Counted from the first letter of the stretch, positions 1 to 64,000 are shown. The stretch is DNA of 64,000 bases from an uncultured virus (IMG/VR IMGVR_UViG_3300037091_000258) (IMGVR_UViG_3300037091_000258), one strand, 5' to 3'. Made by a program: numbers and translations. The notes: generated from the letters alone by a model not told the origin.

Positions 1-3
1 AAC

Positions 4-285
4 ATGTTCACCAAGAAACAACTGACAATTCTACTACTTAAAGGTGCAATTTGTAGTGATTGTATAAAATCGATGAATAGTGAATACTTGATTGATAATT
101 CCTTTTGTATTCATAAACATCCAATGACGGTAGACAGCTTTGGATTAATTCGATTTGCGTTTGCTGATGGCAATTATTGTATAGACGAATTGGTAAGAGA
201 TAAAAAATTAGATTATAGACATACTGACCACTCAGAGATTAATAGAATATTTGAAAAATATTTTCCTGAATTGAAACACTTATAG
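4..285 (+). CDS. hypothetical protein (Cys/His-containing)
   Basis: 93-aa ORF with CxxC; sits at the window edge; no family recognised. Confidence 0.5.
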   Translation: MFTKKQLTILLLKGAICSDCIKSMNSEYLIDNSFCIHKHPMTVDSFGLIRFAFADGNYCIDELVRDKKLDYRHTDHSEINRIFEKYFPELKHL

Positions 286-293
286 GAGCTAAG

Positions 294-485
294 ATGGAAA
301 ATAAATATGGCATTCTCCCTTACGCTTTTGAAGAAATGAACTCTGAAGTATTTGCAGCTGCTGAAAAAGAGTGGGGCATAGTAATAATCAAGAGAAGAGA
401 TTTTACAAAACTTTCTATTTTACAAAAAGAATTAGTTTACGTCGAAGCCGATAAGATTATACAGGCGTCAGAGTATTTACAGTAA
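294..485 (+). CDS. hypothetical protein
   Basis: 63-aa ORF preceded by AGGAG RBS. Confidence 0.55.
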   Translation: MENKYGILPYAFEEMNSEVFAAAEKEWGIVIIKRRDFTKLSILQKELVYVEADKIIQASEYLQ

Positions 486-804
486 TTCCCGCCAAATCAG
501 GACTGTCTGTTAAATAAGCAGTCACGTAATAAGTAAAGCCACCGCTCGGCATTTGAACTGCCCAACTACCATTTGAGCCTGAAGTGGTAGTAGCTGTTAG
601 TATATTTGTGTCAGTTCTAAATACATTAACTGTAGCATTAGAAACTACCATACCAGTTATAGTATAAGTAAAACCCGCTAACGTCCAAGTATGAGAGGCA
701 TTATCTCCAGAGTGGATTGGGCCCTGGACAGGAACAAATCGTTGAGGCCGAAAAGGGCCCTGCCCAGGCCAAGAGTGGGTTCTAAATACGCGGGTCAATA
801 CCAT
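457..804 (-). CDS. putative virion protein with carboxypeptidase-regulatory-like beta-sandwich
   Basis: G..VSNATVNVF...TTTSGSNGSW pattern; start overlaps the stop of the upstream minus-strand gene. Confidence 0.55.
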   Translation of the reverse strand: MVLTRVFRTHSWPGQGPFRPQRFVPVQGPIHSGDNASHTWTLAGFTYTITGMVVSNATVNVFRTDTNILTATTTSGSNGSWAVQMPSGGFTYYVTAYLTDSPDLAGITVNTLTPV

Positions 805-1367
805 TAGTTAGATGCCTCTAATACATAATCTAATAGAGTAATAGCGTTACCAGCGTTGTTTACGCTGAATTGGGCAAATAAGTTAGCCTGCTGAGTAGTA
901 GTAGCGTCCCATCCTGCGCTAACTGCTGGAGCAGAAGTTGGGAACACAATAGAGCCAGAACCACCTGTTCCTGGGACTAGTGAGCCTACATAGCTCTCTG
1001 ATTGGAATGTTCCAAAGAATATGTTATTGGTACTTGTTCCTGAACCTAACGCCCTTACAGTACCAGTCATCTCCAATTGCCAAGAGACGTTAGTTTTAGC
1101 TACAGCATTCATTTGTAAAGCACCGCTAGTGCAAACTACTACTGCACCAAATTGAAAGTTAAAAGTTATTGTGCCAGGCGTAGTAACTATATTGCTCATT
1201 TGGCCATATGCCTTGAGATGCCACTTCTGTCCTATAAAAGAGAAAAAGTTTGCAGGAAAAGTGAATAGAGCCGAAGTCGGCAATATAGTAGTATTTGCAG
1301 TTGAGGCTGAAAGTGTTGTTCCAGCGGTCTGAGCTGTAGTTACAGCTTGCATCCAAGATTGATTCAT
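804..1367 (-). CDS. putative virion structural protein (T/S/G-rich, beta)
   Basis: 187-aa ORF with AAGGAG RBS and an AAGATAACT motif on the minus strand. Confidence 0.65.
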   Translation of the reverse strand: MNQSWMQAVTTAQTAGTTLSASTANTTILPTSALFTFPANFFSFIGQKWHLKAYGQMSNIVTTPGTITFNFQFGAVVVCTSGALQMNAVAKTNVSWQLEMTGTVRALGSGTSTNNIFFGTFQSESYVGSLVPGTGGSGSIVFPTSAPAVSAGWDATTTQQANLFAQFSVNNAGNAITLLDYVLEASN

Positions 1368-1384
1368 AGTTTAATTCTCCTTGG

Positions 1385-1393
1385 AGTTATCTT
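1385..1393 (-). promoter_or_regulatory. putative late promoter (AAGATAA class)
   Basis: AAGATAACT on the minus strand just upstream of the RBS of the only minus-strand operon. Confidence 0.65.
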
Positions 1394-1429
1394 TCGATGC
1401 AATGTAGTAAATTTCTCAGCTCTTTTTCT

Positions 1430-1439
1430 CAAGTTAATA
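1430..1439 (+). promoter_or_regulatory. putative late promoter (CAAGTTAATA variant)
   Basis: one mismatch to CAAGATAA; ATG follows at 1444 with no SD. Confidence 0.5.
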
Positions 1440-1443
1440 ATAA

Positions 1444-3975
1444 ATGCCTACGACTACTACTTGGATCTACACTACACAAACTAATACTGGATGGACTAAT
1501 GGCCCGAGAGCAGTAGATAATACTGGTGGAACTTTTGCAACTATTAGTATCGGCCCTCCTAACGGACTGCATACTACTACTCCTATAACTACTAGCGCTG
1601 GCAATTTTACAACAGCTCAACTACCTACGCCGACAGTTATACAATTGGGAATTCAAGGATTAACGGCTAACACAGCCAACTGTCAACCCAGAGTAATACC
1701 ACTTTTCAACGGCGTTACAGCTGGTGCAACTTATACTGTAACTTGGGCATTGGCAGAAACTACTGTTTTTGTAGATGTGACCAATGATGCTGCTGGCCCC
1801 GGTTCTGGTAACTGGACTTGGGCAGATGTTGACGCTCTTGAGTCGCGGGTTATAGGAAACCGAGTAGCCGGTACTACAACTCTATCGTTAGACCAATTTT
1901 TTATTCAAGTTACTTACAACGATCCACCAGATCCTACAGGTGGAGGAACTTTTTCTGGTTCAGGCATTACTTCATATACACCTAACTATAAGTATACAGC
2001 CGATGAAGGTTTTGGTAGCAGTAATGTAACTCTACATAATGTTTCAAATTACGTTAGTGGAAGTATAATAGTTTATCTTTATTCAACAGCGGACGTCAAT
2101 CTTATAGCTTTTGGATCTGCACTTACGCAACAATTTTCTATAAATGCTGAAGTTTCTGGTGGAGCTGTACTTTCAGGAGCTGTTACTAACAATGTAGTTG
2201 ATATAGTAGCTACTGTTCAAAGTGGCACAGCTCATCTATCGGGTACAGCTACAACACAAGTCAATGTTATATATACAGCCTCAGGCACAGCCCACTTAAG
2301 TGGAGCTGTAACAGCTACATTAAATTTCTCTTACACAGCCTCAGGTACAGCCCATCTAAGTGGAACTGTTACTACTCAAGTCAATGTTATATATACAGCC
2401 TCAGGTACAGCCCACTTAAGTGGAACTGTTACTACTCAAGTCAATGTTATATATACAGCTTCAGGTACAGCTGTATTAAGCGGTTCAGCTAATTATTCTC
2501 ACGGCGCTGATTTTAGTTATACTGGTACGGGAACTGCTGTATTATCAGGTCATATTACAGCTACATTAAACTTCTCCTACACAGCCTCAGGCACGGCTCA
2601 CTTAAGTGGAACTGTTACTACTCAAGTCAATGTTATATATACGGCCTCAGGTACAGCTCATCTTTCAGGAACAGTTACAGCTACATTAAACTTCTCTTAC
2701 ACAGCTTCAGGCACAGCTCATCTTTCAGGAACAGTTACAGCTACATTAAATTTTTCCTATACGGCCTCAGGCACAGCTCATCTTTCGGGAACTGTTATTA
2801 ATAATGTAGTCGATATAGTAGCTACTGTTCAAAGTGGAACAGCTATATTATCAGGAACAGTCACAGCCACACCGGACTTCTCTTATGCAGCATCTGGTAC
2901 AGCTACACTATCAGGAGCTGCCGACCATACAATAGTATTCAGTTATACAGCTAGCGGTACAGCCCATCTATCAGGAGCTGCTATAACATCTTTTACTCCG
3001 ACTGCTGTATATGTCGCATCAGGAACAGCTATATTTTCTGGTAGCGCCAACCATACAATAGTGTTTTCTTATACAGCCACGGGAACAGTTATATTAAGTG
3101 GGACAGTTACAACACAAGTCAATGTTATATATATAGCGTCAGGCACGGCCCATCTATCAGGGGCAGCTATAACATCTGCAGAGCCAGCTTTCACATATAC
3201 CGCTTCGGGTACTGCAATATTATCGGGAGCAGCTAATTTTAGTTTCCCTGGTCAATTCCATTATATTGCATCAGGAACTGCAAATCTATCAGGAACTGCA
3301 ATTACCCAGGTTAACGTTATATATATCGCCTCAGGTACGGCCCGTTTATCAGGTGCTGTAACTACACAGGTTATTGTTATATATATTGCTTCGGGTACAG
3401 CCATATTATCTGGAACTGCAATGGAACAGGAAAGTTTTTCTTATACAGCTTCAGGTACAACAATACTCTTAGGAACTGTAACAGCTACATTAAACTTTAG
3501 ATACACAGCTTCAGGTACTGCCCATCTATCGGGCCATGTCACAGCGGAGTTAAATTTCTCTTACACAGCTTCAGGCACGGCCCATCTATCTGGGGCTGCT
3601 ATAACTAGTAACTTAAGAAACTACTTCTATACTGGCTCTGGAACTGTAGTCTTATCAGGGTCAGTCAATTTTAGTTTCCCTGGTCAATTCCATTATATTG
3701 CTTCGGGCGATATATTCATGTCAGGTACAGTTGAAGCCAAATTGGAATTTTCTTACACAGCTGCAGGTACGGCAATATTAAGTGGTACAACTATACGAGT
3801 AGTCAATATAATTTACACAGTTGTACCATCTACTATGAATTTGTTTGGGGCTGCAATTACTAGCGGTACCAAGTTTATAGTTTATACTAACCCAATTGTA
3901 GGCTCCATGTTGGCCTTTGCTCCACCTGCAAAAGTTGCTGTTAGAGCTTTTTTCACGATAGTCCCTAACAGTTAA
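1444..3975 (+). CDS. repeat-rich virion fibre/surface protein
   Basis: 843 aa; N-terminal beta domain followed by roughly 28 units of YTASGTAHLSG-type repeats. Confidence 0.8.
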   Translation: MPTTTTWIYTTQTNTGWTNGPRAVDNTGGTFATISIGPPNGLHTTTPITTSAGNFTTAQLPTPTVIQLGIQGLTANTANCQPRVIPLFNGVTAGATYTVTWALAETTVFVDVTNDAAGPGSGNWTWADVDALESRVIGNRVAGTTTLSLDQFFIQVTYNDPPDPTGGGTFSGSGITSYTPNYKYTADEGFGSSNVTLHNVSNYVSGSIIVYLYSTADVNLIAFGSALTQQFSINAEVSGGAVLSGAVTNNVVDIVATVQSGTAHLSGTATTQVNVIYTASGTAHLSGAVTATLNFSYTASGTAHLSGTVTTQVNVIYTASGTAHLSGTVTTQVNVIYTASGTAVLSGSANYSHGADFSYTGTGTAVLSGHITATLNFSYTASGTAHLSGTVTTQVNVIYTASGTAHLSGTVTATLNFSYTASGTAHLSGTVTATLNFSYTASGTAHLSGTVINNVVDIVATVQSGTAILSGTVTATPDFSYAASGTATLSGAADHTIVFSYTASGTAHLSGAAITSFTPTAVYVASGTAIFSGSANHTIVFSYTATGTVILSGTVTTQVNVIYIASGTAHLSGAAITSAEPAFTYTASGTAILSGAANFSFPGQFHYIASGTANLSGTAITQVNVIYIASGTARLSGAVTTQVIVIYIASGTAILSGTAMEQESFSYTASGTTILLGTVTATLNFRYTASGTAHLSGHVTAELNFSYTASGTAHLSGAAITSNLRNYFYTGSGTVVLSGSVNFSFPGQFHYIASGDIFMSGTVEAKLEFSYTAAGTAILSGTTIRVVNIIYTVVPSTMNLFGAAITSGTKFIVYTNPIVGSMLAFAPPAKVAVRAFFTIVPNS
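2130..3880 (+). repeat. coding tandem repeat, about 60-nt (20-24 aa) unit
   Basis: TCAGG(C/T)ACAG recurs at 2281, 2341, 2401 and 2461; translation YTASGTAHLSGTVT. Confidence 0.9.
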
Positions 3976-3985
3976 TAGGAACGAT

Positions 3986-4429
3986 ATGAATTACATTTAT
4001 ATAGCGTCTGGAATATTAAAATTTGATACTGGGGCTAATTGGCAATTTAATGGTATTGAAACAATAAGAGCATATACTGTATCCAGCGATAGTACTAAAT
4101 TTTCGGGCGAAGCTATAACTATTAAGTTCACAGCTAGCTATATTTATTTAGGCACAGGAACTGCTCATGTTTCTGGTACAGCTTCCAATATAGATATAGG
4201 TTATATCTATATTGTAATACCTGCTGCTGGAACTAGACTTGGCGGAGCTGCTATCTATTCTTTTAAAAACTTTCAAGCAAATTTTAATTATTTCGCATTT
4301 GGAAAAATCGTTCTATGGAATACTGGTGTAGATGTAGAACAAATTAGATATTTTGGAAATGTGTATACTCGATTCGGACCGATCATATCTCCGTTAGTGA
4401 ATAACAATCAGCCTTTTACTATTAATTAG
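3986..4429 (+). CDS. short protein with degenerate YxASG repeats (related to upstream gene)
   Basis: YIYIASG, YIYLGTGTAHVSGTA and YSF units. Confidence 0.65.
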   Translation: MNYIYIASGILKFDTGANWQFNGIETIRAYTVSSDSTKFSGEAITIKFTASYIYLGTGTAHVSGTASNIDIGYIYIVIPAAGTRLGGAAIYSFKNFQANFNYFAFGKIVLWNTGVDVEQIRYFGNVYTRFGPIISPLVNNNQPFTIN

Positions 4430-4430
4430 C

Positions 4431-4440
4431 AAAGATAATA
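4431..4440 (+). promoter_or_regulatory. putative late promoter, leaderless
   Basis: AAAGATAATA; ATG 11 nt after the first A of AAG; no SD. Confidence 0.6.
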
Positions 4441-4442
4441 GT

Positions 4443-6023
4443 ATGGCTAGAGTATATATTGGTCAAACTGCTCTACAAATAAGGCTTAATTTAAATCAGA
4501 ACATTACTGACGCCTACAAAAGAATTTTGATAAAGTATAAAAAACCAAATGGCGTTAGAGGTTTTTGGGAAGCCGATGTTTTAGATCCCAGTATTGGCTT
4601 GATTGCTTTCAATATGGATCCAAATAAAGATGGATTTACGGACATAGGCTATTGGATGGTTTGGGCCCACATTTATTTTAAAGACGGTTCAGAGATAGCA
4701 GGCGAAAGAGTTCAAATAGGCGTTTATCAACAAGGTAAAACTTATGTAGCTTTTCCGTATGGCCAATTTTCTAGCGTTGGAGAGGATACAATAATGGCAC
4801 AAGAAGCTTTTGAAATTATATACAACAATTCAGAATCAGCTTTAGCAGCAACAAACGTTCAAGACGCGATAGACGAAGTTAAGTCTGATGTAGATCACGT
4901 AACTATACCTGACGCTGCCCAAATATCTTATAACAATTCTAGCTCTCACTTACCAGCTATTGATGTACAATCGGCAATAGATTTAATAGACCAAACTATT
5001 GATAGAAGTTTAGCTCTAGTATCTAGTACTGACGGAACTATTTACATTGATCCCAATAGAACGGATAATTATGTACCAACTGGTAATGTTCTGACACCTT
5101 TCAAAAGCATTGCAGCAGCTTTAATAAATATACCTTCTGGATCTTCTATATCGCTTGCTCCTTTTACTTATTTTGAAAATGTTGCATTACCCGATGGTGT
5201 AAGTATGTTTGGAACAGAGCCAACTTTTACTATCATAAGCGGCGATATATCTACTGGAAACTATTTTACATTATTATCTAACTTTACACAGCGAGGCAGA
5301 CTAACTACTTTTGGAACAGCAGTAGTCTCGAGCGTAGTAGTTAATGGAAACGTAGTAGTCAATGGGGATTTTGATAGTTCTGATTTTTCGATATTCCCCA
5401 CTAATGGGGTGCCATTAACTGTTAACACTGGTAATTGTAGTTTACACTTCGTAAGAACTACTGCTATAGATAATTCCTCTTCTATAATCCAACATGGTGG
5501 CGTCATACAATTTTCCTTTTGCCAAGCAAATAACAACAGTCCTGTTAACGCTACTATATTTTCCGATGGTGGTATAATAAGAACAATTTCAACTACTGCA
5601 ATAAATATTGGTGGCGGACCATCATTAAATATAGATAATGACGGTAGTTTAATATCGCCAAATGAGTTAACAGCTGTAGATTTTGTCGGCCGCATAGAAG
5701 CCGGTGATGCCTATACAATAGTAGAGCTTATTCACTTTGCTGTGCCAACTACAATAAGTGGTACTAATATAATATTAAGACCAGCATCATTTATAGCATA
5801 TGATACTAGTAATACACATCTGCCTTTACCAAACATAGATCCTGGGGCTCCAGCTTTTAATACCACTGTTCAAACAGCAATAGATTTTATATGGAGTTCT
5901 TGTAAAAGTGGTATAACAAATCCAGTTTATACGCCAATTAAAGCCCCAGAACTATATGTAAATACAGCTACAAATACTTTGTGGATATGGACAGGTACAT
6001 GGCACTTTGTCACACTAACTTAA
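4443..6023 (+). CDS. tail fibre/baseplate-like protein (BppU-like N-domain plus beta-helix)
   Basis: N-terminal IKYKKPNG..G.W.A domain, ATNVQDAIDE repeats, TGN..TPFKSIAAA motif and beta-helix-like body. Confidence 0.7.
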   Translation: MARVYIGQTALQIRLNLNQNITDAYKRILIKYKKPNGVRGFWEADVLDPSIGLIAFNMDPNKDGFTDIGYWMVWAHIYFKDGSEIAGERVQIGVYQQGKTYVAFPYGQFSSVGEDTIMAQEAFEIIYNNSESALAATNVQDAIDEVKSDVDHVTIPDAAQISYNNSSSHLPAIDVQSAIDLIDQTIDRSLALVSSTDGTIYIDPNRTDNYVPTGNVLTPFKSIAAALINIPSGSSISLAPFTYFENVALPDGVSMFGTEPTFTIISGDISTGNYFTLLSNFTQRGRLTTFGTAVVSSVVVNGNVVVNGDFDSSDFSIFPTNGVPLTVNTGNCSLHFVRTTAIDNSSSIIQHGGVIQFSFCQANNNSPVNATIFSDGGIIRTISTTAINIGGGPSLNIDNDGSLISPNELTAVDFVGRIEAGDAYTIVELIHFAVPTTISGTNIILRPASFIAYDTSNTHLPLPNIDPGAPAFNTTVQTAIDFIWSSCKSGITNPVYTPIKAPELYVNTATNTLWIWTGTWHFVTLT

Positions 6024-6024
6024 T

Positions 6025-6384
6025 ATGGCAAAAATATATGTAGGTCAGACGGCTTTACAAATAAGGTTAAATCTCAATCAAGACATTTCTAATGTTTATA
6101 ATCGTGTCCTGATAAGATTTAAAAAACCTAATGGCATTATGGGATTTTGGCCAGCTGAAGTATTAGATCCAATCTGTGGAATAGTAGCTTACACAATTCC
6201 ACCCGGAGGTATGGATTTAACTGACTCTGGACTTTGGATGGTTTGGCCCTATGTTTATTTTAAAGATGGATCAATTACAGTTGGCGACCCGACACAATTA
6301 GAGGTATTTGAAGAAGGAGAAAGTTATATAGCTTATCCTTATGGTCAAGTTTCAAGCATAGGAGAAGGTGAGGTTCAACAATAA
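6025..6384 (+). CDS. BppU-like baseplate/adaptor domain, paralogue of 4443 N-terminus
   Basis: MAKIYVGQTALQIRLNLNQ versus MARVYIGQTALQIRLNLNQ. Confidence 0.8.
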   Translation: MAKIYVGQTALQIRLNLNQDISNVYNRVLIRFKKPNGIMGFWPAEVLDPICGIVAYTIPPGGMDLTDSGLWMVWPYVYFKDGSITVGDPTQLEVFEEGESYIAYPYGQVSSIGEGEVQQ

Positions 6385-7619
6385 TGGCAACATTTACACC
6401 CCAAGAAGCTTTTGAAATAGCTTACAATAATAGCGTATCACACTTAATATCTACTAACGTTCAAGATGCTGTTGACGAACTTAAATCAGACATAAACGGT
6501 ATAACTCCAGCTGATGCATCTCATGTTCCATATAGTAATGCCGTCTCTCATTTACCAGTCACTAACGTTCAGCAAGCAATAGACACACTCCATAGTAATG
6601 ATGCATTTCAAACAGCGTTACTAGCTAACACTAATGGTGTATTATATGTAAATCCAGCAAGAACTGACCCATATCAACCAACTGGTAATATCAACATGCC
6701 TTTCAAAAGCATATCTGCTGCTATCAATGCATCATCGTCTGGCTATCTTTTATTTTTAGCACCCTTCACTTATTACGAAAATGTATTTTTGCCAGATGGA
6801 GTAAGTATAACTGGAACAGAGACTACATTTACAGTAATAACTGGTGATGTTAGAACTGGTAACTATGTAAGCGCTGTGTCTAATTTAACCGTAAACGGTA
6901 GTCTAACTACATTTGGCGATAGCGATCTTGATTCGGTGACAGTAAATGGAAATGTTATAGTCAATGGGCGACTGGATACAGAAGAATTAGTAGTAACAGC
7001 AGCTATTGGCGCCCCTCTAACTATAAACGCCTCAGCGGGTACTGAAGAAGTTAATTTACATTTTGCCGTTTTCAATACGGGCGATGCTTCTTCATGTATA
7101 ATTCAACACGGCGGTTTATTAAGAACTTCATTTGCTTTCTTTAAAAATAATAGTCTTACTGCCCCATGTCTCTTGTCCGATAATGGATCTTTTAGAATAA
7201 TAAGTTCTAATTTCCTCAACGTTGGTGGTGGACTTTCCATAAGTGGCAATAATGGATCTACGATAAGTAGCCCTAACGTTTTAGCAGATCAAGTTATACA
7301 GGGTAATGCAGTTTTAGGAGATGCTTTTACTTATTTGGAAGCTATACACTTTGTAGGAGCTTCAACTATAACTGGCTCTCAGATAGTAACAAGACCAGCT
7401 ACTTTGATAAGTTATAACGTTGCTAACACTGGTATTCCTTTAGTGTATCCTAATCAAACAGTTCAAGCAGCTATTGATTATACTTATTCTAGTTCGAAGA
7501 GCGGCATTACAGATCCAACATACACGCCTGTTAGAGCTCCAGAATACTTCTTTAATACTGTCAATCATAAGCTTTGGATTTGGGATGGTACAGGTTGGCA
7601 TTACACAACATTGACATAA
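6384..7619 (+). CDS. tail fibre-like beta-helix protein, paralogue of 4443 C-terminus
   Basis: QEAFEIAYNNS...TNVQDAVDE, PFKSISAA, and C-terminal KSGITDPTYTP..APE shared with 4443. Confidence 0.8.
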   Translation: MATFTPQEAFEIAYNNSVSHLISTNVQDAVDELKSDINGITPADASHVPYSNAVSHLPVTNVQQAIDTLHSNDAFQTALLANTNGVLYVNPARTDPYQPTGNINMPFKSISAAINASSSGYLLFLAPFTYYENVFLPDGVSITGTETTFTVITGDVRTGNYVSAVSNLTVNGSLTTFGDSDLDSVTVNGNVIVNGRLDTEELVVTAAIGAPLTINASAGTEEVNLHFAVFNTGDASSCIIQHGGLLRTSFAFFKNNSLTAPCLLSDNGSFRIISSNFLNVGGGLSISGNNGSTISSPNVLADQVIQGNAVLGDAFTYLEAIHFVGASTITGSQIVTRPATLISYNVANTGIPLVYPNQTVQAAIDYTYSSSKSGITDPTYTPVRAPEYFFNTVNHKLWIWDGTGWHYTTLT

Positions 7620-7626
7620 GATAACT
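7617..7626 (+). promoter_or_regulatory. putative late promoter
   Basis: TAAGATAACT followed by GGAGG RBS. Confidence 0.6.
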
Positions 7627-7647
7627 ATACATTTGGAGGATTTTTAA

Positions 7648-8304
7648 ATGGCAGAAACTTTAGTTTTTTCTTCTCAGGGTCTTACAGAAGCTTTGCAAGC
7701 TGCAGTAGGTACTAGGAATGCATTGACGTATACACTGACAGATATAAGCTTTATAGCTTTAGACAACTCTATTAATACGGCAGGTGGTAACTTTGTAACA
7801 GCTGGTTTTGCAGTAGGACAAATAATAAATGTCACAGGCAGTGTATCTAACAACATAATTGGCGGTCTAGTAGAAAGTGTCACAACTCTTAAAATCATAG
7901 TAGCTATTGTTACTTTAACTGATGAAAGCGACGCAAACAGTATTTCACTTCATACAACTACACCAGCTACGACTTGGATTGCCCATTTAGCGAGCGTAGG
8001 TCCAGTAACGCCTGGATTTACTGATACTGTGTCAAGCTATACAGAATCCACGGAAACGGGCTATGCCCCAGTTACATTAGCATACACAAACTATGTTTGG
8101 ACTGTACTTAATCCTAACGCAATTGGTACTTATGCCAACTTCTCTTATACTTTTACAGTAGCATTTGCAACAGTTACACACGTATTCATTACAGACAACA
8201 CTGGATTGATCCTAATTGGCGGTTCTAAGTTAACCACACCAAACGTATCAGGAACTGCTGGTGGAACGATAAATATCGACAGTTTAGCTTTTGCAATTAG
8301 TTAA
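7648..8304 (+). CDS. virion structural protein with inserted beta module
   Basis: TP..TDT..SYTE...GYAPVTL...W pattern common in phage tail proteins, interrupted by a TDISF..DNSINT module. Confidence 0.65.
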   Translation: MAETLVFSSQGLTEALQAAVGTRNALTYTLTDISFIALDNSINTAGGNFVTAGFAVGQIINVTGSVSNNIIGGLVESVTTLKIIVAIVTLTDESDANSISLHTTTPATTWIAHLASVGPVTPGFTDTVSSYTESTETGYAPVTLAYTNYVWTVLNPNAIGTYANFSYTFTVAFATVTHVFITDNTGLILIGGSKLTTPNVSGTAGGTINIDSLAFAIS

Positions 8305-8317
8305 TAGAAGAGGCTAA

Positions 8318-10258
8318 ATGGCCCTAAATACTTTCACAGGTGTAGGTAACTGGGAGAACGCGTCTAACTGGAGCTTGGGTGTACCAGCTGCCGGGCAATC
8401 AATTAAGATAAGCGGTAGTTGTACTATAAATGAATTTGAAACACTAGGCTATACAGACCTAACTGTAGATACAGGTGCTTTATTATTATCCTCTAACACA
8501 GGTACTACTCTTTTAGAAGTTAATGGCTCTGTAGTTTTAAATGGACAAATTGGCAAGATAAACGACCAACAACTCCAGTTAGTAATTGCAAATACTTCCA
8601 GTGCTACATTAAGTAGCACAAACAACATTCTCAATAACATTTCTCTAACAGCCGCCGGAACGACATTAAACTTGGCCAGTAATATTGTTGTTGCTAGCTT
8701 GGTGTTGATGAATGGGATTTTAGACGTTACTCCCGCTAATTATCAAATTACTACATCATATTTTGAAATATATCCAGGTACTTCCTTTAACCCCCAAAAT
8801 GGTACAATAGTATTTGTAGGCAACGCTAGTCTAATAGTTAGTACTTCTTCAAATTTATCGTTTTGGAATTTGACCGTAGCTCCGCTGAGTAATCTAACAA
8901 TATATGGTGATGATACGCCGCTAATAGGCAATACGCTAAATCACGCTGAAGAAATTATTTATAAAAGTGTTTTCGCAAGTTGGGCCAATCAGATTTGGTA
9001 TCAGAATTTCAATCGCGCTCATTTAACTCTTACTTCAAATTTTTTAGATAGAAGAACATATGACAATACTTTTACAACGCAATTAATTATAGATAGCTCT
9101 TTCATTAACAGCAACATACAAATAGATGGCAACAACATATTTAGCCGATCTGACCACGCTTTAACAGGCTCGTTTGCCAATACATTTACAACAGATAGTA
9201 CCGACACGTTTAATAGAACAAACCTGATAATAACTGAGTCTTATTTAGATTTAGTAGACAAGAGAACATATACAAATACTTTCAATACGACTAGCCTTAA
9301 TATTGCAACTTCTTACAACGAGAGCGGTACAACTGATAATACAAATAATTTCGACGCAGCTAATCTTAGTATAGCTGCATCATTTACAGACAGCAACACG
9401 ACCAACAGCGTAGATGTTATCAATGGTAATAGTTTCATAGCTGTATCATTTACAGACAGCAACACGACCAGCAGCATGGACGTTATTAACGCGTCTTTAG
9501 TGGCTAGTGCGTCTTTTGTCAATTCTTATACAGTCGTTTATACCAACATATTTAATACAGCGCAAGGTGTATTAACTGGATCTTATTTGGATCGAAGAAC
9601 ATACACTAATAGTTTTGATACCGCATTACTTTCCCTAGCTGGATCTTTTGTCAATAGCAACATAACAAGGAGCAACAATAATTTCTTGGCTAGTTCAAAC
9701 TTAGTAGCGATTGATTCGTTTGCTGTAGTCAACATAACAAGTTCAGCCGACATATTTAACAGAGCTAATTTGATTGTGACTGACTCTTTTACAAATAACA
9801 ACTCTAGAACATACACTAATACTTTCAATCATACTAATTTAGTTGTAGCGTCTAACACTTTCCATATTGATGAGCCTGTGAGAAACTATACTAATACCTT
9901 CAATCCTGCCACTTTAACAATTACAGGAACTCTTTTAGACATTTATCATAGAGTTAGTGTATATGTTTTCATAAGTGGTAGTTTCACAGATAGCAACGCA
10001 ACTAACAACATAGACGCATTCAATACAACTGATTTAGTAATTGGTAGTTCTTTCGTAAAAGTATATACTTCTAATCCGACGTCTTCAACTAATACTAATA
10101 CCTTTAACGCAGTGGATCTAACAATGACTGGTGTATTCACAAATGGCACCAAGATAAACTGGACTGATACTTTTGACCCATCCAATACTGTAGTTAGTAG
10201 TTCGTTTGTTAACAGCTACTCAACAGATTGGTTAGACGACTTTGACAGCTTATCATGA
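8318..10258 (+). CDS. repeat-rich virion fibre/adhesin-like protein
   Basis: GNWENASNWSLGVP start typical of beta-helix adhesins; C-terminal half made of about 22-aa TNTFN...SF.DS repeats. Confidence 0.7.
   Translation: MALNTFTGVGNWENASNWSLGVPAAGQSIKISGSCTINEFETLGYTDLTVDTGALLLSSNTGTTLLEVNGSVVLNGQIGKINDQQLQLVIANTSSATLSSTNNILNNISLTAAGTTLNLASNIVVASLVLMNGILDVTPANYQITTSYFEIYPGTSFNPQNGTIVFVGNASLIVSTSSNLSFWNLTVAPLSNLTIYGDDTPLIGNTLNHAEEIIYKSVFASWANQIWYQNFNRAHLTLTSNFLDRRTYDNTFTTQLIIDSSFINSNIQIDGNNIFSRSDHALTGSFANTFTTDSTDTFNRTNLIITESYLDLVDKRTYTNTFNTTSLNIATSYNESGTTDNTNNFDAANLSIAASFTDSNTTNSVDVINGNSFIAVSFTDSNTTSSMDVINASLVASASFVNSYTVVYTNIFNTAQGVLTGSYLDRRTYTNSFDTALLSLAGSFVNSNITRSNNNFLASSNLVAIDSFAVVNITSSADIFNRANLIVTDSFTNNNSRTYTNTFNHTNLVVASNTFHIDEPVRNYTNTFNPATLTITGTLLDIYHRVSVYVFISGSFTDSNATNNIDAFNTTDLVIGSSFVKVYTSNPTSSTNTNTFNAVDLTMTGVFTNGTKINWTDTFDPSNTVVSSSFVNSYSTDWLDDFDSLS
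9000..10250 (+). repeat. degenerate coding tandem repeat, about 66-nt unit
   Basis: near-identical copies at 9371-9423 and 9437-9489; recurring RTYTNTFN. Confidence 0.75.
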
Positions 10259-10611
10259 AATTAAGTAGAGTTCTTAAAGAAGCATTAGAACAAGAAATTC
10301 GAAAAGGCCATATTGCATTAGCGCCCTTTCCATATTCAGACAGAGATGAATCTAAAGTTCGACCCTGTTTAGTGTTAGCCAAGAAAGGTGATGATATTCT
10401 GTGTGCTTATATGAGCAGTAAGCTGGAGCGCGAAGGTGTTCTAATAAAGTCGGTAGATTTGAGCTGGAGTGAATTGAAAGATCCAACTGCATTGATTCGA
10501 CCAGACAAACTTGCTACTATAGACGTAAAACGAATAGAAAAAATAGTAGGCCACCTAATAGAGCCTAAACGAAAAGAAGTGGTCAACCGCATAAACAATC
10601 TAATACAATGA
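10255..10611 (+). CDS. mazF: PemK/MazF-family endoribonuclease with N-terminal propeptide-like extension
   Basis: KGHIALAPFPYSD...KVRPCLVLA...IRPDKLATID..RIEKIVGHL; no antitoxin adjacent. Confidence 0.85.
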   Translation: MKLSRVLKEALEQEIRKGHIALAPFPYSDRDESKVRPCLVLAKKGDDILCAYMSSKLEREGVLIKSVDLSWSELKDPTALIRPDKLATIDVKRIEKIVGHLIEPKRKEVVNRINNLIQ

Positions 10612-10949
10612 AAGAGCCTGAAAAAATACTTGGTGGACTTTATTTGAGTACGTGGTTTAACACGGAAGGGCTCTTCGTCTGTGTGAAAATAAATCAATAC
10701 AAAGGAATAGCTAGTGTTAGCTTTCAATACACGAAAACAAAAAAACCTGATTCTGTGGGCGGCTTCAAGCCAATCTGGCCACAAAGTTTAACAGACCATT
10801 TTAAAGCTATGAAATGGGCTCCGTCTTACCTTCCATCCGTTGGTATAGAGTGGGTCGATGTAGAGTTGGCCACTCCATCAAGCGCTAAAGATATCATAAA
10901 CAAAATTGATAAGAGAAATTTTATCATAGACCTTTTCAAATATGAATGA
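10608..10949 (+). CDS. hypothetical protein, C-terminal 'IF-helix' family
   Basis: ends KRNFIIDLFKYE. Confidence 0.65.
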   Translation: MKEPEKILGGLYLSTWFNTEGLFVCVKINQYKGIASVSFQYTKTKKPDSVGGFKPIWPQSLTDHFKAMKWAPSYLPSVGIEWVDVELATPSSAKDIINKIDKRNFIIDLFKYE

Positions 10950-10958
10950 AATAATAGG

Positions 10959-10993
10959 CAAGCCCACTAATCTTTAGATTGAGGATAGTTCAC
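10959..10993 (+). mobile_element. degenerate IS200/IS605 (tnpB) right-end remnant
   Basis: CAAGCCCAC-TAATCTTTAGATT-GAGGATAGTTCAC: hairpin with terminal TAGTTCAC resembling tnpB element right ends; no tnpA or tnpB nearby. Confidence 0.55.
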
Positions 10994-11001
10994 TACTAGC
11001 C

Positions 11002-11019
11002 TCGACAGTTCTATATACT
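11002..11019 (+). promoter_or_regulatory. putative early promoter TCGACA-N6-TATACT, leaderless
   Basis: same spacing as four other copies; ATG 7 nt downstream. Confidence 0.7.
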
Positions 11020-11026
11020 ATATTAA

Positions 11027-11524
11027 ATGGGCGATTCAAAACGCTTTGATTTATTTGCAGAGTATATTGCTCGCAACTTTCCTGTTTCAAAATATAAGCG
11101 TGTAGCTGATATTGCTGGTGGCCAAGGTTACCTACAGCAAGCTCTCCGTAAGTTAAGCTATGATGTCACTACGTTTGATAAGCGCCATAAACATGTTAAG
11201 AGCAACAAGATTCAATACAAGTTCAAGTATTTCGACTCTAGTATAAAGGACGACTATGATCTCTTAGTGGGAATGCATCCAGACGAAGCGACTGACATTA
11301 TCATAGCTGAAGCTATTAAAAGGAACATTCCCTTTGTAGTTGTCCCTTGCTGCATTAAACCAACTGTCACGACATTCAAAGGTCAACAGGACTACAAAGC
11401 ATGGGTCAATCATCTCAAGTTTTTTGCTATGCGACAAGGATATCACGTAGAGGAATACCAACTGAAAATGGCCGGAAAAAATATTCTTCTAAAAGGTTCG
11501 CCTAAATCTGCTTCACGGCGCTGA
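11027..11524 (+). CDS. class I SAM-dependent methyltransferase-like protein
   Basis: VADIAGGQG motif I; GMHPDEAT and VVPCC motifs. Confidence 0.8.
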   Translation: MGDSKRFDLFAEYIARNFPVSKYKRVADIAGGQGYLQQALRKLSYDVTTFDKRHKHVKSNKIQYKFKYFDSSIKDDYDLLVGMHPDEATDIIIAEAIKRNIPFVVVPCCIKPTVTTFKGQQDYKAWVNHLKFFAMRQGYHVEEYQLKMAGKNILLKGSPKSASRR

Positions 11525-11530
11525 GAAGTT

Positions 11531-11548
11531 TCGAACGCGGCATATATT
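11531..11548 (+). promoter_or_regulatory. putative early promoter variant TCGAAC-N6-TATATT
   Basis: same geometry as the TCGACA class, upstream of an AGGAGG RBS. Confidence 0.55.
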
Positions 11549-11587
11549 AAGGCAAAGAGATTCACCATCAACCAATAGGAGGTAAAG

Positions 11588-12019
11588 ATGGACGACACCA
11601 AGAAGAAGACGACTCCGGCTCCGGTTGCAGAGCAGACCGATTCAACTCCGGCTGCGGCCTCCGCCGCCCCTGTAGTCGCCGCCCCCAAGAAGGCATCCCC
11701 CGCAAAGAAGCCAGTCGGCACCAAGCCCACCCAGGGCACGAAGGGCACCAAGCCCACGAAGTCGACCGGTGACAAGCCGAAGGCCCCGAAGGCTCCCAAG
11801 GCCCCCGTGGCCCCGAAGACTCCCCGGGTGAAGAAGTCCGCCGAGGACAAGAGACTCGCTCGCCGGGCCAGGGCCAAGAACCGACGGGTCAAGGCGAAGG
11901 CTGCCAAGCTCCACATTTCCGAAGCCGAAGTCCTGAAGCGCATGGCCGAACGGAAGACCAATGCCGCGGCACGGAAGGCCGAGAAGGCCACCAAGATGGC
12001 CGCCAAGAAATCGGCCTAG
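11588..12019 (+). CDS. histone H1-like basic K/A/P-rich DNA-binding protein
   Basis: PKAPKAPKAP and KKA repeats; strong RBS; very GC-rich codons. Confidence 0.7.
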   Translation: MDDTKKKTTPAPVAEQTDSTPAAASAAPVVAAPKKASPAKKPVGTKPTQGTKGTKPTKSTGDKPKAPKAPKAPVAPKTPRVKKSAEDKRLARRARAKNRRVKAKAAKLHISEAEVLKRMAERKTNAAARKAEKATKMAAKKSA

Positions 12020-12035
12020 CTCCATCATCCTGATC

Positions 12036-12069
12036 ACTGAGGCTGCCTGGGTATTTCGGCAGCCTCAGT
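12036..12069 (+). other. 12-bp perfect hairpin (possible terminator or RNA stability element)
   Basis: ACTGAGGCTGCC-N10-GGCAGCCTCAGT; no U-tract. Confidence 0.6.
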
Positions 12070-12087
12070 CGCGTGTAAAGGGAAATA

Positions 12088-12267
12088 ATGGCTACCAAGG
12101 AAGAAGTCTTGGCAATGCTCAAGTGGAAACCAAATCCTGAGTACGTTTGCTTAGACTGTGGTAATACTTCTGATTTTCAAGCAATTCAGGCTGACTACGA
12201 TCTTCAGCTAGAATGTCTAACTTGTGGGAGTAAGAGAGTAACGGAAAAACAACAGCTTCGACAGTGA
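12088..12267 (+). CDS. small zinc-ribbon protein (not in ORF track)
   Basis: MATKEEVLAML...CLDCG...CLTCGSKRV, 59 aa. Confidence 0.7.
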   Translation: MATKEEVLAMLKWKPNPEYVCLDCGNTSDFQAIQADYDLQLECLTCGSKRVTEKQQLRQ

Positions 12268-12275
12268 TATATTAT
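12258..12275 (+). promoter_or_regulatory. putative early promoter TCGACA-N6-TATTAT
   Basis: conserved motif upstream of an AGGAGG RBS. Confidence 0.7.
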
Positions 12276-12297
12276 AAAGCATCAGGAGGAACCTGCA

Positions 12298-12873
12298 ATG
12301 GCTTTCGGTAGAAGAAGTCGGATAACTGGGGATGAGGCGGTAGTCGCCCAGTCCACCAGCAGCAAGCTTGGCGAGGAAATGCAGTGGTTCTATGATCAGG
12401 TCAGGACCTTCCGAGGCAAGGTGACCGATGAAGCTATTGCAAAGGTTGAGGCGGAAATCGAGGAAAGGCACATTTGCCACCTGGTCGATATCTGTACTCT
12501 CTTCGGCTGGGCAAAGGGAACTCACACAGAGCTTCGCAATAAACTGTCTCACCTGTCCTATGTAATACTCATGAACAATAACGGCCAGGCAGATACAGCA
12601 ACTATCCTCTTCTCCGCTATGAAGAGGGGTCTCAAGGATGACTACAAAGACCCAGTTGACTTGGTCCTATCCAAGAAAGAGAGCCGGAAGGCCAGGAAGC
12701 TCAGGAAGTCCCTCGAGAAAAACGACATTGACCTTGCCAAGAAACTCAGACTGCCCAAGACTGACGACGCCAAGGCGGCTTCTAGGAAGAAGAGGCAGGA
12801 AATTCGGAAGGCTGCTAAGGCTGCTGGACTTTCTACAGCCGACTACAAAGCGAAGATAGAGAAGGCAAGCTAA
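12298..12873 (+). CDS. hypothetical protein with basic C-terminal tail
   Basis: 191 aa; AGGAGG RBS. Confidence 0.75.
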   Translation: MAFGRRSRITGDEAVVAQSTSSKLGEEMQWFYDQVRTFRGKVTDEAIAKVEAEIEERHICHLVDICTLFGWAKGTHTELRNKLSHLSYVILMNNNGQADTATILFSAMKRGLKDDYKDPVDLVLSKKESRKARKLRKSLEKNDIDLAKKLRLPKTDDAKAASRKKRQEIRKAAKAAGLSTADYKAKIEKAS

Positions 12874-12875
12874 AA

Positions 12876-13112
12876 ATGATCTGGTTCATTCTAACCATAT
12901 TTCTCACCTGGTGGCTGATCGGATTCACCGGAATTGCTTTTTGGTGGATGGGAGAATTCGGCGACCTCGAAGGATATGTCAACATGTCAATCGCGTTCGG
13001 ATTGATAACTGGCATATTCTCTTGGCTCATTGGTATTTTCATTCACGAGCCGTGGAACTGGTATCATCCGTGGAGGTATGATCACCGTAAGCCGTTCTGG
13101 ATAAATGACTGA
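12876..13112 (+). CDS. small membrane protein
   Basis: two hydrophobic segments. Confidence 0.65.
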   Translation: MIWFILTIFLTWWLIGFTGIAFWWMGEFGDLEGYVNMSIAFGLITGIFSWLIGIFIHEPWNWYHPWRYDHRKPFWIND

Positions 13113-13123
13113 ATACATTTACG

Positions 13124-13891
13124 GTGAAGCTCTGCCTACTTCAAGCCAAAGCTAGACTTCTACGAAAAAGGAATGAGTCAATGATCGAACGAACCATTGA
13201 ATATATCCAAGACGACGAGAAGGCAACACTTCATATCATCGAGCGGCTCGCCGAATACTACGACGACGACAAAAAACATCTGAAAGAAATCAGTCTCATA
13301 GTAGACAATCAATTCAGTGGCGATCATAGAGGCTATTGGCCAAACGGCTCTATCAAGTTCCGGCATCATTACACTCACGGCGTCTTTCATGGGGCCTACT
13401 ATGAATACGACGAGAACGGCAAAATCATTACACGACTTTTCTATTGTAATGGCGAACTGTCTAATTCGCCGAATGCAAACAAGCCTATCACAATCAAAAC
13501 TATCAACCAGTATGGCCTTCAGGAAATGTTGGAATGGCTCAAGCACGCCAAGAAGCCATTCGACTATTTGCCTGGAGGTTTCAAGGTTCACACCAACTCC
13601 AATCGGCTAAAGCTTTTCCGCCAAACTCAAACATGCGTAGCCTGTGGAATCAGAGGTGATCACTTCCAACTCAATTGGACAAAGAACGACGTCATTCCTC
13701 ACTTGAATATGTACGCTACCAAAAACGGAGCCTCTATTCTGATGACAAGAGATCATATCGAACCGAAGTCATTAGGTGGCGGTAACGGTTTGGCTAACTC
13801 TCAAGTCATGTGCTGCCATTGTAATAGTAAGAAGGGGAACAAAAGAGATCACGAGCTAGCTCAGGGTTTTTGGAAAGTAAAAGCAAGTTAA
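13124..13891 (+). CDS. HNH endonuclease with MORN-variant repeats
   Basis: YWPNGSIK...HG.Y.EYDENGK repeats; CVACG...MTRDHIEPKSLGG...N.QVMCCHCNSKKG. Confidence 0.8.
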   Translation: MKLCLLQAKARLLRKRNESMIERTIEYIQDDEKATLHIIERLAEYYDDDKKHLKEISLIVDNQFSGDHRGYWPNGSIKFRHHYTHGVFHGAYYEYDENGKIITRLFYCNGELSNSPNANKPITIKTINQYGLQEMLEWLKHAKKPFDYLPGGFKVHTNSNRLKLFRQTQTCVACGIRGDHFQLNWTKNDVIPHLNMYATKNGASILMTRDHIEPKSLGGGNGLANSQVMCCHCNSKKGNKRDHELAQGFWKVKAS

Positions 13892-13929
13892 TAATAAATG
13901 AGACATAAAAAAATGTCAAGGAGAATTTC

Positions 13930-14919
13930 ATGAGTTTGGGTTTTACAATTGCAATTGTTCTTTGGTTTCTTGCCTTTGGTTTTATAGGCTATCTAATCGG
14001 TAATTCAAAAAAGCAACCGATCCTTGGTCTTGTGTTGGGTTTTCTTTTGGGGCCGATTGGGATTGCTATCATTCTGCTTCTTAAATCAAAAGCGGCGCCT
14101 ACTACAAGCGGAGGCAAGGCTACGCTTGAATTTACTCATAACGTTTCACCAACAAGTATCAAGACAGCAGCAAGAACGCTAGCAGCACCAGCGAAAGTAG
14201 CTGCCGAATCTGTTGCTGTAATAGATCCGAATAGCGGAATGAATATTGTCAATAATGATTTTCAAGCTGCGTATGATGCTCTGGATCAATATATGACAAC
14301 AAATCAAACGGCCACTGTCGAATATCTTACGCCCTCAGAGTTTACAATCAAGACCTATGGAATAGACTTCTATGGCTCAGCTGGTAATAGCATTTTATTT
14401 GGAAATACTGATCAATCAATTGATTTTATTGATGCCCCAACATCTATTACATCAGATATAAAATCCGACACTTATATTTGCTTTGAATTTGATTTAACCC
14501 AAGGAGGAGAAATTAAATTTGGTGGAAGTAACATTGTCACTACTTTTAAAGACCTCCTTTCAAATTTCATAAATAGCGATTTGTTTGCTGTTATTGGTTA
14601 CACTTCATGGCCGACAGATGATCCATATCTTGTACCAGATAATATCACAACTTTCGCTTGGGCAAGCGATACGACACCACTTAGCTATCATAGACCAAGC
14701 GATCCGAATGGACATCTACCATTACTTCTTGGTAACAACAATAGTTTCCCACTTCCAATTGATGCTGTAGCAAACAACTATACACTGACACTTAATTGGG
14801 ATCTCGCCAATATCATTGCGCACTATAACATTAACGCAAAGGATTATTATATTTTGAACAAAGATTTCATGGATAGGATGACTGTCACAGTTTTAGCAAC
14901 TGCGATAGCGGCACAATGA
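13930..14919 (+). CDS. membrane-anchored protein
   Basis: N-terminal two-TM element (G..LGFLLGPIG) followed by a soluble domain. Confidence 0.7.
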   Translation: MSLGFTIAIVLWFLAFGFIGYLIGNSKKQPILGLVLGFLLGPIGIAIILLLKSKAAPTTSGGKATLEFTHNVSPTSIKTAARTLAAPAKVAAESVAVIDPNSGMNIVNNDFQAAYDALDQYMTTNQTATVEYLTPSEFTIKTYGIDFYGSAGNSILFGNTDQSIDFIDAPTSITSDIKSDTYICFEFDLTQGGEIKFGGSNIVTTFKDLLSNFINSDLFAVIGYTSWPTDDPYLVPDNITTFAWASDTTPLSYHRPSDPNGHLPLLLGNNNSFPLPIDAVANNYTLTLNWDLANIIAHYNINAKDYYILNKDFMDRMTVTVLATAIAAQ

Positions 14920-15287
14920 GTAAAAAAGAACCAAAAGACCCAGTGAAATGGAATGGCTTCAATTACATGGAGCTGAAAGATTATGTGGGGCCGGAAGTCC
15001 GGCTCCATCCTTTTCTTTACGGAGATAAAATAGATCTTGACAAAGTAGTCATTGAAGGTTTCATCGTCGAGCTTCACAACATAATTACAAAGACTGTTAC
15101 ACAGGATAATGGAGAGGCTATCTCTCCACCAACTGAATTGGAACTTAAAAAAGTCACAGTCTCGAAAAAGAAGGGTGTGAACCGAAGAGTAGAAATTGAA
15201 TTTGCTCTTCCCGTTCAATCATACAAGCAGCATACGGTAGAAGAAGAGGCTTTAGATGACGACGACGGCGACCCATGCTCGATATAA
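14916..15287 (+). CDS. hypothetical protein
   Basis: 123 aa; ATGA overlap. Confidence 0.6.
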   Translation: MSKKEPKDPVKWNGFNYMELKDYVGPEVRLHPFLYGDKIDLDKVVIEGFIVELHNIITKTVTQDNGEAISPPTELELKKVTVSKKKGVNRRVEIEFALPVQSYKQHTVEEEALDDDDGDPCSI

Positions 15288-16113
15288 TCTTTACAGGCAA
15301 TTGCACATCTCAAGAAAGAAGGGTGTTCGTCTAGGTCAAGAAGCACTAGACATTTGTACCAATGGGTACTACATGGCACCTTCTGGCAACGAAGTTGATT
15401 TCACTTCCTTGCTTCTTCACGCTATGGAAGCGACATTATCCTATCCGGAAGACCTAGAACTCTTACCGCCAAAGAATAACGGATTCACTACTACCTATGA
15501 AGTCCGCAACGAAACTACTCTCGCTGCAACCCGTAGATTAAACACTAAAGGCTTTCATCCAGTCGCTTTGAATATGGCATCAGCACACCGACCAGGAGGC
15601 GGCTTCCTTTCTGGAGCCGCCGCCCAAGAAGAATACTTGTGTCGGTCTTCCGCTCTTTATCCATGTCTTCTGGATAACCCAATGTATTCTTTGCCACGCG
15701 ATCCATTCGCTACTGATTATACAATTTATTCTCCCGACGTTCCTATATTTAGGAACGATGAGGGAAGGCTGTTGGAAGCAGTAGAGCTTTATTCTGTCCT
15801 CACATGTGCTGCGGTCCACGCAAGAGTCATTGGCAGAGACATGCCAGAAAGAGTTTCTGAAATCAAGCCCGTTATGGAAAAGCGTATCAAAAGACTTCTC
15901 AACATCGCAGCTATCCAAAACCATAACTCTCTAGTTCTCGGAGCTTGGGGATGTGGCGTTTTTGAAAATAGCGGAGAGCTGATTGCTTCTCTTTTCAAGA
16001 AAGCTCTCAGGCACGAATTTAAGGGCGTCTTCAGTAAGGTAGTCTTTGCTATTGCTGATTGGTCTATAGAACAGAAATTCATCGAGCCATTTATCAAAGC
16101 TTTTGCAAAATGA
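15256..16113 (+). CDS. bacterial-type poly(ADP-ribose) glycohydrolase / TIGR02452 macrodomain protein
   Basis: LNMASAHRPGGGFLSGAAAQEEYLCRSS; YSPDVPIFR; LVLGAWGCGVF. Confidence 0.9.
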   Translation: MTTTATHARYNLYRQLHISRKKGVRLGQEALDICTNGYYMAPSGNEVDFTSLLLHAMEATLSYPEDLELLPPKNNGFTTTYEVRNETTLAATRRLNTKGFHPVALNMASAHRPGGGFLSGAAAQEEYLCRSSALYPCLLDNPMYSLPRDPFATDYTIYSPDVPIFRNDEGRLLEAVELYSVLTCAAVHARVIGRDMPERVSEIKPVMEKRIKRLLNIAAIQNHNSLVLGAWGCGVFENSGELIASLFKKALRHEFKGVFSKVVFAIADWSIEQKFIEPFIKAFAK

Positions 16114-16577
16114 AAAAGCCTCTATTCCTTTTGCTATTTTTTAGTGTCGCCCAACTTTTCGCTGATCCCATTATCGGCTCTCGGCAACTGACAATCGATG
16201 TTGCTTATGCATACGTCCTAACTCACATGACTTATGTCAGCGACACTGAATTGTATAAGGTGCACGAGGGAAGCTATGCTCCCTCACAAGAAGAGGTAGT
16301 CGCTCACAACTTCAAAGGTGACTGTAAAGCCTATGCCGTTTTATTTGCATATATTGTCCATCGTATGTTGCCAGATGCAAAGATCGAATTCGTAGCTGTA
16401 TATCAAAAGCATCACACTATGGGACACATGGAAGTTGATGTAGATGGAACGCGATATTTCTGCGCCAAAGGCTACGCCATTGAAGTTCACAAGTGGAGCT
16501 ATGATGAATATATGAACATAGTCCACTCAACGCATGATTTAGAAGTACCTGAATCAGATCTAATTAAAATACAATAA
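16110..16577 (+). CDS. secreted transglutaminase-like cysteine protease
   Basis: signal peptide MKKPLFLLLFFSVAQLFA; GDCKAYA...GHM...D catalytic-like triad. Confidence 0.65.
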   Translation: MKKPLFLLLFFSVAQLFADPIIGSRQLTIDVAYAYVLTHMTYVSDTELYKVHEGSYAPSQEEVVAHNFKGDCKAYAVLFAYIVHRMLPDAKIEFVAVYQKHHTMGHMEVDVDGTRYFCAKGYAIEVHKWSYDEYMNIVHSTHDLEVPESDLIKIQ

Positions 16578-16580
16578 GCA

Positions 16581-16598
16581 TCGACAGTGATTTATTAT
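16581..16598 (+). promoter_or_regulatory. putative early promoter TCGACA-N6-TATTAT
   Basis: conserved motif upstream of a GGAGG RBS. Confidence 0.7.
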
Positions 16599-16615
16599 GT
16601 TCTTGTGGAGGACAC

Positions 16616-17017
16616 ATGAACCTTGAGATTCTTTCTGAAGACGTGAAAGAGTTTTGTCGAAGGGCTTCATCCAAGCAGGAGCTGGGAATGTCTTTCATCC
16701 AAGCAAACACAGAAGTCCTCAACGAGGTGCTCCCGAACTATGAAGCCTTTTGGCAGTTGGTCATCTTGGCCGTCATCTGCCGTCGCGGCGATTTTAGCGG
16801 CGACATTTTCATGGATTACTTCCTAGACCACACTGACCAGAAAATCCACAAATTTGTATGGCAAGAGTTGGCTATCAATCGTCAGAATGGACTTGGTATT
16901 GGCAAGATGCACTTGAGCCACAAAGAGTGGAATGAAGAAGTCAAAGAGCTCATGGACATCATGGCCCAGAAAGACAAACGGACCGCTACCACTTGGCCCC
17001 TGACTTCAGAGGCATAA
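16616..17017 (+). CDS. hypothetical protein
   Basis: 133 aa; GGAGG RBS. Confidence 0.7.
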   Translation: MNLEILSEDVKEFCRRASSKQELGMSFIQANTEVLNEVLPNYEAFWQLVILAVICRRGDFSGDIFMDYFLDHTDQKIHKFVWQELAINRQNGLGIGKMHLSHKEWNEEVKELMDIMAQKDKRTATTWPLTSEA

Positions 17018-17035
17018 AATTCCCAGGGAAAAGTT

Positions 17036-17053
17036 TCGACAGAATGGTATTAT
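17036..17053 (+). promoter_or_regulatory. putative early promoter TCGACA-N6-TATTAT
   Basis: conserved motif upstream of an AGGAGG RBS. Confidence 0.7.
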
Positions 17054-17076
17054 ATTCTATCAGGAGGAAGAAGGAA

Positions 17077-17676
17077 ATGGCGAAGAACTTCATGGATCAG
17101 GCAAAGGCAGCGGCTTCTACGGCAAAACCGGCCGCGAAGAAATCTTCAGTTCCGGTCATCACCGACGCCCCGGCCGATGTCACGGCGGCAGTCAAGGCCT
17201 ATGTCAAGGCAGTGGATTCCAAGAAGGAAGCCGAAGCCGAAATGGCCAACCAGTTCACGGTGGTCGATGAATTCGTCACCAAGGTCCAGGACGAGAAGGC
17301 TTTCAAGGGTTCCTTCTCCAAGTCCTACAAGGTTCAGCTTGACACCGGAGACACGGTTCTCTACTCCAGCCAGAATCGCTTCAAGATCAACCCTGAGGCC
17401 GAAGAGGACATCAAGGCTCTCCTCGGAGACAACTTCGGGGCTATGGTCCAGGAGAAGCTCACGGTCACGGTCAAGGAAGAGGTTTTCGAGGACGAGGCTC
17501 TGATGAAGGAGCTCGGCGAACTCCTCGGGGACAACTTCTCCAAGTTCTTCAACTCGAAGATGGAGCTCAAGGTCAAAGACAACTTCGACGAGAAGATCTT
17601 CGCAGTGGCCAAGACCGCCAAGAAGCTGGCCGAGGTCAGGACCTTCATCGAACCCTGGAAGCACACCCTCAAGTAG
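17077..17676 (+). CDS. hypothetical, probably highly expressed early protein
   Basis: start reassigned to the ATG after AGGAGGAAGAAGGA; strongly C/G-ending codons. Confidence 0.75.
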   Translation: MAKNFMDQAKAAASTAKPAAKKSSVPVITDAPADVTAAVKAYVKAVDSKKEAEAEMANQFTVVDEFVTKVQDEKAFKGSFSKSYKVQLDTGDTVLYSSQNRFKINPEAEEDIKALLGDNFGAMVQEKLTVTVKEEVFEDEALMKELGELLGDNFSKFFNSKMELKVKDNFDEKIFAVAKTAKKLAEVRTFIEPWKHTLK

Positions 17677-17704
17677 GGCATACTTCCTACCAGGACAATC
17701 CAAG

Positions 17705-17731
17705 ATGGCCGGTTATCCGGCCATTTCTTTT
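17705..17731 (+). terminator. intrinsic terminator
   Basis: ATGGCCGG-TTAT-CCGGCCAT-TTCTTTT. Confidence 0.8.
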
Positions 17732-17747
17732 GCGTAAAGGATCACAT

Positions 17748-18056
17748 ATGACTGAAGAAAACATTGGTATCGTAAGAGAGTTGAGGACGCACCAGGAGTG
17801 CACTCGACAGGATGCTAAGGTTGTGATCAAGATCTTGAAGGATAAGAACGTTACTGTCATGGATAAATTAGCCATGCTATTCGCGTTTTCTACCAACGAT
17901 AGATTTCTTGAGACTTTCCTTGATCGGAAACCAGAAGTCGACTATTGGATTATAAAAAATCTGAAAGATCTAAACGAAGGTAACGAAAACTACGAAGAAG
18001 ATAGGTCATTACTATACAAAGCAATTGCCAATGAATGGCTGAAGGAGACGACATGA
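17748..18056 (+). CDS. hypothetical protein
   Basis: AAGGA RBS before ATG 17748. Confidence 0.65.
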   Translation: MTEENIGIVRELRTHQECTRQDAKVVIKILKDKNVTVMDKLAMLFAFSTNDRFLETFLDRKPEVDYWIIKNLKDLNEGNENYEEDRSLLYKAIANEWLKETT

Positions 18057-18235
18057 AATGTGCTTGTGGTTTCAAAGGCAAGTTCGTTCCACTTGGGAAT
18101 GTCAACTCAGCTAATTTGGGAATGTACTACATTCTCAAGCCTAAAATGGAATCCAAGTATGAAGGCCTGGTAGAGCTTTACGTCTGCCCCAAATGCAAGA
18201 CCGTTAAAGCTCTAACTGACAAGGAGGCTAAATGA
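18053..18235 (+). CDS. small zinc-binding protein
   Basis: MKCACG...YVCPKC. Confidence 0.65.
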   Translation: MKCACGFKGKFVPLGNVNSANLGMYYILKPKMESKYEGLVELYVCPKCKTVKALTDKEAK

Positions 18236-18414
18236 TTCTCTACCACGACATTCCTGTACAGATCACAGATTCTTTCGTCAATAAGCTCAACGGCGAAATC
18301 TGTGTTAAGATTTCTACTGCTAATGAAAATCGTTGGTCAAACGGTTGGGTCCGAGGCAGCGATCTTACTTTTGTCGAGGGCGAAACTCTTGAATCTACTT
18401 TAAGGAGACTTTAA
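18232..18414 (+). CDS. hypothetical protein
   Basis: AAGGAGG RBS. Confidence 0.6.
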   Translation: MILYHDIPVQITDSFVNKLNGEICVKISTANENRWSNGWVRGSDLTFVEGETLESTLRRL

Positions 18415-18854
18415 TGACAGCAAAAGAAATCGTAGACTTCGTCGTAGGTTGGCTTGAAGCTGGCCAAGCAAAGCGAACTCAGACGTTTTCTGAGGTAGCT
18501 CTCACCGGACAGTTCGGCACAGAAAGCCATTACAACCAGGATGATGTCGAGAATCTCTATCAGCGCCTTGTGAAGCTGGACGAAATGGATGCAGTTTTGG
18601 TTATCAAGTGCATCTTAGAAAAGCTGAACTTCGCCGATCCTTCTATCCTCGACTCTGTCATGTCTTCGCACAACAGTCACTTTGATAAGACAGTCATCAA
18701 GATACTGAGCCAATACCAGCCGCTTTCACCGCCTACTCCTGTTTTGCTTGGGCGAATCCGGCGGTCCAAAAAGAATCCGCCAGTTGATAACCCTATGCGC
18801 AGCATCTTCGATCAACGGTGGGCAGAGGTTCAAGCCGCTTCGACAGTATCTTAG
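18414..18854 (+). CDS. hypothetical protein
   Basis: AAGGAG RBS; TAATG coupling. Confidence 0.65.
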   Translation: MTAKEIVDFVVGWLEAGQAKRTQTFSEVALTGQFGTESHYNQDDVENLYQRLVKLDEMDAVLVIKCILEKLNFADPSILDSVMSSHNSHFDKTVIKILSQYQPLSPPTPVLLGRIRRSKKNPPVDNPMRSIFDQRWAEVQAASTVS

Positions 18855-18857
18855 AAT
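18840..18857 (+). promoter_or_regulatory. putative early promoter TCGACA-N6-TAGAAT, leaderless
   Basis: conserved motif; ATG 6 nt downstream; no SD. Confidence 0.7.
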
Positions 18858-18863
18858 GATCGT

Positions 18864-19472
18864 ATGGAGATCACTACCTTTTCTTACTTCTATCCCGAAA
18901 AGCCGACCCTGATTTCAAAGGATCAGGATCTTTTCAAAAACATCATCAAGTCGGGTCAATATGTAGCGGAGCGGAAGTATAACGGAATGAGACTTCAACT
19001 CCACTATCTCAACGGAAAGTTTCAGTGCTGGAATCGCCATCATGAAGATCTGAGCCAGACGATCAAGTTCTGCCCCGAAGGTGCTTTGGCGGGAGCTCTG
19101 GCTGCTCTTCCTCTCAAAGGCTATTGTCTTTTTGATGGAGAGCTCCGCCAGAACAAGACCAAGGGTATCAAACAGAAGATGATGCTTTTCGATGTCTTCA
19201 TCTGGCAAAACGAAATGCTTCTTGGAGTTCCCTTCGCTGAGAGGCGGCAGATCCTGGCCGACTTGATTCAGGTCGATGGCGACCCGCTCGGTATTCCCTT
19301 CCAGTTCGAGGGCGACTTCGAAAAGGTTTTCAACCAGGTCGTCGTGGACGAAGAGATCGAGGGCTTGGTCATGAAGAAGAAACAAGGCCAGTTCAAAATC
19401 AGCCGGAAGAACCCAGTTGACTCCACCTGGATGTATAAGGTTCGGAAGGCTAACAACAAATATCGATTTTAG
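18864..19472 (+). CDS. minimal ATP-dependent DNA ligase (adenylation domain only)
   Basis: ERKYNGMR (KxNG), LFDGEL, LFDV, EGLVMK and WMYKVR motifs; no OB domain. Confidence 0.8.
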   Translation: MEITTFSYFYPEKPTLISKDQDLFKNIIKSGQYVAERKYNGMRLQLHYLNGKFQCWNRHHEDLSQTIKFCPEGALAGALAALPLKGYCLFDGELRQNKTKGIKQKMMLFDVFIWQNEMLLGVPFAERRQILADLIQVDGDPLGIPFQFEGDFEKVFNQVVVDEEIEGLVMKKKQGQFKISRKNPVDSTWMYKVRKANNKYRF

Positions 19473-19479
19473 GAGCAAC

Positions 19480-19848
19480 ATGGACAAGGTAGTTTTGCAT
19501 AACAAAGCAGTTAGCTTCTTTCTCCGCTCGTATTGGAGATATCAGAAGATTTCTGACTTTGTTGTAGAAAAAGACGGTGAGAAGTTCACCGTAATAACAA
19601 ATTTCCCAAAAAACAAAAACACTGGCAATATCTCTTTTAATCCAAATAGGATTGAGCAGATGTTGAGAGATGATTGCATAGGAGCAATCATTGTCCATTG
19701 CTTTGGATCAGACAACTTTGAGGTCTTTGGCATTACAACTATCAATGATCTTGCTAAAGGTATTGCTAAAACGTGGCAGCCAAACAAGTACGGTTACAAT
19801 GATTACAAGCTGGCTGCTATTCGCCACCTTAACATTCAGGCGGCTTAA
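19480..19848 (+). CDS. hypothetical protein, possible PD-(D/E)xK fold
   Basis: SDFVVEKDG pattern; AGGAG RBS. Confidence 0.5.
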   Translation: MDKVVLHNKAVSFFLRSYWRYQKISDFVVEKDGEKFTVITNFPKNKNTGNISFNPNRIEQMLRDDCIGAIIVHCFGSDNFEVFGITTINDLAKGIAKTWQPNKYGYNDYKLAAIRHLNIQAA

Positions 19849-19858
19849 GGAGAATTAC

Positions 19859-20164
19859 ATGGCAAAGAAGAAAACAACGAAGAGACCCAAGAGCTATTAC
19901 CAGAAGGTAGTAGACAAGATCCGGAAAGATCTTTTGTCCAACGTGAAAGGTATGCAGTCAGAATCAACTTCCGACGAAGAGCACGCCAGCTACGACGAAA
20001 CCATCAGCAAAATCAAAGCAGCAAAGACAATCGGCGCTCTTTCAAACGTTGCCCAAGAAATGGCTTGGGACTACGAGTCCTTCATTGGCCTCTTGCTCGA
20101 CTCTCTCGGTGGGAAAGAGCCGGTTGATTCGGCAATGTTTGACGCTTTCGGTTGGGACACATGA
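19859..20164 (+). CDS. hypothetical protein
   Basis: AAGGAG RBS before ATG 19859. Confidence 0.65.
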   Translation: MAKKKTTKRPKSYYQKVVDKIRKDLLSNVKGMQSESTSDEEHASYDETISKIKAAKTIGALSNVAQEMAWDYESFIGLLLDSLGGKEPVDSAMFDAFGWDT

Positions 20165-20457
20165 ACAGCCAAGAGCGCATCAATGAGCTCCAGCAGGAGA
20201 TCGAAAAAGAGCGTTACAAAATCGATCACTGCTGCCACATCTTCGGCGAGCCTTTCAGCAACCCTGAAAAATTCATGGAAGGCTACGGTTCGAAACTCAT
20301 GCATCAAGGCTCTGATTGCTGGACAGAGTTCGAGGGCTACAAAGAGGCCTTCAAGCCACGTTGGACAAGAACCTGCAACAAGTGTGGTCATCAGGAACAT
20401 ACCTATAAACGGAAGCCGGTCATATCTGATTATGTGCCAGACTTCGGAAAGGAATAA
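20161..20457 (+). CDS. hypothetical Cys/His-containing protein
   Basis: CCH.F...RWTRTCNKCG. Confidence 0.6.
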   Translation: MNSQERINELQQEIEKERYKIDHCCHIFGEPFSNPEKFMEGYGSKLMHQGSDCWTEFEGYKEAFKPRWTRTCNKCGHQEHTYKRKPVISDYVPDFGKE

Positions 20458-20596
20458 TTCATGTTCGTAGGAGCCGGAATAGTTCTAGCGTGTTTCGCCG
20501 CTTCGGGAGCTTTTCATGTCACCTGGTGGGCGGTGATTATTTGGATTTTGGGTAGCGCACAGCTCCTCAAGTGGATGCTCTAGAAAGGAGAATCAC

Positions 20597-20890
20597 ATGA
20601 AGGTCAACTTGGACATTCGAGACGACAAAGAGCTTCGTGACATGGTCAAGGACATGATCCGCGGTCAGGTCAAGAGCGTTATGCGGACCGACATCGACGA
20701 GATCATGAAGGAAGTGGTCGGCGACAAGACGGCCAAGCTATCCGACGTCATGGCTAAAGAGATCACCAAGGTCGTTCGGGACTTCTTCCAGAGCGGCTAT
20801 ACTCGCGGCCCTGGTTATGCCATGATCGAGAAAGAGATCAAGGAACAGGTCGCTCTCACTCTCAAGAAGGTCATCCAGGAAGCCCGCTAA
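20597..20890 (+). CDS. hypothetical protein
   Basis: AAAGGAG RBS; GC-rich codons. Confidence 0.7.
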   Translation: MKVNLDIRDDKELRDMVKDMIRGQVKSVMRTDIDEIMKEVVGDKTAKLSDVMAKEITKVVRDFFQSGYTRGPGYAMIEKEIKEQVALTLKKVIQEAR

Positions 20891-21156
20891 TGCAGGATCG
20901 GTCAAACGACATAGAAGTTAGCGGCGTCAAGATCAAAGACGAATGCCTGCTCATGGTGCAAAAAGCCATGAGCGGGTTTCCGTCCATCCGTTTCCTCTAC
21001 AATCCTATCAAGTATTTTCGAACTCCTTACTATGAGATTGCCTATGGCGGCAAGAGCAATGATGTACGAGCATTTGAAGTTGCCATCCAGGACTTCTACT
21101 GGAACCCACCTGAGCCACCCAAAAGAACCTTCTTCCAAAAGCTTTTCAACATTTAA
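20890..21156 (+). CDS. hypothetical protein
   Basis: TAATG coupling. Confidence 0.6.
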   Translation: MQDRSNDIEVSGVKIKDECLLMVQKAMSGFPSIRFLYNPIKYFRTPYYEIAYGGKSNDVRAFEVAIQDFYWNPPEPPKRTFFQKLFNI

Positions 21157-21166
21157 CAAGATAACT
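21157..21166 (+). promoter_or_regulatory. putative late promoter, leaderless
   Basis: CAAGATAACT; ATG at 21169. Confidence 0.65.
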
Positions 21167-21168
21167 TC

Positions 21169-21498
21169 ATGTTGCTCTATGAAGATTTTGTATATAGAAA
21201 ACCTGCATCTAGATATTTTGGAAAATGGCGTCTAAGTAGTTCTGGGCGATGGGGTCATTATGACTTATTCATAAAGGCCATCAAAGAGAATACTAATTCA
21301 GTCCACTTTTTAGTTTGGAGTCCAGGAGAACCAGAGTCGACTAATCCAAGTTTTAAAAAACCTTATCTGAGCGATGAATTTCACCAATGGACTGCTAATT
21401 ATGGCGGCGAACTCATACCGCAACCAAGCATTAAAGTTTTAAGAAACCTTATCAAATCCTTATTCGTCGAACATACTTATAGATTCATAAAGGACTAA
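21169..21498 (+). CDS. hypothetical protein, C-terminal 'IF-helix' family
   Basis: LRNLIKSLFVE near the C-terminus. Confidence 0.65.
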   Translation: MLLYEDFVYRKPASRYFGKWRLSSSGRWGHYDLFIKAIKENTNSVHFLVWSPGEPESTNPSFKKPYLSDEFHQWTANYGGELIPQPSIKVLRNLIKSLFVEHTYRFIKD

Positions 21499-21500
21499 TT

Positions 21501-21971
21501 ATGAACGATGAAGTATTCGCAGCCAGACAGTTTGTGCTTGTCACGTTGAGGGAACGACATACAGGAACTCCATCTACAACTTTATCCGAACTAGGCGAGA
21601 AAGCCAATAAGCGCGGAAAGTCTTTCTCTTACGATACCATCAAACAAGCCGCATGCGAGTTAGTAGCTGATCATAAAGCCAAGTTCATTTACCCCGTGTC
21701 AGATGCCAAAGTTTCTGAGAGAATTGAGGCCACTCCTATGGATCATGTAGAAGAAGGTCAATCAGGAATCGCTTGGATGTCTGAATATTGGTCTGAGCTA
21801 CAAGAAAAATATGGCGGCATGTGGGTAGCTATCAAAGACTTTGAAGTAAAATTTGCCGCTAAAAATCCGAAGCAACTCAAAAAACTTCTTGATGCCCATC
21901 CCGGACTTTGTCCTCTCTTGCAACAAATTAGTAAACCCAACACTGAAAGGAAGTGGTTTGCAGTTTTCTAG
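21501..21971 (+). CDS. winged-helix-like plus DUF5678-like protein
   Basis: C-terminal WSELQEKYGGMWVAI...EV..AAK pattern. Confidence 0.55.
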   Translation: MNDEVFAARQFVLVTLRERHTGTPSTTLSELGEKANKRGKSFSYDTIKQAACELVADHKAKFIYPVSDAKVSERIEATPMDHVEEGQSGIAWMSEYWSELQEKYGGMWVAIKDFEVKFAAKNPKQLKKLLDAHPGLCPLLQQISKPNTERKWFAVF

Positions 21972-21973
21972 CT

Positions 21974-21983
21974 CAAGATAAAT
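21974..21983 (+). promoter_or_regulatory. putative late promoter
   Basis: CAAGATAAAT followed by GGAGG RBS. Confidence 0.6.
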
Positions 21984-21999
21984 TCTGGGAGGGATTCAT

Positions 22000-22524
22000 A
22001 TGATCCCAGATATGCATCGTGAAACACTAATGGCCATCCGGCAATTAGTGCAACAGCACATTATAGATGGAAATTCAATTTTAGTGGTACGACCTATAGA
22101 TACTTATCAATACAACCAATGGCTTAACAGCGTTCTTTTTGATCTTAACTCTTGGTTGAAAGATGTCCCTTGGGGTCTCAAAGTTTTCAATTACTACACA
22201 GCCCACGTACCACCCAATCCCTCTACGAATCCAAACCTAATGACGCCGACGCCTCCGCCAAGATGGTCGTTTATTCACTTTGATCGTTTTGAAGAAGGTG
22301 ATGCAGAATGGCCAGATGTTTATGATAATGACGGACAGTATTTTAACTTCCCATGCCGATTCTTTCCTCGTCCAGTTCCGCCTCCACCAACTCCACCTTT
22401 AGAGCCGCTGACTACAGAAGAGAGTGCAGTCCAATTATTAAAGACACAGATTGTAGCCTTACAAGCAATTTACGCTCGACTCAACGCAGAGACAATACCT
22501 ACTGGGTCTATTGTATTCCCATAA
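22000..22524 (+). CDS. hypothetical Pro-rich protein
   Basis: 174 aa with RBS. Confidence 0.65.
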   Translation: MIPDMHRETLMAIRQLVQQHIIDGNSILVVRPIDTYQYNQWLNSVLFDLNSWLKDVPWGLKVFNYYTAHVPPNPSTNPNLMTPTPPPRWSFIHFDRFEEGDAEWPDVYDNDGQYFNFPCRFFPRPVPPPPTPPLEPLTTEESAVQLLKTQIVALQAIYARLNAETIPTGSIVFP

Positions 22525-22784
22525 TGAAAGCTGGCGATATTACTTACAGAAAAGATAAAGAAGTACCTGGTGAATTTTGGCACATAGCCACTGACAGCTT
22601 TAACATTCTACGTTTTACATCTTTAGAACCAAACAGATTCTTATATTCTATGCCAAGCGGATCTTATCCATCAGCTCGTTTTATTGCTGGTCGCTTTGTC
22701 AAAAATCCAGATCTACACAGAAAGAGAATAATAAAAGCTATCTTCAAAGCAAAAGTGTTTCAAGAGCATTCAGCTATGAGGTAA
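22524..22784 (+). CDS. hypothetical protein, C-terminal 'IF-helix' family
   Basis: MKAGDITY start via TAATG; RKRIIKAIFK. Confidence 0.65.
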   Translation: MKAGDITYRKDKEVPGEFWHIATDSFNILRFTSLEPNRFLYSMPSGSYPSARFIAGRFVKNPDLHRKRIIKAIFKAKVFQEHSAMR

Positions 22785-22802
22785 ACAGCATATTTCTATT
22801 GT

Positions 22803-23153
22803 ATGATCAAGTCACTAAAAAACGCTTGGTTTGGCTTAAGGTATACTTGGGCTACTCAAAGAAACCTCCGTGTCCAACTCATTATACTTTTCTTAGTAAT
22901 AATTGCAGGATTTATATTTAGCATCACACCTATCGAGTGGATTTTTGTAATGTCAGCTGGTTTTATGGTGATTGGTGCCGAAGTAGCAAACACTAGCGTG
23001 GAAAGACTAGTCGACCTTATAGAACCCAAAAGAAATATCAATTGTAAGCTTGTCAAAGACATTACTGCAGGACTCGTAATGATCGTTTGCGTTTACGCAG
23101 CAATAGTAGGAGGCATAGTCTTTATTCCAAAGCTGGTTGCTTTATTACTATGA
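22803..23153 (+). CDS. dgkA: diacylglycerol/undecaprenol kinase family (DgkA)
   Basis: AWFGL...QRNLRVQ...EW...AEVANTSVERLVDL...KLVKDITAG. Confidence 0.85.
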   Translation: MIKSLKNAWFGLRYTWATQRNLRVQLIILFLVIIAGFIFSITPIEWIFVMSAGFMVIGAEVANTSVERLVDLIEPKRNINCKLVKDITAGLVMIVCVYAAIVGGIVFIPKLVALLL

Positions 23154-23187
23154 GCATAGTTATTATTCACATTGAAAAGGTTGTCTC

Positions 23188-23685
23188 ATGGCAAGAAAAG
23201 AAACATTCCGAGAGGAGTGTAATCTTCTAATAGAAGAAGTTCGTTTGTTAACGAATCTTTACAAAAATAAATATCTAAAAGACTGGAGTAAAAAATTAGC
23301 TGGTAAAGTTCTCTCTGATAGATTATGGAGATTCAAATCATCAGCCTATTGCGGTCTTATATCATTGAGCGCTTCGAAGTGGCCCGCTAAGGATAGGGTA
23401 TTGGATCATGCTCTTGGGCGACTCAATAGCAGTCTTCAAATTGTGAAGATGATTGAAGCCAATGACGACACAAGAAATATCATAGCTTTTATGCGTAGAG
23501 CCGTTTCTACTATTCGTGTAACAAAAGACGAAAATATGTTATTGAAGAAGTCTCAGAGGCATGGGCTCATGACTCTCAAAAATTATGAATCTGTTTGTGG
23601 TAAATTGTATTGGTTAGAAAAGAGCGCTCGTAAACATAAAATTCGTTTAGCCACAGCAAGAGAAAAAAGAAAATTATTTGGTTAA
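23188..23685 (+). CDS. hypothetical basic protein
   Basis: 165 aa; DH...VTKDEN pattern weakly HNH-like. Confidence 0.55.
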   Translation: MARKETFREECNLLIEEVRLLTNLYKNKYLKDWSKKLAGKVLSDRLWRFKSSAYCGLISLSASKWPAKDRVLDHALGRLNSSLQIVKMIEANDDTRNIIAFMRRAVSTIRVTKDENMLLKKSQRHGLMTLKNYESVCGKLYWLEKSARKHKIRLATAREKRKLFG

Positions 23686-23693
23686 GCATAGTT

Positions 23694-23703
23694 CAAGATA
23701 ATA
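23694..23703 (+). promoter_or_regulatory. putative late promoter, leaderless
   Basis: CAAGATAATA; ATG at 23706. Confidence 0.6.
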
Positions 23704-23705
23704 TC

Positions 23706-24098
23706 ATGAAAGTATTTGTTTTAGAAGATGACGAGAATAGACTATCAGTGTTCCACAGAGAAATTCCAAGAATTTTTCCAAATTGTGAATATTATTTTTC
23801 AATAAGCGCTTCAGGCGCTAAGGCTATTTTGGCTCAACATAAAGTGTTTGACTTGATTTGTCTTGATCACGACTTAGGCGGTCAAATCTTCGTAAATTCT
23901 TCAATGGAGAATACAGGATATCAGGTAGCTAAGTTCATACGGCAAAACGGCATAAAAAGCCGATTTCTTATTTGCCATAGTTTAAATCCTGTAGGAACAG
24001 AGAATATTGTAAACGTTTTCCCAGGATGCTTCCGTGTACCATTTCCAACTTTAATGTCTTACTTACGCTTGTTAGCACAGGAGCTTAAAAATGAATAA
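23706..24098 (+). CDS. cyclic-phosphate-processing receiver domain protein
   Basis: VFVLEDD...ICLDHDLGG...TGYQVAKFI...CHSLNPVG. Confidence 0.8.
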   Translation: MKVFVLEDDENRLSVFHREIPRIFPNCEYYFSISASGAKAILAQHKVFDLICLDHDLGGQIFVNSSMENTGYQVAKFIRQNGIKSRFLICHSLNPVGTENIVNVFPGCFRVPFPTLMSYLRLLAQELKNE

Positions 24099-24342
24099 AA
24101 GCATAGAATACTATATGACTCTCAACTACGAAGTCAAGACTGAAAAGATACCAACCGAAGAAGGTGGCGGATGGACTGCTTGGATTCCTTTGTTAGGTGA
24201 ATATTTTTGCGTAGGTGATGGCGATACCGAGGAAGAGGCAATAAAGGATTTAATGAAGTGGAGGGCTGAGTGCTTCAAGATTCTCATTCAACAGGGAATA
24301 CATATTCCTGAACCAGGGGGCAAAAATCTTGAAGATAATTAG
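24091..24342 (+). CDS. hicB: HicB-family antitoxin-like protein (orphan)
   Basis: YY..L.Y.......EEGGGW.A.IP.L....GDGDT.EEAI..L.......G..IPEP. Confidence 0.8.
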   Translation: MNKSIEYYMTLNYEVKTEKIPTEEGGGWTAWIPLLGEYFCVGDGDTEEEAIKDLMKWRAECFKILIQQGIHIPEPGGKNLEDN

Positions 24343-25045
24343 CGCGCATGACACTAAGATCGCTCAATTAGATTGCTCGTGTTGCAGCGACAATGAACAT
24401 ATAATAATTACTAAAACTAAAAACTGGGACCCCATCTGGGATCCGGAAGATTATTGTTTTACATTCGAATTTATAGACAAAGATGAATACAAATCTCTTT
24501 GGCAAAGAATTAAAAGGGCTGTCTGGTATTTAAAAACTAAAGAAGGTAATCAACAGAACAGTGTCATGGTAGAGATCAGGGAGTTGAAGGAATTCTATAA
24601 ATTACTCTATGAAGAGTCAAAAACATTCTTGGACCCTTCTCAATATCTTTTGATAAACGAACCAGTACCACCAAAAATTCGCAAAGAGTATGGAAACTGG
24701 AAGCCAAACGATATGCCGCCGAAAATGTATGATGCTTACCTTTTTGAAACTGTAGATTTTGCTTTTGGTTTTTTTGGCGACGAAAGAGAAGGCTTATCGG
24801 CTGATCAAATGGACATTGATACTTTCATTTTTGATTTCAAGAAAGAAAAGTATTCATGGGAACGCCAACAAATTTGGGGTTGGTTACGTTGGGGTTATAA
24901 GAGCGGCATTGAACACCATGAAATTTGCATCAATAAGTATCAACTGATCAACTTATTAGCTGCAATGAGTTGGTGCATTAAAAGTCACAGAGAAGATGCT
25001 AAGGATAAATACGGTCCAAAATATATCCAGCTGGAGATACTATGA
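24329..25045 (+). CDS. hypothetical protein with internal duplication
   Basis: 238 aa; SLWQRIKRAVWYL and SWERQQIWGWLRW halves. Confidence 0.55.
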   Translation: MKIISAHDTKIAQLDCSCCSDNEHIIITKTKNWDPIWDPEDYCFTFEFIDKDEYKSLWQRIKRAVWYLKTKEGNQQNSVMVEIRELKEFYKLLYEESKTFLDPSQYLLINEPVPPKIRKEYGNWKPNDMPPKMYDAYLFETVDFAFGFFGDEREGLSADQMDIDTFIFDFKKEKYSWERQQIWGWLRWGYKSGIEHHEICINKYQLINLLAAMSWCIKSHREDAKDKYGPKYIQLEIL

Positions 25046-25326
25046 CGTTTGTAGAAAAATGTGTCAACGGATTGGTTAAGCTCGAGGAAGTTGACGACTA
25101 TGTTGAAGAGTGGCATAGAAATTCTGAGCATCACCACGAGTCTTTAAGAGAGTTCTTAGGAATGACCCAGAAAGAATTTGGTCGTTGGCTCAGAGAAGCA
25201 GAAGCTTTGCGTGAAATAATAAAAGAACATAAAATTCGAGAGGAGCCGTACTTAACGACGGAGCGAGGAAGAACAAGAGTAGACGGAATAACTCCCCTCG
25301 ATAAAATTGGGGACAACCCCGACTAA
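25042..25326 (+). CDS. conserved hypothetical protein
   Basis: VDDYVEEWH...LREFLGMT..EF..W. Confidence 0.65.
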   Translation: MTFVEKCVNGLVKLEEVDDYVEEWHRNSEHHHESLREFLGMTQKEFGRWLREAEALREIIKEHKIREEPYLTTERGRTRVDGITPLDKIGDNPD

Positions 25327-25372
25327 ACGGAACTCATATAAATGATAATCTACAGGAGGAAATATAGAAATT

Positions 25373-27177
25373 ATGGCACGAGTAATTGGAATTGATCTTG
25401 GAACCTCAAACTCAGCAGCAGCTGTTATGGAGGGTGATCGCCCGGTAATAATCCCCTCAGCCGAAGGAGCCGGAGTTTCTTCAGGTAAGGCATTTCCATC
25501 ATTTGTGGCCTTCACCAAAGAAGGAGATCGTTTAGTTGGTGAGCCCGCTAAAAGGCAGGCCGCCATTAACCCAGATGGTACTATTTACGCTGCAAAGCGA
25601 AAGATGGGAAGTGATCATAAGTTTAAAGTTTTTGGTAAAGATTATAGCCCTCAGCAAATCTCGGCGAAAGTGTTGAGGAAGTAGTCATTACATGCCCAGC
25701 TTACTTTGACGACAATCAACGTACAGCTACTAAAGACGCAGGCGAAATAGCCGGCCTGAAAGTTCTCCGTATTATTAATGAGCCCACTGCAGCGTGCCTT
25801 GCTTACGGTCTAGAAAAAGCAGGCAAAGAGCTTAAGATCCTCGTCTTTGATTTTGGTGGTGGAACTCTTGACGTCACCATTATGGAGATGTGGAAAGAAG
25901 GCGGCTTCAAGGTCATTTCCACTAGCGGCGACACCCAACTAGGTGGTACCGATATGGACAACGTTTTTGTAGATTACGTTGAAAAAGAATTCATGCGACA
26001 GACTGGTATCGATCTCAAAAAAGATACCATGGCTACACAACGAGTAAGAGAAGCAGTAGAGAAAGCCAAGGTAGAACTTTCTAGTACTCTCACTACCGAC
26101 ATTAGTCTACCTTTCATTACAGCCGACAATACTGGCCCTAAGCACCTTACAATGAACATAAACAGAGCAAAGCTTGATGAACTCATTGAGCCCATTGTGC
26201 AACGCTGTAGGGCACCGCTAATGACTGCTTTACGTGATGCAAGGGCCGCCTTCCAAAAAGATGGTGCTCAATTCAGCGAAAATGGTGCCGAGATTGACAA
26301 AATTATCATGGTAGGTGGTCCCACTCGTATGCCAATCGTTCAGAAGTTTGTCGAGGACTTCTTCGGCAAGAAAATTGAACGCGGCGTAGACCCAATGGAA
26401 TGTGTAGCACTAGGCGCAGCTGTTCAGGCTGCCATTATCAAAGGCGACGTCAAGGATATTCTACTTCTCGATGTTACCCCACTTTCACTTGGTATTGAAA
26501 CACTGGGCGCCGTAAACACTAAGCTCATTGATCGCAATACTACAATTCCCACACGAAAGAGCCAGATATTTTCTACTGCAGCTGAAAATCAAACAGAAGT
26601 TACTGTTCGAGTGCTTCAAGGCGAGCGTCAAATGGCTAACGACAACGTAGAGCTTGGTCGATTCAATCTGGTAGGTATCCCAGCAGCTCCGCGAGGCGTC
26701 CCTCAAATTGAAGTAGCCTTTGACATAGATGCTAACGGTATTGTAAGCGTTACAGCTAAAGATCTTGGTACCAACAAGCAACAGTCTATCAAGATCACTG
26801 CACCAAAAAAGCTCTCCAAGGAAGAAATTGAGAAGATGGTTCGGCAAGCTGAACAATTTGCCTCAGATGATGCTAAGCGCAAAGAAGAAGTAGAGTCTAC
26901 TAATCAAGCTGATGCCCTTGCCTACTCAGTAGAAAAATCACTTAAAGATTTCGGCGACAAAATAAGTCAGACTGAACGAGCCGACATTGAATCTAAGCTT
27001 AATGACTTAAAGACGGCTATCAAAGACAAGAATCTTGATAGGATCAAAAAGGCCTCAGAAGATTTGACTACAGCAGCGCATAAATTAGCTGAAGTAGTTT
27101 ATCAGCAAAAACCTGGACAGCAACCAAAAAATAAGAAAGAGGGTGACGACGTTATAGACGCCGAGTTCCATGAATGA
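25373..27177 (+). pseudogene. dnaK: DnaK/Hsp70 chaperone, frameshifted by a short deletion at about 25660
   Basis: [10 protein letters not shown]...PQQISA, then a frame change to [21 protein letters not shown]...IINEPTAA...[10 protein letters not shown], continuous to DAEFHE. Confidence 0.9.
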
Positions 27178-27620
27178 AATTGATGATAGTGGGTGAAAGT
27201 CCTAGTAAAACGCGGCCAGATGGAATGCAAGAGGTAGCGTTCTCTGGCCGCACTTCCCATATTCTTTGGGATGAACTTGCAAAGTATGGTATCACTCGTG
27301 AGAACTGCTATGTCACAAATATCATCACAGATCATATTGAGTGGAAAAATATAACTGATGAAATTGCCAAATGCAATCATGACCGACTTGAAAAAGAAAT
27401 ACAAGAACAGAAACCACACGTTATCTTAGCAGTTGGGGCTAAAGCACGCGAGTGGTTTGGTAGAGGAAAATCATATGATGGTTTCCTACTCCATAGCAAG
27501 CTTTACAATTGTTGGATAACAGCTTGCGTCCATCCAGCGGCCGTAGCCAGGAACCCACAACTGAAAAATGAATTCATAGATTGTATCTACGTTTTATCGG
27601 AGGTTCTAAACTTAGTATGA
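27174..27620 (+). CDS. uracil-DNA glycosylase, family 4-like
   Basis: MIVGESP...AFSGRT..IL...YVTNI...EI....P.VILAVG...HPAAV.RNP. Confidence 0.85.
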
Positions 27621-27630
27621 CAAGATAATT
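27621..27630 (+). promoter_or_regulatory. putative late promoter
   Basis: CAAGATAATT. Confidence 0.65.
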
Positions 27631-27647
27631 AGTGAAGGTATCTAACT

Positions 27648-27911
27648 ATGAACTTACAAGAATTCATGCTTGAATTAGCAGGCAGCAAAGGTGATACTAT
27701 AAAACTTGATGAATTATTAACATCAAAGGTAGAAGGCATCCAAGTAGTTGAAGATATGGATGATGGAATTAGGCTCTTAGTTGAAGAGCCAAAAAACATA
27801 ACAACTATAAAAGAAAGAATAGTAGAAGTCTTAGATAAAGCTGGTTATGATGAATACAAAATTACTATAGAAAAGGATGGGCCAGTTAGGCATATTTTTA
27901 TAGAAGTATAG
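27648..27911 (+). CDS. putative internal head protein
   Basis: MNLQEFMLELAG start resembles the T4 capsid-targeting sequence. Confidence 0.6.
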   Translation: MNLQEFMLELAGSKGDTIKLDELLTSKVEGIQVVEDMDDGIRLLVEEPKNITTIKERIVEVLDKAGYDEYKITIEKDGPVRHIFIEV

Positions 27912-27925
27912 AGGTCCAAAATAAT

Positions 27926-28384
27926 ATGAAGTTGAGTAAGCTATTAAGTAATGTCTTAGACGGACAAAAATTAGTCGACAATCTACCCGATAAAAATGAA
28001 GAAGCAAAACCTCCAGTACAAGAAGAGGAGATAATAACAAAGAAATCCAAGACAATAGAAACACCATCTGAACTTGAGCCTAAAGTAAAAGCTAAATCAA
28101 CTAAAGTGAAGAAAACACCTGCTCCTGTTGCTGCACCAGTACCAGAACTTCCTACGCCAATTACGCCTGAAGCTAAACAGAAACATGATGAAGAAATTGC
28201 TGCAAAGATTAAAGCTCAGATTAAGAAGTCAACTAAGCCGGTAGAGCCGCCTGCCAGAACTATGAGCGTACCCGATTTTGCAAAGATAAGAGAGTTGACA
28301 AAGCAAGCTAAAAAGCCCGCTCCTCCTGTACAAGAAACTGCTGTTGAAAAAACACCAATTAAAACAGACACTCCAAAAACTTAA
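27926..28384 (+). CDS. K/P/E-rich disordered protein with N-terminal propeptide-like helix
   Basis: MKLSKLLSNVLD; low-complexity body. Confidence 0.65.
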   Translation: MKLSKLLSNVLDGQKLVDNLPDKNEEAKPPVQEEEIITKKSKTIETPSELEPKVKAKSTKVKKTPAPVAAPVPELPTPITPEAKQKHDEEIAAKIKAQIKKSTKPVEPPARTMSVPDFAKIRELTKQAKKPAPPVQETAVEKTPIKTDTPKT

Positions 28385-28892
28385 TATAGCTTTATATGAC
28401 AAACAAGAGGAAAGGGTTCTTGAAAATGGCATATTTGAATTAACTGAGTTCATTGAAGACAATATAACCGAAGAAGAGCTAATAAAACAGTTTGAGTTAA
28501 TAAGATTCAAAAATCTCATCCAAGATTTTGAAACCAAAGATCCGAAAGAATTTTATCGCCAACACAAAAGAACATTAGAGACAGACAAAGCCAAACAGAT
28601 TGTTTTTTGTAAAGAGTTTGTGATTAATGATTTCACAGCCTTTAAAAAAAGCTTAGTAGAGGTGTATCCTGATGCTTTTTATGATGAGAGTCTAAGACAC
28701 TTAATTTTAGAAGAACAGGATAACAGATGCCGCTTATGTCACAAGGATATTTCTTGGAGTGAGCCGCATTTACACCACGTGAATTACAACAAGCAAGACT
28801 GTGAAAGAAAGAATCTAGTTTTCTTATGCCCGCGGTGTCATAGTAAAACGAACCGTAACAGAGAATACTGGATGAGTGTGTTAATATCTTAA
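28344..28892 (+). CDS. HNH endonuclease domain protein
   Basis: CRLC...HLHHVNYNK.DC...NLVFLCPRCHSKTN. Confidence 0.8.
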   Translation: MKKHQLKQTLQKLNIALYDKQEERVLENGIFELTEFIEDNITEEELIKQFELIRFKNLIQDFETKDPKEFYRQHKRTLETDKAKQIVFCKEFVINDFTAFKKSLVEVYPDAFYDESLRHLILEEQDNRCRLCHKDISWSEPHLHHVNYNKQDCERKNLVFLCPRCHSKTNRNREYWMSVLIS

Positions 28893-28907
28893 AATGTTGG
28901 AGTCAAT

Positions 28908-29861
28908 ATGTCTCTCGTTTGTATTTTGGATAAGACAACTAAAAATGAAAAGAGTGTTGAGTTAATAAAATCTAACGATATAGTCATTTTCATTTGTGAT
29001 ATTTGTTTTCGCAAATCCCAACGACAATATAGAAAAACTAAATATGGCTTGAAGCCTACTTGTCAAGAGTGTCTGACTAAACAAAAGTGGTTAAACAACT
29101 ACAGTGTAGATAATCCATTCAAATATGGACCCATAATAGAGCGAGTTAAAAAAGCCGATAGATCTGAAAAAGTCCAACAAAAGAAGAGACTAACCTGTTT
29201 AAAGAAATATGGTGTAGACAATGTAAATAAGCTCAGCTCGACAAGAAGCAAAATAGATCGAACTAATTTAAAGAAATACGGCTCGAAGTTTCCTACACAG
29301 ACGGATGCAATAAAAAATAGAACAAAACAAACTTGCTTAAAAAAGTATGGTGTTGAAAGCCATAACCAAGTTGAGTCAGTAAAAGTCACCAAACAAAAGG
29401 TTTGTTTAGAAAAATATGGCGTAGATAACGTAAGTCAAATTAGTGCAGTAAAAAATAAGAAATACCTAACTCATAAAAAGAATAATAGTTTCAATATATC
29501 TAAACCAGAAAGAGTCGCTGAATCAGCTTTGAGAGCTATATGTTCAGATTTGATTTGCCAACACAAGGAAGATAGATATCCATTTTCTTGTGATTTTTAT
29601 TCTCCGACCAAAGATTTATTTATAGAATGTAATTTTCATTGGGCACACGGTAAAAAACCATTTGATTCCAACGATATGATCGACCTAGCAAAGTTAGGAT
29701 ATTGGCAAGAAAAATCTAAGAATTCTAAGTTCTATAAGCACGCTATAAAAACTTGGACAGTAAGTGATCTAGAAAAAAGAAATATCGCTGCTAAGAATAA
29801 TCTCAACTATTTGGTATTTTGGTCTTTGAAAGATTTATTAAAGTACTGCGAGGTAAAATGA
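28908..29861 (+). CDS. putative homing endonuclease (KYGV repeats plus PD-(D/E)xK/Vsr-like domain)
   Basis: TCLKKYGVDN repeats; SKPE...CDFY....LFIECNFHWAHG...YLVFW. Confidence 0.75.
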   Translation: MSLVCILDKTTKNEKSVELIKSNDIVIFICDICFRKSQRQYRKTKYGLKPTCQECLTKQKWLNNYSVDNPFKYGPIIERVKKADRSEKVQQKKRLTCLKKYGVDNVNKLSSTRSKIDRTNLKKYGSKFPTQTDAIKNRTKQTCLKKYGVESHNQVESVKVTKQKVCLEKYGVDNVSQISAVKNKKYLTHKKNNSFNISKPERVAESALRAICSDLICQHKEDRYPFSCDFYSPTKDLFIECNFHWAHGKKPFDSNDMIDLAKLGYWQEKSKNSKFYKHAIKTWTVSDLEKRNIAAKNNLNYLVFWSLKDLLKYCEVK

Positions 29862-30733
29862 ATAAACATGTTGTTTCTACAAATGAAAATATAAATTGGC
29901 CCAGAGGGTTTACAATTTTAGATAATCGGATCCATGATGAGCTTCAAAGATATCTTAGGCCGTCTTCGTTTTGTATCTGGTGCCAATATCTTAGGTTTTG
30001 GGGTAGTGATAAAAAGAAAGCTTATCCAAGTTTATCCTATTTAAGTAATGTGACTGGTCTCGCTGAAAGAACAATCCGTAGTTGTAATACGGAACTTGTC
30101 GATAAGAAATTCCTAAAAAAGAAATCGGGTAGTTCTAACTCTTCAAATATTTACTACTATGTTCCTATTGATAAGATTCTTAAATACTACAAAGATGGGA
30201 CTGAACCAGAAGCTGATAAAGAGAGCGTAAGTGAAACACAAGATATCAATGACCTCTTGAAAGATGTAGCCAAAGGTAATCAAATATCAGCAGCATTATT
30301 CATAAAAGATTTTGAAGATGGTCATGGTGGACAATACAACCTTAACGACAAGGATATAGAGGCTCTTAACCAAAATTCAACTCAGCTAAGTCCTAAGCTT
30401 ATAGACATTTTCTTCAAGACTAAGAACCCTTATATCGCAAACTCCGATCACACCATGTATTTCTTTTTCCGTCCGAAGACACAACAAGTATTAAAAGCTG
30501 AGTTTTTTAAGAGCGACATAGGACGCTGGACTAATCAAGCTGAAAGAGCATGGGCTGGTATAATGCCAGTCCTAAGTAATCCACAGACACCTGAGCTCAA
30601 GACTACAATTCTCAATGATCTAAATACTTTCATTAAAACTTACGTAAAATTCAATCGCGGCAATTCAAGTAGAGATGCCTTTGTTTACAAATACTTAGAG
30701 CAAAAGATTGAGGCCTTCTTGAAAGATAAATAG
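29858..30733 (+). CDS. helix-turn-helix replication-initiator-like protein
   Basis: GFTILDN...AYPSLSYLSNVTGLAERTIRSC..EL....FL........SNIY. Confidence 0.7.
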   Translation: MNKHVVSTNENINWPRGFTILDNRIHDELQRYLRPSSFCIWCQYLRFWGSDKKKAYPSLSYLSNVTGLAERTIRSCNTELVDKKFLKKKSGSSNSSNIYYYVPIDKILKYYKDGTEPEADKESVSETQDINDLLKDVAKGNQISAALFIKDFEDGHGGQYNLNDKDIEALNQNSTQLSPKLIDIFFKTKNPYIANSDHTMYFFFRPKTQQVLKAEFFKSDIGRWTNQAERAWAGIMPVLSNPQTPELKTTILNDLNTFIKTYVKFNRGNSSRDAFVYKYLEQKIEAFLKDK

Positions 30734-30736
30734 ACT

Positions 30737-30970
30737 ATGATCTTATATCGTTCTTCTAAAGGAGCTGTGCCTGGGGCATGGTTTATACCTATTTCTCGGC
30801 AAGGTAATTGGTACTCTTGGCTATCAATCACTAAGCGCGACGAACTCTTCCTAGAAGAAATTAAAATTAACGGTTCTCATATATCAGGCGGCAACTCAGC
30901 AACTAAAGGTGACTTGAGACGTCTCGTCAGATATCTTTTTTATTTGGATTTGAAGTATGAAGCAACTTAA
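30737..30970 (+). CDS. hypothetical protein, C-terminal 'IF-helix' family
   Basis: LRRLVRYLFY. Confidence 0.6.
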   Translation: MILYRSSKGAVPGAWFIPISRQGNWYSWLSITKRDELFLEEIKINGSHISGGNSATKGDLRRLVRYLFYLDLKYEAT

Positions 30971-31244
30971 AGTTGGTGATAAAGTTTGGTGGGCGTGGTT
31001 TAAATATGGAGATAATGTCTTTGGCCGCGTTGAGATATTCGACTTCGCTAAAGATGTATCACCGACTCACTACATATTGAAACCAATCAAAATCTATTTT
31101 GACGAAGCTTTTTCTGCTGAGAATGGCGTTCCTTTAAAGGGCGTCGCTATAGAACGTAAGCACTTATTCACTGATGAAGAGTTCAATCACCTCAAAGCAA
31201 AACCTCATCTCATTATATCTATTTTTCATTACAGATGGGATTAA
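30957..31244 (+). CDS. hypothetical protein, C-terminal 'IF-helix' family
   Basis: LKVGDKVW start; KPHLIISIFH. Confidence 0.6.
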   Translation: MKQLKVGDKVWWAWFKYGDNVFGRVEIFDFAKDVSPTHYILKPIKIYFDEAFSAENGVPLKGVAIERKHLFTDEEFNHLKAKPHLIISIFHYRWD

Positions 31245-31246
31245 CA

Positions 31247-31256
31247 CAAGATAACT
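31247..31256 (+). promoter_or_regulatory. putative late promoter
   Basis: CAAGATAACT followed by a structured leader. Confidence 0.6.
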
Positions 31257-31371
31257 ACAAAAGAGCCGCAAGGCATCAACGACGCTTGCGGCTTATAACA
31301 GATTAAGGAAAGAGCCTAAAAAGACCCTTTAGAAAGAAATATGCGAATGGCTCTTAATTTAGGGGTATATT

Positions 31372-31674
31372 ATGGACGATATGGAGAATCCAGATAGCGG
31401 CAAAAGTAACAACAGTAAGGAAAACATTGCATGGTACGAAGCTGCTAGCAAAGGTAGGTTGCCCAGGGGAATAGACTTGATAAAGGAATATTCCAATGGC
31501 GGATGGGAAATTGTTATGGACGGCGAAATCAAGGAGATGAAGCCTTGTGAAATAATAGATGAACTATTGAATAGGTTCTGTAAAACGATACCACACGAAC
31601 CAGGAGTGGGTGAATCTTTGGAAACCCTTAACGATTTTCTGACTGAAGAAGTAAAGTCTTATAAGAAGAGGTAA
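31372..31674 (+). CDS. hypothetical protein
   Basis: 100 aa; AGGGG RBS. Confidence 0.6.
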   Translation: MDDMENPDSGKSNNSKENIAWYEAASKGRLPRGIDLIKEYSNGGWEIVMDGEIKEMKPCEIIDELLNRFCKTIPHEPGVGESLETLNDFLTEEVKSYKKR

Positions 31675-31807
31675 ATTATGTTGGACGAAAAGAAACGCGA
31701 ACCCTATCTCCAAGCAGGAGAGGGCGACGACGAAATGGCTGACACTACTTTCAAGAAGAAGAAGAACTGGCAAAAGTTCTGGAAAACATCGAAGAAAGAG
31801 TTAAGCG

Positions 31808-32176
31808 GTGGACGTAAGAACAAGAAAAAAACTAACCGTTAAATACGTATTCATATTCCCCCAGCAGACTATACTGCCAGACCTATTTAAGAAAGGTGTT
31901 GAAGATATGCAAGACGTAGAGTATGGAGTAGAGTGGCCTGAAAGTTGGAATGTAAAAGTAGAAAATATGGGCCGTGGCTATACTGGTCCCACTAACTACA
32001 AATTGCGATTAGTCGATAAAAACGAAGATCCTGGACCAGACGAAGAAGACCCATATGGCACAGCCACAAAATATACGTTTTTGATATGGTGCAATGAATC
32101 TAAATTGAAAGACGTAATTGATTTTCTGAAATACTTAGGTATGGGCCATAGCAACAATTTTTACAAGAGCATATAA
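31808..32176 (+). CDS. hypothetical protein
   Basis: 122 aa; GTG start uncertain. Confidence 0.55.
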   Translation: MDVRTRKKLTVKYVFIFPQQTILPDLFKKGVEDMQDVEYGVEWPESWNVKVENMGRGYTGPTNYKLRLVDKNEDPGPDEEDPYGTATKYTFLIWCNESKLKDVIDFLKYLGMGHSNNFYKSI

Positions 32177-32562
32177 TGAAGAAGAAAGCATTAAGAGTCA
32201 ACATTTTAAAAGATCTTGGACTAGGTAGGATGAACAGAGTTTACAAAAAGAAAATATTCATTACTATCTTCAAGGATCTTAAAAGTGGTAAAGGCATGCT
32301 AGAACAATTTAATAAAACTGGTTTACTTGTTGCCTATAGCCTTAGAAGCAAAGTGCTTTTAGAAAAGATAAATACTTGGCTCAGATCTAAAGACAAATAT
32401 ATAGACATCGTAGATAAAACTATTTATGTAGAATTCTTGGATGATGAAATAGAGATAAGTGGTAATTGGGATAATGAAAATTATGGACATAGTAATTTTT
32501 CAGTCTTTGCCGATTTATCTGGTAATTTAATTAACTTTGATATTGATGAAAGCACACATTAA
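32176..32562 (+). CDS. hypothetical protein
   Basis: C-terminal F..ADLSGNLINFD resembles 34003. Confidence 0.55.
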   Translation: MKKKALRVNILKDLGLGRMNRVYKKKIFITIFKDLKSGKGMLEQFNKTGLLVAYSLRSKVLLEKINTWLRSKDKYIDIVDKTIYVEFLDDEIEISGNWDNENYGHSNFSVFADLSGNLINFDIDESTH

Positions 32563-32625
32563 AATGAAGAGAGAAGAAAAACTCATACTCGACCCAAAAT
32601 CAAAATTAACTAATGGGCTAACGGG

Positions 32626-33774
32626 ATGAAGGAACTATTGAGTAATATACTTGATGAGGCTTTTGACGTTAAATCTAATTTGGGTCAGCTATTAGAAATC
32701 AAAGGTTCAAGCCTAGAAAAATTAGCCAAAACAGACGTCTTGCGAGTAATGACTGATTTTCCAGTTGATATGGTTCGTATTTTATTTAACGCTTTAGAAG
32801 ATGCTGATATAAAAATAAAGCCTTCAACTATAGAAGATTATGTTGGTAAATTTGGTGAAAGCACTAAAGTTCCTTCATATAGTAAAAACCCATGGTTCGA
32901 TACTAACAATAGAAATGAGTTTGAATTCGGAGATGAAAATTCTCTTGATACTCGTGGTAAGCCAATTCGCATTAACATAGAGATAAAAATACAAGGGACT
33001 ATAGCTCACTTTGGAATAGATGCCCATTTTCTTAGACGTATTAGTGTAGACGAATCTAAACCAATAAGGCTAGCTAATTTATCTGCAAGTGATTTCGCCA
33101 AAGAGATTGCCAAGAAAACTAAAAGTTTAATGACTAAATTAGACCCAGATTGGGAAATTAGCATAAAGAGCGCAGAGCAAGCTATGAAGGATTTAGCTAA
33201 AGACAAACCTCCAATAGTTAATAAGTTGAAACCAATGGGTCAAGTTTATTTACTATGGGTTGCTGGTGAAAAAGATAAAGAATCAAAAAATATAGATTTG
33301 GTTACTTTCTATCCAAGCTTTGCAAAATTTGGGATAGGTTGGCCAGATCAAAATCCAGATTGGGATGATATCAATAAAAACTGGGGCAGCTTTAGCAGCG
33401 ATAGAAATAAATTCAGAAATTTTTCTTACAGCTTTCAAACTGAATTATTACTTGAAGCAATACCCATAATTTTTAAACGGTTAAGAGAAAATAACTTGAC
33501 AATTATGAGCGCGCATTTAGATTCAGAAAGTATGGGTATTTTAGTTGCAGCCGTTGACAGGAATGCTAAATTTCCAGCTAGATATCGAGTTGCAGAAGGC
33601 GAGCAAATAAAAAAGCCAACTTATGCTGACATAGAAGAAAGCAAAAGAAAATTTATAATGGATCAAGCTCAAACTTTAAATGACAAAGCTATAAAAATGA
33701 CTGTAGACGAATTTAGACATACAATAATTCAAAATGCTTTAGACCCGACAGTAAAGAAAGAACCTAAAAAGTAA
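32626..33774 (+). CDS. putative internal head protein
   Basis: MKELLSNILDEA propeptide-like start; 382 aa. Confidence 0.6.
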   Translation: MKELLSNILDEAFDVKSNLGQLLEIKGSSLEKLAKTDVLRVMTDFPVDMVRILFNALEDADIKIKPSTIEDYVGKFGESTKVPSYSKNPWFDTNNRNEFEFGDENSLDTRGKPIRINIEIKIQGTIAHFGIDAHFLRRISVDESKPIRLANLSASDFAKEIAKKTKSLMTKLDPDWEISIKSAEQAMKDLAKDKPPIVNKLKPMGQVYLLWVAGEKDKESKNIDLVTFYPSFAKFGIGWPDQNPDWDDINKNWGSFSSDRNKFRNFSYSFQTELLLEAIPIIFKRLRENNLTIMSAHLDSESMGILVAAVDRNAKFPARYRVAEGEQIKKPTYADIEESKRKFIMDQAQTLNDKAIKMTVDEFRHTIIQNALDPTVKKEPKK

Positions 33775-34001
33775 TGACGACTAAATATAATGAAAGTGGC
33801 AATTTAGAGTCTTCACAGCGCTACATAATGTTGCATATTTTTGAGCCTGATATTTATGGTTTCGATGTCTCTTGGAAAGAAGGTTCAACGCATTACAAAA
33901 TACAGGGCTGGCAGATTGGTGGCGAAGCGCATGGCCGTTTAAGTAAAGGTGAAATGGGAAGTGATTTTAAATTTTGGGGTGAAGTAATTAAGAGTTGGTG
34001 A
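33774..34001 (+). CDS. hypothetical protein
   Basis: 75 aa; TAATG coupling. Confidence 0.5.
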   Translation: MTTKYNESGNLESSQRYIMLHIFEPDIYGFDVSWKEGSTHYKIQGWQIGGEAHGRLSKGEMGSDFKFWGEVIKSW

Positions 34002-34002
34002 A

Positions 34003-34386
34003 ATGGCAATACTAAAGAAATATCAACTGAGTGGTCCAGAAATTAAACACTATTTATTAAGAAAGGCGTGGGTAATTGATGACGAGTGGATACAACCAGA
34101 ATTGATGGACCTTCTTAAAGAAGAGGCAGCTAAGCTAGGCATATATGATATGGATGAGAGTCCTCTCGGTGGATGGGAATACGAACCACATGGCGAAAAA
34201 ATTCCAGCTTGGTTTGTTGGTTTCCACGGAACTGATAGTAAAATTGCTCAACAGCAAAAAGAAATATTAGTTAAGGATAAAAACTCAAAACTTGATCCTG
34301 ATGAATTCGGGATGGCTTTCATATATTTCTATTTTAATTTGAAGAACGGTCGTCTATACAAAGTAGAATCTGAGTCCGTTCAATAA
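34003..34386 (+). CDS. hypothetical protein
   Basis: 127 aa. Confidence 0.6.
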   Translation: MAILKKYQLSGPEIKHYLLRKAWVIDDEWIQPELMDLLKEEAAKLGIYDMDESPLGGWEYEPHGEKIPAWFVGFHGTDSKIAQQQKEILVKDKNSKLDPDEFGMAFIYFYFNLKNGRLYKVESESVQ

Positions 34387-34413
34387 TTTTTAACAAGACA
34401 TAGGATTGGTTTT

Positions 34414-35352
34414 ATGAAAAAAGTAGCACTTGTTTATAGCGCCGTGCCTGAGAGCGCTCCTATAGACGAACAAGACACATTAATTCAAGCAAACTTTATA
34501 AGACCAGCTATCTCTAAGTTGGGCTTTGAAGTAACAGACATTCCCATCACAGATTTAAGAATTGCTGAAAAGCAATTCAAAGAAGTTAAGCCAGATGTAG
34601 TTTTCAATCTAGCTGAGAGTATAAACGGTAAAGGGAAGCTCGTTCATTTGATTCCTAATATGTTAGATACTTTAAGAATCCCTTACACTGGATCTTCTGC
34701 TAAAGCTTTATTCATAACTTCTAACAAAGTCCTCGCTAAGAAAATACTGATGGCTAACAACCTCCCAACAGCTCCGCTCCTTAATGGACGTTTTGATCCG
34801 CCGTATATAGTTAAAGCTATTTGGGAACATGCATCTATAGGCATGACAGATTCATCAGTAGTTTATACCGAAGAAGCTCTTAAGACAGAATTTCAAAAGA
34901 GACGCGCAGAAGAGCTCTTTGTAGAAAAATTTATTGATGGTAGAGAGATGAACATAACTATGTTGAGTCAAGGTAAAGACATTCTGATATTACCAACACG
35001 TGAAATGGTGTTTAAAAAGTTCCCCGATGATAAGCCGCGTATAGTAGGTTATGACGCTAAGTGGTTGACTGAATCTTTTGAGTATGTTAACACCTCGCTA
35101 AAATTTAGATTCCGAAATGCTGAAGCCGAGTTGATTGAAAACCTCATAGACATCAGCAAAAAGTGTTGGGACATTTTCGAGCTGAAAGGTTATGTACGAG
35201 TTGATTTTAGAATAGATAAAGACAACAAACCTCACGTTTTAGAAATTAATGCTAATCCTTGTTTAGCACCTGATGCTGGTTATATGATAGCTGCTAAAAG
35301 AATAGGACTCACAATACAAGATATCGTTCAATGTATAATAGAAGCTGCATAA
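34414..35352 (+). CDS. D-Ala-D-Ala ligase-like ATP-grasp protein
   Basis: DVVFNLAES...IPYTGS...NK...PYIVKAIWEHASIG...EKFIDGRE...GYVRVDFRID...VLEINANPCL. Confidence 0.85.
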   Translation: MKKVALVYSAVPESAPIDEQDTLIQANFIRPAISKLGFEVTDIPITDLRIAEKQFKEVKPDVVFNLAESINGKGKLVHLIPNMLDTLRIPYTGSSAKALFITSNKVLAKKILMANNLPTAPLLNGRFDPPYIVKAIWEHASIGMTDSSVVYTEEALKTEFQKRRAEELFVEKFIDGREMNITMLSQGKDILILPTREMVFKKFPDDKPRIVGYDAKWLTESFEYVNTSLKFRFRNAEAELIENLIDISKKCWDIFELKGYVRVDFRIDKDNKPHVLEINANPCLAPDAGYMIAAKRIGLTIQDIVQCIIEAA

Positions 35353-35361
35353 TTTTCTTAT

Positions 35362-35997
35362 ATGGACACGCATGCAACTTATTCTAAGATTAAGCGCGAA
35401 ATAGATACACGGTTAGCTGAGTTTGCTCAATCAGCTAATAACGGTCAATCAATCTTAACCGAAGCAGTCTTCTGTCTATGTACTCCGCAATCAGATGCAC
35501 ACAAATGCTGGAATGCCGCCATAGAAGTAATGCGACTTTTTCGGTCGAACTATTTACCCTTAGATGTAGCGGAAAAAACTCTCAGGGAATATGGTGTCAG
35601 ATTTCACAAAACAAAAGCCATGAGAATACATAAGCTCTTCTTCGATGACGATAGTCTGGCAAAACTTTCACCGACTATTCTTGTGAGCATGTGTACGATC
35701 GTGGGCATCGCTAAGACTAGAGACTACTTGGCAGAGAGCATAAATGGCTGGGGTCTAAAAGAAGCTTCTCACTTCTTACGTAATATTGGGTTCAGCGATG
35801 ACGTTTGTATTCTTGACAGACATATACTACGTAATCTACTTCGTCTTAAAATAATCAACGAAATACCTAAGCTTAGTAAAAAGAAATATCACGAGATAGA
35901 ACAGAAGATGATTAAATACGCTCACAAGATTAAAGTACCCGTAGCTGCTCTGGACTTAGTTTTTTGGTATAATGCAAAAGAGGAGATCTTTAAATGA
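35362..35997 (+). CDS. ogg: 8-oxoguanine DNA glycosylase/AP lyase (OGG2 type)
   Basis: FCLCTPQS...GVRFHKTKA...G.GLKEASHFLRNIG...ILDRHILR...LDLVFWY. Confidence 0.9.
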   Translation: MDTHATYSKIKREIDTRLAEFAQSANNGQSILTEAVFCLCTPQSDAHKCWNAAIEVMRLFRSNYLPLDVAEKTLREYGVRFHKTKAMRIHKLFFDDDSLAKLSPTILVSMCTIVGIAKTRDYLAESINGWGLKEASHFLRNIGFSDDVCILDRHILRNLLRLKIINEIPKLSKKKYHEIEQKMIKYAHKIKVPVAALDLVFWYNAKEEIFK

Positions 35998-36012
35998 AGC
36001 TTAGAATAGGCC

Positions 36013-36522
36013 ATGACGAAAAACATGGTTATTGGGTTGAGCAAAAGTGGTGCTAACAATCCCATGTTTGGTAAGCCTTCGCCAAACGGCTCAGGTAATG
36101 GTTGGTCAGGCTGGTATAAAGGTTGGTTTTTTAGAAGTCTGAGAGAGTTATCATTTATGATAAACTTTATAGAAAAAAACGGTATGAAATGGGTGAGCGC
36201 TGAGTCCAAAAAATATGCCATTCAATATCAAGATTATAAACACAATAAGAGAAATTATTTTGCTGATTTTATGTTAAACGATGTTGAGTTAATTGAAGTA
36301 AAACCTTATAAGTTACTAAAATCAAAGATTATACAAATAAAATCAGAAGCTGCTAAAATTTGGTGTGCTGAGCGTAATTTCTCATACAGAATAATGACTG
36401 ATAAGGATTTCGAAGTTCTAACTGATAAAGAAGTTAATTTTTTAATAGAAAGCGGTAAAATAAAGTTTACAGATAGGTATATGGAGAAATATAATGCAAG
36501 ACTTGCAAAAATTCAAAAATAA
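36013..36522 (+). CDS. TnsA-like/PD-(D/E)xK homing endonuclease
   Basis: GANNPMFGK; FRSLRELSF...YFADF....LIEVKP...K.EAA..WC. Confidence 0.75.
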   Translation: MTKNMVIGLSKSGANNPMFGKPSPNGSGNGWSGWYKGWFFRSLRELSFMINFIEKNGMKWVSAESKKYAIQYQDYKHNKRNYFADFMLNDVELIEVKPYKLLKSKIIQIKSEAAKIWCAERNFSYRIMTDKDFEVLTDKEVNFLIESGKIKFTDRYMEKYNARLAKIQK

Positions 36523-37141
36523 ATTAATAGTTTTAGAGGGCCAAGACAATACTTCAAAAACGACAGTTGCTCAGCTTCTAGTTAATAGGCTTAACGACAA
36601 CAGTATACCAAGCATTTTCACATTCCAGCCCGGTGATTCTAATTATGGAATACTAGCACCGATCATGAGATCACTTTGTAAAGATAAGAGGTGGTGTTTA
36701 CATCCTCTATCAAACATGTACGCTTTTTACCTTGATCGTGTAGAGCAAATGGATAAAGTAATAATACCAGCCCTTAATGAAGGTAAGACTGTAGTATCAG
36801 ACCGGTGGTGGTACTCTACTTGGGCATATCAATACTCTGGTAAGCAGATCACAGAAACTTATAAAATGCCACAATCAGTAGCCGATTGGTTTAGCGTTAG
36901 CTCAGAGCTAGACCATACACCCGATATTGTGTATTATTTTCCTGAGAAGATCAAGAAACCAATGGGCGAACGGAAAAGCGACAGTGGTAAGAACGATCTA
37001 TTTGAAACAGCTGGCTCATCCTTTGAAGATCGTGTTCATGAAGCCTATGAGCAATTAGCCCAAAAACTAAACTTCAAACGTGTGTATCCGGCGGCTACTC
37101 CAGAAGCAACTTTAGAGAACCTAATCAATATAGGTTTTTAA
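36494..37141 (+). CDS. tmk: thymidylate (dTMP) kinase
   Basis: IVLEGQDNTSKTT P-loop; DRVEQ...IIPALNEGKTVVSDRWWYSTWAYQ. Confidence 0.9.
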   Translation: MQDLQKFKNKLIVLEGQDNTSKTTVAQLLVNRLNDNSIPSIFTFQPGDSNYGILAPIMRSLCKDKRWCLHPLSNMYAFYLDRVEQMDKVIIPALNEGKTVVSDRWWYSTWAYQYSGKQITETYKMPQSVADWFSVSSELDHTPDIVYYFPEKIKKPMGERKSDSGKNDLFETAGSSFEDRVHEAYEQLAQKLNFKRVYPAATPEATLENLINIGF

Positions 37142-37146
37142 CCGCT

Positions 37147-37156
37147 CAAGATAATT
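37147..37156 (+). promoter_or_regulatory. putative late promoter, leaderless
   Basis: CAAGATAATT; ATG at 37159. Confidence 0.65.
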
Positions 37157-37158
37157 CC

Positions 37159-37551
37159 ATGAAGCTCTTTGAAGCACTGGAACATAAGAAAATAGCATAT
37201 AAAGGCTCACGGCCAAATTATAAAATCCATGATGGACACCCTAATGTTTTAATCATAGACCCTGATTATTCGTATGATGGCCACGGTAAATCTATTCTTG
37301 GAATGAATCTAAACTATTTAGACCAACTAACCGAGAAACAAAAGAAACAGCTAATAGCCAAAGTCAACAAAATAGATGCTACAGTTATTAATATGGGTGC
37401 TATAAAAACATGGTTACGCACGTTATTTAACCGTGGTGACTATGACGGCTTAACTGTAGACAAGAAAATAGAACGCTATAGGAAAATGGTCAAGAATTTC
37501 CCAGAGTTAAAGAAAGTTATTAGGCGTTACAAATACTCGGCAATTGTATGA
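37159..37551 (+). CDS. T4 gp2-like DNA end-protector protein
   Basis: P.VLII...ILGMNLNYL...IRRYKYS.I pattern resembling the gp2 family. Confidence 0.6.
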   Translation: MKLFEALEHKKIAYKGSRPNYKIHDGHPNVLIIDPDYSYDGHGKSILGMNLNYLDQLTEKQKKQLIAKVNKIDATVINMGAIKTWLRTLFNRGDYDGLTVDKKIERYRKMVKNFPELKKVIRRYKYSAIV

Positions 37552-37785
37552 GAGTCAATAAAAACGACATTTTGTACTTTGACAGCAACAGTTATGAAAA
37601 ATGGATGCTTGGTGATTTAAGTGTATGGCATCATTATCGATAAAATATCATATAACGTAATTCCAAGATTAATTGATAACCCAACTCCTGGAGATATAGC
37701 TAGTGTAGTGAACAAGTACAAGCTAATCAAATTAATTAACGACAGGGATGACCTAAAGAGAAATTTTGTGAAGAGTATCTTATGA
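37548..37785 (+). pseudogene. frameshifted or split member of the 'IF-helix' family
   Basis: MRVNKNDILYF... stops at 37643; an overlapping frame from 37621 ends LKRNFVKSIL. Confidence 0.45.
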
Positions 37786-38003
37786 TCACGTTTGCACAAT
37801 CAGAATCGCATGATTATAAGAGATGGACAATTAATGAATCGATAGTCATTTTATATCTTACTTTTGAGGGCGAAAAAAGATTAGAGATACTTCAACGGAG
37901 TAGCTTCGCCGACTTGAGGGACTTACCCATTTATTACCAAAAAGATTTTAGAGATCTTATTTCGAGTATATTCAAAGCCGAGGCAATAGTTAAAAAGATA
38001 TGA
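37782..38003 (+). CDS. hypothetical protein, C-terminal 'IF-helix' family
   Basis: FRDLISSIFK. Confidence 0.6.
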   Translation: MITFAQSESHDYKRWTINESIVILYLTFEGEKRLEILQRSSFADLRDLPIYYQKDFRDLISSIFKAEAIVKKI

Positions 38004-38248
38004 TGTGGCGACAGTACAAAGATTTATCTCTCTATTATCTTATAGTTAAACCTCAATGGGCTTTCATAGTGGATATGCCACAAGTCCATATTAGTTTTGA
38101 TGGTTGGAGTGAAGGTGGCTGGGAAGATCTCCTCACTAAAACTGAACCGATCAAGAAAATAGATCCACCTCAAAGTTGGACTCTTAGCGACTTAGGTAAA
38201 TTTGTGATAATGTCAATCTTCGGGGAAAAGGAATTCATACATGAATGA
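38000..38248 (+). CDS. hypothetical protein, C-terminal 'IF-helix' family
   Basis: GKFVIMSIFG. Confidence 0.6.
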   Translation: MMWRQYKDLSLYYLIVKPQWAFIVDMPQVHISFDGWSEGGWEDLLTKTEPIKKIDPPQSWTLSDLGKFVIMSIFGEKEFIHE

Positions 38249-39257
38249 AGGATTAGATTTTATAAAGGGTAGCGGCATCAAAGTAAAAGACGATGCAAAA
38301 GCGAAAGAAGAATTGAATAGTTGGTACGGCGTCGATGAATCTATTCTCGATGTAGAGAAGAAAGAACTAAACCCTGAAATATGGAAGGATAAGAAACTCA
38401 AAAAAGATATCGTTGAACAGCTGATGACCATAATTAGAAAGATCTTGAAGGATAGTAACATAGAAGAAGATAGGTTAACAGCAGCTTTTCTTGAAGGTTC
38501 AAACTTAACATACTACTACACCAAATATTCTGACATAGACGCCCACATGTATATTGACGACATTAAAGACGAAGAGAAGGAAATCATAGACTCAAAGATT
38601 TACGACTTCAATAAAGAGACTGTTTTCGTAAAGGGTACAAAAAACAATATCGAACTTTATCTAATGGATGCGACTCAGAAGAAGAGAACTAATGGCCCAC
38701 GCTATGACTTGATAGAAGACGAATGGGTAAAACCTCCAAACCGAATTAAGATGCCTGCCGAAATGTATAAAGCTGCAGTTGAGATATCTATGACGTTTGC
38801 TAGAGATCTAGATTTAGCATTCGGCGAAATAAAACGAGATATCATAGAGTATATGGTTCTAACTAAAGAACTCGAAGACGTTCTCAACATCGACATAAAA
38901 GAACTCGAAGATACTAGAAAAATGAAAGTAGAAGGACTCAAGGCTGATCTTGAGGCTTTAATCATAAAAGAAGAAAACATAAAAGCTATGAGACGTAAGG
39001 CCTTTATGGAAGACTACATTCCTAAGGATGAAACATTATACCACATTCCAATAGGCGAAGGTGATAGATCTTACACACTACTCAACATGATATTTAAGAT
39101 CCTACAAAGATTCGGTTACGTAGATTCTTTAAAAAAACTAAAGTACGACGTCTATAACAAGGCTATCGAGAACAAAGACTTTGACGGTAATATAGACTTT
39201 TACATTAAACGTATTATAGAAGTATTGAAGATTTTTAACAAATTAGATGAAACTTGA
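38241..39257 (+). CDS. pol-beta superfamily nucleotidyltransferase
   Basis: LNPEIW...FLEGSNLTYYYTKYSDIDAH...IELY...YDLIEDEWVKPP. Confidence 0.8.
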   Translation: MNEGLDFIKGSGIKVKDDAKAKEELNSWYGVDESILDVEKKELNPEIWKDKKLKKDIVEQLMTIIRKILKDSNIEEDRLTAAFLEGSNLTYYYTKYSDIDAHMYIDDIKDEEKEIIDSKIYDFNKETVFVKGTKNNIELYLMDATQKKRTNGPRYDLIEDEWVKPPNRIKMPAEMYKAAVEISMTFARDLDLAFGEIKRDIIEYMVLTKELEDVLNIDIKELEDTRKMKVEGLKADLEALIIKEENIKAMRRKAFMEDYIPKDETLYHIPIGEGDRSYTLLNMIFKILQRFGYVDSLKKLKYDVYNKAIENKDFDGNIDFYIKRIIEVLKIFNKLDET

Positions 39258-39516
39258 ACCTCCATATAAACAATACGAGGGAATGTGGCTAAGCGGCACA
39301 AGTAATTCCCCGTTCTATTTTGTGGCTAAATTTCTTCATAGCGAAATACCAAAGGGCTATACTATGCCCGTAATAGAATTTTTAGTTGTATCAAAAGGAG
39401 ATGGAGCCAGTCATTTGAGCTGGTTTCCTGAACCATCAGAGATATACAAATTTGAAAGTGAAGAAAAACATCGTGCCGTTATAAGAAACGTATTCGAAAA
39501 GAAGAACGAAAACTAA
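39247..39516 (+). CDS. hypothetical protein, C-terminal 'IF-helix' family
   Basis: HRAVIRNVFE. Confidence 0.6.
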   Translation: MKLEPPYKQYEGMWLSGTSNSPFYFVAKFLHSEIPKGYTMPVIEFLVVSKGDGASHLSWFPEPSEIYKFESEEKHRAVIRNVFEKKNEN

Positions 39517-39755
39517 TGTACTTCCAACTCAAAAACTTCATTTTTAATGTGACTGCTAGCAGTCAGCGATACCCGCGCCGATGTATCGGCATAAACGTTG
39601 TTAAACGTAAAGATGAAGCGTGGTTGTACCTTAAGGCGATATGGGGCCAAGGAAATTTTATAGAACATGCCATACCTAAAACAACTTTAGACGAATGGGA
39701 ATCTTGGGTACCAAGAGTAGTCGTAAAGAGTTTATTTAAATACAAGACAAGCTAA
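39516..39755 (+). CDS. hypothetical protein, C-terminal 'IF-helix' family
   Basis: PRVVVKSLFK. Confidence 0.6.
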   Translation: MYFQLKNFIFNVTASSQRYPRRCIGINVVKRKDEAWLYLKAIWGQGNFIEHAIPKTTLDEWESWVPRVVVKSLFKYKTS

Positions 39756-39760
39756 CTAAT

Positions 39761-40174
39761 ATGAACCTATACAAACTAATGAAGACTAATCTTTTCGAAC
39801 AAGACGAGTTCGAAAAGGCAGAACTTACTACATATAACGAAGATGACATTAAGGATGCTCTTTCTGCTGAAAGGCCAGAAATTGAACTCAAAAGAGTTTT
39901 CGGGATGAGTTTCTGGCCCAAGGTTGAAAGGTATCTACAAAATGAGCTCAAAGTCGTCAAGCTAGACAAAGAAGATAAGAACGTAATAGGCGGCGAACTT
40001 AAAGCTAGGTTGAGCATCTTCTTAGAAAGAGATACACCTCGATTTGAAGAAAACCTAAAAGCTATGACTAGAGGTATAGTAAATTCTTATAAAAAATGGA
40101 GTGAAATGCAAAATAAGAGCATGGATCTACCAGATGATAATGTAATGAAAGGGGGCCAATATGGCAGAGAATAA
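39761..40174 (+). CDS. putative internal head protein
   Basis: CAAGCTAACT motif upstream; MNLYKLMKTNLFEQ start. Confidence 0.6.
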   Translation: MNLYKLMKTNLFEQDEFEKAELTTYNEDDIKDALSAERPEIELKRVFGMSFWPKVERYLQNELKVVKLDKEDKNVIGGELKARLSIFLERDTPRFEENLKAMTRGIVNSYKKWSEMQNKSMDLPDDNVMKGGQYGRE

Positions 40175-40310
40175 AGACAAAGATTTGGATCAAATGGCAA
40201 AGCAATTTGAAAAAGTCACGGGTATGAAAGTAATTCAGTCGCCTATCCCACCAGATGGGAAAACCACATACGCCAAAGATGATCCGCAATACAAAGGAAA
40301 GCAATAACAC

Positions 40311-41180
40311 ATGGATGTAGCCGCTATCATAACGCTATTATCAGCACTTATTGGTGCTATTGGGTTATGGAATATAGTTCTGATAGCCATCATAATACTC
40401 ACAGTATTTAATGCGCCTACTATTATAAATCAAATACTAAGAACACGAGAACGTAGGTTAGACAAAAAGACAAAAAGCATGACAACGGAAGAAAATATTC
40501 TAACAATCCTATTGGATAGACTAGAAAAATTACAAAATACAGCTGAATCTAATAATGACGCAATAATAACTAACAAAGTCAAATTAGATGAGCAACACGA
40601 AATAACTAAACTACACTTAGATGAACAGCACGAGGAAAGTGTAGCAATGGGTGTCGTGCTGAGTAAAATTTTAAATGCCATAGCATCTATAGATAGTGCA
40701 ATGCGCCACGTTATTAGTGGCAGAGATGCGGTAGCGTTAGTAAGTATAAAATTAGGCGTAGTTGAAAACCTTAAAAACAACATCTTGAGGCAAATAGCAT
40801 GGACCATTGAATCTAACCCTGGACGACGAAATGGACAACTAAAGGCCGATTTAAGAAATGACCTAGATAATATATGGGTTGATTTTAAAAACGAATTCAA
40901 AGAATTTAAGATGCCTGTAGATATAAAAGAATTGATGAACTCTTTCGATAATGATCTGTGGTCTGAGAGTGGCATGTTTACTTTAATAATAGATCTTGCA
41001 ACTTCAGAACTCACTGGTGATAGGCGAAATGAGGCTATCTCTAGATTAATTGATTTAGAGACTAGAAAAATTCAGGCCAAAATAAGTACTTATTTAGAAC
41101 AACTAGATAAGGATTGGAGTGGACAATATGGAATCTACAATTGGAAAGACGGCGACCAAAATGAGCGAAAGTATGACTAA
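40311..41180 (+). CDS. membrane-anchored coiled-coil protein
   Basis: N-terminal hydrophobic segments, then a helical body. Confidence 0.7.
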   Translation: MDVAAIITLLSALIGAIGLWNIVLIAIIILTVFNAPTIINQILRTRERRLDKKTKSMTTEENILTILLDRLEKLQNTAESNNDAIITNKVKLDEQHEITKLHLDEQHEESVAMGVVLSKILNAIASIDSAMRHVISGRDAVALVSIKLGVVENLKNNILRQIAWTIESNPGRRNGQLKADLRNDLDNIWVDFKNEFKEFKMPVDIKELMNSFDNDLWSESGMFTLIIDLATSELTGDRRNEAISRLIDLETRKIQAKISTYLEQLDKDWSGQYGIYNWKDGDQNERKYD

Positions 41181-41328
41181 TGAAAAAATGGATCATTCTA
41201 GCCTAATTAGAAAGCTTGATCTTTTAGGTAAATTCGCTGATGATTTGGCTCGCCGAATTAAATCAGAAAAAACTAAACAATTTCGCATAGATAGTTAATA
41301 ATATATCCCAATTTAAAAAGGAGCTCAT

Positions 41329-41763
41329 ATGAAAGTTGAACTTACAATAGCGGAAAGAATACTGCTTAGTCGAGTAATCAATATCGTAATCGATCACGCA
41401 ACTCTAAAGGAACATATTTTACTTGAGCAGATATATGATCTTCTGAAATTAGAAGATGTTAAGTATCCTCAGGTAACAGATTTTATAAAGCCTGAAGAGG
41501 TTGAGCTATTTAATACATACAATGGCAAAAAGATTGATGAAATTGAAAATGAAGAGCATAGAAAAGTAATCAGCGAAGCAATGCAAAGACAGAGGATCGA
41601 GGAAGCAAGGATATGGTCAAATAGGGATGAAAATCTCTACGCGACTGTTATCTCGCAAGATCAGCTTGATTTAATCAAGAGATTCTTCGAGCAGGATAAG
41701 AGAGAGTATGACCGCAACACGCACTTAGCTATTGTTTCCTTGCACAAGAAGCTATTTAATTAA
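41329..41763 (+). CDS. hypothetical protein
   Basis: AAGGAG RBS. Confidence 0.7.
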   Translation: MKVELTIAERILLSRVINIVIDHATLKEHILLEQIYDLLKLEDVKYPQVTDFIKPEEVELFNTYNGKKIDEIENEEHRKVISEAMQRQRIEEARIWSNRDENLYATVISQDQLDLIKRFFEQDKREYDRNTHLAIVSLHKKLFN

Positions 41764-41864
41764 AAAGTAACAAATCCTATTTTTGAAGGTGGTGGTTTAT
41801 CTTTGAGGTTGATAAATTTAAATTCTTGAGGGAGTTAGGTCAATCTCTCTTTCACAACTTACCT

Positions 41865-41897
41865 AGCTGAAAGCTTCTATTAGCTTTCAGCTTTTTT
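41865..41897 (+). terminator. intrinsic terminator
   Basis: AGCTGAAAGCT-N6-AGCTTTCAGCT-TTTTT. Confidence 0.85.
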
Positions 41898-41908
41898 GTG
41901 TGTGACAA

Positions 41909-41918
41909 CAAGATAATT
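41909..41918 (+). promoter_or_regulatory. putative late promoter
   Basis: CAAGATAATT directly after a terminator and before a GAGG RBS. Confidence 0.7.
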
Positions 41919-41931
41919 CTGAGGTGTATTT

Positions 41932-42261
41932 ATGAGACTATCGACCGAAGGTAAAATTCCAGAAGCAGAGTACACAAAGACTAATTCGATCTATTCTTCA
42001 ATGCGTCTTGTATTTATTAAAGTAGTAAAATTTTGGATTGTGCTTTCCACTATTATAGTTATATCAATTGTAGGTTGTGCGATAGCAAGCGTATTCACAC
42101 CAAAACCCATAGAATTACCTGTGACTGCTTTACTCGGCGTAATTGGGACTATCGGCGTAGTTGCATTTGGCGGTAAGGCAGCTCAATCATTTTCTGAACC
42201 CGATGCGCTTGAAATAGATACCATGAAAGTTGATGGAACAAAAAAAGAGGGAAGTAGTTAA
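41932..42261 (+). CDS. two-TM membrane protein, holin-like
   Basis: SSMRL, two TM helices, AFGGKAAQSFSE tail. Confidence 0.55.
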   Translation: MRLSTEGKIPEAEYTKTNSIYSSMRLVFIKVVKFWIVLSTIIVISIVGCAIASVFTPKPIELPVTALLGVIGTIGVVAFGGKAAQSFSEPDALEIDTMKVDGTKKEGSS

Positions 42262-42575
42262 TGGCCCAAGAAGAACTTTGCAATCCGCTTACACAGAAAG
42301 ATCTATTAGACAATGATATAGTCTACCCAGCTGAATTACCTAAAGTAGCTGATGATATTCCCGCAAACGTATCTATTGGCGACGTAAAGGTTGATGGACC
42401 AATAGCTCCAGACGTAGTGATACTTGATCCCAAGTTGAGAAACATTTTACCAGATAAGGTTCCACTTAATACTAAATCACGAGCGCCATTACCTTCAGCG
42501 CCAGTAATAGGTAAGAGACATTTGAGTATTGTAGACTTCGGACCTCATCCTAATAAGGTCAACAATTACATATAA
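42261..42575 (+). CDS. hypothetical Pro-rich protein
   Basis: 104 aa; TAATG coupling. Confidence 0.6.
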   Translation: MAQEELCNPLTQKDLLDNDIVYPAELPKVADDIPANVSIGDVKVDGPIAPDVVILDPKLRNILPDKVPLNTKSRAPLPSAPVIGKRHLSIVDFGPHPNKVNNYI

Positions 42576-42586
42576 AGAGGTTTTAG

Positions 42587-43102
42587 ATGAAAAAGTTAAA
42601 TAAAGTTCTTGAAAATATATTGATGGAACAGCCTGAAGGAATTATACCCAGCATTCCAGAACTTGGTACTGGTTATGATATAGCAGTAGATTCTGAAACG
42701 AACATGCGCAAAGATGTATTAAGTCCAGCATACACGTATCATCCTAATATGGATTCTGATACTGAACCCGCCGATAAAATATTAATTCAGATCATAGATT
42801 ATTTTATGAGAGGTGAATTCAGCAAAGCTAATATGCTTATTAAGAGTTGCCGAGATTTGAGAAACGGCACGTTCTTCTCTTGGTATCAAATGAATCAATT
42901 AATAGACTGGGTCAGAAATGTACACAAGTACACTAATATGGGTAGCCCCAACGACTTAAGCAGAAACTATTATCAATATCAATGTGATAAAGACAAAGAG
43001 ATATTGGGTGTTTCAGATTTAACTAAAGTACCAGTCGGAGAGGTTATGGTTGATAAATTTGTAAAAGATGTAGAAAACGTTTTGAGAAGGAATACAGATT
43101 AA
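42587..43102 (+). CDS. putative internal head protein
   Basis: MKKLNKVLENILMEQ propeptide-like start. Confidence 0.6.
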   Translation: MKKLNKVLENILMEQPEGIIPSIPELGTGYDIAVDSETNMRKDVLSPAYTYHPNMDSDTEPADKILIQIIDYFMRGEFSKANMLIKSCRDLRNGTFFSWYQMNQLIDWVRNVHKYTNMGSPNDLSRNYYQYQCDKDKEILGVSDLTKVPVGEVMVDKFVKDVENVLRRNTD

Positions 43103-43124
43103 TAATATTTCATAGGGAGATAAT

Positions 43125-43643
43125 ATGAAGGAATATATTTTAAGTGATGCGTCAAGAGAGGAGTTTGAACCAGAAGAAAAAGTACAGGCACCTGAACCTT
43201 TTCATCTAATAATATCACATGAGCTTTATGCTGCTATTCGCAACAATCAGGGTTTAGCCCATGCGAATAATAATCTCATCGACAAAGATTTTGCCCAAGA
43301 GTTTGAACAATTTAAAAACTCATTCAAGACTTTTTTAGATTTGCTTAACAAGAAAGACAATTCAGCATTTTCAGTTTTGTCTAACATAATGAATATGTGG
43401 GGGTATGGCCGACGATATTGTGGACAATGTGGTAAACCAATAATAGGTAAATCAGGTCACATTGAAAACAGATTAGTATGTAATAGTTGCAATGAATCCT
43501 ATCGAATTACAAACGAACTTTACAAACGAGATACCAGTCCATACCGTGCTGCAAAAAAGAAATTTGACTATAATAAAACCCAGCCGGCAAAAACTACTAA
43601 TAAGTCCGAAAACGCCGCACCGACAGCGAAGAACAACGCATAG
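43125..43643 (+). CDS. zinc-finger-containing protein
   Basis: CGQCGKPI...VCNSC. Confidence 0.65.
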   Translation: MKEYILSDASREEFEPEEKVQAPEPFHLIISHELYAAIRNNQGLAHANNNLIDKDFAQEFEQFKNSFKTFLDLLNKKDNSAFSVLSNIMNMWGYGRRYCGQCGKPIIGKSGHIENRLVCNSCNESYRITNELYKRDTSPYRAAKKKFDYNKTQPAKTTNKSENAAPTAKNNA

Positions 43644-43687
43644 ATATAGATGTCTCTGTTAATTATTAATAATGTGGAGGTTTGCCA

Positions 43688-44359
43688 GTGGACAGTAAAC
43701 AAAGACTCGACGAGCTTATAACTCAAACTCTTTATGAACAAGATCCTGAAGAAGAGGAAGATGATACTGACACGTCTGACAAGGACGCTAAAAATAAAGA
43801 AAAAGATAAAGATGTAGATAAGAAAGAATTAAGTAGTGTGGATAAGAAAGACTTAGATGACGAAGAAGGTAATGAGACTGATGACGATGAAGAAATAGTA
43901 GCTGCTATAAAATTTGACGATAATAAAGAAGAAGGTGGCCAGATAAGGTTATTGAACGCCGAAAAACTTAGCTCAATGACTTCTATTGAAAATATTCTAA
44001 AGTTATTCAAAATAGACCCAGAAAACGTACCACAAGGATTTAAAGACAAAATGGAAATCACAATCAATTCTCCGTTGAGTGATTTCAAAGACGATGAATA
44101 TAAAATACTACTGATGGACAAGATCGGACAAATATCAATTAAGCGCCCAGACTTTAAAACAACAATCACTAAAAAATCAAAAGGCAATCTAGGACAAGAA
44201 GTACAAAACCAAATAGGTGGCGGTGAAGAAGTTCCAGGGGCGGAAGGCGCAGAAGAAAAACCGGCTGAAGAAGTAGATCTTAGTTATCTACCTGAGCTGG
44301 ACACAGAATTCGCTAGAGCTGTAAAGGCTGAATTCTTTGATAGAATCCTCCAGCGATAA
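43688..44359 (+). CDS. acidic putative internal head/core protein
   Basis: LDELITQTLYEQ followed by a D/E-rich tract; GGAGG RBS. Confidence 0.6.
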   Translation: MDSKQRLDELITQTLYEQDPEEEEDDTDTSDKDAKNKEKDKDVDKKELSSVDKKDLDDEEGNETDDDEEIVAAIKFDDNKEEGGQIRLLNAEKLSSMTSIENILKLFKIDPENVPQGFKDKMEITINSPLSDFKDDEYKILLMDKIGQISIKRPDFKTTITKKSKGNLGQEVQNQIGGGEEVPGAEGAEEKPAEEVDLSYLPELDTEFARAVKAEFFDRILQR

Positions 44360-45140
44360 TGAAATAACGCCTGTCCCTAAGAACTATTACTTCATAGAAT
44401 CACAGATTTCACCACTTATATTAGACTGGCAAAAATTTTACAGAAAACAAAAAGACGTTGAAGAATATATCAAAAATGAGAAAAGTACAGACCCAGAAGT
44501 TGGGTATTACGAACTAACCATCAAACAAAGAGGCGACTTGCAATTCGAGTTGCAAGAATCGATTAGATTAGCCAAGCCGTTGTTAGAAACAATAATGACG
44601 GAGACTTACAAAATAATAAAAGGCGTCATCTTTAGAGCTGAGTTTCATAAGAGAGAAAAGTATAATATATGTTTTCAAATAGCTGTTGAGGCCTGCATTA
44701 AAGCCTTACCAAGATTTGATCCAGCACAAGGTACTGCATTTAATTACCTATCGCTAACTGCAAAAAAATCAATCATATACTATCTCATAAAAAGGGCAAA
44801 GAAAAAGCATTTGTCGTTGGACTACGAGTATCTAGACGATGACAATTTGAAGCTAGAAAACATATTGAAACAAGATGAAAAGTCTATCCGCAATTTAGAA
44901 ATAGAAAACTTGAGCGATTCAATATTCAATTTAATAGAAGAGAAAAGCGAATTTAGAGGCTTAGCTGGCGTCAATAAGGAATTACGAAATTTCTTATTTT
45001 ATACTCGTGGTAAATATGAAAAGAAAGAATTCTTTAAATGGTGTAGGTCGCAGGGCTATTCTTCTAACTTACTAAGGAAGTTTATTAAATTCTTGAAGGA
45101 GAACAAGGGCGAACTTTACAAAGAAGTTGGTGTGTATTGA
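44337..45140 (+). CDS. phage RNA polymerase sigma factor (region-2 type, gp55-like)
   Basis: NYYF; Q.AVEACIKALPRFDPAQGTAFNYLSLTAKKSIIYYLIK. Confidence 0.75.
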   Translation: MIESSSDNEITPVPKNYYFIESQISPLILDWQKFYRKQKDVEEYIKNEKSTDPEVGYYELTIKQRGDLQFELQESIRLAKPLLETIMTETYKIIKGVIFRAEFHKREKYNICFQIAVEACIKALPRFDPAQGTAFNYLSLTAKKSIIYYLIKRAKKKHLSLDYEYLDDDNLKLENILKQDEKSIRNLEIENLSDSIFNLIEEKSEFRGLAGVNKELRNFLFYTRGKYEKKEFFKWCRSQGYSSNLLRKFIKFLKENKGELYKEVGVY

Positions 45141-45150
45141 TAAGATAATC
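45141..45150 (+). promoter_or_regulatory. putative late promoter
   Basis: TAAGATAATC before a GAGGG RBS. Confidence 0.6.
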
Positions 45151-45166
45151 AAAAGAGGGATTTGTA

Positions 45167-45985
45167 ATGAAACTAGACGAGGCAATGGAATTAGACGAAG
45201 TAAAAGGCAAAGGTGGATTCGATTATCGCTTTTGGTACTGGGCTAAAAAAGGTACATCTTCGTATGGCTTAGGTTATGCTAGACAATCAGTAGATGTAGA
45301 TTTGACAAGAGCCAGTCATGATGCAGAAGAAGCTATAAAAAATATTGCTCAAGCATCAGATGCTTTAGATAAACTTAGCCCAGAAGAACAAAAGAAACAA
45401 CATCCCATAGTAGAGAAGAAGCACCTTGAGAATGTGAAAAGGTTAAAAACAATGGTAGACCAATTCGGTTCACCAATTGTAATCCATTGGCTAAGTAGTA
45501 TTCCCACTGAAAAGGCGGGTGATGAACTAAGAGAACCCACTGGCGAACGACCTACAATAGCGACAGTACCGTTAAGACGCAAAGATGATGTCACAGATTA
45601 TTCAGGCCAAGATCTGAATTTTGCCTTACTTTATAGACAATCCAATACTAAAAAAGTTATTGAAATGAACGTTAAGTGGAACGCTATCAAAATAAATGAT
45701 GCCGCTGGAGATACACAGAATACCCTAATTGCTAAATTTGCCAAAGAAGTAATTACAAAACACGGTAAAACACGCGAGGCTACATATGGTCGTGCCACGG
45801 CTATACCCGACATAATGAAAACATTACATTTTAAGGATGAAGCCTCCGGTACAGAAATTAAACCCTTTAGTACAGCAGATTACAAATTTATTGAAGGTGT
45901 AGGTTCAGAAATTGGTAAATTACGCGATGTAATCAAAGGTAAGTTCCCACAAATATTAAAGAGAGTCCGAGCGATATTTACATAA
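45167..45985 (+). CDS. putative internal head protein
   Basis: MKLDEAMELDEV start. Confidence 0.55.
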   Translation: MKLDEAMELDEVKGKGGFDYRFWYWAKKGTSSYGLGYARQSVDVDLTRASHDAEEAIKNIAQASDALDKLSPEEQKKQHPIVEKKHLENVKRLKTMVDQFGSPIVIHWLSSIPTEKAGDELREPTGERPTIATVPLRRKDDVTDYSGQDLNFALLYRQSNTKKVIEMNVKWNAIKINDAAGDTQNTLIAKFAKEVITKHGKTREATYGRATAIPDIMKTLHFKDEASGTEIKPFSTADYKFIEGVGSEIGKLRDVIKGKFPQILKRVRAIFT

Positions 45986-46005
45986 AATTTTTCAAAGGAG
46001 TTAAT

Positions 46006-46299
46006 ATGGTTAACGAAATTAAGGCAGATTTTGAGTATGCTGCTAAGGTGGGTCATAATAAATTAGGCAACGAAGAAAAAAGAGAACGTTTAAATAGCTT
46101 CCCAGCTCAAAATGATAAATTGAGTTTACATGATAAGGCCTTACAAGAAAGAGTATTGGCCAGGGTAAAGCTACCTAATGTCGTTTGGGATAACTTGATA
46201 AAGGATTTAAAGAATAAAGAAACCAAAGCGACAATTTGTAGCACGTACCGTATAAAACCGGCAGATCTAAAACAGATACGTAGGTGGCTCGGTTATTAA
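46006..46299 (+). CDS. hypothetical protein
   Basis: AAGGAG RBS. Confidence 0.65.
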   Translation: MVNEIKADFEYAAKVGHNKLGNEEKRERLNSFPAQNDKLSLHDKALQERVLARVKLPNVVWDNLIKDLKNKETKATICSTYRIKPADLKQIRRWLGY

Positions 46300-46314
46300 A
46301 AAGAGGTTTAAGAA

Positions 46315-47709
46315 ATGAATACTACAGAAACAGTTACTCTGACTACAGACTCTAACTATATACCTGTAAAATATCGCATTGTTGAAATGGTTCCAGCTGC
46401 TACAGCTGCCACAACTTATTGTACTCTTCAGGTTGTAGATTATGGTTGGGACACAGAGGCGCACTGGAGAAATTATATAGGACATGCCATAACGTCGCAG
46501 AATCCTAGACCTACTGCCCCCAATGCATCAGTAAATTATTATCCTGGTGGCTATATTTATGGATTTGGGGGTGGAACTACAGCCGGCATACAAGGTACAC
46601 TTGGAGTTCTTTCTGTAGCGCCATTAAGCACCGTAATAGAATATCCAATCATAATTCATAAATACTTCGTGAATTATAATGACAATTTTTCAACTACCGG
46701 TACAGCCCCATATGATTCTAGTTTTTATGCTGGTGGCGATACTGTCACAGTCAAAGGAAACCTTGGTACAGGTGGGGCGGCGTATTCACGTACAGATATT
46801 AGCTTTGTTGGACTAGAAACTCTAACGCGGGCAGATATAAGTTTTTCAGCAACTGACAATTCTATTAATACAGTTGGTGGTAGTTTCACAGCAGCTGGAT
46901 TTGCAAACGGCCAAACAGGATTAACAGTTTCAGGCAGTTTATATAATAACTTCAATGCTTTTGCTGGCGCATCAATAGTTACAACTACAGCGACTAAACT
47001 TATAATCACTGGATACACAATAACAACTGAAGCGGCCACCGCCCAAGTTACAGTTACTTCAGGCAATCAAATTGTTACAGCAGCTGGTAACTTCTTGACT
47101 GCCGGATTCGGTCCGGGTCAAACAGGATTAAAAATTACAGGTAGTGGATCTAACAATATTACTTCTGGCACAATAGTAACAGCTACTACACTAGTTCTGA
47201 CATTAGATCCTAGCACTGTACTTGTAGATGAAATTGCTGGAGCCACTGATGTACTCAGTACTCCTCTAGTTGCACCAGGTTATACATTTGGTGGATGGAG
47301 TACTTCTACTGATTGGAAGAGAGGTACGTTAGGTGCCGAACCTACGGGCGGCAAGATTTATGCTCCTTCGGCTACATTTGCTATGCCACCCCAAGATTTA
47401 ATTTTGTGGGCTGTTTGGAACCCAATATATACTTTGACCGTATTGGCATCTGCTAGCACATGGGGAAGTGTAACGCCAAATACACCAACTGTAGTTACAT
47501 TCAACTCACCACAAGCTATTACAGCTACAGCAAACGTTGGATATCAATTTGTAAACTGGACAGTAGTTCGAACACCGGCTATGACTAACGATACACAATT
47601 TTCAACAGGTGTTATATTTGCAAATCAAACATCAGCAACTACAACAGTCACATTAACTGATTACGCATTAACTAATGTGACTATACAGGCAAACTTTACT
47701 AAGACTTAA
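46315..47709 (+). CDS. virion surface protein with InlB B-repeat (Listeria-Bacteroides repeat) domains and nested insertions
   Basis: YFVNYN.N..TTGTAP.DS..Y..GDTVTV.GN.G ... PGYTFGGW...Y.P.ATF.MP..DLILWAVW; second repeat YTLTV...GSVTP...ITATANVGYQFVNW. Confidence 0.75.
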   Translation: MNTTETVTLTTDSNYIPVKYRIVEMVPAATAATTYCTLQVVDYGWDTEAHWRNYIGHAITSQNPRPTAPNASVNYYPGGYIYGFGGGTTAGIQGTLGVLSVAPLSTVIEYPIIIHKYFVNYNDNFSTTGTAPYDSSFYAGGDTVTVKGNLGTGGAAYSRTDISFVGLETLTRADISFSATDNSINTVGGSFTAAGFANGQTGLTVSGSLYNNFNAFAGASIVTTTATKLIITGYTITTEAATAQVTVTSGNQIVTAAGNFLTAGFGPGQTGLKITGSGSNNITSGTIVTATTLVLTLDPSTVLVDEIAGATDVLSTPLVAPGYTFGGWSTSTDWKRGTLGAEPTGGKIYAPSATFAMPPQDLILWAVWNPIYTLTVLASASTWGSVTPNTPTVVTFNSPQAITATANVGYQFVNWTVVRTPAMTNDTQFSTGVIFANQTSATTTVTLTDYALTNVTIQANFTKT

Positions 47710-47711
47710 AT

Positions 47712-48005
47712 ATGATAAATCTGAAGAAATTAGTAAGAGGGCAGATTTTAAAATCTGAGCAAGATGCTTTAAAAGGATATTATATAATCAAGGATTTACC
47801 TATAGTATTAGATCTTATTTGGGCTAGAAAAACTAATACTTTGTTTTTTGCAGATATGTCTATAAAGGAAACTGAAAAGGAATTTAAACAGGAAACTTAT
47901 ATAGCTGAAGACCAAGTATTAGCCCGAAAAGAAATAATTAGATTGGTATATACCGCTATGTCAGTTAAGCCGAGCGATATCGCAGAAGTATTTAAGAGTA
48001 TATAA
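47712..48005 (+). CDS. hypothetical protein, C-terminal 'IF-helix' family
   Basis: LVRGQIL start; RKEIIRLVY. Confidence 0.55.
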   Translation: MINLKKLVRGQILKSEQDALKGYYIIKDLPIVLDLIWARKTNTLFFADMSIKETEKEFKQETYIAEDQVLARKEIIRLVYTAMSVKPSDIAEVFKSI

Positions 48006-48008
48006 GAA

Positions 48009-48398
48009 ATGAGTGAAAATAACGAATTACAAGTTACCAAAAACGAAATAGCTAAATTAGACGAAACAGCTAAGCAGATAATAACTCAAAGTCAGGATGA
48101 CCGTTTAAAGGCCGACGATTTATATAGCTACTATCAGGGTCTAATAGCTAATGGGGATACAAAAGGTGAAACACGAATTGCTTTAGCCAAGTCGTTAGAG
48201 CTTAGAGAAATGAGTGTAGGCAACTTAATAGAAGTATTGAAGTTGAAAACACGTCTAATGGAAAAGCAACTCTTATATGAAATAAAACGCCAGGACAATA
48301 GTAACATGAGTATAGGCAAACGTAATAGCGGATATGATACGACGAATATTATAATGGACATAGACCATGAGGTAAACGCAGATGAGCAAAATACGTAG
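48009..48398 (+). CDS. helical protein, possible terminase small subunit
   Basis: helical 129 aa upstream of the large terminase; call is positional only. Confidence 0.35.
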   Translation: MSENNELQVTKNEIAKLDETAKQIITQSQDDRLKADDLYSYYQGLIANGDTKGETRIALAKSLELREMSVGNLIEVLKLKTRLMEKQLLYEIKRQDNSNMSIGKRNSGYDTTNIIMDIDHEVNADEQNT

Positions 48399-48828
48399 AG
48401 ATGACGACAGTAGAAATTTTCTACGAAGTATGAAAGAAGAATGGAATCCAGACAGAAGTCTGCCTTCCCAAAGTTACTCTTTTATTACTCCAGAACTTCC
48501 AAAAGATTTCATGGACGAATGTATGGAGATAGTAGAAAAACTAGATAAACGTCAAACTAAAACTGACGTAGTAAATTGGAAAGAGCGAGCTGAGATGGAT
48601 GCTGTCACGAAAAGAAGTGGTAAATATTTAACGGTAGATGAAGATGAAACATACACTGATGTAATGCCAACCAAAGAAGAAAGAGAAGCTAGAAAATCTA
48701 GTAAGAAGCCATCAGCAATTAACGAAGAAACAAGAAGACCAGCAGCACCCAAAGTTCAGGTGTCTAAACAAGAGCAAAATCTAATGGATTATTTAGGTGG
48801 CGTCATGGACCTCCTGGGAGACAAGTAA
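48382..48828 (+). CDS. hypothetical protein
   Basis: 148 aa; GAGG RBS. Confidence 0.6.
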   Translation: MSKIRRDDDSRNFLRSMKEEWNPDRSLPSQSYSFITPELPKDFMDECMEIVEKLDKRQTKTDVVNWKERAEMDAVTKRSGKYLTVDEDETYTDVMPTKEEREARKSSKKPSAINEETRRPAAPKVQVSKQEQNLMDYLGGVMDLLGDK

Positions 48829-49070
48829 TGAGCGTTAGAGGTAAAAACTTTTACAGTCAATTTGAAGATGAAATGGAAGCCATTGAGGGTATGTTTGTTA
48901 ATACTGATGAAGATATTAGTAATCCTGCCACTGCTGATTTAGTAGCTAACTTTGAAAGACAAAAAGCTGTTTTAATGGCCAAGAAGACTAAGCTCACACA
49001 AGAGTTAGATGCTACTGATAAAGAAATACAAAAGATAGACGCACAGATTGGTTTGAAAAAGAGCACATGA
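48828..49070 (+). CDS. small coiled-coil protein
   Basis: heptad-rich C-terminal half. Confidence 0.6.
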   Translation: MSVRGKNFYSQFEDEMEAIEGMFVNTDEDISNPATADLVANFERQKAVLMAKKTKLTQELDATDKEIQKIDAQIGLKKST

Positions 49071-49492
49071 GCATGAGTAAATGGGATGAAGACGAATTTG
49101 ACGATGAAGAGGAGCATTATAGAAAGAAGCGTGAACGTGTAGATAAAGAACATATAGAAAGAGAAAAAGAAAGAGAGCGAACTCTCAAAAGTCTCCATAA
49201 AGGCCAAGTGCTACAACACTCTGGTAGTTGGAACGTCACAAGCCCAGGCCATCCCGCGCTAGACAGTTTTGTTGTATTTTTAATCATACGTTCTTTAGAC
49301 GAAGATAATATATATGGCGCAATCATAGCCAAAGCATCAACTGGTAAAAAGTTCTTATACCCAGATGTGAAAGTTGGACGTGATGAAGATATCGAACTTA
49401 ATTTTGCTAATGTGGGTGGCTCAATCTTTTGGCCCAAAGATATGAAAGACACAAAAGATTTTCATAAAGTTGTAAGAACGGTATTTGAATAA
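49067..49492 (+). CDS. hypothetical protein, C-terminal 'IF-helix' family
   Basis: charged N-terminus, LHKGQVL, ends FHKVVRTVFE. Confidence 0.6.
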   Translation: MSMSKWDEDEFDDEEEHYRKKRERVDKEHIEREKERERTLKSLHKGQVLQHSGSWNVTSPGHPALDSFVVFLIIRSLDEDNIYGAIIAKASTGKKFLYPDVKVGRDEDIELNFANVGGSIFWPKDMKDTKDFHKVVRTVFE

Positions 49493-49764
49493 TGAACCTT
49501 GAAGTTGGAAAACTTTACTATAATGACTTTAAAGAGTGTATAGTAAAAGTTACTAGTAAAATTGAGAAGCCCGATGAAACTGGCGTAGATAAGCCATCCT
49601 CATATACGGCTACAGTTTTAATTGGCAATTTGACATTTGGCGAGCGCAATTTATTTTTTGCTGCTGATTCTAAGTTTGATAATCATTTAGAAGAAATCAT
49701 AACACTGCTTGAGACTCGAAAAAAGAAAGTAATAAGATCTATTTGGAATACTATTCATGGCTGA
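49492..49764 (+). CDS. hypothetical protein, C-terminal 'IF-helix' family
   Basis: MNLEVGKLYY start; KKKVIRSIWN. Confidence 0.6.
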   Translation: MNLEVGKLYYNDFKECIVKVTSKIEKPDETGVDKPSSYTATVLIGNLTFGERNLFFAADSKFDNHLEEIITLLETRKKKVIRSIWNTIHG

Positions 49765-51649
49765 AGATAATAAGAAGCACGTCCTTCGACGACTACAAGA
49801 AAAAATAATCGAATTCAATTTGCCCATAACTGTCGATAAAATACCTTTATCTGGCGAGTATGTCAAAGTAAAATATAACGATGATACTGTAGATACCGTA
49901 GACTGGAAAGCAGAGTTTTATCTTTGTAAAAATTTCTTTGAATACTTTGCTGATCAATATGGTTATATTTTAGACCCTAAAAACAAAAGAGTCTTTGCTT
50001 TTAAATCACACAAGTTCCAAAGGGAATTGATAATTCCCACGATATTAAACAATCTACACGTAATATTTAGAAAGTGCCGACAACAAGGCTTGAGTGTCAT
50101 TTGTGGTATCTACGCTATATGGAAAGTAAATTTCAATATGGCCCAGGACGTAATGATAATTTCACGAACTGGTAAAGATGCACGAGACTTCAAAGCAAAG
50201 GCTATGGTAACCTACGATAGATTACCAGAGTTTTTGAAAACGAAAGCTACTCGCGATGGACAGAACATGTCCACACTAAAACTACTCAACCAATCTAAAA
50301 TGGAAGTTAGAACAGCTGCCCAGGATTCAGGACGTGGTGTTACTGCTTCTTTATTGATACTTGATGAGTGTGCTTTCATGCAATACGCTGATGACATCTG
50401 GGGTTCAGCTTATCCTTCATTGTCTAACACTGGCGGTCAATGCTTTATAATTTCCACTGCAAACGGAGTAGGAAACTTTTATCATCAAAAGTGGTTACAA
50501 GCTGAAAATGGCGAAAGTGATTTTGCAGCAGTATATGTACCATGGTGGAAGTACCCTGGTCGAGATAACGATTGGTCTGAATATATTAACGATCATCAAC
50601 AAGACTACATAGAAAATGAATTAGGTACTATTTCTGTAGAACAATTAAAGAAAGACTTAGCCGAAGAAAAAGAAAATGTACCAGATGCTTATTGGAAAAG
50701 ATTAGCAGATCTTTATGTCCAGAAAAAAGAAGAAGAAGCGTTAAACTATAACGGCACAGGTAAAAAACCTTGGCTCAAGATTCAAAGAGATGAACTAGGA
50801 CCCAGAAAATTTAATCAGGAAATTTTATCTAGATTCTTAGGATCAGGTAATACAGTAATAAGCATAGAAGCTCTTGAAAGAATAAACGAGCAGATAAGGG
50901 AACCAGTATTCACAGACAGCTTAGACGGACGTGAAACCATTAAAGGTTTGAATGTTTTTCAGTCACCAGTAAATGATATAACTTATACAATGACCGTCGA
51001 CGTTGCATCCGGATCTGGTAGCGACTATAGCACTTTTCAAATTTTTAGAGATGATAGCTTAGAACAGGTAGTCGAATACAAACAGCAAATAGATAATAAA
51101 TCATTTTCTGCAATAATAAAGAAAGTTGGTAAGCGTTACAATTTAGCCTATGTAATAGTAGAAACTAACCAAGGTATGTCTGTCTTTAATGAATTATATC
51201 TAGATGTAAATGATCCTTATCAGAATATGCTATATGAGTTTAAGAATAGATCTTATCGAGGTTTACATACTGGTCCAGCCAATAAGAAACTAATGCTTGA
51301 TGAATTCATGATGAACATAGAAAACAACCATATTAAGATTTATGGTAAACGCACTTTAGAAGAAATGCAGGTTTACATTTGGCACAATAATAAGCCACAA
51401 GCTAGTACTGGTTATAACGATGACTTAGTATTGCCCATAATGTTCTTAGCCTATTTATTGAAGTACGGGGAACAAAGAATGACTACGCTTGGTTTTGCAA
51501 CCGCTACACAAACAGTAGGCGTTCCTCAAGAGACCATGGCGGACGAACGCGTAGAAGAGATGAAATATTTCAAAGAAGAAGAGGCAAAGAGGGCAGTTAA
51601 AGATCTCTATGGCCTTGATTGGGAGACGTATAATTGGGTAAGCAAATAA
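49757..51649 (+). CDS. terminase large subunit (T4 gp17-like)
   Basis: KCRQQGLS Walker A variant, LLILDECAF Walker B, IISTANG, VDVASGSGSDYS, GYNDDLV. Confidence 0.95.
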   Translation: MAEDNKKHVLRRLQEKIIEFNLPITVDKIPLSGEYVKVKYNDDTVDTVDWKAEFYLCKNFFEYFADQYGYILDPKNKRVFAFKSHKFQRELIIPTILNNLHVIFRKCRQQGLSVICGIYAIWKVNFNMAQDVMIISRTGKDARDFKAKAMVTYDRLPEFLKTKATRDGQNMSTLKLLNQSKMEVRTAAQDSGRGVTASLLILDECAFMQYADDIWGSAYPSLSNTGGQCFIISTANGVGNFYHQKWLQAENGESDFAAVYVPWWKYPGRDNDWSEYINDHQQDYIENELGTISVEQLKKDLAEEKENVPDAYWKRLADLYVQKKEEEALNYNGTGKKPWLKIQRDELGPRKFNQEILSRFLGSGNTVISIEALERINEQIREPVFTDSLDGRETIKGLNVFQSPVNDITYTMTVDVASGSGSDYSTFQIFRDDSLEQVVEYKQQIDNKSFSAIIKKVGKRYNLAYVIVETNQGMSVFNELYLDVNDPYQNMLYEFKNRSYRGLHTGPANKKLMLDEFMMNIENNHIKIYGKRTLEEMQVYIWHNNKPQASTGYNDDLVLPIMFLAYLLKYGEQRMTTLGFATATQTVGVPQETMADERVEEMKYFKEEEAKRAVKDLYGLDWETYNWVSK

Positions 51650-51846
51650 CAATACCATCGGGCATTCCCAATCCCAACTACAACAACAAATTGGTTAAAG
51701 CTAATTTTCTATTACTACATGATCTGCTTAAAAACAAAGCATGGTTGGTCTTTCAGCAAGTAGTAAAAGAGGGTTACAAAAACGGATGGATCCGTGAAAT
51801 TACTCCCGATCTATTTAAAGCTATTTTTAGTGGCGCTTATAAATGA
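51634..51846 (+). CDS. hypothetical protein, C-terminal 'IF-helix' family
   Basis: PDLFKAIFS. Confidence 0.5.
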   Translation: MGKQITIPSGIPNPNYNNKLVKANFLLLHDLLKNKAWLVFQQVVKEGYKNGWIREITPDLFKAIFSGAYK

Positions 51847-52088
51847 AAATCAATGTCAAAAACATTATAAGCGATTGGGAATACGAGATTCATAAGTGGA
51901 AGGGATTTGATATATCGCACAGTCCAAGACCGAAATGGGAATATAGTCTTAGTCGAGATGGTTATGAAGTTTTTGAATTTAGTCGGGGTGGGTATTTAAC
52001 ATTAGAAAGTATAGTCGAAAATCTTGAAAAAGCCTTAGATGAAGAGAAGAACAAAATAGCAATGATCCGAGCTTGCTTCGAGAACTAA
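51843..52088 (+). CDS. hypothetical protein, C-terminal 'IF-helix' family
   Basis: KIAMIRACFEN. Confidence 0.55.
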   Translation: MKINVKNIISDWEYEIHKWKGFDISHSPRPKWEYSLSRDGYEVFEFSRGGYLTLESIVENLEKALDEEKNKIAMIRACFEN

Positions 52089-52099
52089 AGGTTTTAAAA

Positions 52100-52681
52100 A
52101 TGTCTAATTATTATTATGAACTACATAGAGAAGAAATATTGAAAAGCCGTAAAGTCTACTACGCAAAAAATAAGACAGCAAAATTAGAATATCAAAATGA
52201 ATACATAAAACAACCGGACGTGATAATAAAACGTAAAGAATATATGAAGAAACGTAGAAAAACGAAGTCCTATAAAGACAACCATTATATAAGCCATAAA
52301 AAATATAGACAGACTGATAGTTATAAAGTTCATCTTGAAGCTCGAAATAAAAAATACAGCCAAGACCCAAAATTTAGATTGAATCATAGTATGAGTGTTG
52401 CAATAGGTGATGCTCTGACCAAGAATAAAAATGGTAGACATTGGGAAGATTTAGTGGGCTACAAGATGCCTGAACTAAAACAGCATTTAGAAAATTTATG
52501 GTCATCAGGGATGTCTTGGAATAATTATGGTAAAAACGGTTGGGTCATAGATCACATTATACCCAGAAAGTTATGGGAGTATAAATCATCTAACGACATT
52601 GAATTCAAGCAATGTTGGTGCTTAGCCAATTTACAGCCATTATGGGAAATAGACAACATAAAGAAAGGTGATGCCTGTTAA
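52100..52681 (+). CDS. HNH homing endonuclease
   Basis: LVGY...ELKQHLE.....GMSWNNYG..GW.IDHIIP...NLQPLW..DN..KG. Confidence 0.85.
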   Translation: MSNYYYELHREEILKSRKVYYAKNKTAKLEYQNEYIKQPDVIIKRKEYMKKRRKTKSYKDNHYISHKKYRQTDSYKVHLEARNKKYSQDPKFRLNHSMSVAIGDALTKNKNGRHWEDLVGYKMPELKQHLENLWSSGMSWNNYGKNGWVIDHIIPRKLWEYKSSNDIEFKQCWCLANLQPLWEIDNIKKGDAC

Positions 52682-52698
52682 TTTCGATATAAAAACAG

Positions 52699-52708
52699 TA
52701 AGATAACT
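52699..52708 (+). promoter_or_regulatory. putative late promoter
   Basis: TAAGATAACT. Confidence 0.6.
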
Positions 52709-52743
52709 TAAAGTTGAATACTGAACAGAATAGGAGAACGAAT

Positions 52744-53055
52744 ATGGGTATGACGTTACACAACTTCTTCCAGGAGCTGAATTACGTGTTGGACGAGCAA
52801 CACTCTGAGTATATACATAATCTTACTGAAGTAAATTTGAAGCTTCTGACTAAGAGAGTTTACGAAAACTCGGAACTGGTAAGAAACGAGATCAACCGCC
52901 AGGTAAAGCTAACCAAGTATGCTAACCTTCAAGAAGTTATGCAGAGCCTTGATAAAGAAGAAGCAGCTAAGTTTGTTACTTGGATGGGTGAGAACATCTT
53001 TGGCGCTAACCAAATAATTATTGAAGAACTAGAAAAAATCCTAGTAAAAGGTTAA
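52744..53055 (+). CDS. putative head-associated protein
   Basis: AGGAG RBS; LHNFFQELNYVLDEQ. Confidence 0.6.
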   Translation: MGMTLHNFFQELNYVLDEQHSEYIHNLTEVNLKLLTKRVYENSELVRNEINRQVKLTKYANLQEVMQSLDKEEAAKFVTWMGENIFGANQIIIEELEKILVKG

Positions 53056-53271
53056 ATGACGGACCTAACTGGATTAGTGTCTAACTTAAGCAACGAACTT
53101 GGTGAAGCATCTGAAGAAAAACCGCCGGCAAAATTAGTTTTAACGGCTAAAAAAATAGTGACATCAGTTCTAAGCAATCCAGATTTTAGGATGACTACTA
53201 GCGATAAAAAGCTAGAGAAACTCGTTGAAAATTATATCAAAAAGCTAGAAGCTTATTTAAAAACTCTTTAG
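53056..53271 (+). CDS. putative head-associated protein, paralogue of 53527
   Basis: DLTGLVSNLSNELGE...KPPA..V..AK...YIKKLEAYL. Confidence 0.65.
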   Translation: MTDLTGLVSNLSNELGEASEEKPPAKLVLTAKKIVTSVLSNPDFRMTTSDKKLEKLVENYIKKLEAYLKTL

Positions 53272-53286
53272 AGCGAGGGATCTATA

Positions 53287-53520
53287 ATGACAAAGAAATG
53301 CAAAGGCTGTGGCACTAAAATGTATAATGATGAAAAGTATTGCAAGAAATGTGCCAAGGGCAAATTAAAAGAACAGCTTGAATTGAATACTTTCTTGGCC
53401 ACCTTAAACAAAGACTTAGAAGAAAATAAGGATTGCCTCGTGAAAGACGGCAAGAAGGGTATGGCAAAAGGTAAGAAAGTTAAGATGTTGGGCGGCAAGA
53501 AACCGATTGCCGGATATTAA
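53287..53520 (+). CDS. zinc-ribbon protein with L..F...LN..LEE helix
   Basis: CKGCG...YCKKC. Confidence 0.65.
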   Translation: MTKKCKGCGTKMYNDEKYCKKCAKGKLKEQLELNTFLATLNKDLEENKDCLVKDGKKGMAKGKKVKMLGGKKPIAGY

Positions 53521-53526
53521 AACTAA

Positions 53527-53763
53527 ATGGTAGATTTAGATAAGTTCGTACTTGATTTAAATAACGAACTAAATGAAAAATTTGATTTGGCTACTACAAA
53601 AAAACCAGCAATGGTCAAAGTGGCCAAAATATTTTTAGATAACGTACTAACCAGCACATTAGAAAATATACAAGGGCACCGATATCACCATATGGGCCAG
53701 GAAGAAGCTAAAGTAACTACTGACTATATTAAAAAATTGAAAACTTATCTAGGCGCTCTATAA
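53527..53763 (+). CDS. putative head-associated protein, paralogue of 53056
   Basis: DLDKFVLDLNNELNE...KKPA.VKVAK...YIKKLKTYL. Confidence 0.65.
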   Translation: MVDLDKFVLDLNNELNEKFDLATTKKPAMVKVAKIFLDNVLTSTLENIQGHRYHHMGQEEAKVTTDYIKKLKTYLGAL

Positions 53764-53770
53764 AGGATTT

Positions 53771-54106
53771 ATGAGTCGGACTACAGAGCTAATAGAATAC
53801 AGAAAACAAAAGCACTGGAAACAATTAAAGAAACTATACTCTAATGTGGGTTGTGAGCTTTGTGGAGCTAAAAGAAAAAAAGGCCGCGCCTTCGTAATAC
53901 ATCATCAGCATTATAATTCTTTAAACAACGAACAGCGTGAGGATTTGCAAATTCTTTGCCGCCGTTGCCACAACATGTGTCATGATATTATTAAGATGAA
54001 AGATGGATCTGATTTTGTGGCAGGTCTAAAAGACTATGTCAGAAAATATTTTATATACTGCGATACCAAGAAAAGTGTTAATATAATTAGCGAGGTGAAA
54101 ATATAA
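53771..54106 (+). CDS. HNH endonuclease
   Basis: CELCG...IHHQHY..L.NE..EDLQILCRRCH..CH. Confidence 0.85.
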   Translation: MSRTTELIEYRKQKHWKQLKKLYSNVGCELCGAKRKKGRAFVIHHQHYNSLNNEQREDLQILCRRCHNMCHDIIKMKDGSDFVAGLKDYVRKYFIYCDTKKSVNIISEVKI

Positions 54107-54676
54107 ATGGTTGGTATAATCTATTTAGCAACTAATCAGGTTAATGGGAAAGTATACGTGGGGCAAACCATCAAAACGCTCACTTGGAGAAAGGGCAAAC
54201 ACTATAACAGATTATCTGACGATGACAATGCTCATTTTCATAACGCTTTGAGAAAATACAAAAGAACAGATTGGACTTGGGAAATTTTAGAAGAAGTTAT
54301 TAGTGATACCAAAAAAGAAGCTAAAGAAATTTTGACTAAATACGAAAAATATTATATAAAAGTATTAGATTCTAAAAATCGATTAATTGGCTATAACGGC
54401 ACAGTGGGTGGCGACGGAGTCGTAGACCCTTCTGAAGACGTTAGATATAGTATGGGAAAATCTTGGAGAGGTAAGCGATTACCCAACGATATGAAAAAAC
54501 TCATGAGCGAATCGCACAAAGGAAAACCATGTCCTGAAAGTGCAAAAATAAAAATAGGTAACGCTTTACGAGGAAAATCAAATTGGTGGAAAGATCGGCC
54601 CAAATCAATTGAGCAAAAAGAAAAAATGAGACAATCAGCTCTTAAGCGTTATACAACAGTTAAGGAGATAATATAA
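54107..54676 (+). CDS. GIY-YIG homing endonuclease with NUMOD3 motifs
   Basis: GIIYLATN.VNGKVYVGQT...R...H...HNALRKY...E..YI...GYN...GGDG; MSESHKGK. Confidence 0.9.
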   Translation: MVGIIYLATNQVNGKVYVGQTIKTLTWRKGKHYNRLSDDDNAHFHNALRKYKRTDWTWEILEEVISDTKKEAKEILTKYEKYYIKVLDSKNRLIGYNGTVGGDGVVDPSEDVRYSMGKSWRGKRLPNDMKKLMSESHKGKPCPESAKIKIGNALRGKSNWWKDRPKSIEQKEKMRQSALKRYTTVKEII

Positions 54677-54677
54677 A

Positions 54678-57053
54678 GTGGATCGAAACAGGGAGATACA
54701 AAAGAAAAGCGAAATTATCCAGTCCTATTTCAACAAACTTGGAATCTCCAAGATTCGAGATTTAGCAACTATTGATCCTAATAAAAATAACGATGCTTTT
54801 CAGGCCTTTGGATCTTATCGAACAAATGTCGAATCATTTACTTCAATAGATCAAAGTAGAATGATGCGATATAGACAATATGAGCAGATGTGTATAACTC
54901 TAGATACTAAAATCGATTTATTAGATGGTAGATCAATTTCGCTTTCAGATTTAATAAAAGAATATGAGGCTGGTAAAGAAAACTGGACATATTCAATAGA
55001 CACTAACAATGGTAACAAAGCAGTTTCAGGTAAGATTGAGTGGGCAGGAATAACAAGAAAAAACGTTGAGTTGGTTGAAGTTTTTATAGACAATAAATCA
55101 ATTCGTTGCACTCCTGATCATAAATTCATGTTAGATGATGGTACTTACAAAGAAGCCAAAGATTTACAACCCAACGAACTTCTAATGTCGAAAGACCAAA
55201 ATCATAGAGTAATAAAAGTTGAAGAACTTAGCGTTACAGAAGATACTGGCTGTATTACAGTAGCTGAATATCACAACTTTAGTGTATTAGACTCTATATA
55301 CATAAAAAATTGTTATGTTCCAGAACTAAACGGTGGTATAGAGCTTTATGCTGATGATAGCTCTTTATATAACGAACAAGACAAGACTATAAACATAGAA
55401 TCAGATAATCAAGAAGTAGTAGACGCTTTAGACAATTTATTTTTTAAATCGCTAGATCTTAATTCAGTGTTATGGCACATCGTATATAACACTTGTAAAT
55501 ATGGTGATTCATTCTACGAAGTAATTCCTGACAACTTTAAGAACCCCAGACGAATAAAATATTTAAGATTCATACCTCCTCAATTTGTTGGACGAAAAGA
55601 AAGAGACGGAAACTTACTAGAGTTCATAGTAAAAGTTCCAGAAGATGTGACGGTGGGATCGACAAGTTTTACATCTACGCAATCTCAAGAAATAAGTCTT
55701 AAACCTTGGCAAATAGTTCACTTCAAGCTGGATGACAAAGAGTTTGAACCCTATGGTAAATCAGTATTGGAGCCTGGACGTTTAGCATTCAAACAAATGA
55801 AATTGATAGAAGACGCAATGCTAATTTATAGGATCTCAAGGGCGCCTGAGAGGAGGGTTTTTAACATACCAGTTGGTAATTTGCCATATAGAGAATCAAT
55901 GGCAAGAGTAGCTGACTTCCAGCAGAGGTATAGGAAAACTCCTTGGATAGACCCTCAAACTGGAGAAATAAGCTATAAAGAGAATCCCTTAAGTATTAAC
56001 GATGACTTCTTCCTACCTAAGAGACCAGATGGCTCAGGAGTAACTATTGAATATCTACCTGGTGGCCAACAATTAGGTGAGATTGACGACGTTCGGTATT
56101 TCAAAGAAAAAATCCTACGAACCATGAGAATTCCCATAGCTTATTTGACTGGGGAGCTAACAGGTGATGTAGCTAAGACTTCTTTGGCTGCAATGGACGT
56201 AAGATTTGCTAAAACTATTGAAAGAGTTCAAAAACAAATATTACGTGGTCTAGAAAAACTGGCCACTATTGAATTAGCTTTTAAGAGATTTAGCTTAGAT
56301 GACCTACAATCATTTGTGCTTAAACTAACTCCTGCTTCGAAAATTTATGAATTACAGAACTTGGAAATGATGACACAAAGAATTAATGTCATACAAGCTG
56401 CCATGAATTTGAAGGACGAAGCGGGTAATTTATACCTACCTACCGAGTGGATGTACAAGAATATTAGTAAATTCACAGACCAAGAAATATCTGTTATCAA
56501 ACTAATGCAACAATCTGAAGCTGCTCACAAGGCGGAGATCGCCGCAGCAGCGGCTCAAGCTACAGCAGGGGCAGAAGGCGGCGGAGCACCTGGCGGTGGT
56601 TTAACTACAGAAGTACCAGGTGGTGGATTAGGTGGCGGAGCACCTGGTGGTGGATTAGAGGCTGGAGCTTTACCAGGAGCTGAAGCAGGCGCTGTACCTC
56701 CTGGTGGAGAAATCGCTCCTGCTCCAGGGGCCGCAGGAGTCGGTGGACCGGCCCCCGAGAATACCCCCGCTCCTACAGGTGGAGGTGCTGAATTGGCAGT
56801 AGCTGGACAAATACTAAATATAGCGAGTGAACAGTTCTTACTTGAAAATGAGAATGATATTAAGAAACTGATAAAATATGTGAAAGAGCAGCAAGAAAAT
56901 CAAAAGATAACTAAAGATAAATCTGTAACTAAAGTCAGAGGAAAAATGTACGAAAACCATTTCAACCAACTCTTTATTGCTGGCGAACTCAAAGGATTGA
57001 TTCGACGCAAAAATGGAGAGAACAATAACAAAAAGGAAATGTTAGAGGACTAG
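54678..57053 (+). CDS. portal protein (T4 gp20-like) with mini-intein
   Basis: CKYGDSF, QIVHF, PYGKSVLE, KLIEDAMLIYRISRAPERRVFNIPVGNLP, DDFFLP, LPGG.QLGEIDDV.YF. Confidence 0.95.
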   Translation: MDRNREIQKKSEIIQSYFNKLGISKIRDLATIDPNKNNDAFQAFGSYRTNVESFTSIDQSRMMRYRQYEQMCITLDTKIDLLDGRSISLSDLIKEYEAGKENWTYSIDTNNGNKAVSGKIEWAGITRKNVELVEVFIDNKSIRCTPDHKFMLDDGTYKEAKDLQPNELLMSKDQNHRVIKVEELSVTEDTGCITVAEYHNFSVLDSIYIKNCYVPELNGGIELYADDSSLYNEQDKTINIESDNQEVVDALDNLFFKSLDLNSVLWHIVYNTCKYGDSFYEVIPDNFKNPRRIKYLRFIPPQFVGRKERDGNLLEFIVKVPEDVTVGSTSFTSTQSQEISLKPWQIVHFKLDDKEFEPYGKSVLEPGRLAFKQMKLIEDAMLIYRISRAPERRVFNIPVGNLPYRESMARVADFQQRYRKTPWIDPQTGEISYKENPLSINDDFFLPKRPDGSGVTIEYLPGGQQLGEIDDVRYFKEKILRTMRIPIAYLTGELTGDVAKTSLAAMDVRFAKTIERVQKQILRGLEKLATIELAFKRFSLDDLQSFVLKLTPASKIYELQNLEMMTQRINVIQAAMNLKDEAGNLYLPTEWMYKNISKFTDQEISVIKLMQQSEAAHKAEIAAAAAQATAGAEGGGAPGGGLTTEVPGGGLGGGAPGGGLEAGALPGAEAGAVPPGGEIAPAPGAAGVGGPAPENTPAPTGGGAELAVAGQILNIASEQFLLENENDIKKLIKYVKEQQENQKITKDKSVTKVRGKMYENHFNQLFIAGELKGLIRRKNGENNNKKEMLED
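54891..55310 (+). mobile_element. 140-aa mini-intein in the portal gene
   Basis: starts CITLDTKI, block B RCTPDHKF, ends YHNF....IYIKN followed by Cys+1; no endonuclease domain. Confidence 0.92.
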
Positions 57054-57066
57054 GAGGAAGGTCTCA

Positions 57067-58323
57067 ATGGAATTTACATACAGTGATATTCGAATGGCTA
57101 TGGCAGGCAACAATGAGAACGTAGCTAAATTAATAAAACAAAAGATAGCTGAGTCAGAGAACGCTGCCGTCGCTCTCGTTTTTGATGATAAATTGATTGT
57201 GTTAGACGAAGAGAATGATAAGTTCTACTCTGTTGATTACGCAATCGAAAGCGTCAACAAGCACGAGAAAGCTCTACTCTTGAAGACCTGGGAGCCGATC
57301 AATTTCATAGCTGATAATGAGTCAAGACTCGATCAGTTAGCCGAAGAGTTCTTCGATCCCACGTCGCAAAAAGAGATAACAGTTGGCAAACTGGTGGAAG
57401 CTTTTAAAATGAAATTTGCCGATGAGCCCCTAAAGAGGCTCTTAAACAGAACCTCCTGCGAAAAGAAAGTAATGCAGGAATCTGTAGAAAAGATAAAGGC
57501 TCTGAAGGAAATCAGAGATGTAAGAGAGTATTTTACTGACGACATTATAGACATCATTGAAGACCCTAAGATTGGGTCACTATATATTAGAATCAGTGAG
57601 AATGCCCCCGTACAAAGCACCGTTTCTAAAATCGATTTCAAATCACCTATATCCGTTTCACTATTTAGTGAATCATCTGGTAAGGTCGTTAATATGTCTG
57701 AGGCTAAGAAGATGAAGAAGAGATCGATGAATGTAAAACAGAAGGTCATGAATTCAACTTGGACCTCTGAGTCATTCAAAGATGATTTCAAGAGCTTCCT
57801 AAACGAACTAGCAGAAGCCGATGACGCAAAGAAGGTCATGGATAATTTTATAAAGCAACACGTTGAGATTACTATTCTAGAAGCTGACGAACTTGAGGAT
57901 CTAATCCTAAAGACAGCCTTGATGATTGGTGAGAGTCAGAAAGCCGATTCAGTAGTTGAATTATTCAAAGAGTATTACACGTTGGATGAGTTCCAGGCTC
58001 TAAAAGATGAATTCATAACTAGAAATAATATCACAGCTGATGGAACAATGACTACCGAAGAGCCAATTGATGAAGAAGAAGAGGAAGATAAATCAGCTAA
58101 AGAAACTGCTATTGACGAAGATTCAATAAACAAGATTCTAAAAGTCCTCAACAAGATTAGTGAAAACTTAAAAGAGAAGACTTTGGAATTCAGATATACA
58201 AAGGGATTTATCTCCGCTCTAGAAGATGCTAAGGTCGGATCCATCTCAGAGGGTAAACTTAAAGAAATCCTAGACTTCTTGACTGCAATATACGAAGAGG
58301 CCAAATCCGAACAGGAGGACTAA
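57067..58323 (+). CDS. putative prohead core/head protein
   Basis: acidic helical 418 aa between portal and protease; AGGAGG RBS. Confidence 0.6.
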   Translation: MEFTYSDIRMAMAGNNENVAKLIKQKIAESENAAVALVFDDKLIVLDEENDKFYSVDYAIESVNKHEKALLLKTWEPINFIADNESRLDQLAEEFFDPTSQKEITVGKLVEAFKMKFADEPLKRLLNRTSCEKKVMQESVEKIKALKEIRDVREYFTDDIIDIIEDPKIGSLYIRISENAPVQSTVSKIDFKSPISVSLFSESSGKVVNMSEAKKMKKRSMNVKQKVMNSTWTSESFKDDFKSFLNELAEADDAKKVMDNFIKQHVEITILEADELEDLILKTALMIGESQKADSVVELFKEYYTLDEFQALKDEFITRNNITADGTMTTEEPIDEEEEEDKSAKETAIDEDSINKILKVLNKISENLKEKTLEFRYTKGFISALEDAKVGSISEGKLKEILDFLTAIYEEAKSEQED

Positions 58324-58324
58324 T

Positions 58325-58804
58325 ATGTCATTTGACAAAACTAGGGCCAGAGCCACACTAGAAGAACTTCTAGATCTTGCTGGTGTACCTCAACCGGAAC
58401 TCTTCGAAAATCGCGATCAGCAACAAGAAGAAATTGAAGCTGATTATATTGAAGAAGATTTAAGTGAGGCTGATGATGCTGAGCCAGGCGAAGAACCTGA
58501 CGAAGACGAACCTGAAGCCGAAACTATGAAACCGCCTAAGGGTAAGAAAGAAGAAAGACCTGATGAAGAAGAACCCGAAGAGGGCGAAGAGGAACCCGAC
58601 GATAAAGAAATTCATGATACTTGGAAAGTATCAATCAAAACGGGTGGACCTTTCAAGTTTGATATGTACGAAAATTATTTTTATATTTGGTATAGAAGCA
58701 AAAAGAGCGAACGAATAGATATACCACCTAAGTTCAAAGCTTTCCGCAAAGAAATGGCTAAACTCTTTAATAAAATTATGACGTACGTCGAGAAGGCAAG
58801 CTAA
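58325..58804 (+). CDS. acidic prohead core-like protein
   Basis: LEELLDLAGV motif shared with the scaffold C-terminus; E/D-rich. Confidence 0.6.
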   Translation: MSFDKTRARATLEELLDLAGVPQPELFENRDQQQEEIEADYIEEDLSEADDAEPGEEPDEDEPEAETMKPPKGKKEERPDEEEPEEGEEEPDDKEIHDTWKVSIKTGGPFKFDMYENYFYIWYRSKKSERIDIPPKFKAFRKEMAKLFNKIMTYVEKAS

Positions 58805-58805
58805 A

Positions 58806-59444
58806 ATGGAAGAAAAAAATTTACTTACCGAATTTCAGGATTTCACTTACCAAGTAATCACTGAAGACAGAGAAGGCGGCGGACCTAAGAAAACTATGCT
58901 AAAAGGATTATTCCAACATGGTGATATTAGAAATGGTAATGGTCGAATGTATCCGAGACCTATTCTCGAAAGAGAAATAAATAAAAATATAGAAAAAGTA
59001 AAGACTAGAAATATGTTAGGCGAATTGGACCATCCTACGGAAGGAAAGATTCACTTAGACAAAGTATCTCATGTCATTACTGAACTTAATATACAGACTG
59101 ATGGCCGTGTAATGGGTTCACTAGAAGTATTTGATGGACCGGATGAAGTTGGTGGAACACCTAAGGGTAGAATTCTTGGTTCATTAATTAGGAGAAATAT
59201 CAAACTTGGTATCTCTTCTAGAGGCTTTGGTACTACAAAAGAATCTGGTGACGTTAACGAAGTACAGGACGATTTCAGACTTATAACGTTTGATATAGTC
59301 GCTGATCCTTCAACACCGGGTGCATATCCATCTGCAGTATATGAAGAAAAGAGTGTAGAGAGTTGGATGAGTGAACCACTACCACCACCTCCAACTAAGC
59401 CTTTTTCAGAAGTACTAAAAGAAAGTTTAGTTTTAGATAATTAG
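58806..59444 (+). CDS. prohead protease (T4 gp21-like)
   Basis: NGNGRMYP, LGELDHP, VSH, TPKGRIL, LGISSRGFG, FDIVADPSTPGAY. Confidence 0.95.
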   Translation: MEEKNLLTEFQDFTYQVITEDREGGGPKKTMLKGLFQHGDIRNGNGRMYPRPILEREINKNIEKVKTRNMLGELDHPTEGKIHLDKVSHVITELNIQTDGRVMGSLEVFDGPDEVGGTPKGRILGSLIRRNIKLGISSRGFGTTKESGDVNEVQDDFRLITFDIVADPSTPGAYPSAVYEEKSVESWMSEPLPPPPTKPFSEVLKESLVLDN

Positions 59445-59458
59445 GAGGTTAGTTTTTC

Positions 59459-60403
59459 ATGAATATATTGAGTGAGATTGAGCTTAATGAAAGGCAAGTC
59501 AAGGCCTTTAATGAAGAACTCAACAGATGGAAGGAAAAGAAGACTACCCAGATAGCTGAGGAAGTTAAGACACAACTCCAGGCTGAGTTCGATGTTAAGG
59601 CACGAGAGGCCGAAGAAGAGAAAGAGAATTTCAAAAGAGAACAAGAAGACTTAGTAGAAGAAATCAAAACCAAGATGCAGAAAGTTATGGTGAAGAGATT
59701 CACCTCTGCTCTCCAGAGCATGTACGAAGAACTTAAAGTTGAAGCTAGAAAAGATGTACTCGGTGACCCGAGGATTGTAGCCCTTGAAGAAATTAAGAAC
59801 GTTGTATATCCATTAATGGATGAGACCGTTACCAAGGGATATGTAGATGAACTTGCTAGAGCTCTACAGATGATCGAGTCTAAGGAAGATGAGGTTGATA
59901 GACTGAAGGCCAAGCTAAAGCTAAAGGAGATTACATCCGCACTATCTCCAGTAGTTGCCGAAGCTGTTGAAGCTTTCGTTGGTGATGCCGCTTCCGAAGA
60001 AGAAGTCGTAGAGAAATACTCCAGACTAAAGAGCCTTGTAAACGAGGCAACTTATTCCGATATCGCCGAAGCCAAGAAGAAGGACAAGGACGACGAGGAA
60101 GAGGAAGAAGAGGAAGAAGAACCTTCCGAAGAAGAAGAGGACGACTCTGAGGAACACGAAGAGGGCGAGTCCGAAGAAGAGGAAGAGGAAGAACATAAGG
60201 GAAAGAAAGGAAAGAAGGGAAAGAAAGGAAAGAAAGACGACGAGGAAGAAGAGGAAGAGCCTGAGGAAGAAGAACCAGAAATGGAAGAGGAGGAGCTAGA
60301 AATCCGCCCATCCGTTCACTACGAGAAGAATGATTCTGACGAGACCAAGCAGAGATATGTAAATGAGCTTAATGAAATGCTAGATCTCGCTGGTATTAAG
60401 TAA
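59459..60403 (+). CDS. prohead scaffold protein (T4 gp22-like)
   Basis: coiled coil with poly-E tracts between protease and MCP; ends LNEMLDLAGIK. Confidence 0.8.
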   Translation: MNILSEIELNERQVKAFNEELNRWKEKKTTQIAEEVKTQLQAEFDVKAREAEEEKENFKREQEDLVEEIKTKMQKVMVKRFTSALQSMYEELKVEARKDVLGDPRIVALEEIKNVVYPLMDETVTKGYVDELARALQMIESKEDEVDRLKAKLKLKEITSALSPVVAEAVEAFVGDAASEEEVVEKYSRLKSLVNEATYSDIAEAKKKDKDDEEEEEEEEEPSEEEEDDSEEHEEGESEEEEEEEHKGKKGKKGKKGKKDDEEEEEEPEEEEPEMEEEELEIRPSVHYEKNDSDETKQRYVNELNEMLDLAGIK

Positions 60404-60432
60404 AGCAATTAGAACACTTTTGGAGGTAAATA

Positions 60433-62112
60433 ATGCTTTTTGATTATAACAGATTAAGGAAAGAGCAGAAGGAGAAGATCCTCGGAAAATGGAAGCCGTT
60501 CCTCAAGGGAATAGAGGACGAATATCTACGAGAATCCACTGCTATGCTTCTGGAAAATGAAGCACAATATCTAATGGAAGACCCAGCTACACAGTCTACG
60601 GACGTAGTTGGTATCCAGAAGATCCTTCTACCCATAGTAAGAAGGGTATTCCCCAACTTAGTCGCAAATAACCTAGTTTCAGTACAGCCTCTGGCTGGAC
60701 CTACTGGTGTTATATTCTGGCTAAAATATGAATTCGCTAGTTCGAAGTCTACTACAATTGCTGGATCTGAGTATTCGGCATTCGGTACTAACCCCAATAA
60801 CGTAGCTGAGGGTTACAACCCGTACTATTCTTCTGATAGCGTAGAAAGCTACACAGTGTCACTAGTCGATGGTGCTGGTGCTGCTCACTCTCTAGTACAG
60901 TTCAATGGCGATCCAAACTGGCTAAACGGTATTCAAGGTTCTAACTGGACTAACGCTACCAACGCTCTATTGAGCAGAGTTATCGTAAGGTTCACCGTTA
61001 GCGTAACCGCTACTCCTACTACATTCTCTACCTACTTGGTAGCATTCAATGGTAGGGCCGGCCAGAATTATTGGCAGATTAAAGAAACTGATCGAGGTGG
61101 AGCCGGAGTTCCTCTAGATTCTGCATTCACTACTCTAGTTGAACCAACAATTCCGTACACATTCCCAGTTCCTAATACACCAGGTGGACCATATGCATGG
61201 ATTCCACAGAGCGGTGTACTACCACAGCTAACAGTAACTTATACTGACGCAACGCAACTATTCTCAGTAGACCTATTTGGACAGAACACTGACTTTATCA
61301 ACGCTACTTATACGTTCACCGGTCTACAGTCATTCTATGCCTACCTACAGGAAGGGTCAACCGAAATCCCCGATATGAAGATCGCAATTTCTCAGTACCC
61401 CGTAACTGTAAAGTCTAGGAAGCTAAAGGCTACCTGGACGAACGAAGCTGAGCAAGACTTGAAGGCATACCACGGCCTAAACGCCGATGCAGAATTAACT
61501 GCATTGGTTTCAAACGAGATGATCGCTGAAATTGACCGTGAAATTGTCAACACTTGCTTGGACATTGTTCCTATTTCCTCATTCCGATTCTTGGACTGGA
61601 CCTCTGATGTTTCTAACAACACCACTGGTAACTACCTTGATAGGAACAGGAACTTGGTTCAGGTCCTAGTAGAGCTCAGCAATGAAATATACCGAAAGAG
61701 CAAGATCGGACCAGGGAACTGGATCATCACATCTCCTAAGGTATCAGCTTATCTAGAAGTCCTTGAGGGATTCATCGCTGCACCGGCAGCTACTCAGGGC
61801 GGCCTTGGAATCGTAAAGGCTGGAGACTATAGAGGCACATTCGCAGTTTACAAGGATCCTCTATTCCCACCTAACAAGATTCTAATGGGTCACAAGAGCC
61901 CCAGCTCCCCATTCGGCGCTGGAGTAGTCTACGCGCCTTATGTCACGCAGGTTACGCCAACTTTGTACGGTCAGGATGATTTCACACCAAGGAAGGGATT
62001 CCTAGCCAGATACGGACTTATCCAAGTCCCACTGGGAGATTTCCTATACGCGGTTGTTAGCATCACTAACCTACCGGGCGCAACTGAATCTAATCCATTC
62101 TATGGAACTTAA
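60433..62112 (+). CDS. major capsid protein (T4 gp23-like)
   Basis: KW...L.GI, TAMLLENE, LPIVRRVFP.L.A..LVSVQPL.GPTG.IF, KSRKLKA.WT.E.EQDLKAYHG, EIDREI, YAPYV, FTPRKG...RYG. Confidence 0.97.
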   Translation: MLFDYNRLRKEQKEKILGKWKPFLKGIEDEYLRESTAMLLENEAQYLMEDPATQSTDVVGIQKILLPIVRRVFPNLVANNLVSVQPLAGPTGVIFWLKYEFASSKSTTIAGSEYSAFGTNPNNVAEGYNPYYSSDSVESYTVSLVDGAGAAHSLVQFNGDPNWLNGIQGSNWTNATNALLSRVIVRFTVSVTATPTTFSTYLVAFNGRAGQNYWQIKETDRGGAGVPLDSAFTTLVEPTIPYTFPVPNTPGGPYAWIPQSGVLPQLTVTYTDATQLFSVDLFGQNTDFINATYTFTGLQSFYAYLQEGSTEIPDMKIAISQYPVTVKSRKLKATWTNEAEQDLKAYHGLNADAELTALVSNEMIAEIDREIVNTCLDIVPISSFRFLDWTSDVSNNTTGNYLDRNRNLVQVLVELSNEIYRKSKIGPGNWIITSPKVSAYLEVLEGFIAAPAATQGGLGIVKAGDYRGTFAVYKDPLFPPNKILMGHKSPSSPFGAGVVYAPYVTQVTPTLYGQDDFTPRKGFLARYGLIQVPLGDFLYAVVSITNLPGATESNPFYGT

Positions 62113-62138
62113 TTAGAGGATAACGATTTGAACAATTG

Positions 62139-62166
62139 GCCGTTGTAGCAATACAACGGCTTTTTT
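62139..62166 (+). terminator. intrinsic terminator after the major capsid gene
   Basis: GCCGTTGTA-GCAA-TACAACGGC-TTTTTT. Confidence 0.9.
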
Positions 62167-62189
62167 GTGTGAGGCATATTTTAAAATAT

Positions 62190-62996
62190 ATGGTGTACGA
62201 TATAGATGTCATAAAATACAAAGTAGAAAATATTGCACGACGAAAAGATTCAACAGCTTTACCTCAAATGATCATAGATGACAAAGTGTTACAAGCTCGT
62301 AAAGATAAAGTAAAATTTTTATGTCAAGATTGTGATAAAGAGGTTGTGATTCACATTGAGCGATTTCTTAGAACTAAGAACGAGGAAAAGACGTGTTGGT
62401 ATTGCAGTTTACATAAGGCTAGAAAAGATAACCCTTTGCGATTTCGTAGCCCAGAAGCTATAGAAAAGATGAGACAATCTATTCGTGATCGTGGTGTTTT
62501 TATAGACAAATATGAAGAGCGAATTTGTCCTACTTGTAAAAATAAATTTACTATAAGAGTTGCTCGATTTTATAAGAAGCGAAAATTTTGTTCTGAAAAA
62601 TGTCGAAGAGAAGCTTTCGCTATTGCGGGCTCCAAACAAGGCCATCACGGTTATAAAGGAATGTTGGCTGTTCCGATGCGCGACACTAAGCCCGAAAAGT
62701 TATTTAAAGCCTATTTAGATTCTAAAGGTATCTCCTATACATTCCAGAAAAAAGTTGGGCCTTTTATGTTTGACTTTGGACTGAGCAATGGAATACTGAT
62801 CGAAATAGATGGTGATTATTGGCACTACAATATAAACAATCCTTTAATAACAGCTAAACCTATTAATAGTAAACAAGCGAAGAAAGTAGCCCGGGATAAA
62901 GAGAAAGATGAGTATTGTAAAAAGCACAGTATAGTTTTAGTAAGAATCTGGGAATCAGAATTAAAATCAATGAAAATCCTTCAAGATTTCATTTAG
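62190..62996 (+). CDS. zinc-finger plus Vsr/DUF559-like homing endonuclease
   Basis: CPTC...KFCSEKC; TKPE...FDF....ILIEIDGDYWH...D..KD......LVRIWESE. Confidence 0.8.
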   Translation: MVYDIDVIKYKVENIARRKDSTALPQMIIDDKVLQARKDKVKFLCQDCDKEVVIHIERFLRTKNEEKTCWYCSLHKARKDNPLRFRSPEAIEKMRQSIRDRGVFIDKYEERICPTCKNKFTIRVARFYKKRKFCSEKCRREAFAIAGSKQGHHGYKGMLAVPMRDTKPEKLFKAYLDSKGISYTFQKKVGPFMFDFGLSNGILIEIDGDYWHYNINNPLITAKPINSKQAKKVARDKEKDEYCKKHSIVLVRIWESELKSMKILQDFI

Positions 62997-63071
62997 CTCC
63001 CATATTTATAGGTGAGATTTTCAATCTTGAAAAGTAGGATTAATTTATAAAATCTCAAGGCGGTGATATGA

Positions 63072-63374
63072 ATGAATGTTCCGTTAAAGGGTGCTTCTGG
63101 CAAAACATATACTTTTGGTGCATATCAGATCAACGGCAATTGGCCTGATTCTGGGGGTGTTTATGTTTATGCCGACTCACGCAATAAACCAATTTAAACT
63201 GATTCTTTTAAAGAAAGAATAGACGATCATACAAGAGATGGTAAACTAGAGGAGTCTCTCGAACAGGGCTGTGATAGAATTTTAGCTTATGTTGATGAGA
63301 ATGAAACTTCTAGAATTGCGGCTGAAAAAGATCTCATTAAAAATTATCCAGATCTTTTGAATGAAGTGCTTTAA
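63072..63374 (+). pseudogene. small GIY-YIG nuclease with an in-frame stop where the YIG motif should be
   Basis: GASGKTY.F...GGVYVY...KPI*TDSFKERIDDH...R..AEKDLI..Y...LN; TAA at 63195-63197. Confidence 0.7.
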
Positions 63375-63378
63375 GATT

Positions 63379-63405
63379 AGCTGTGGCGTGAGCCACAGCT
63401 TTTTT
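63379..63405 (+). terminator. intrinsic terminator
   Basis: AGCTGTGGC-GTGA-GCCACAGCT-TTTTT. Confidence 0.9.
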
Positions 63406-63409
63406 GTTG

Positions 63410-63419
63410 CAAGATAAAT
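63410..63419 (+). promoter_or_regulatory. putative late promoter, leaderless
   Basis: CAAGATAAAT directly after a terminator; ATG at 63423. Confidence 0.7.
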
Positions 63420-63422
63420 CAA

Positions 63423-63650
63423 ATGATATATTATCAGCCTCGACACATATCTAATGAAACTCAACCTATTGAATATTATGAATCGTGGCTTATACCCAAA
63501 TTTTCGTTACCAACTCTCATCATAAATGCTAGCAATAAGAAAAGAACTATAATCAAGATTTATCAAAACTCTTCGGCGAAATTACCAGATATGGAAGCAG
63601 CAAAACCGGAAGAACTATATAAACTGATTAGGTTGACGTGGTTGACATGA
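63423..63650 (+). CDS. hypothetical protein, C-terminal 'IF-helix' family
   Basis: LYKLIRLTWL. Confidence 0.55.
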   Translation: MIYYQPRHISNETQPIEYYESWLIPKFSLPTLIINASNKKRTIIKIYQNSSAKLPDMEAAKPEELYKLIRLTWLT

Positions 63651-63946
63651 AAGATCTTTTTGATTATCCCAAACATGCCTTCAAAGAATATGAGGGCCGA
63701 TCGGCTATAAACATGTTTGGCGATCTAAAGTTAGAAAGGGGTAATCTTTACCTGCTTCTAAAATTCATTGAGGCTCGAGCATCATTAATGAGTAGTCCAG
63801 CCTATGCTATTTTTGAATGTAGGATATATAACATTCATCGTAAGAAAGCTTATATAGATAAAGTGAGTTTTATCATAAGAGGTCAAGGCTATAAATGGCT
63901 TACAAACAAATCAGCTCGAGAATTTGTTGGGAAAATATTTGAATGA
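63647..63946 (+). CDS. hypothetical protein, C-terminal 'IF-helix' family
   Basis: LERGNLY; ends AREFVGKIFE. Confidence 0.6.
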   Translation: MKDLFDYPKHAFKEYEGRSAINMFGDLKLERGNLYLLLKFIEARASLMSSPAYAIFECRIYNIHRKKAYIDKVSFIIRGQGYKWLTNKSAREFVGKIFE

Positions 63947-64000
63947 AAATTCTTCTTAAAAGCCACCCGCCATATTTTCTTAAACTCGTTTTAGGTAACC

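Follow-up and report, generated by a model that had tools for sequence, protein, structure and literature searches.

Small orphan proteins of a T4-like phage clade share a short, basic C-terminal helix

The source of the DNA stretch analysed here (64,000 nt, hereafter the window) is an uncultured T4-like phage, and a Pfam search shows that the window encodes portal, prohead protease and Gp23-type capsid genes. The window also holds 18 tightly packed small genes for orphan proteins, the bodies of which look unrelated while their ends share one helix. Why should proteins that differ in everything else end alike? The helix is short and positively charged, and about a quarter of the window's small genes bear it. 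It comprises about 12 residues, with hydrophobic residues at positions 0, 3, 4, 7 and 8, Arg or Lys at positions 1 and 5, and usually Phe at position 8.

The 17 ORFs for which an earlier note on this DNA had claimed a common end motif are all open plus-strand frames, of 54-141 aa, and contain the motif as quoted. Its end lies 0-17 residues upstream of the stop (median 5), which agrees with the claim that it lies within about 20 aa of it. Nine of the 17 fit the pattern of the note strictly, five fit at the hydrophobic positions 3, 4, 7 and 8 only, and three (37621, 51843 and 63423) fit loosely. The strict motif is found in 21169..21498 (109 aa; motif at nt 21442-21465), which has the top leave-one-out PWM score, in 22524..22784 (86 aa according to the public-collection call, the frame being open from 22353; nt 22722-22745), whose orthologue from a different sample keeps the motif pattern, and in 30737..30970 (77 aa; nt 30917-30940). 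It is also present in 37782..38003 (73 aa; nt 37950-37973), 39247..39516 (89 aa; nt 39472-39495) and 39516..39755 (79 aa; nt 39714-39737). Further downstream, it is found in 47712..48005 (97 aa; nt 47928-47951, 17 aa short of the stop), with the pattern kept in an L003 orthologue at 61%; in 49067..49492 (141 aa; nt 49463-49486), which exhibits an acidic/basic N-terminal extension and has an L003 orthologue at 73%; and in 49492..49764 (90 aa; nt 49723-49746), for which L002 has two tail-bearing counterparts, an orthologue at 70% and a tandem paralogue at 36%.

Only the hydrophobic positions are matched in 10608..10949 (113 aa; nt 10914-10937, 3 aa short of the stop), whose start overlaps the stop of a MazF/PemK-like gene at 10255-10611, and in 38000..38248 (82 aa; nt 38198-38221). 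Position 1 is Pro in 30957..31244 (95 aa; nt 31203-31226), which exhibits a K-V-G-D-type strand at its N-terminus, and in 51634..51846 (70 aa; TTG start; nt 51805-51828). The latter is a weak member, as are 51843..52088 (81 aa; loose motif at nt 52056-52079), 63647..63946 (99 aa, or 102 aa from a GTG at 63638; nt 63917-63940, 1 aa short of the stop) and 37621..37785 (54 aa; GTG start), in which the motif ends at the stop, Leu replaces the aromatic residue and the gene call is uncertain. The loose motif of 63423..63650 (75 aa; nt 63618-63641) has Tyr at position 1, Thr at position 7 and Trp at position 8, a variant that recurs on WG-repeat proteins in a related phage. One extra candidate, 20890..21156 on the plus strand (88 aa; nt 21124-21147, 2 aa short of the stop), was absent from the earlier list and matches the hydrophobic positions.

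The strict pattern occurs in 10 of the 115 protein tails of the window (9 of 64 for small proteins) and at none of 17,417 body positions. It is thus commoner than in shuffled sequences, which gave 0.14 (whole protein) or 0.22 (last 30 aa). Because the pattern had been derived from these same data, the C-terminal 25 aa of 63 small proteins were also analysed with a seed-free 8-mer motif finder. The same motif was recovered with a score of 187.5, against 167.0 ± 4.0 in 40 shuffles (maximum 179.9; z = 5.1), and elsewhere in the proteins the scores were 166.7 (N-termini), 172.3 (middles) and 166.3 (segment -50..-25). The leave-one-out PWM scores exceed the 99% null threshold in 9 of 115 tails and in 2 of 522 body blocks; by this measure about seven members are firm, five are borderline and five are weak. 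A basic residue is found at position 1 in 14 of the 18 members and at position 5 in 12, and no member has an acidic residue at positions 0, 1, 3, 4, 5, 7 or 8. Ile or Val is preferred at position 4, a small residue at position 6 and Phe at position 8. When matches to the hydrophobic positions alone are considered, the basic residues are present too in 10 of 19 at C-termini versus 0 of 20 in bodies. The observation of a common C-terminal motif is therefore confirmed.

The motif is also specific to this phage clade. In the window, 8 of the 67 small ORFs end in a strict tail; across 14 related contigs the figure is 13 of 373, where shuffling gives 0.57. None do so in the control phages, namely T4 (0/153), a Flavobacterium phage (0/117) and G007 (0/46; total 0/316), and the Fisher p values are 6e-7 and 3e-4 for the window and the related contigs, respectively. 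Chance, amino-acid composition or a translated nucleotide signal (a promoter, a ribosome site or a recombination site) is a highly improbable source of the motif. The genome is AT-rich and members usually overlap the start of the next gene, which made a regulatory signal at the ends of genes conceivable. Nevertheless, shuffles, body positions and the three control phages all yield values of about zero, anything between 0 and 17 codons separates the motif from the stop, and neither promoter-like nor terminator-like sites are enriched at 36-54 kb. Moreover, the members encode the motif with differing synonymous codons throughout, which indicates selection at the peptide level. With shuffles, controls and codon variation all contradicting it, this explanation was rejected.

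The bodies preceding the helix could not be aligned, as had been asserted from inspection by eye. BLASTP among members gave no pair at E <= 1, jackhmmer searches started from members linked orthologues only, and the Smith-Waterman body z was 0.11 both between members (n=153) and between members and non-members (n=144), and -0.01 for adjacent pairs. No Pfam family matched the members at E <= 0.01, six matches at E 0.04-0.09 being at chance level, and PHROGs returned no match (best E 0.053). A leave-one-out body profile built from 17 sequences ranked members no better than non-members.

The tail is moreover found on bodies of another kind. In a related phage with a capsid protein 68% identical, it ends four WG_beta_rep (PF14903) proteins (E 1e-26 to 6e-37), and in hhalign comparisons of these proteins with the members the last 13 columns alone align. 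The window members themselves gave no WG match even at E <= 10, and an HMM built from the proteins of the relative scored member bodies no higher than non-members (p = 0.30). The tail also ends other orphan ORFs in variable slots between conserved core genes. For instance, L002 and L003 both lack 51634 and 51843 downstream of the terminase, and in L002 the same slot holds a different 87-aa ORF with the tail. The idea of a constant tail on a variable body fits both the WG-repeat proteins and these orphan ORFs. What the sequences show is a genuine C-terminal motif under selection at the peptide level, borne by unrelated bodies and present in variable slots.

Some traces of relatedness are nevertheless observed. 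With the helix removed and 37 bodies included, 10 of the 37 fall in the top tenth of 194 in a leave-one-out profile (mean rank fraction 0.40), a weak signal that appears limited to a subset of the sequences. The bodies repeatedly show a G-x-W column with two hydrophobic strands after it. The AF2 model of 39247 exhibits three strands and a C-terminal helix (residues 72-88) at low confidence (pLDDT 59.5) and has no match in the PDB. The structural neighbours of an Atlas model are small SH3-like barrels (TM 0.50-0.63). The N-terminal strings previously described as SH3/KOW-like strands are indeed present, and these neighbours hint at an SH3-like fold. Members also cluster in tandem (8 adjacent pairs versus 2.9 expected, P = 0.001). 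Together with the L002 paralogue pair at 36% identity and the subset profile signal, this points to common descent, in which case the helix could be merely the slowest-evolving core element.

The members may accordingly constitute one or a few hyper-divergent paralogue families, in which tandem duplication and very rapid change would have wiped out the likeness of the bodies, the helix surviving as the structural core element packed against a small sheet or barrel of beta-strands and having no common partner. We regard this as a serious alternative, if a somewhat doubtful one. In the AF2 model of a WG-repeat protein (pLDDT 94.2, pTM 0.83), the tail helix (residues 145-156) is modelled confidently, at pLDDT 81-87, which suggests that it is packed on the body and not free. 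Such families would not readily account for pairwise body similarity being nil even between neighbours, for the 17-sequence profile or for a tail on WG-repeat bodies that share nothing with the others. The surface positions 1 and 5 are also kept basic, and the distance between body and helix varies widely, with the motif starting anywhere from residue 47 to residue 103. The polar stretch between body and helix is equally variable. The 15 residues ahead of the helix are more polar than the body (Kyte-Doolittle -0.54 versus -0.25, p = 0.027), as a tether would be.

The best explanation, which we favour tentatively and with a little less than even confidence, is that the helix acts as a handle at the C-terminus, portable and confined to this clade, for a set of accessory proteins that changes fast. 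The helix would be exposed for binding and would bring each protein to one putative common reader, which may be a groove on a protein or the cytoplasmic side of the cell membrane, with each variable body supplying an activity of its own. We propose that the accessory pool keeps the helix despite its fast turnover because the helix delivers the proteins to this reader. New members seemingly arise by local duplication and rapid divergence, and occasionally the tail may join another body type. Further considerations count against such a handle. The three strands predicted for 39247 would be too little to fold without the helix, and acidic residues before a helix and basic residues within it stabilise any helix. 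In its boldest form, which we hold to be possible but rather less than probable, an undescribed label, a basic amphipathic helix ending in Phe, routes at least a quarter of the small accessory proteins of the clade, WG-repeat proteins included, to a single reader, which could be a groove of a phage or host protein, the prohead interior or a membrane. The interpretation of the earlier note therefore survives in part: the bodies are unalignable, the motif is real, clade-specific and kept at the peptide level, and a different body family bears it, while an adaptor or anti-defence role finds no support.

As a special case of the handle, the helix could target membranes as in MinD or FtsA and bring the proteins to the host's inner membrane during infection. 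This is unlikely, even though the helix is short, lies at the extreme C-terminus and presents a hydrophobic face with Arg/Lys flanks, and no protein partner need be postulated. Its mean net charge is +1.9 over 11 residues, versus 0.0 in the best amphipathic 11-mers of non-member tails, and its mean hydrophobic moment is 0.48, but the set was defined by its amphipathic basic character, so that this comparison is not independent. The preferences for Ile/Val at position 4, Phe at position 8 and a small residue at position 6 are tighter than lipid binding alone requires, and the translations, judged by eye, lack transmembrane or signal features in their bodies. In MinD (PMC6803595), a single helix of this length is a weak membrane binder and the C-terminal tail works only at higher valency, which can be held for or against a membrane role here. 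Like MinD, FtsA and FlhG, the members end in a short amphipathic helix flanked by basic residues, and both AF2 models predict the tail as helical; the helices of MinD, FtsA and FlhG belong to single conserved ATPases, whereas here dozens of orphan proteins bear one. The FlhG helix stays packed in a groove of FlhG itself before its release (PMC6803595), and such behaviour here would make the confident model of the helix compatible with a role in targeting.

Other phage tags offer further comparisons for the handle. The capsid targeting sequence (CTS) of the T-even internal proteins is likewise one short conserved tag common to diverse, fast-evolving small proteins, which it delivers to one place, and the phage studied here is also T4-like. 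The T4 CTS, however, is N-terminal and is cut off by the prohead protease, whereas the present tag is C-terminal (0-17 residues from the end) and basic-amphipathic. The unrelated T4 proteins gp43, gp55 and gp33 have short, interchangeable C-terminal clamp-binding epitopes, which follow a divergent linker of variable length and dock on one hydrophobic patch of their common partner (PMC2988020). The present motif is also short and C-terminal behind a variable linker, the polarity of which is modestly raised. In contrast to the T4 epitopes, termed 'hydrophobic and acidic' (PMC2988020), it combines hydrophobic with basic residues, none of the 18 members being acidic at seven positions. The Pfam matches of the window, which is part of the genome, include no clamp gene. 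To our knowledge, clamp clients in such number, about 18 small orphan proteins, would be without precedent.

Large phages possess many small orphan genes that sequence methods are unable to sort, and a common tag would offer a handle on the whole set. If one reader were found, it would place about 18 proteins, and probably many more in the genome of about 310 kb, in a single pathway, and the helix could be used as a search key and for targeting. Should it prove purely structural, the members still represent a clade-specific, extremely fast-evolving family in variable slots between core genes.

With regard to gene arrangement, coupling by overlap was borne out, the start overlapping the upstream stop in 13 of the 18 members. 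The block at 11-21 kb, described as early and nearly devoid of members, does lack them (0 of 13 small ORFs, versus 17 of 47 from 20.9 kb onward; Fisher p = 0.012), but the label 'early' is unsupported. The G+C content of this block is higher, at 0.44-0.46. Members were also said to lie often downstream of AAGATAA, which does not hold, as the heptamer is found within 20 nt of the start in only 3 of 18. In the window as a whole, this heptamer is enriched, with 38 occurrences versus 24.2 ± 4.8.

With regard to the motif itself, all 17 small ORFs that the earlier note had listed (named here by their start coordinates) are open frames of 54-141 aa that contain the quoted residues, the gene calls of 37621 (GTG start) and 51634 (TTG start) being uncertain. 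Their fit to the proposed pattern, [RKH]-x-hydrophobic-[IVF]-[KRS]-x-[ILV]-[FWY], varies: nine follow it strictly, five match at the hydrophobic positions only (3, 4, 7 and 8), and three match loosely. An ORF absent from that list, 20890-21156, also fits. Between the motif and the stop lie 0-17 residues (median 5). Of 115 protein tails, 10 contain the strict pattern, and none of 17,417 body positions does; shuffles give 0.14-0.22. As this pattern was derived from these same tails, a seed-free 8-mer motif finder was applied to the C-terminal 25 residues of 63 small proteins. Its top motif is the same one, with a score of 187.5 against 167.0 +/- 4.0 (maximum 179.9) in 40 shuffles and 166-172 in other segments of these proteins. 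A leave-one-out PWM placed 9/115 tails above the 99% null threshold versus 2/522 body blocks, and graded the listed members as about seven firm, five borderline and five weak. All window counts refer to 64 kb out of about 310 kb.

In the 18 proteins a basic residue occupies position 1 in 14 cases and position 5 in 12. Position 4 is occupied by Ile (11/18), Val (5/18) or Phe (2/18), position 6 by Ser in seven and Ala in three, position 7 by Ile, Leu or Val in 16, and position 8 by Phe in 14 and Trp in two. Acidic residues are common immediately upstream and absent from positions 0, 1, 3, 4, 5, 7 and 8. Matches to the hydrophobic-only pattern also carry the basic residues in 10 of 19 cases in tails versus 0 of 20 in bodies. 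The spacing fits a single helix face, and the motif is modelled as a helix in both AF2 models, those of 39247 and of a WG-repeat protein. The codons beneath the motif vary freely between members, and, judged from its sequence, the motif is a peptide-level signal. A DNA-level signal is ruled out, the motif codons being different. The T4 late-promoter octamer occurs three times in the window, always on the minus strand (6.9 expected), and a promoter and terminator scan revealed no enrichment of such sites at 36-54 kb.

The distribution of the tail was compared between phages with one automatic ORF caller, using small ORFs and the strict pattern. The window exhibits 8 tails in 67 small ORFs (shuffle mean 0.12) and 14 related contigs exhibit 13 in 373 (0.57). 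In contrast, none is found in T4 (35% G+C; 153 small ORFs, shuffle mean 0.28), in a Flavobacterium phage (34.5% G+C; 117, 0.15) or in the more distant phage G007 (46, 0.03). Since all three controls are at zero (Fisher p = 6e-7 for the window and 3e-4 for the related contigs), the tail is not a general trait of small ORFs in AT-rich phages; it is clade-specific.

The window has nearly all its genes on the + strand and belongs to a T4-like phage according to Pfam: the portal is of T4 type (E 3.5e-79), the major capsid protein is of Gp23 type (7.2e-70), and there are also a prohead protease (1.3e-21) and a large terminase. Among the auxiliary genes are an Hsp70 in two pieces and those for PARG, diacylglycerol kinase, DNA glycosylases and a MazF/PemK-like protein. 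Among named phages, the terminase most similar to that of the window comes from a Flavobacterium phage and shares only 30.8% identity; none of the 2,569 matching records reaches 60%, and no near-identical DNA was found in named phages. In public collections the window's proteins occur on contigs as long as 310,676 bp. G001, the nearest record (91.5 kb), extends 29.5 kb further upstream and contains no members there. The capsid proteins of the related contigs are 62-89% identical to that of the window. A terminase-based metagenome scan yielded two loci, while scans with 38241 and 29819 added none.

Several other features of this genome were observed. An intein (Intein_splicing E 1.4e-10) interrupts the portal gene (54678-57053). 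The terminase comprises 630 aa in the window versus 996-999 aa in a single open frame in two related loci (L002 1427-4417; L003 6249-9248), the added segment lying between residues ~107 and ~58-103 of the query, which suggests a terminase intein in both relatives that is missing from the window. Hsp70 is distributed over 25373-25684 (profile positions 1-74) and 25882-27177 (206-599), with about 130 profile positions absent across a 198-nt gap; this could reflect an intron, a deletion or a pseudogene. The 526-aa protein encoded at 4443-6023 has a downstream duplicate in the consecutive ORFs 6025-6384 and 6384-7619 (55% identity over 117 aa, 49% over 416 aa), and the pair probably represents tail-fibre-like paralogues, of which one is split. 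The region 12000-20000, with a G+C content of 0.44-0.46 versus 0.35-0.37 downstream, encodes an HNH/MORN protein, PARG and a ligase-like gene but no tail-bearing ORF, and may have originated separately, as a module.

The bodies preceding the tail are as dissimilar as the earlier note had stated, with no BLASTP match between members at E <= 1. Without the helix, the mean Smith-Waterman z is 0.11 both for 153 member pairs and for 144 member/non-member pairs, and -0.01 for the eight adjacent member pairs. In jackhmmer searches every member connects to its own orthologues only, and Pfam and PHROGs profiles gave no match to any member. A 17-member profile retrieved only five of 1.84 billion representatives, all of them the window's own proteins or near-identical ones. 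A word-indexed search for a wider family retained 8 of 199 candidates, two of which are orthologues from other samples. This lack of body similarity, neighbours included, favours a portable C-terminal tag with one common reader, as do surface positions that are kept basic and a connector between body and helix that is variable and more polar. Such a tag falls just short of being probable in our estimate; the variant in which the membrane is the reader, counted within that estimate, is unlikely.

Some observations hint at shared ancestry. A MAFFT alignment of the members brings a G-x-W column into register, followed by two hydrophobic strands. In a leave-one-out profile test of 37 helix-less bodies, 10 ranked within the best tenth of 194 (3.7 expected), with many others close to the bottom; an earlier test with 17 sequences was null. 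Adjacent member pairs number eight versus 2.9 by chance (P = 0.001), and L002 contains, beside the orthologue of 49492, a tandem paralogue of 36% identity, both with the tail. An ordinary structural helix in a hyper-divergent family, and nothing more, is a possible if somewhat doubtful explanation, and it is supported by the tandem clustering, the weak profile signal and the tiny size of some bodies.

A portable tag is also favoured by the presence of the tail on bodies of another family. The related contigs encode 29 distinct small tail-bearing proteins (32 entries less three duplicates), four of which are WG_beta_rep proteins (E 1.6e-26 to 5.6e-37). Their final eight residues match at all hydrophobic positions and have lysine at position 5, with a tyrosine at position 1 that also occurs in 63423. 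A profile-profile alignment of the member family with these four covers the final 13 columns only, and a tail-region search with a WG protein found two paralogues. Members as degenerate WG repeats are ruled out, the WG-repeat HMM having no preference for their bodies (p = 0.30). In one related phage (G002), tail-bearing ORFs cluster in two groups, each of four to five adjacent ORFs (L026 12057-15841; L027 1873-3289), in which orphan bodies and WG-repeat proteins are intermingled. Near the terminase, the members 47712, 49067 and 49492 are matched by orthologues of 61-73% identity with the pattern retained; 51634 and 51843 have no counterpart in L002 or L003, and the slot in L002 is filled by a different tail-bearing ORF of 87 aa. 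A 202-aa ORF that follows these two, within the stretch 51843-52681, is likewise missing from both loci, and the three may form one inserted cassette.

The AF2 model of 39247 (37-sequence alignment, pLDDT 59.5) comprises strands 13-16, 23-33 and 39-49, followed by a segment of poor model quality and a helix at 72-88; Foldseek found no match to it in the PDB at E <= 0.001. The neighbours of the Atlas's own low-confidence member model are small SH3-like barrels (TM 0.50-0.63); all Atlas matches for the member fold are below 0.9, and 30957 has no Atlas model. The WG protein is modelled far better (pLDDT 94.2, pTM 0.83), as a series of beta-hairpins similar to a portion of a propeller, and a comparison with 48,161 chains gave only beta-propeller-like matches (Z <= 7.5, below the trust bar). 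Its tail forms a helix at 145-156 with a pLDDT of 81-87, which argues that the predicted helix is packed against its own body, contrary to a free tag; this confident modelling also counts for the structural helix. Both explanations can be partly true together: the targeting helix of FlhG, for instance, is kept in a groove of its own protein (PMC6803595), and a helix stored in this way may reconcile them.

Among the papers listed by full-text literature searches, none was found to describe the motif or the family. The T4 capsid targeting sequence is located at the opposite protein end from the C-terminal motif described here. It is the nearest concept, a tag being the only common part of diverse proteins (PMC3012670). 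The clamp-binding epitopes of T4 are, like the present motif, C-terminal, linker-tethered and interchangeable, but they are hydrophobic and acidic (PMC2988020), whereas the motif is basic, so on this tested feature it falls outside the clamp epitopes.

Further elements lie near members. The MazF/PemK-like gene (10255-10611; Pfam E 9.4e-10) overlaps the preceding gene of 646 aa and is followed, with an overlap of 4 nt, by the tail-bearing member 10608-10949, a conceivable antitoxin to it; an uncontrolled complex prediction with two copies of the MazF-like protein and this member scored 0.00, a value that speaks neither for nor against a complex. The heptamer AAGATAA occurs 38 times in the window versus 24.2 +/- 4.8, with 32 copies on the + strand (for example at 4432, 21158, 23695, 30723, 37148, 45142, 52700 and 63411). 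It frequently lies 5-20 nt upstream of a start codon and may serve the phage in translation initiation or as a promoter element. A second small family comprises the paralogues 53056-53271 and 53527-53763 (36% identity, E 5.6e-6), which share with ORFs of the relatives (L003 9993-11015) a different common C-terminal helix, rich in Lys and Leu and with Leu as the final residue.
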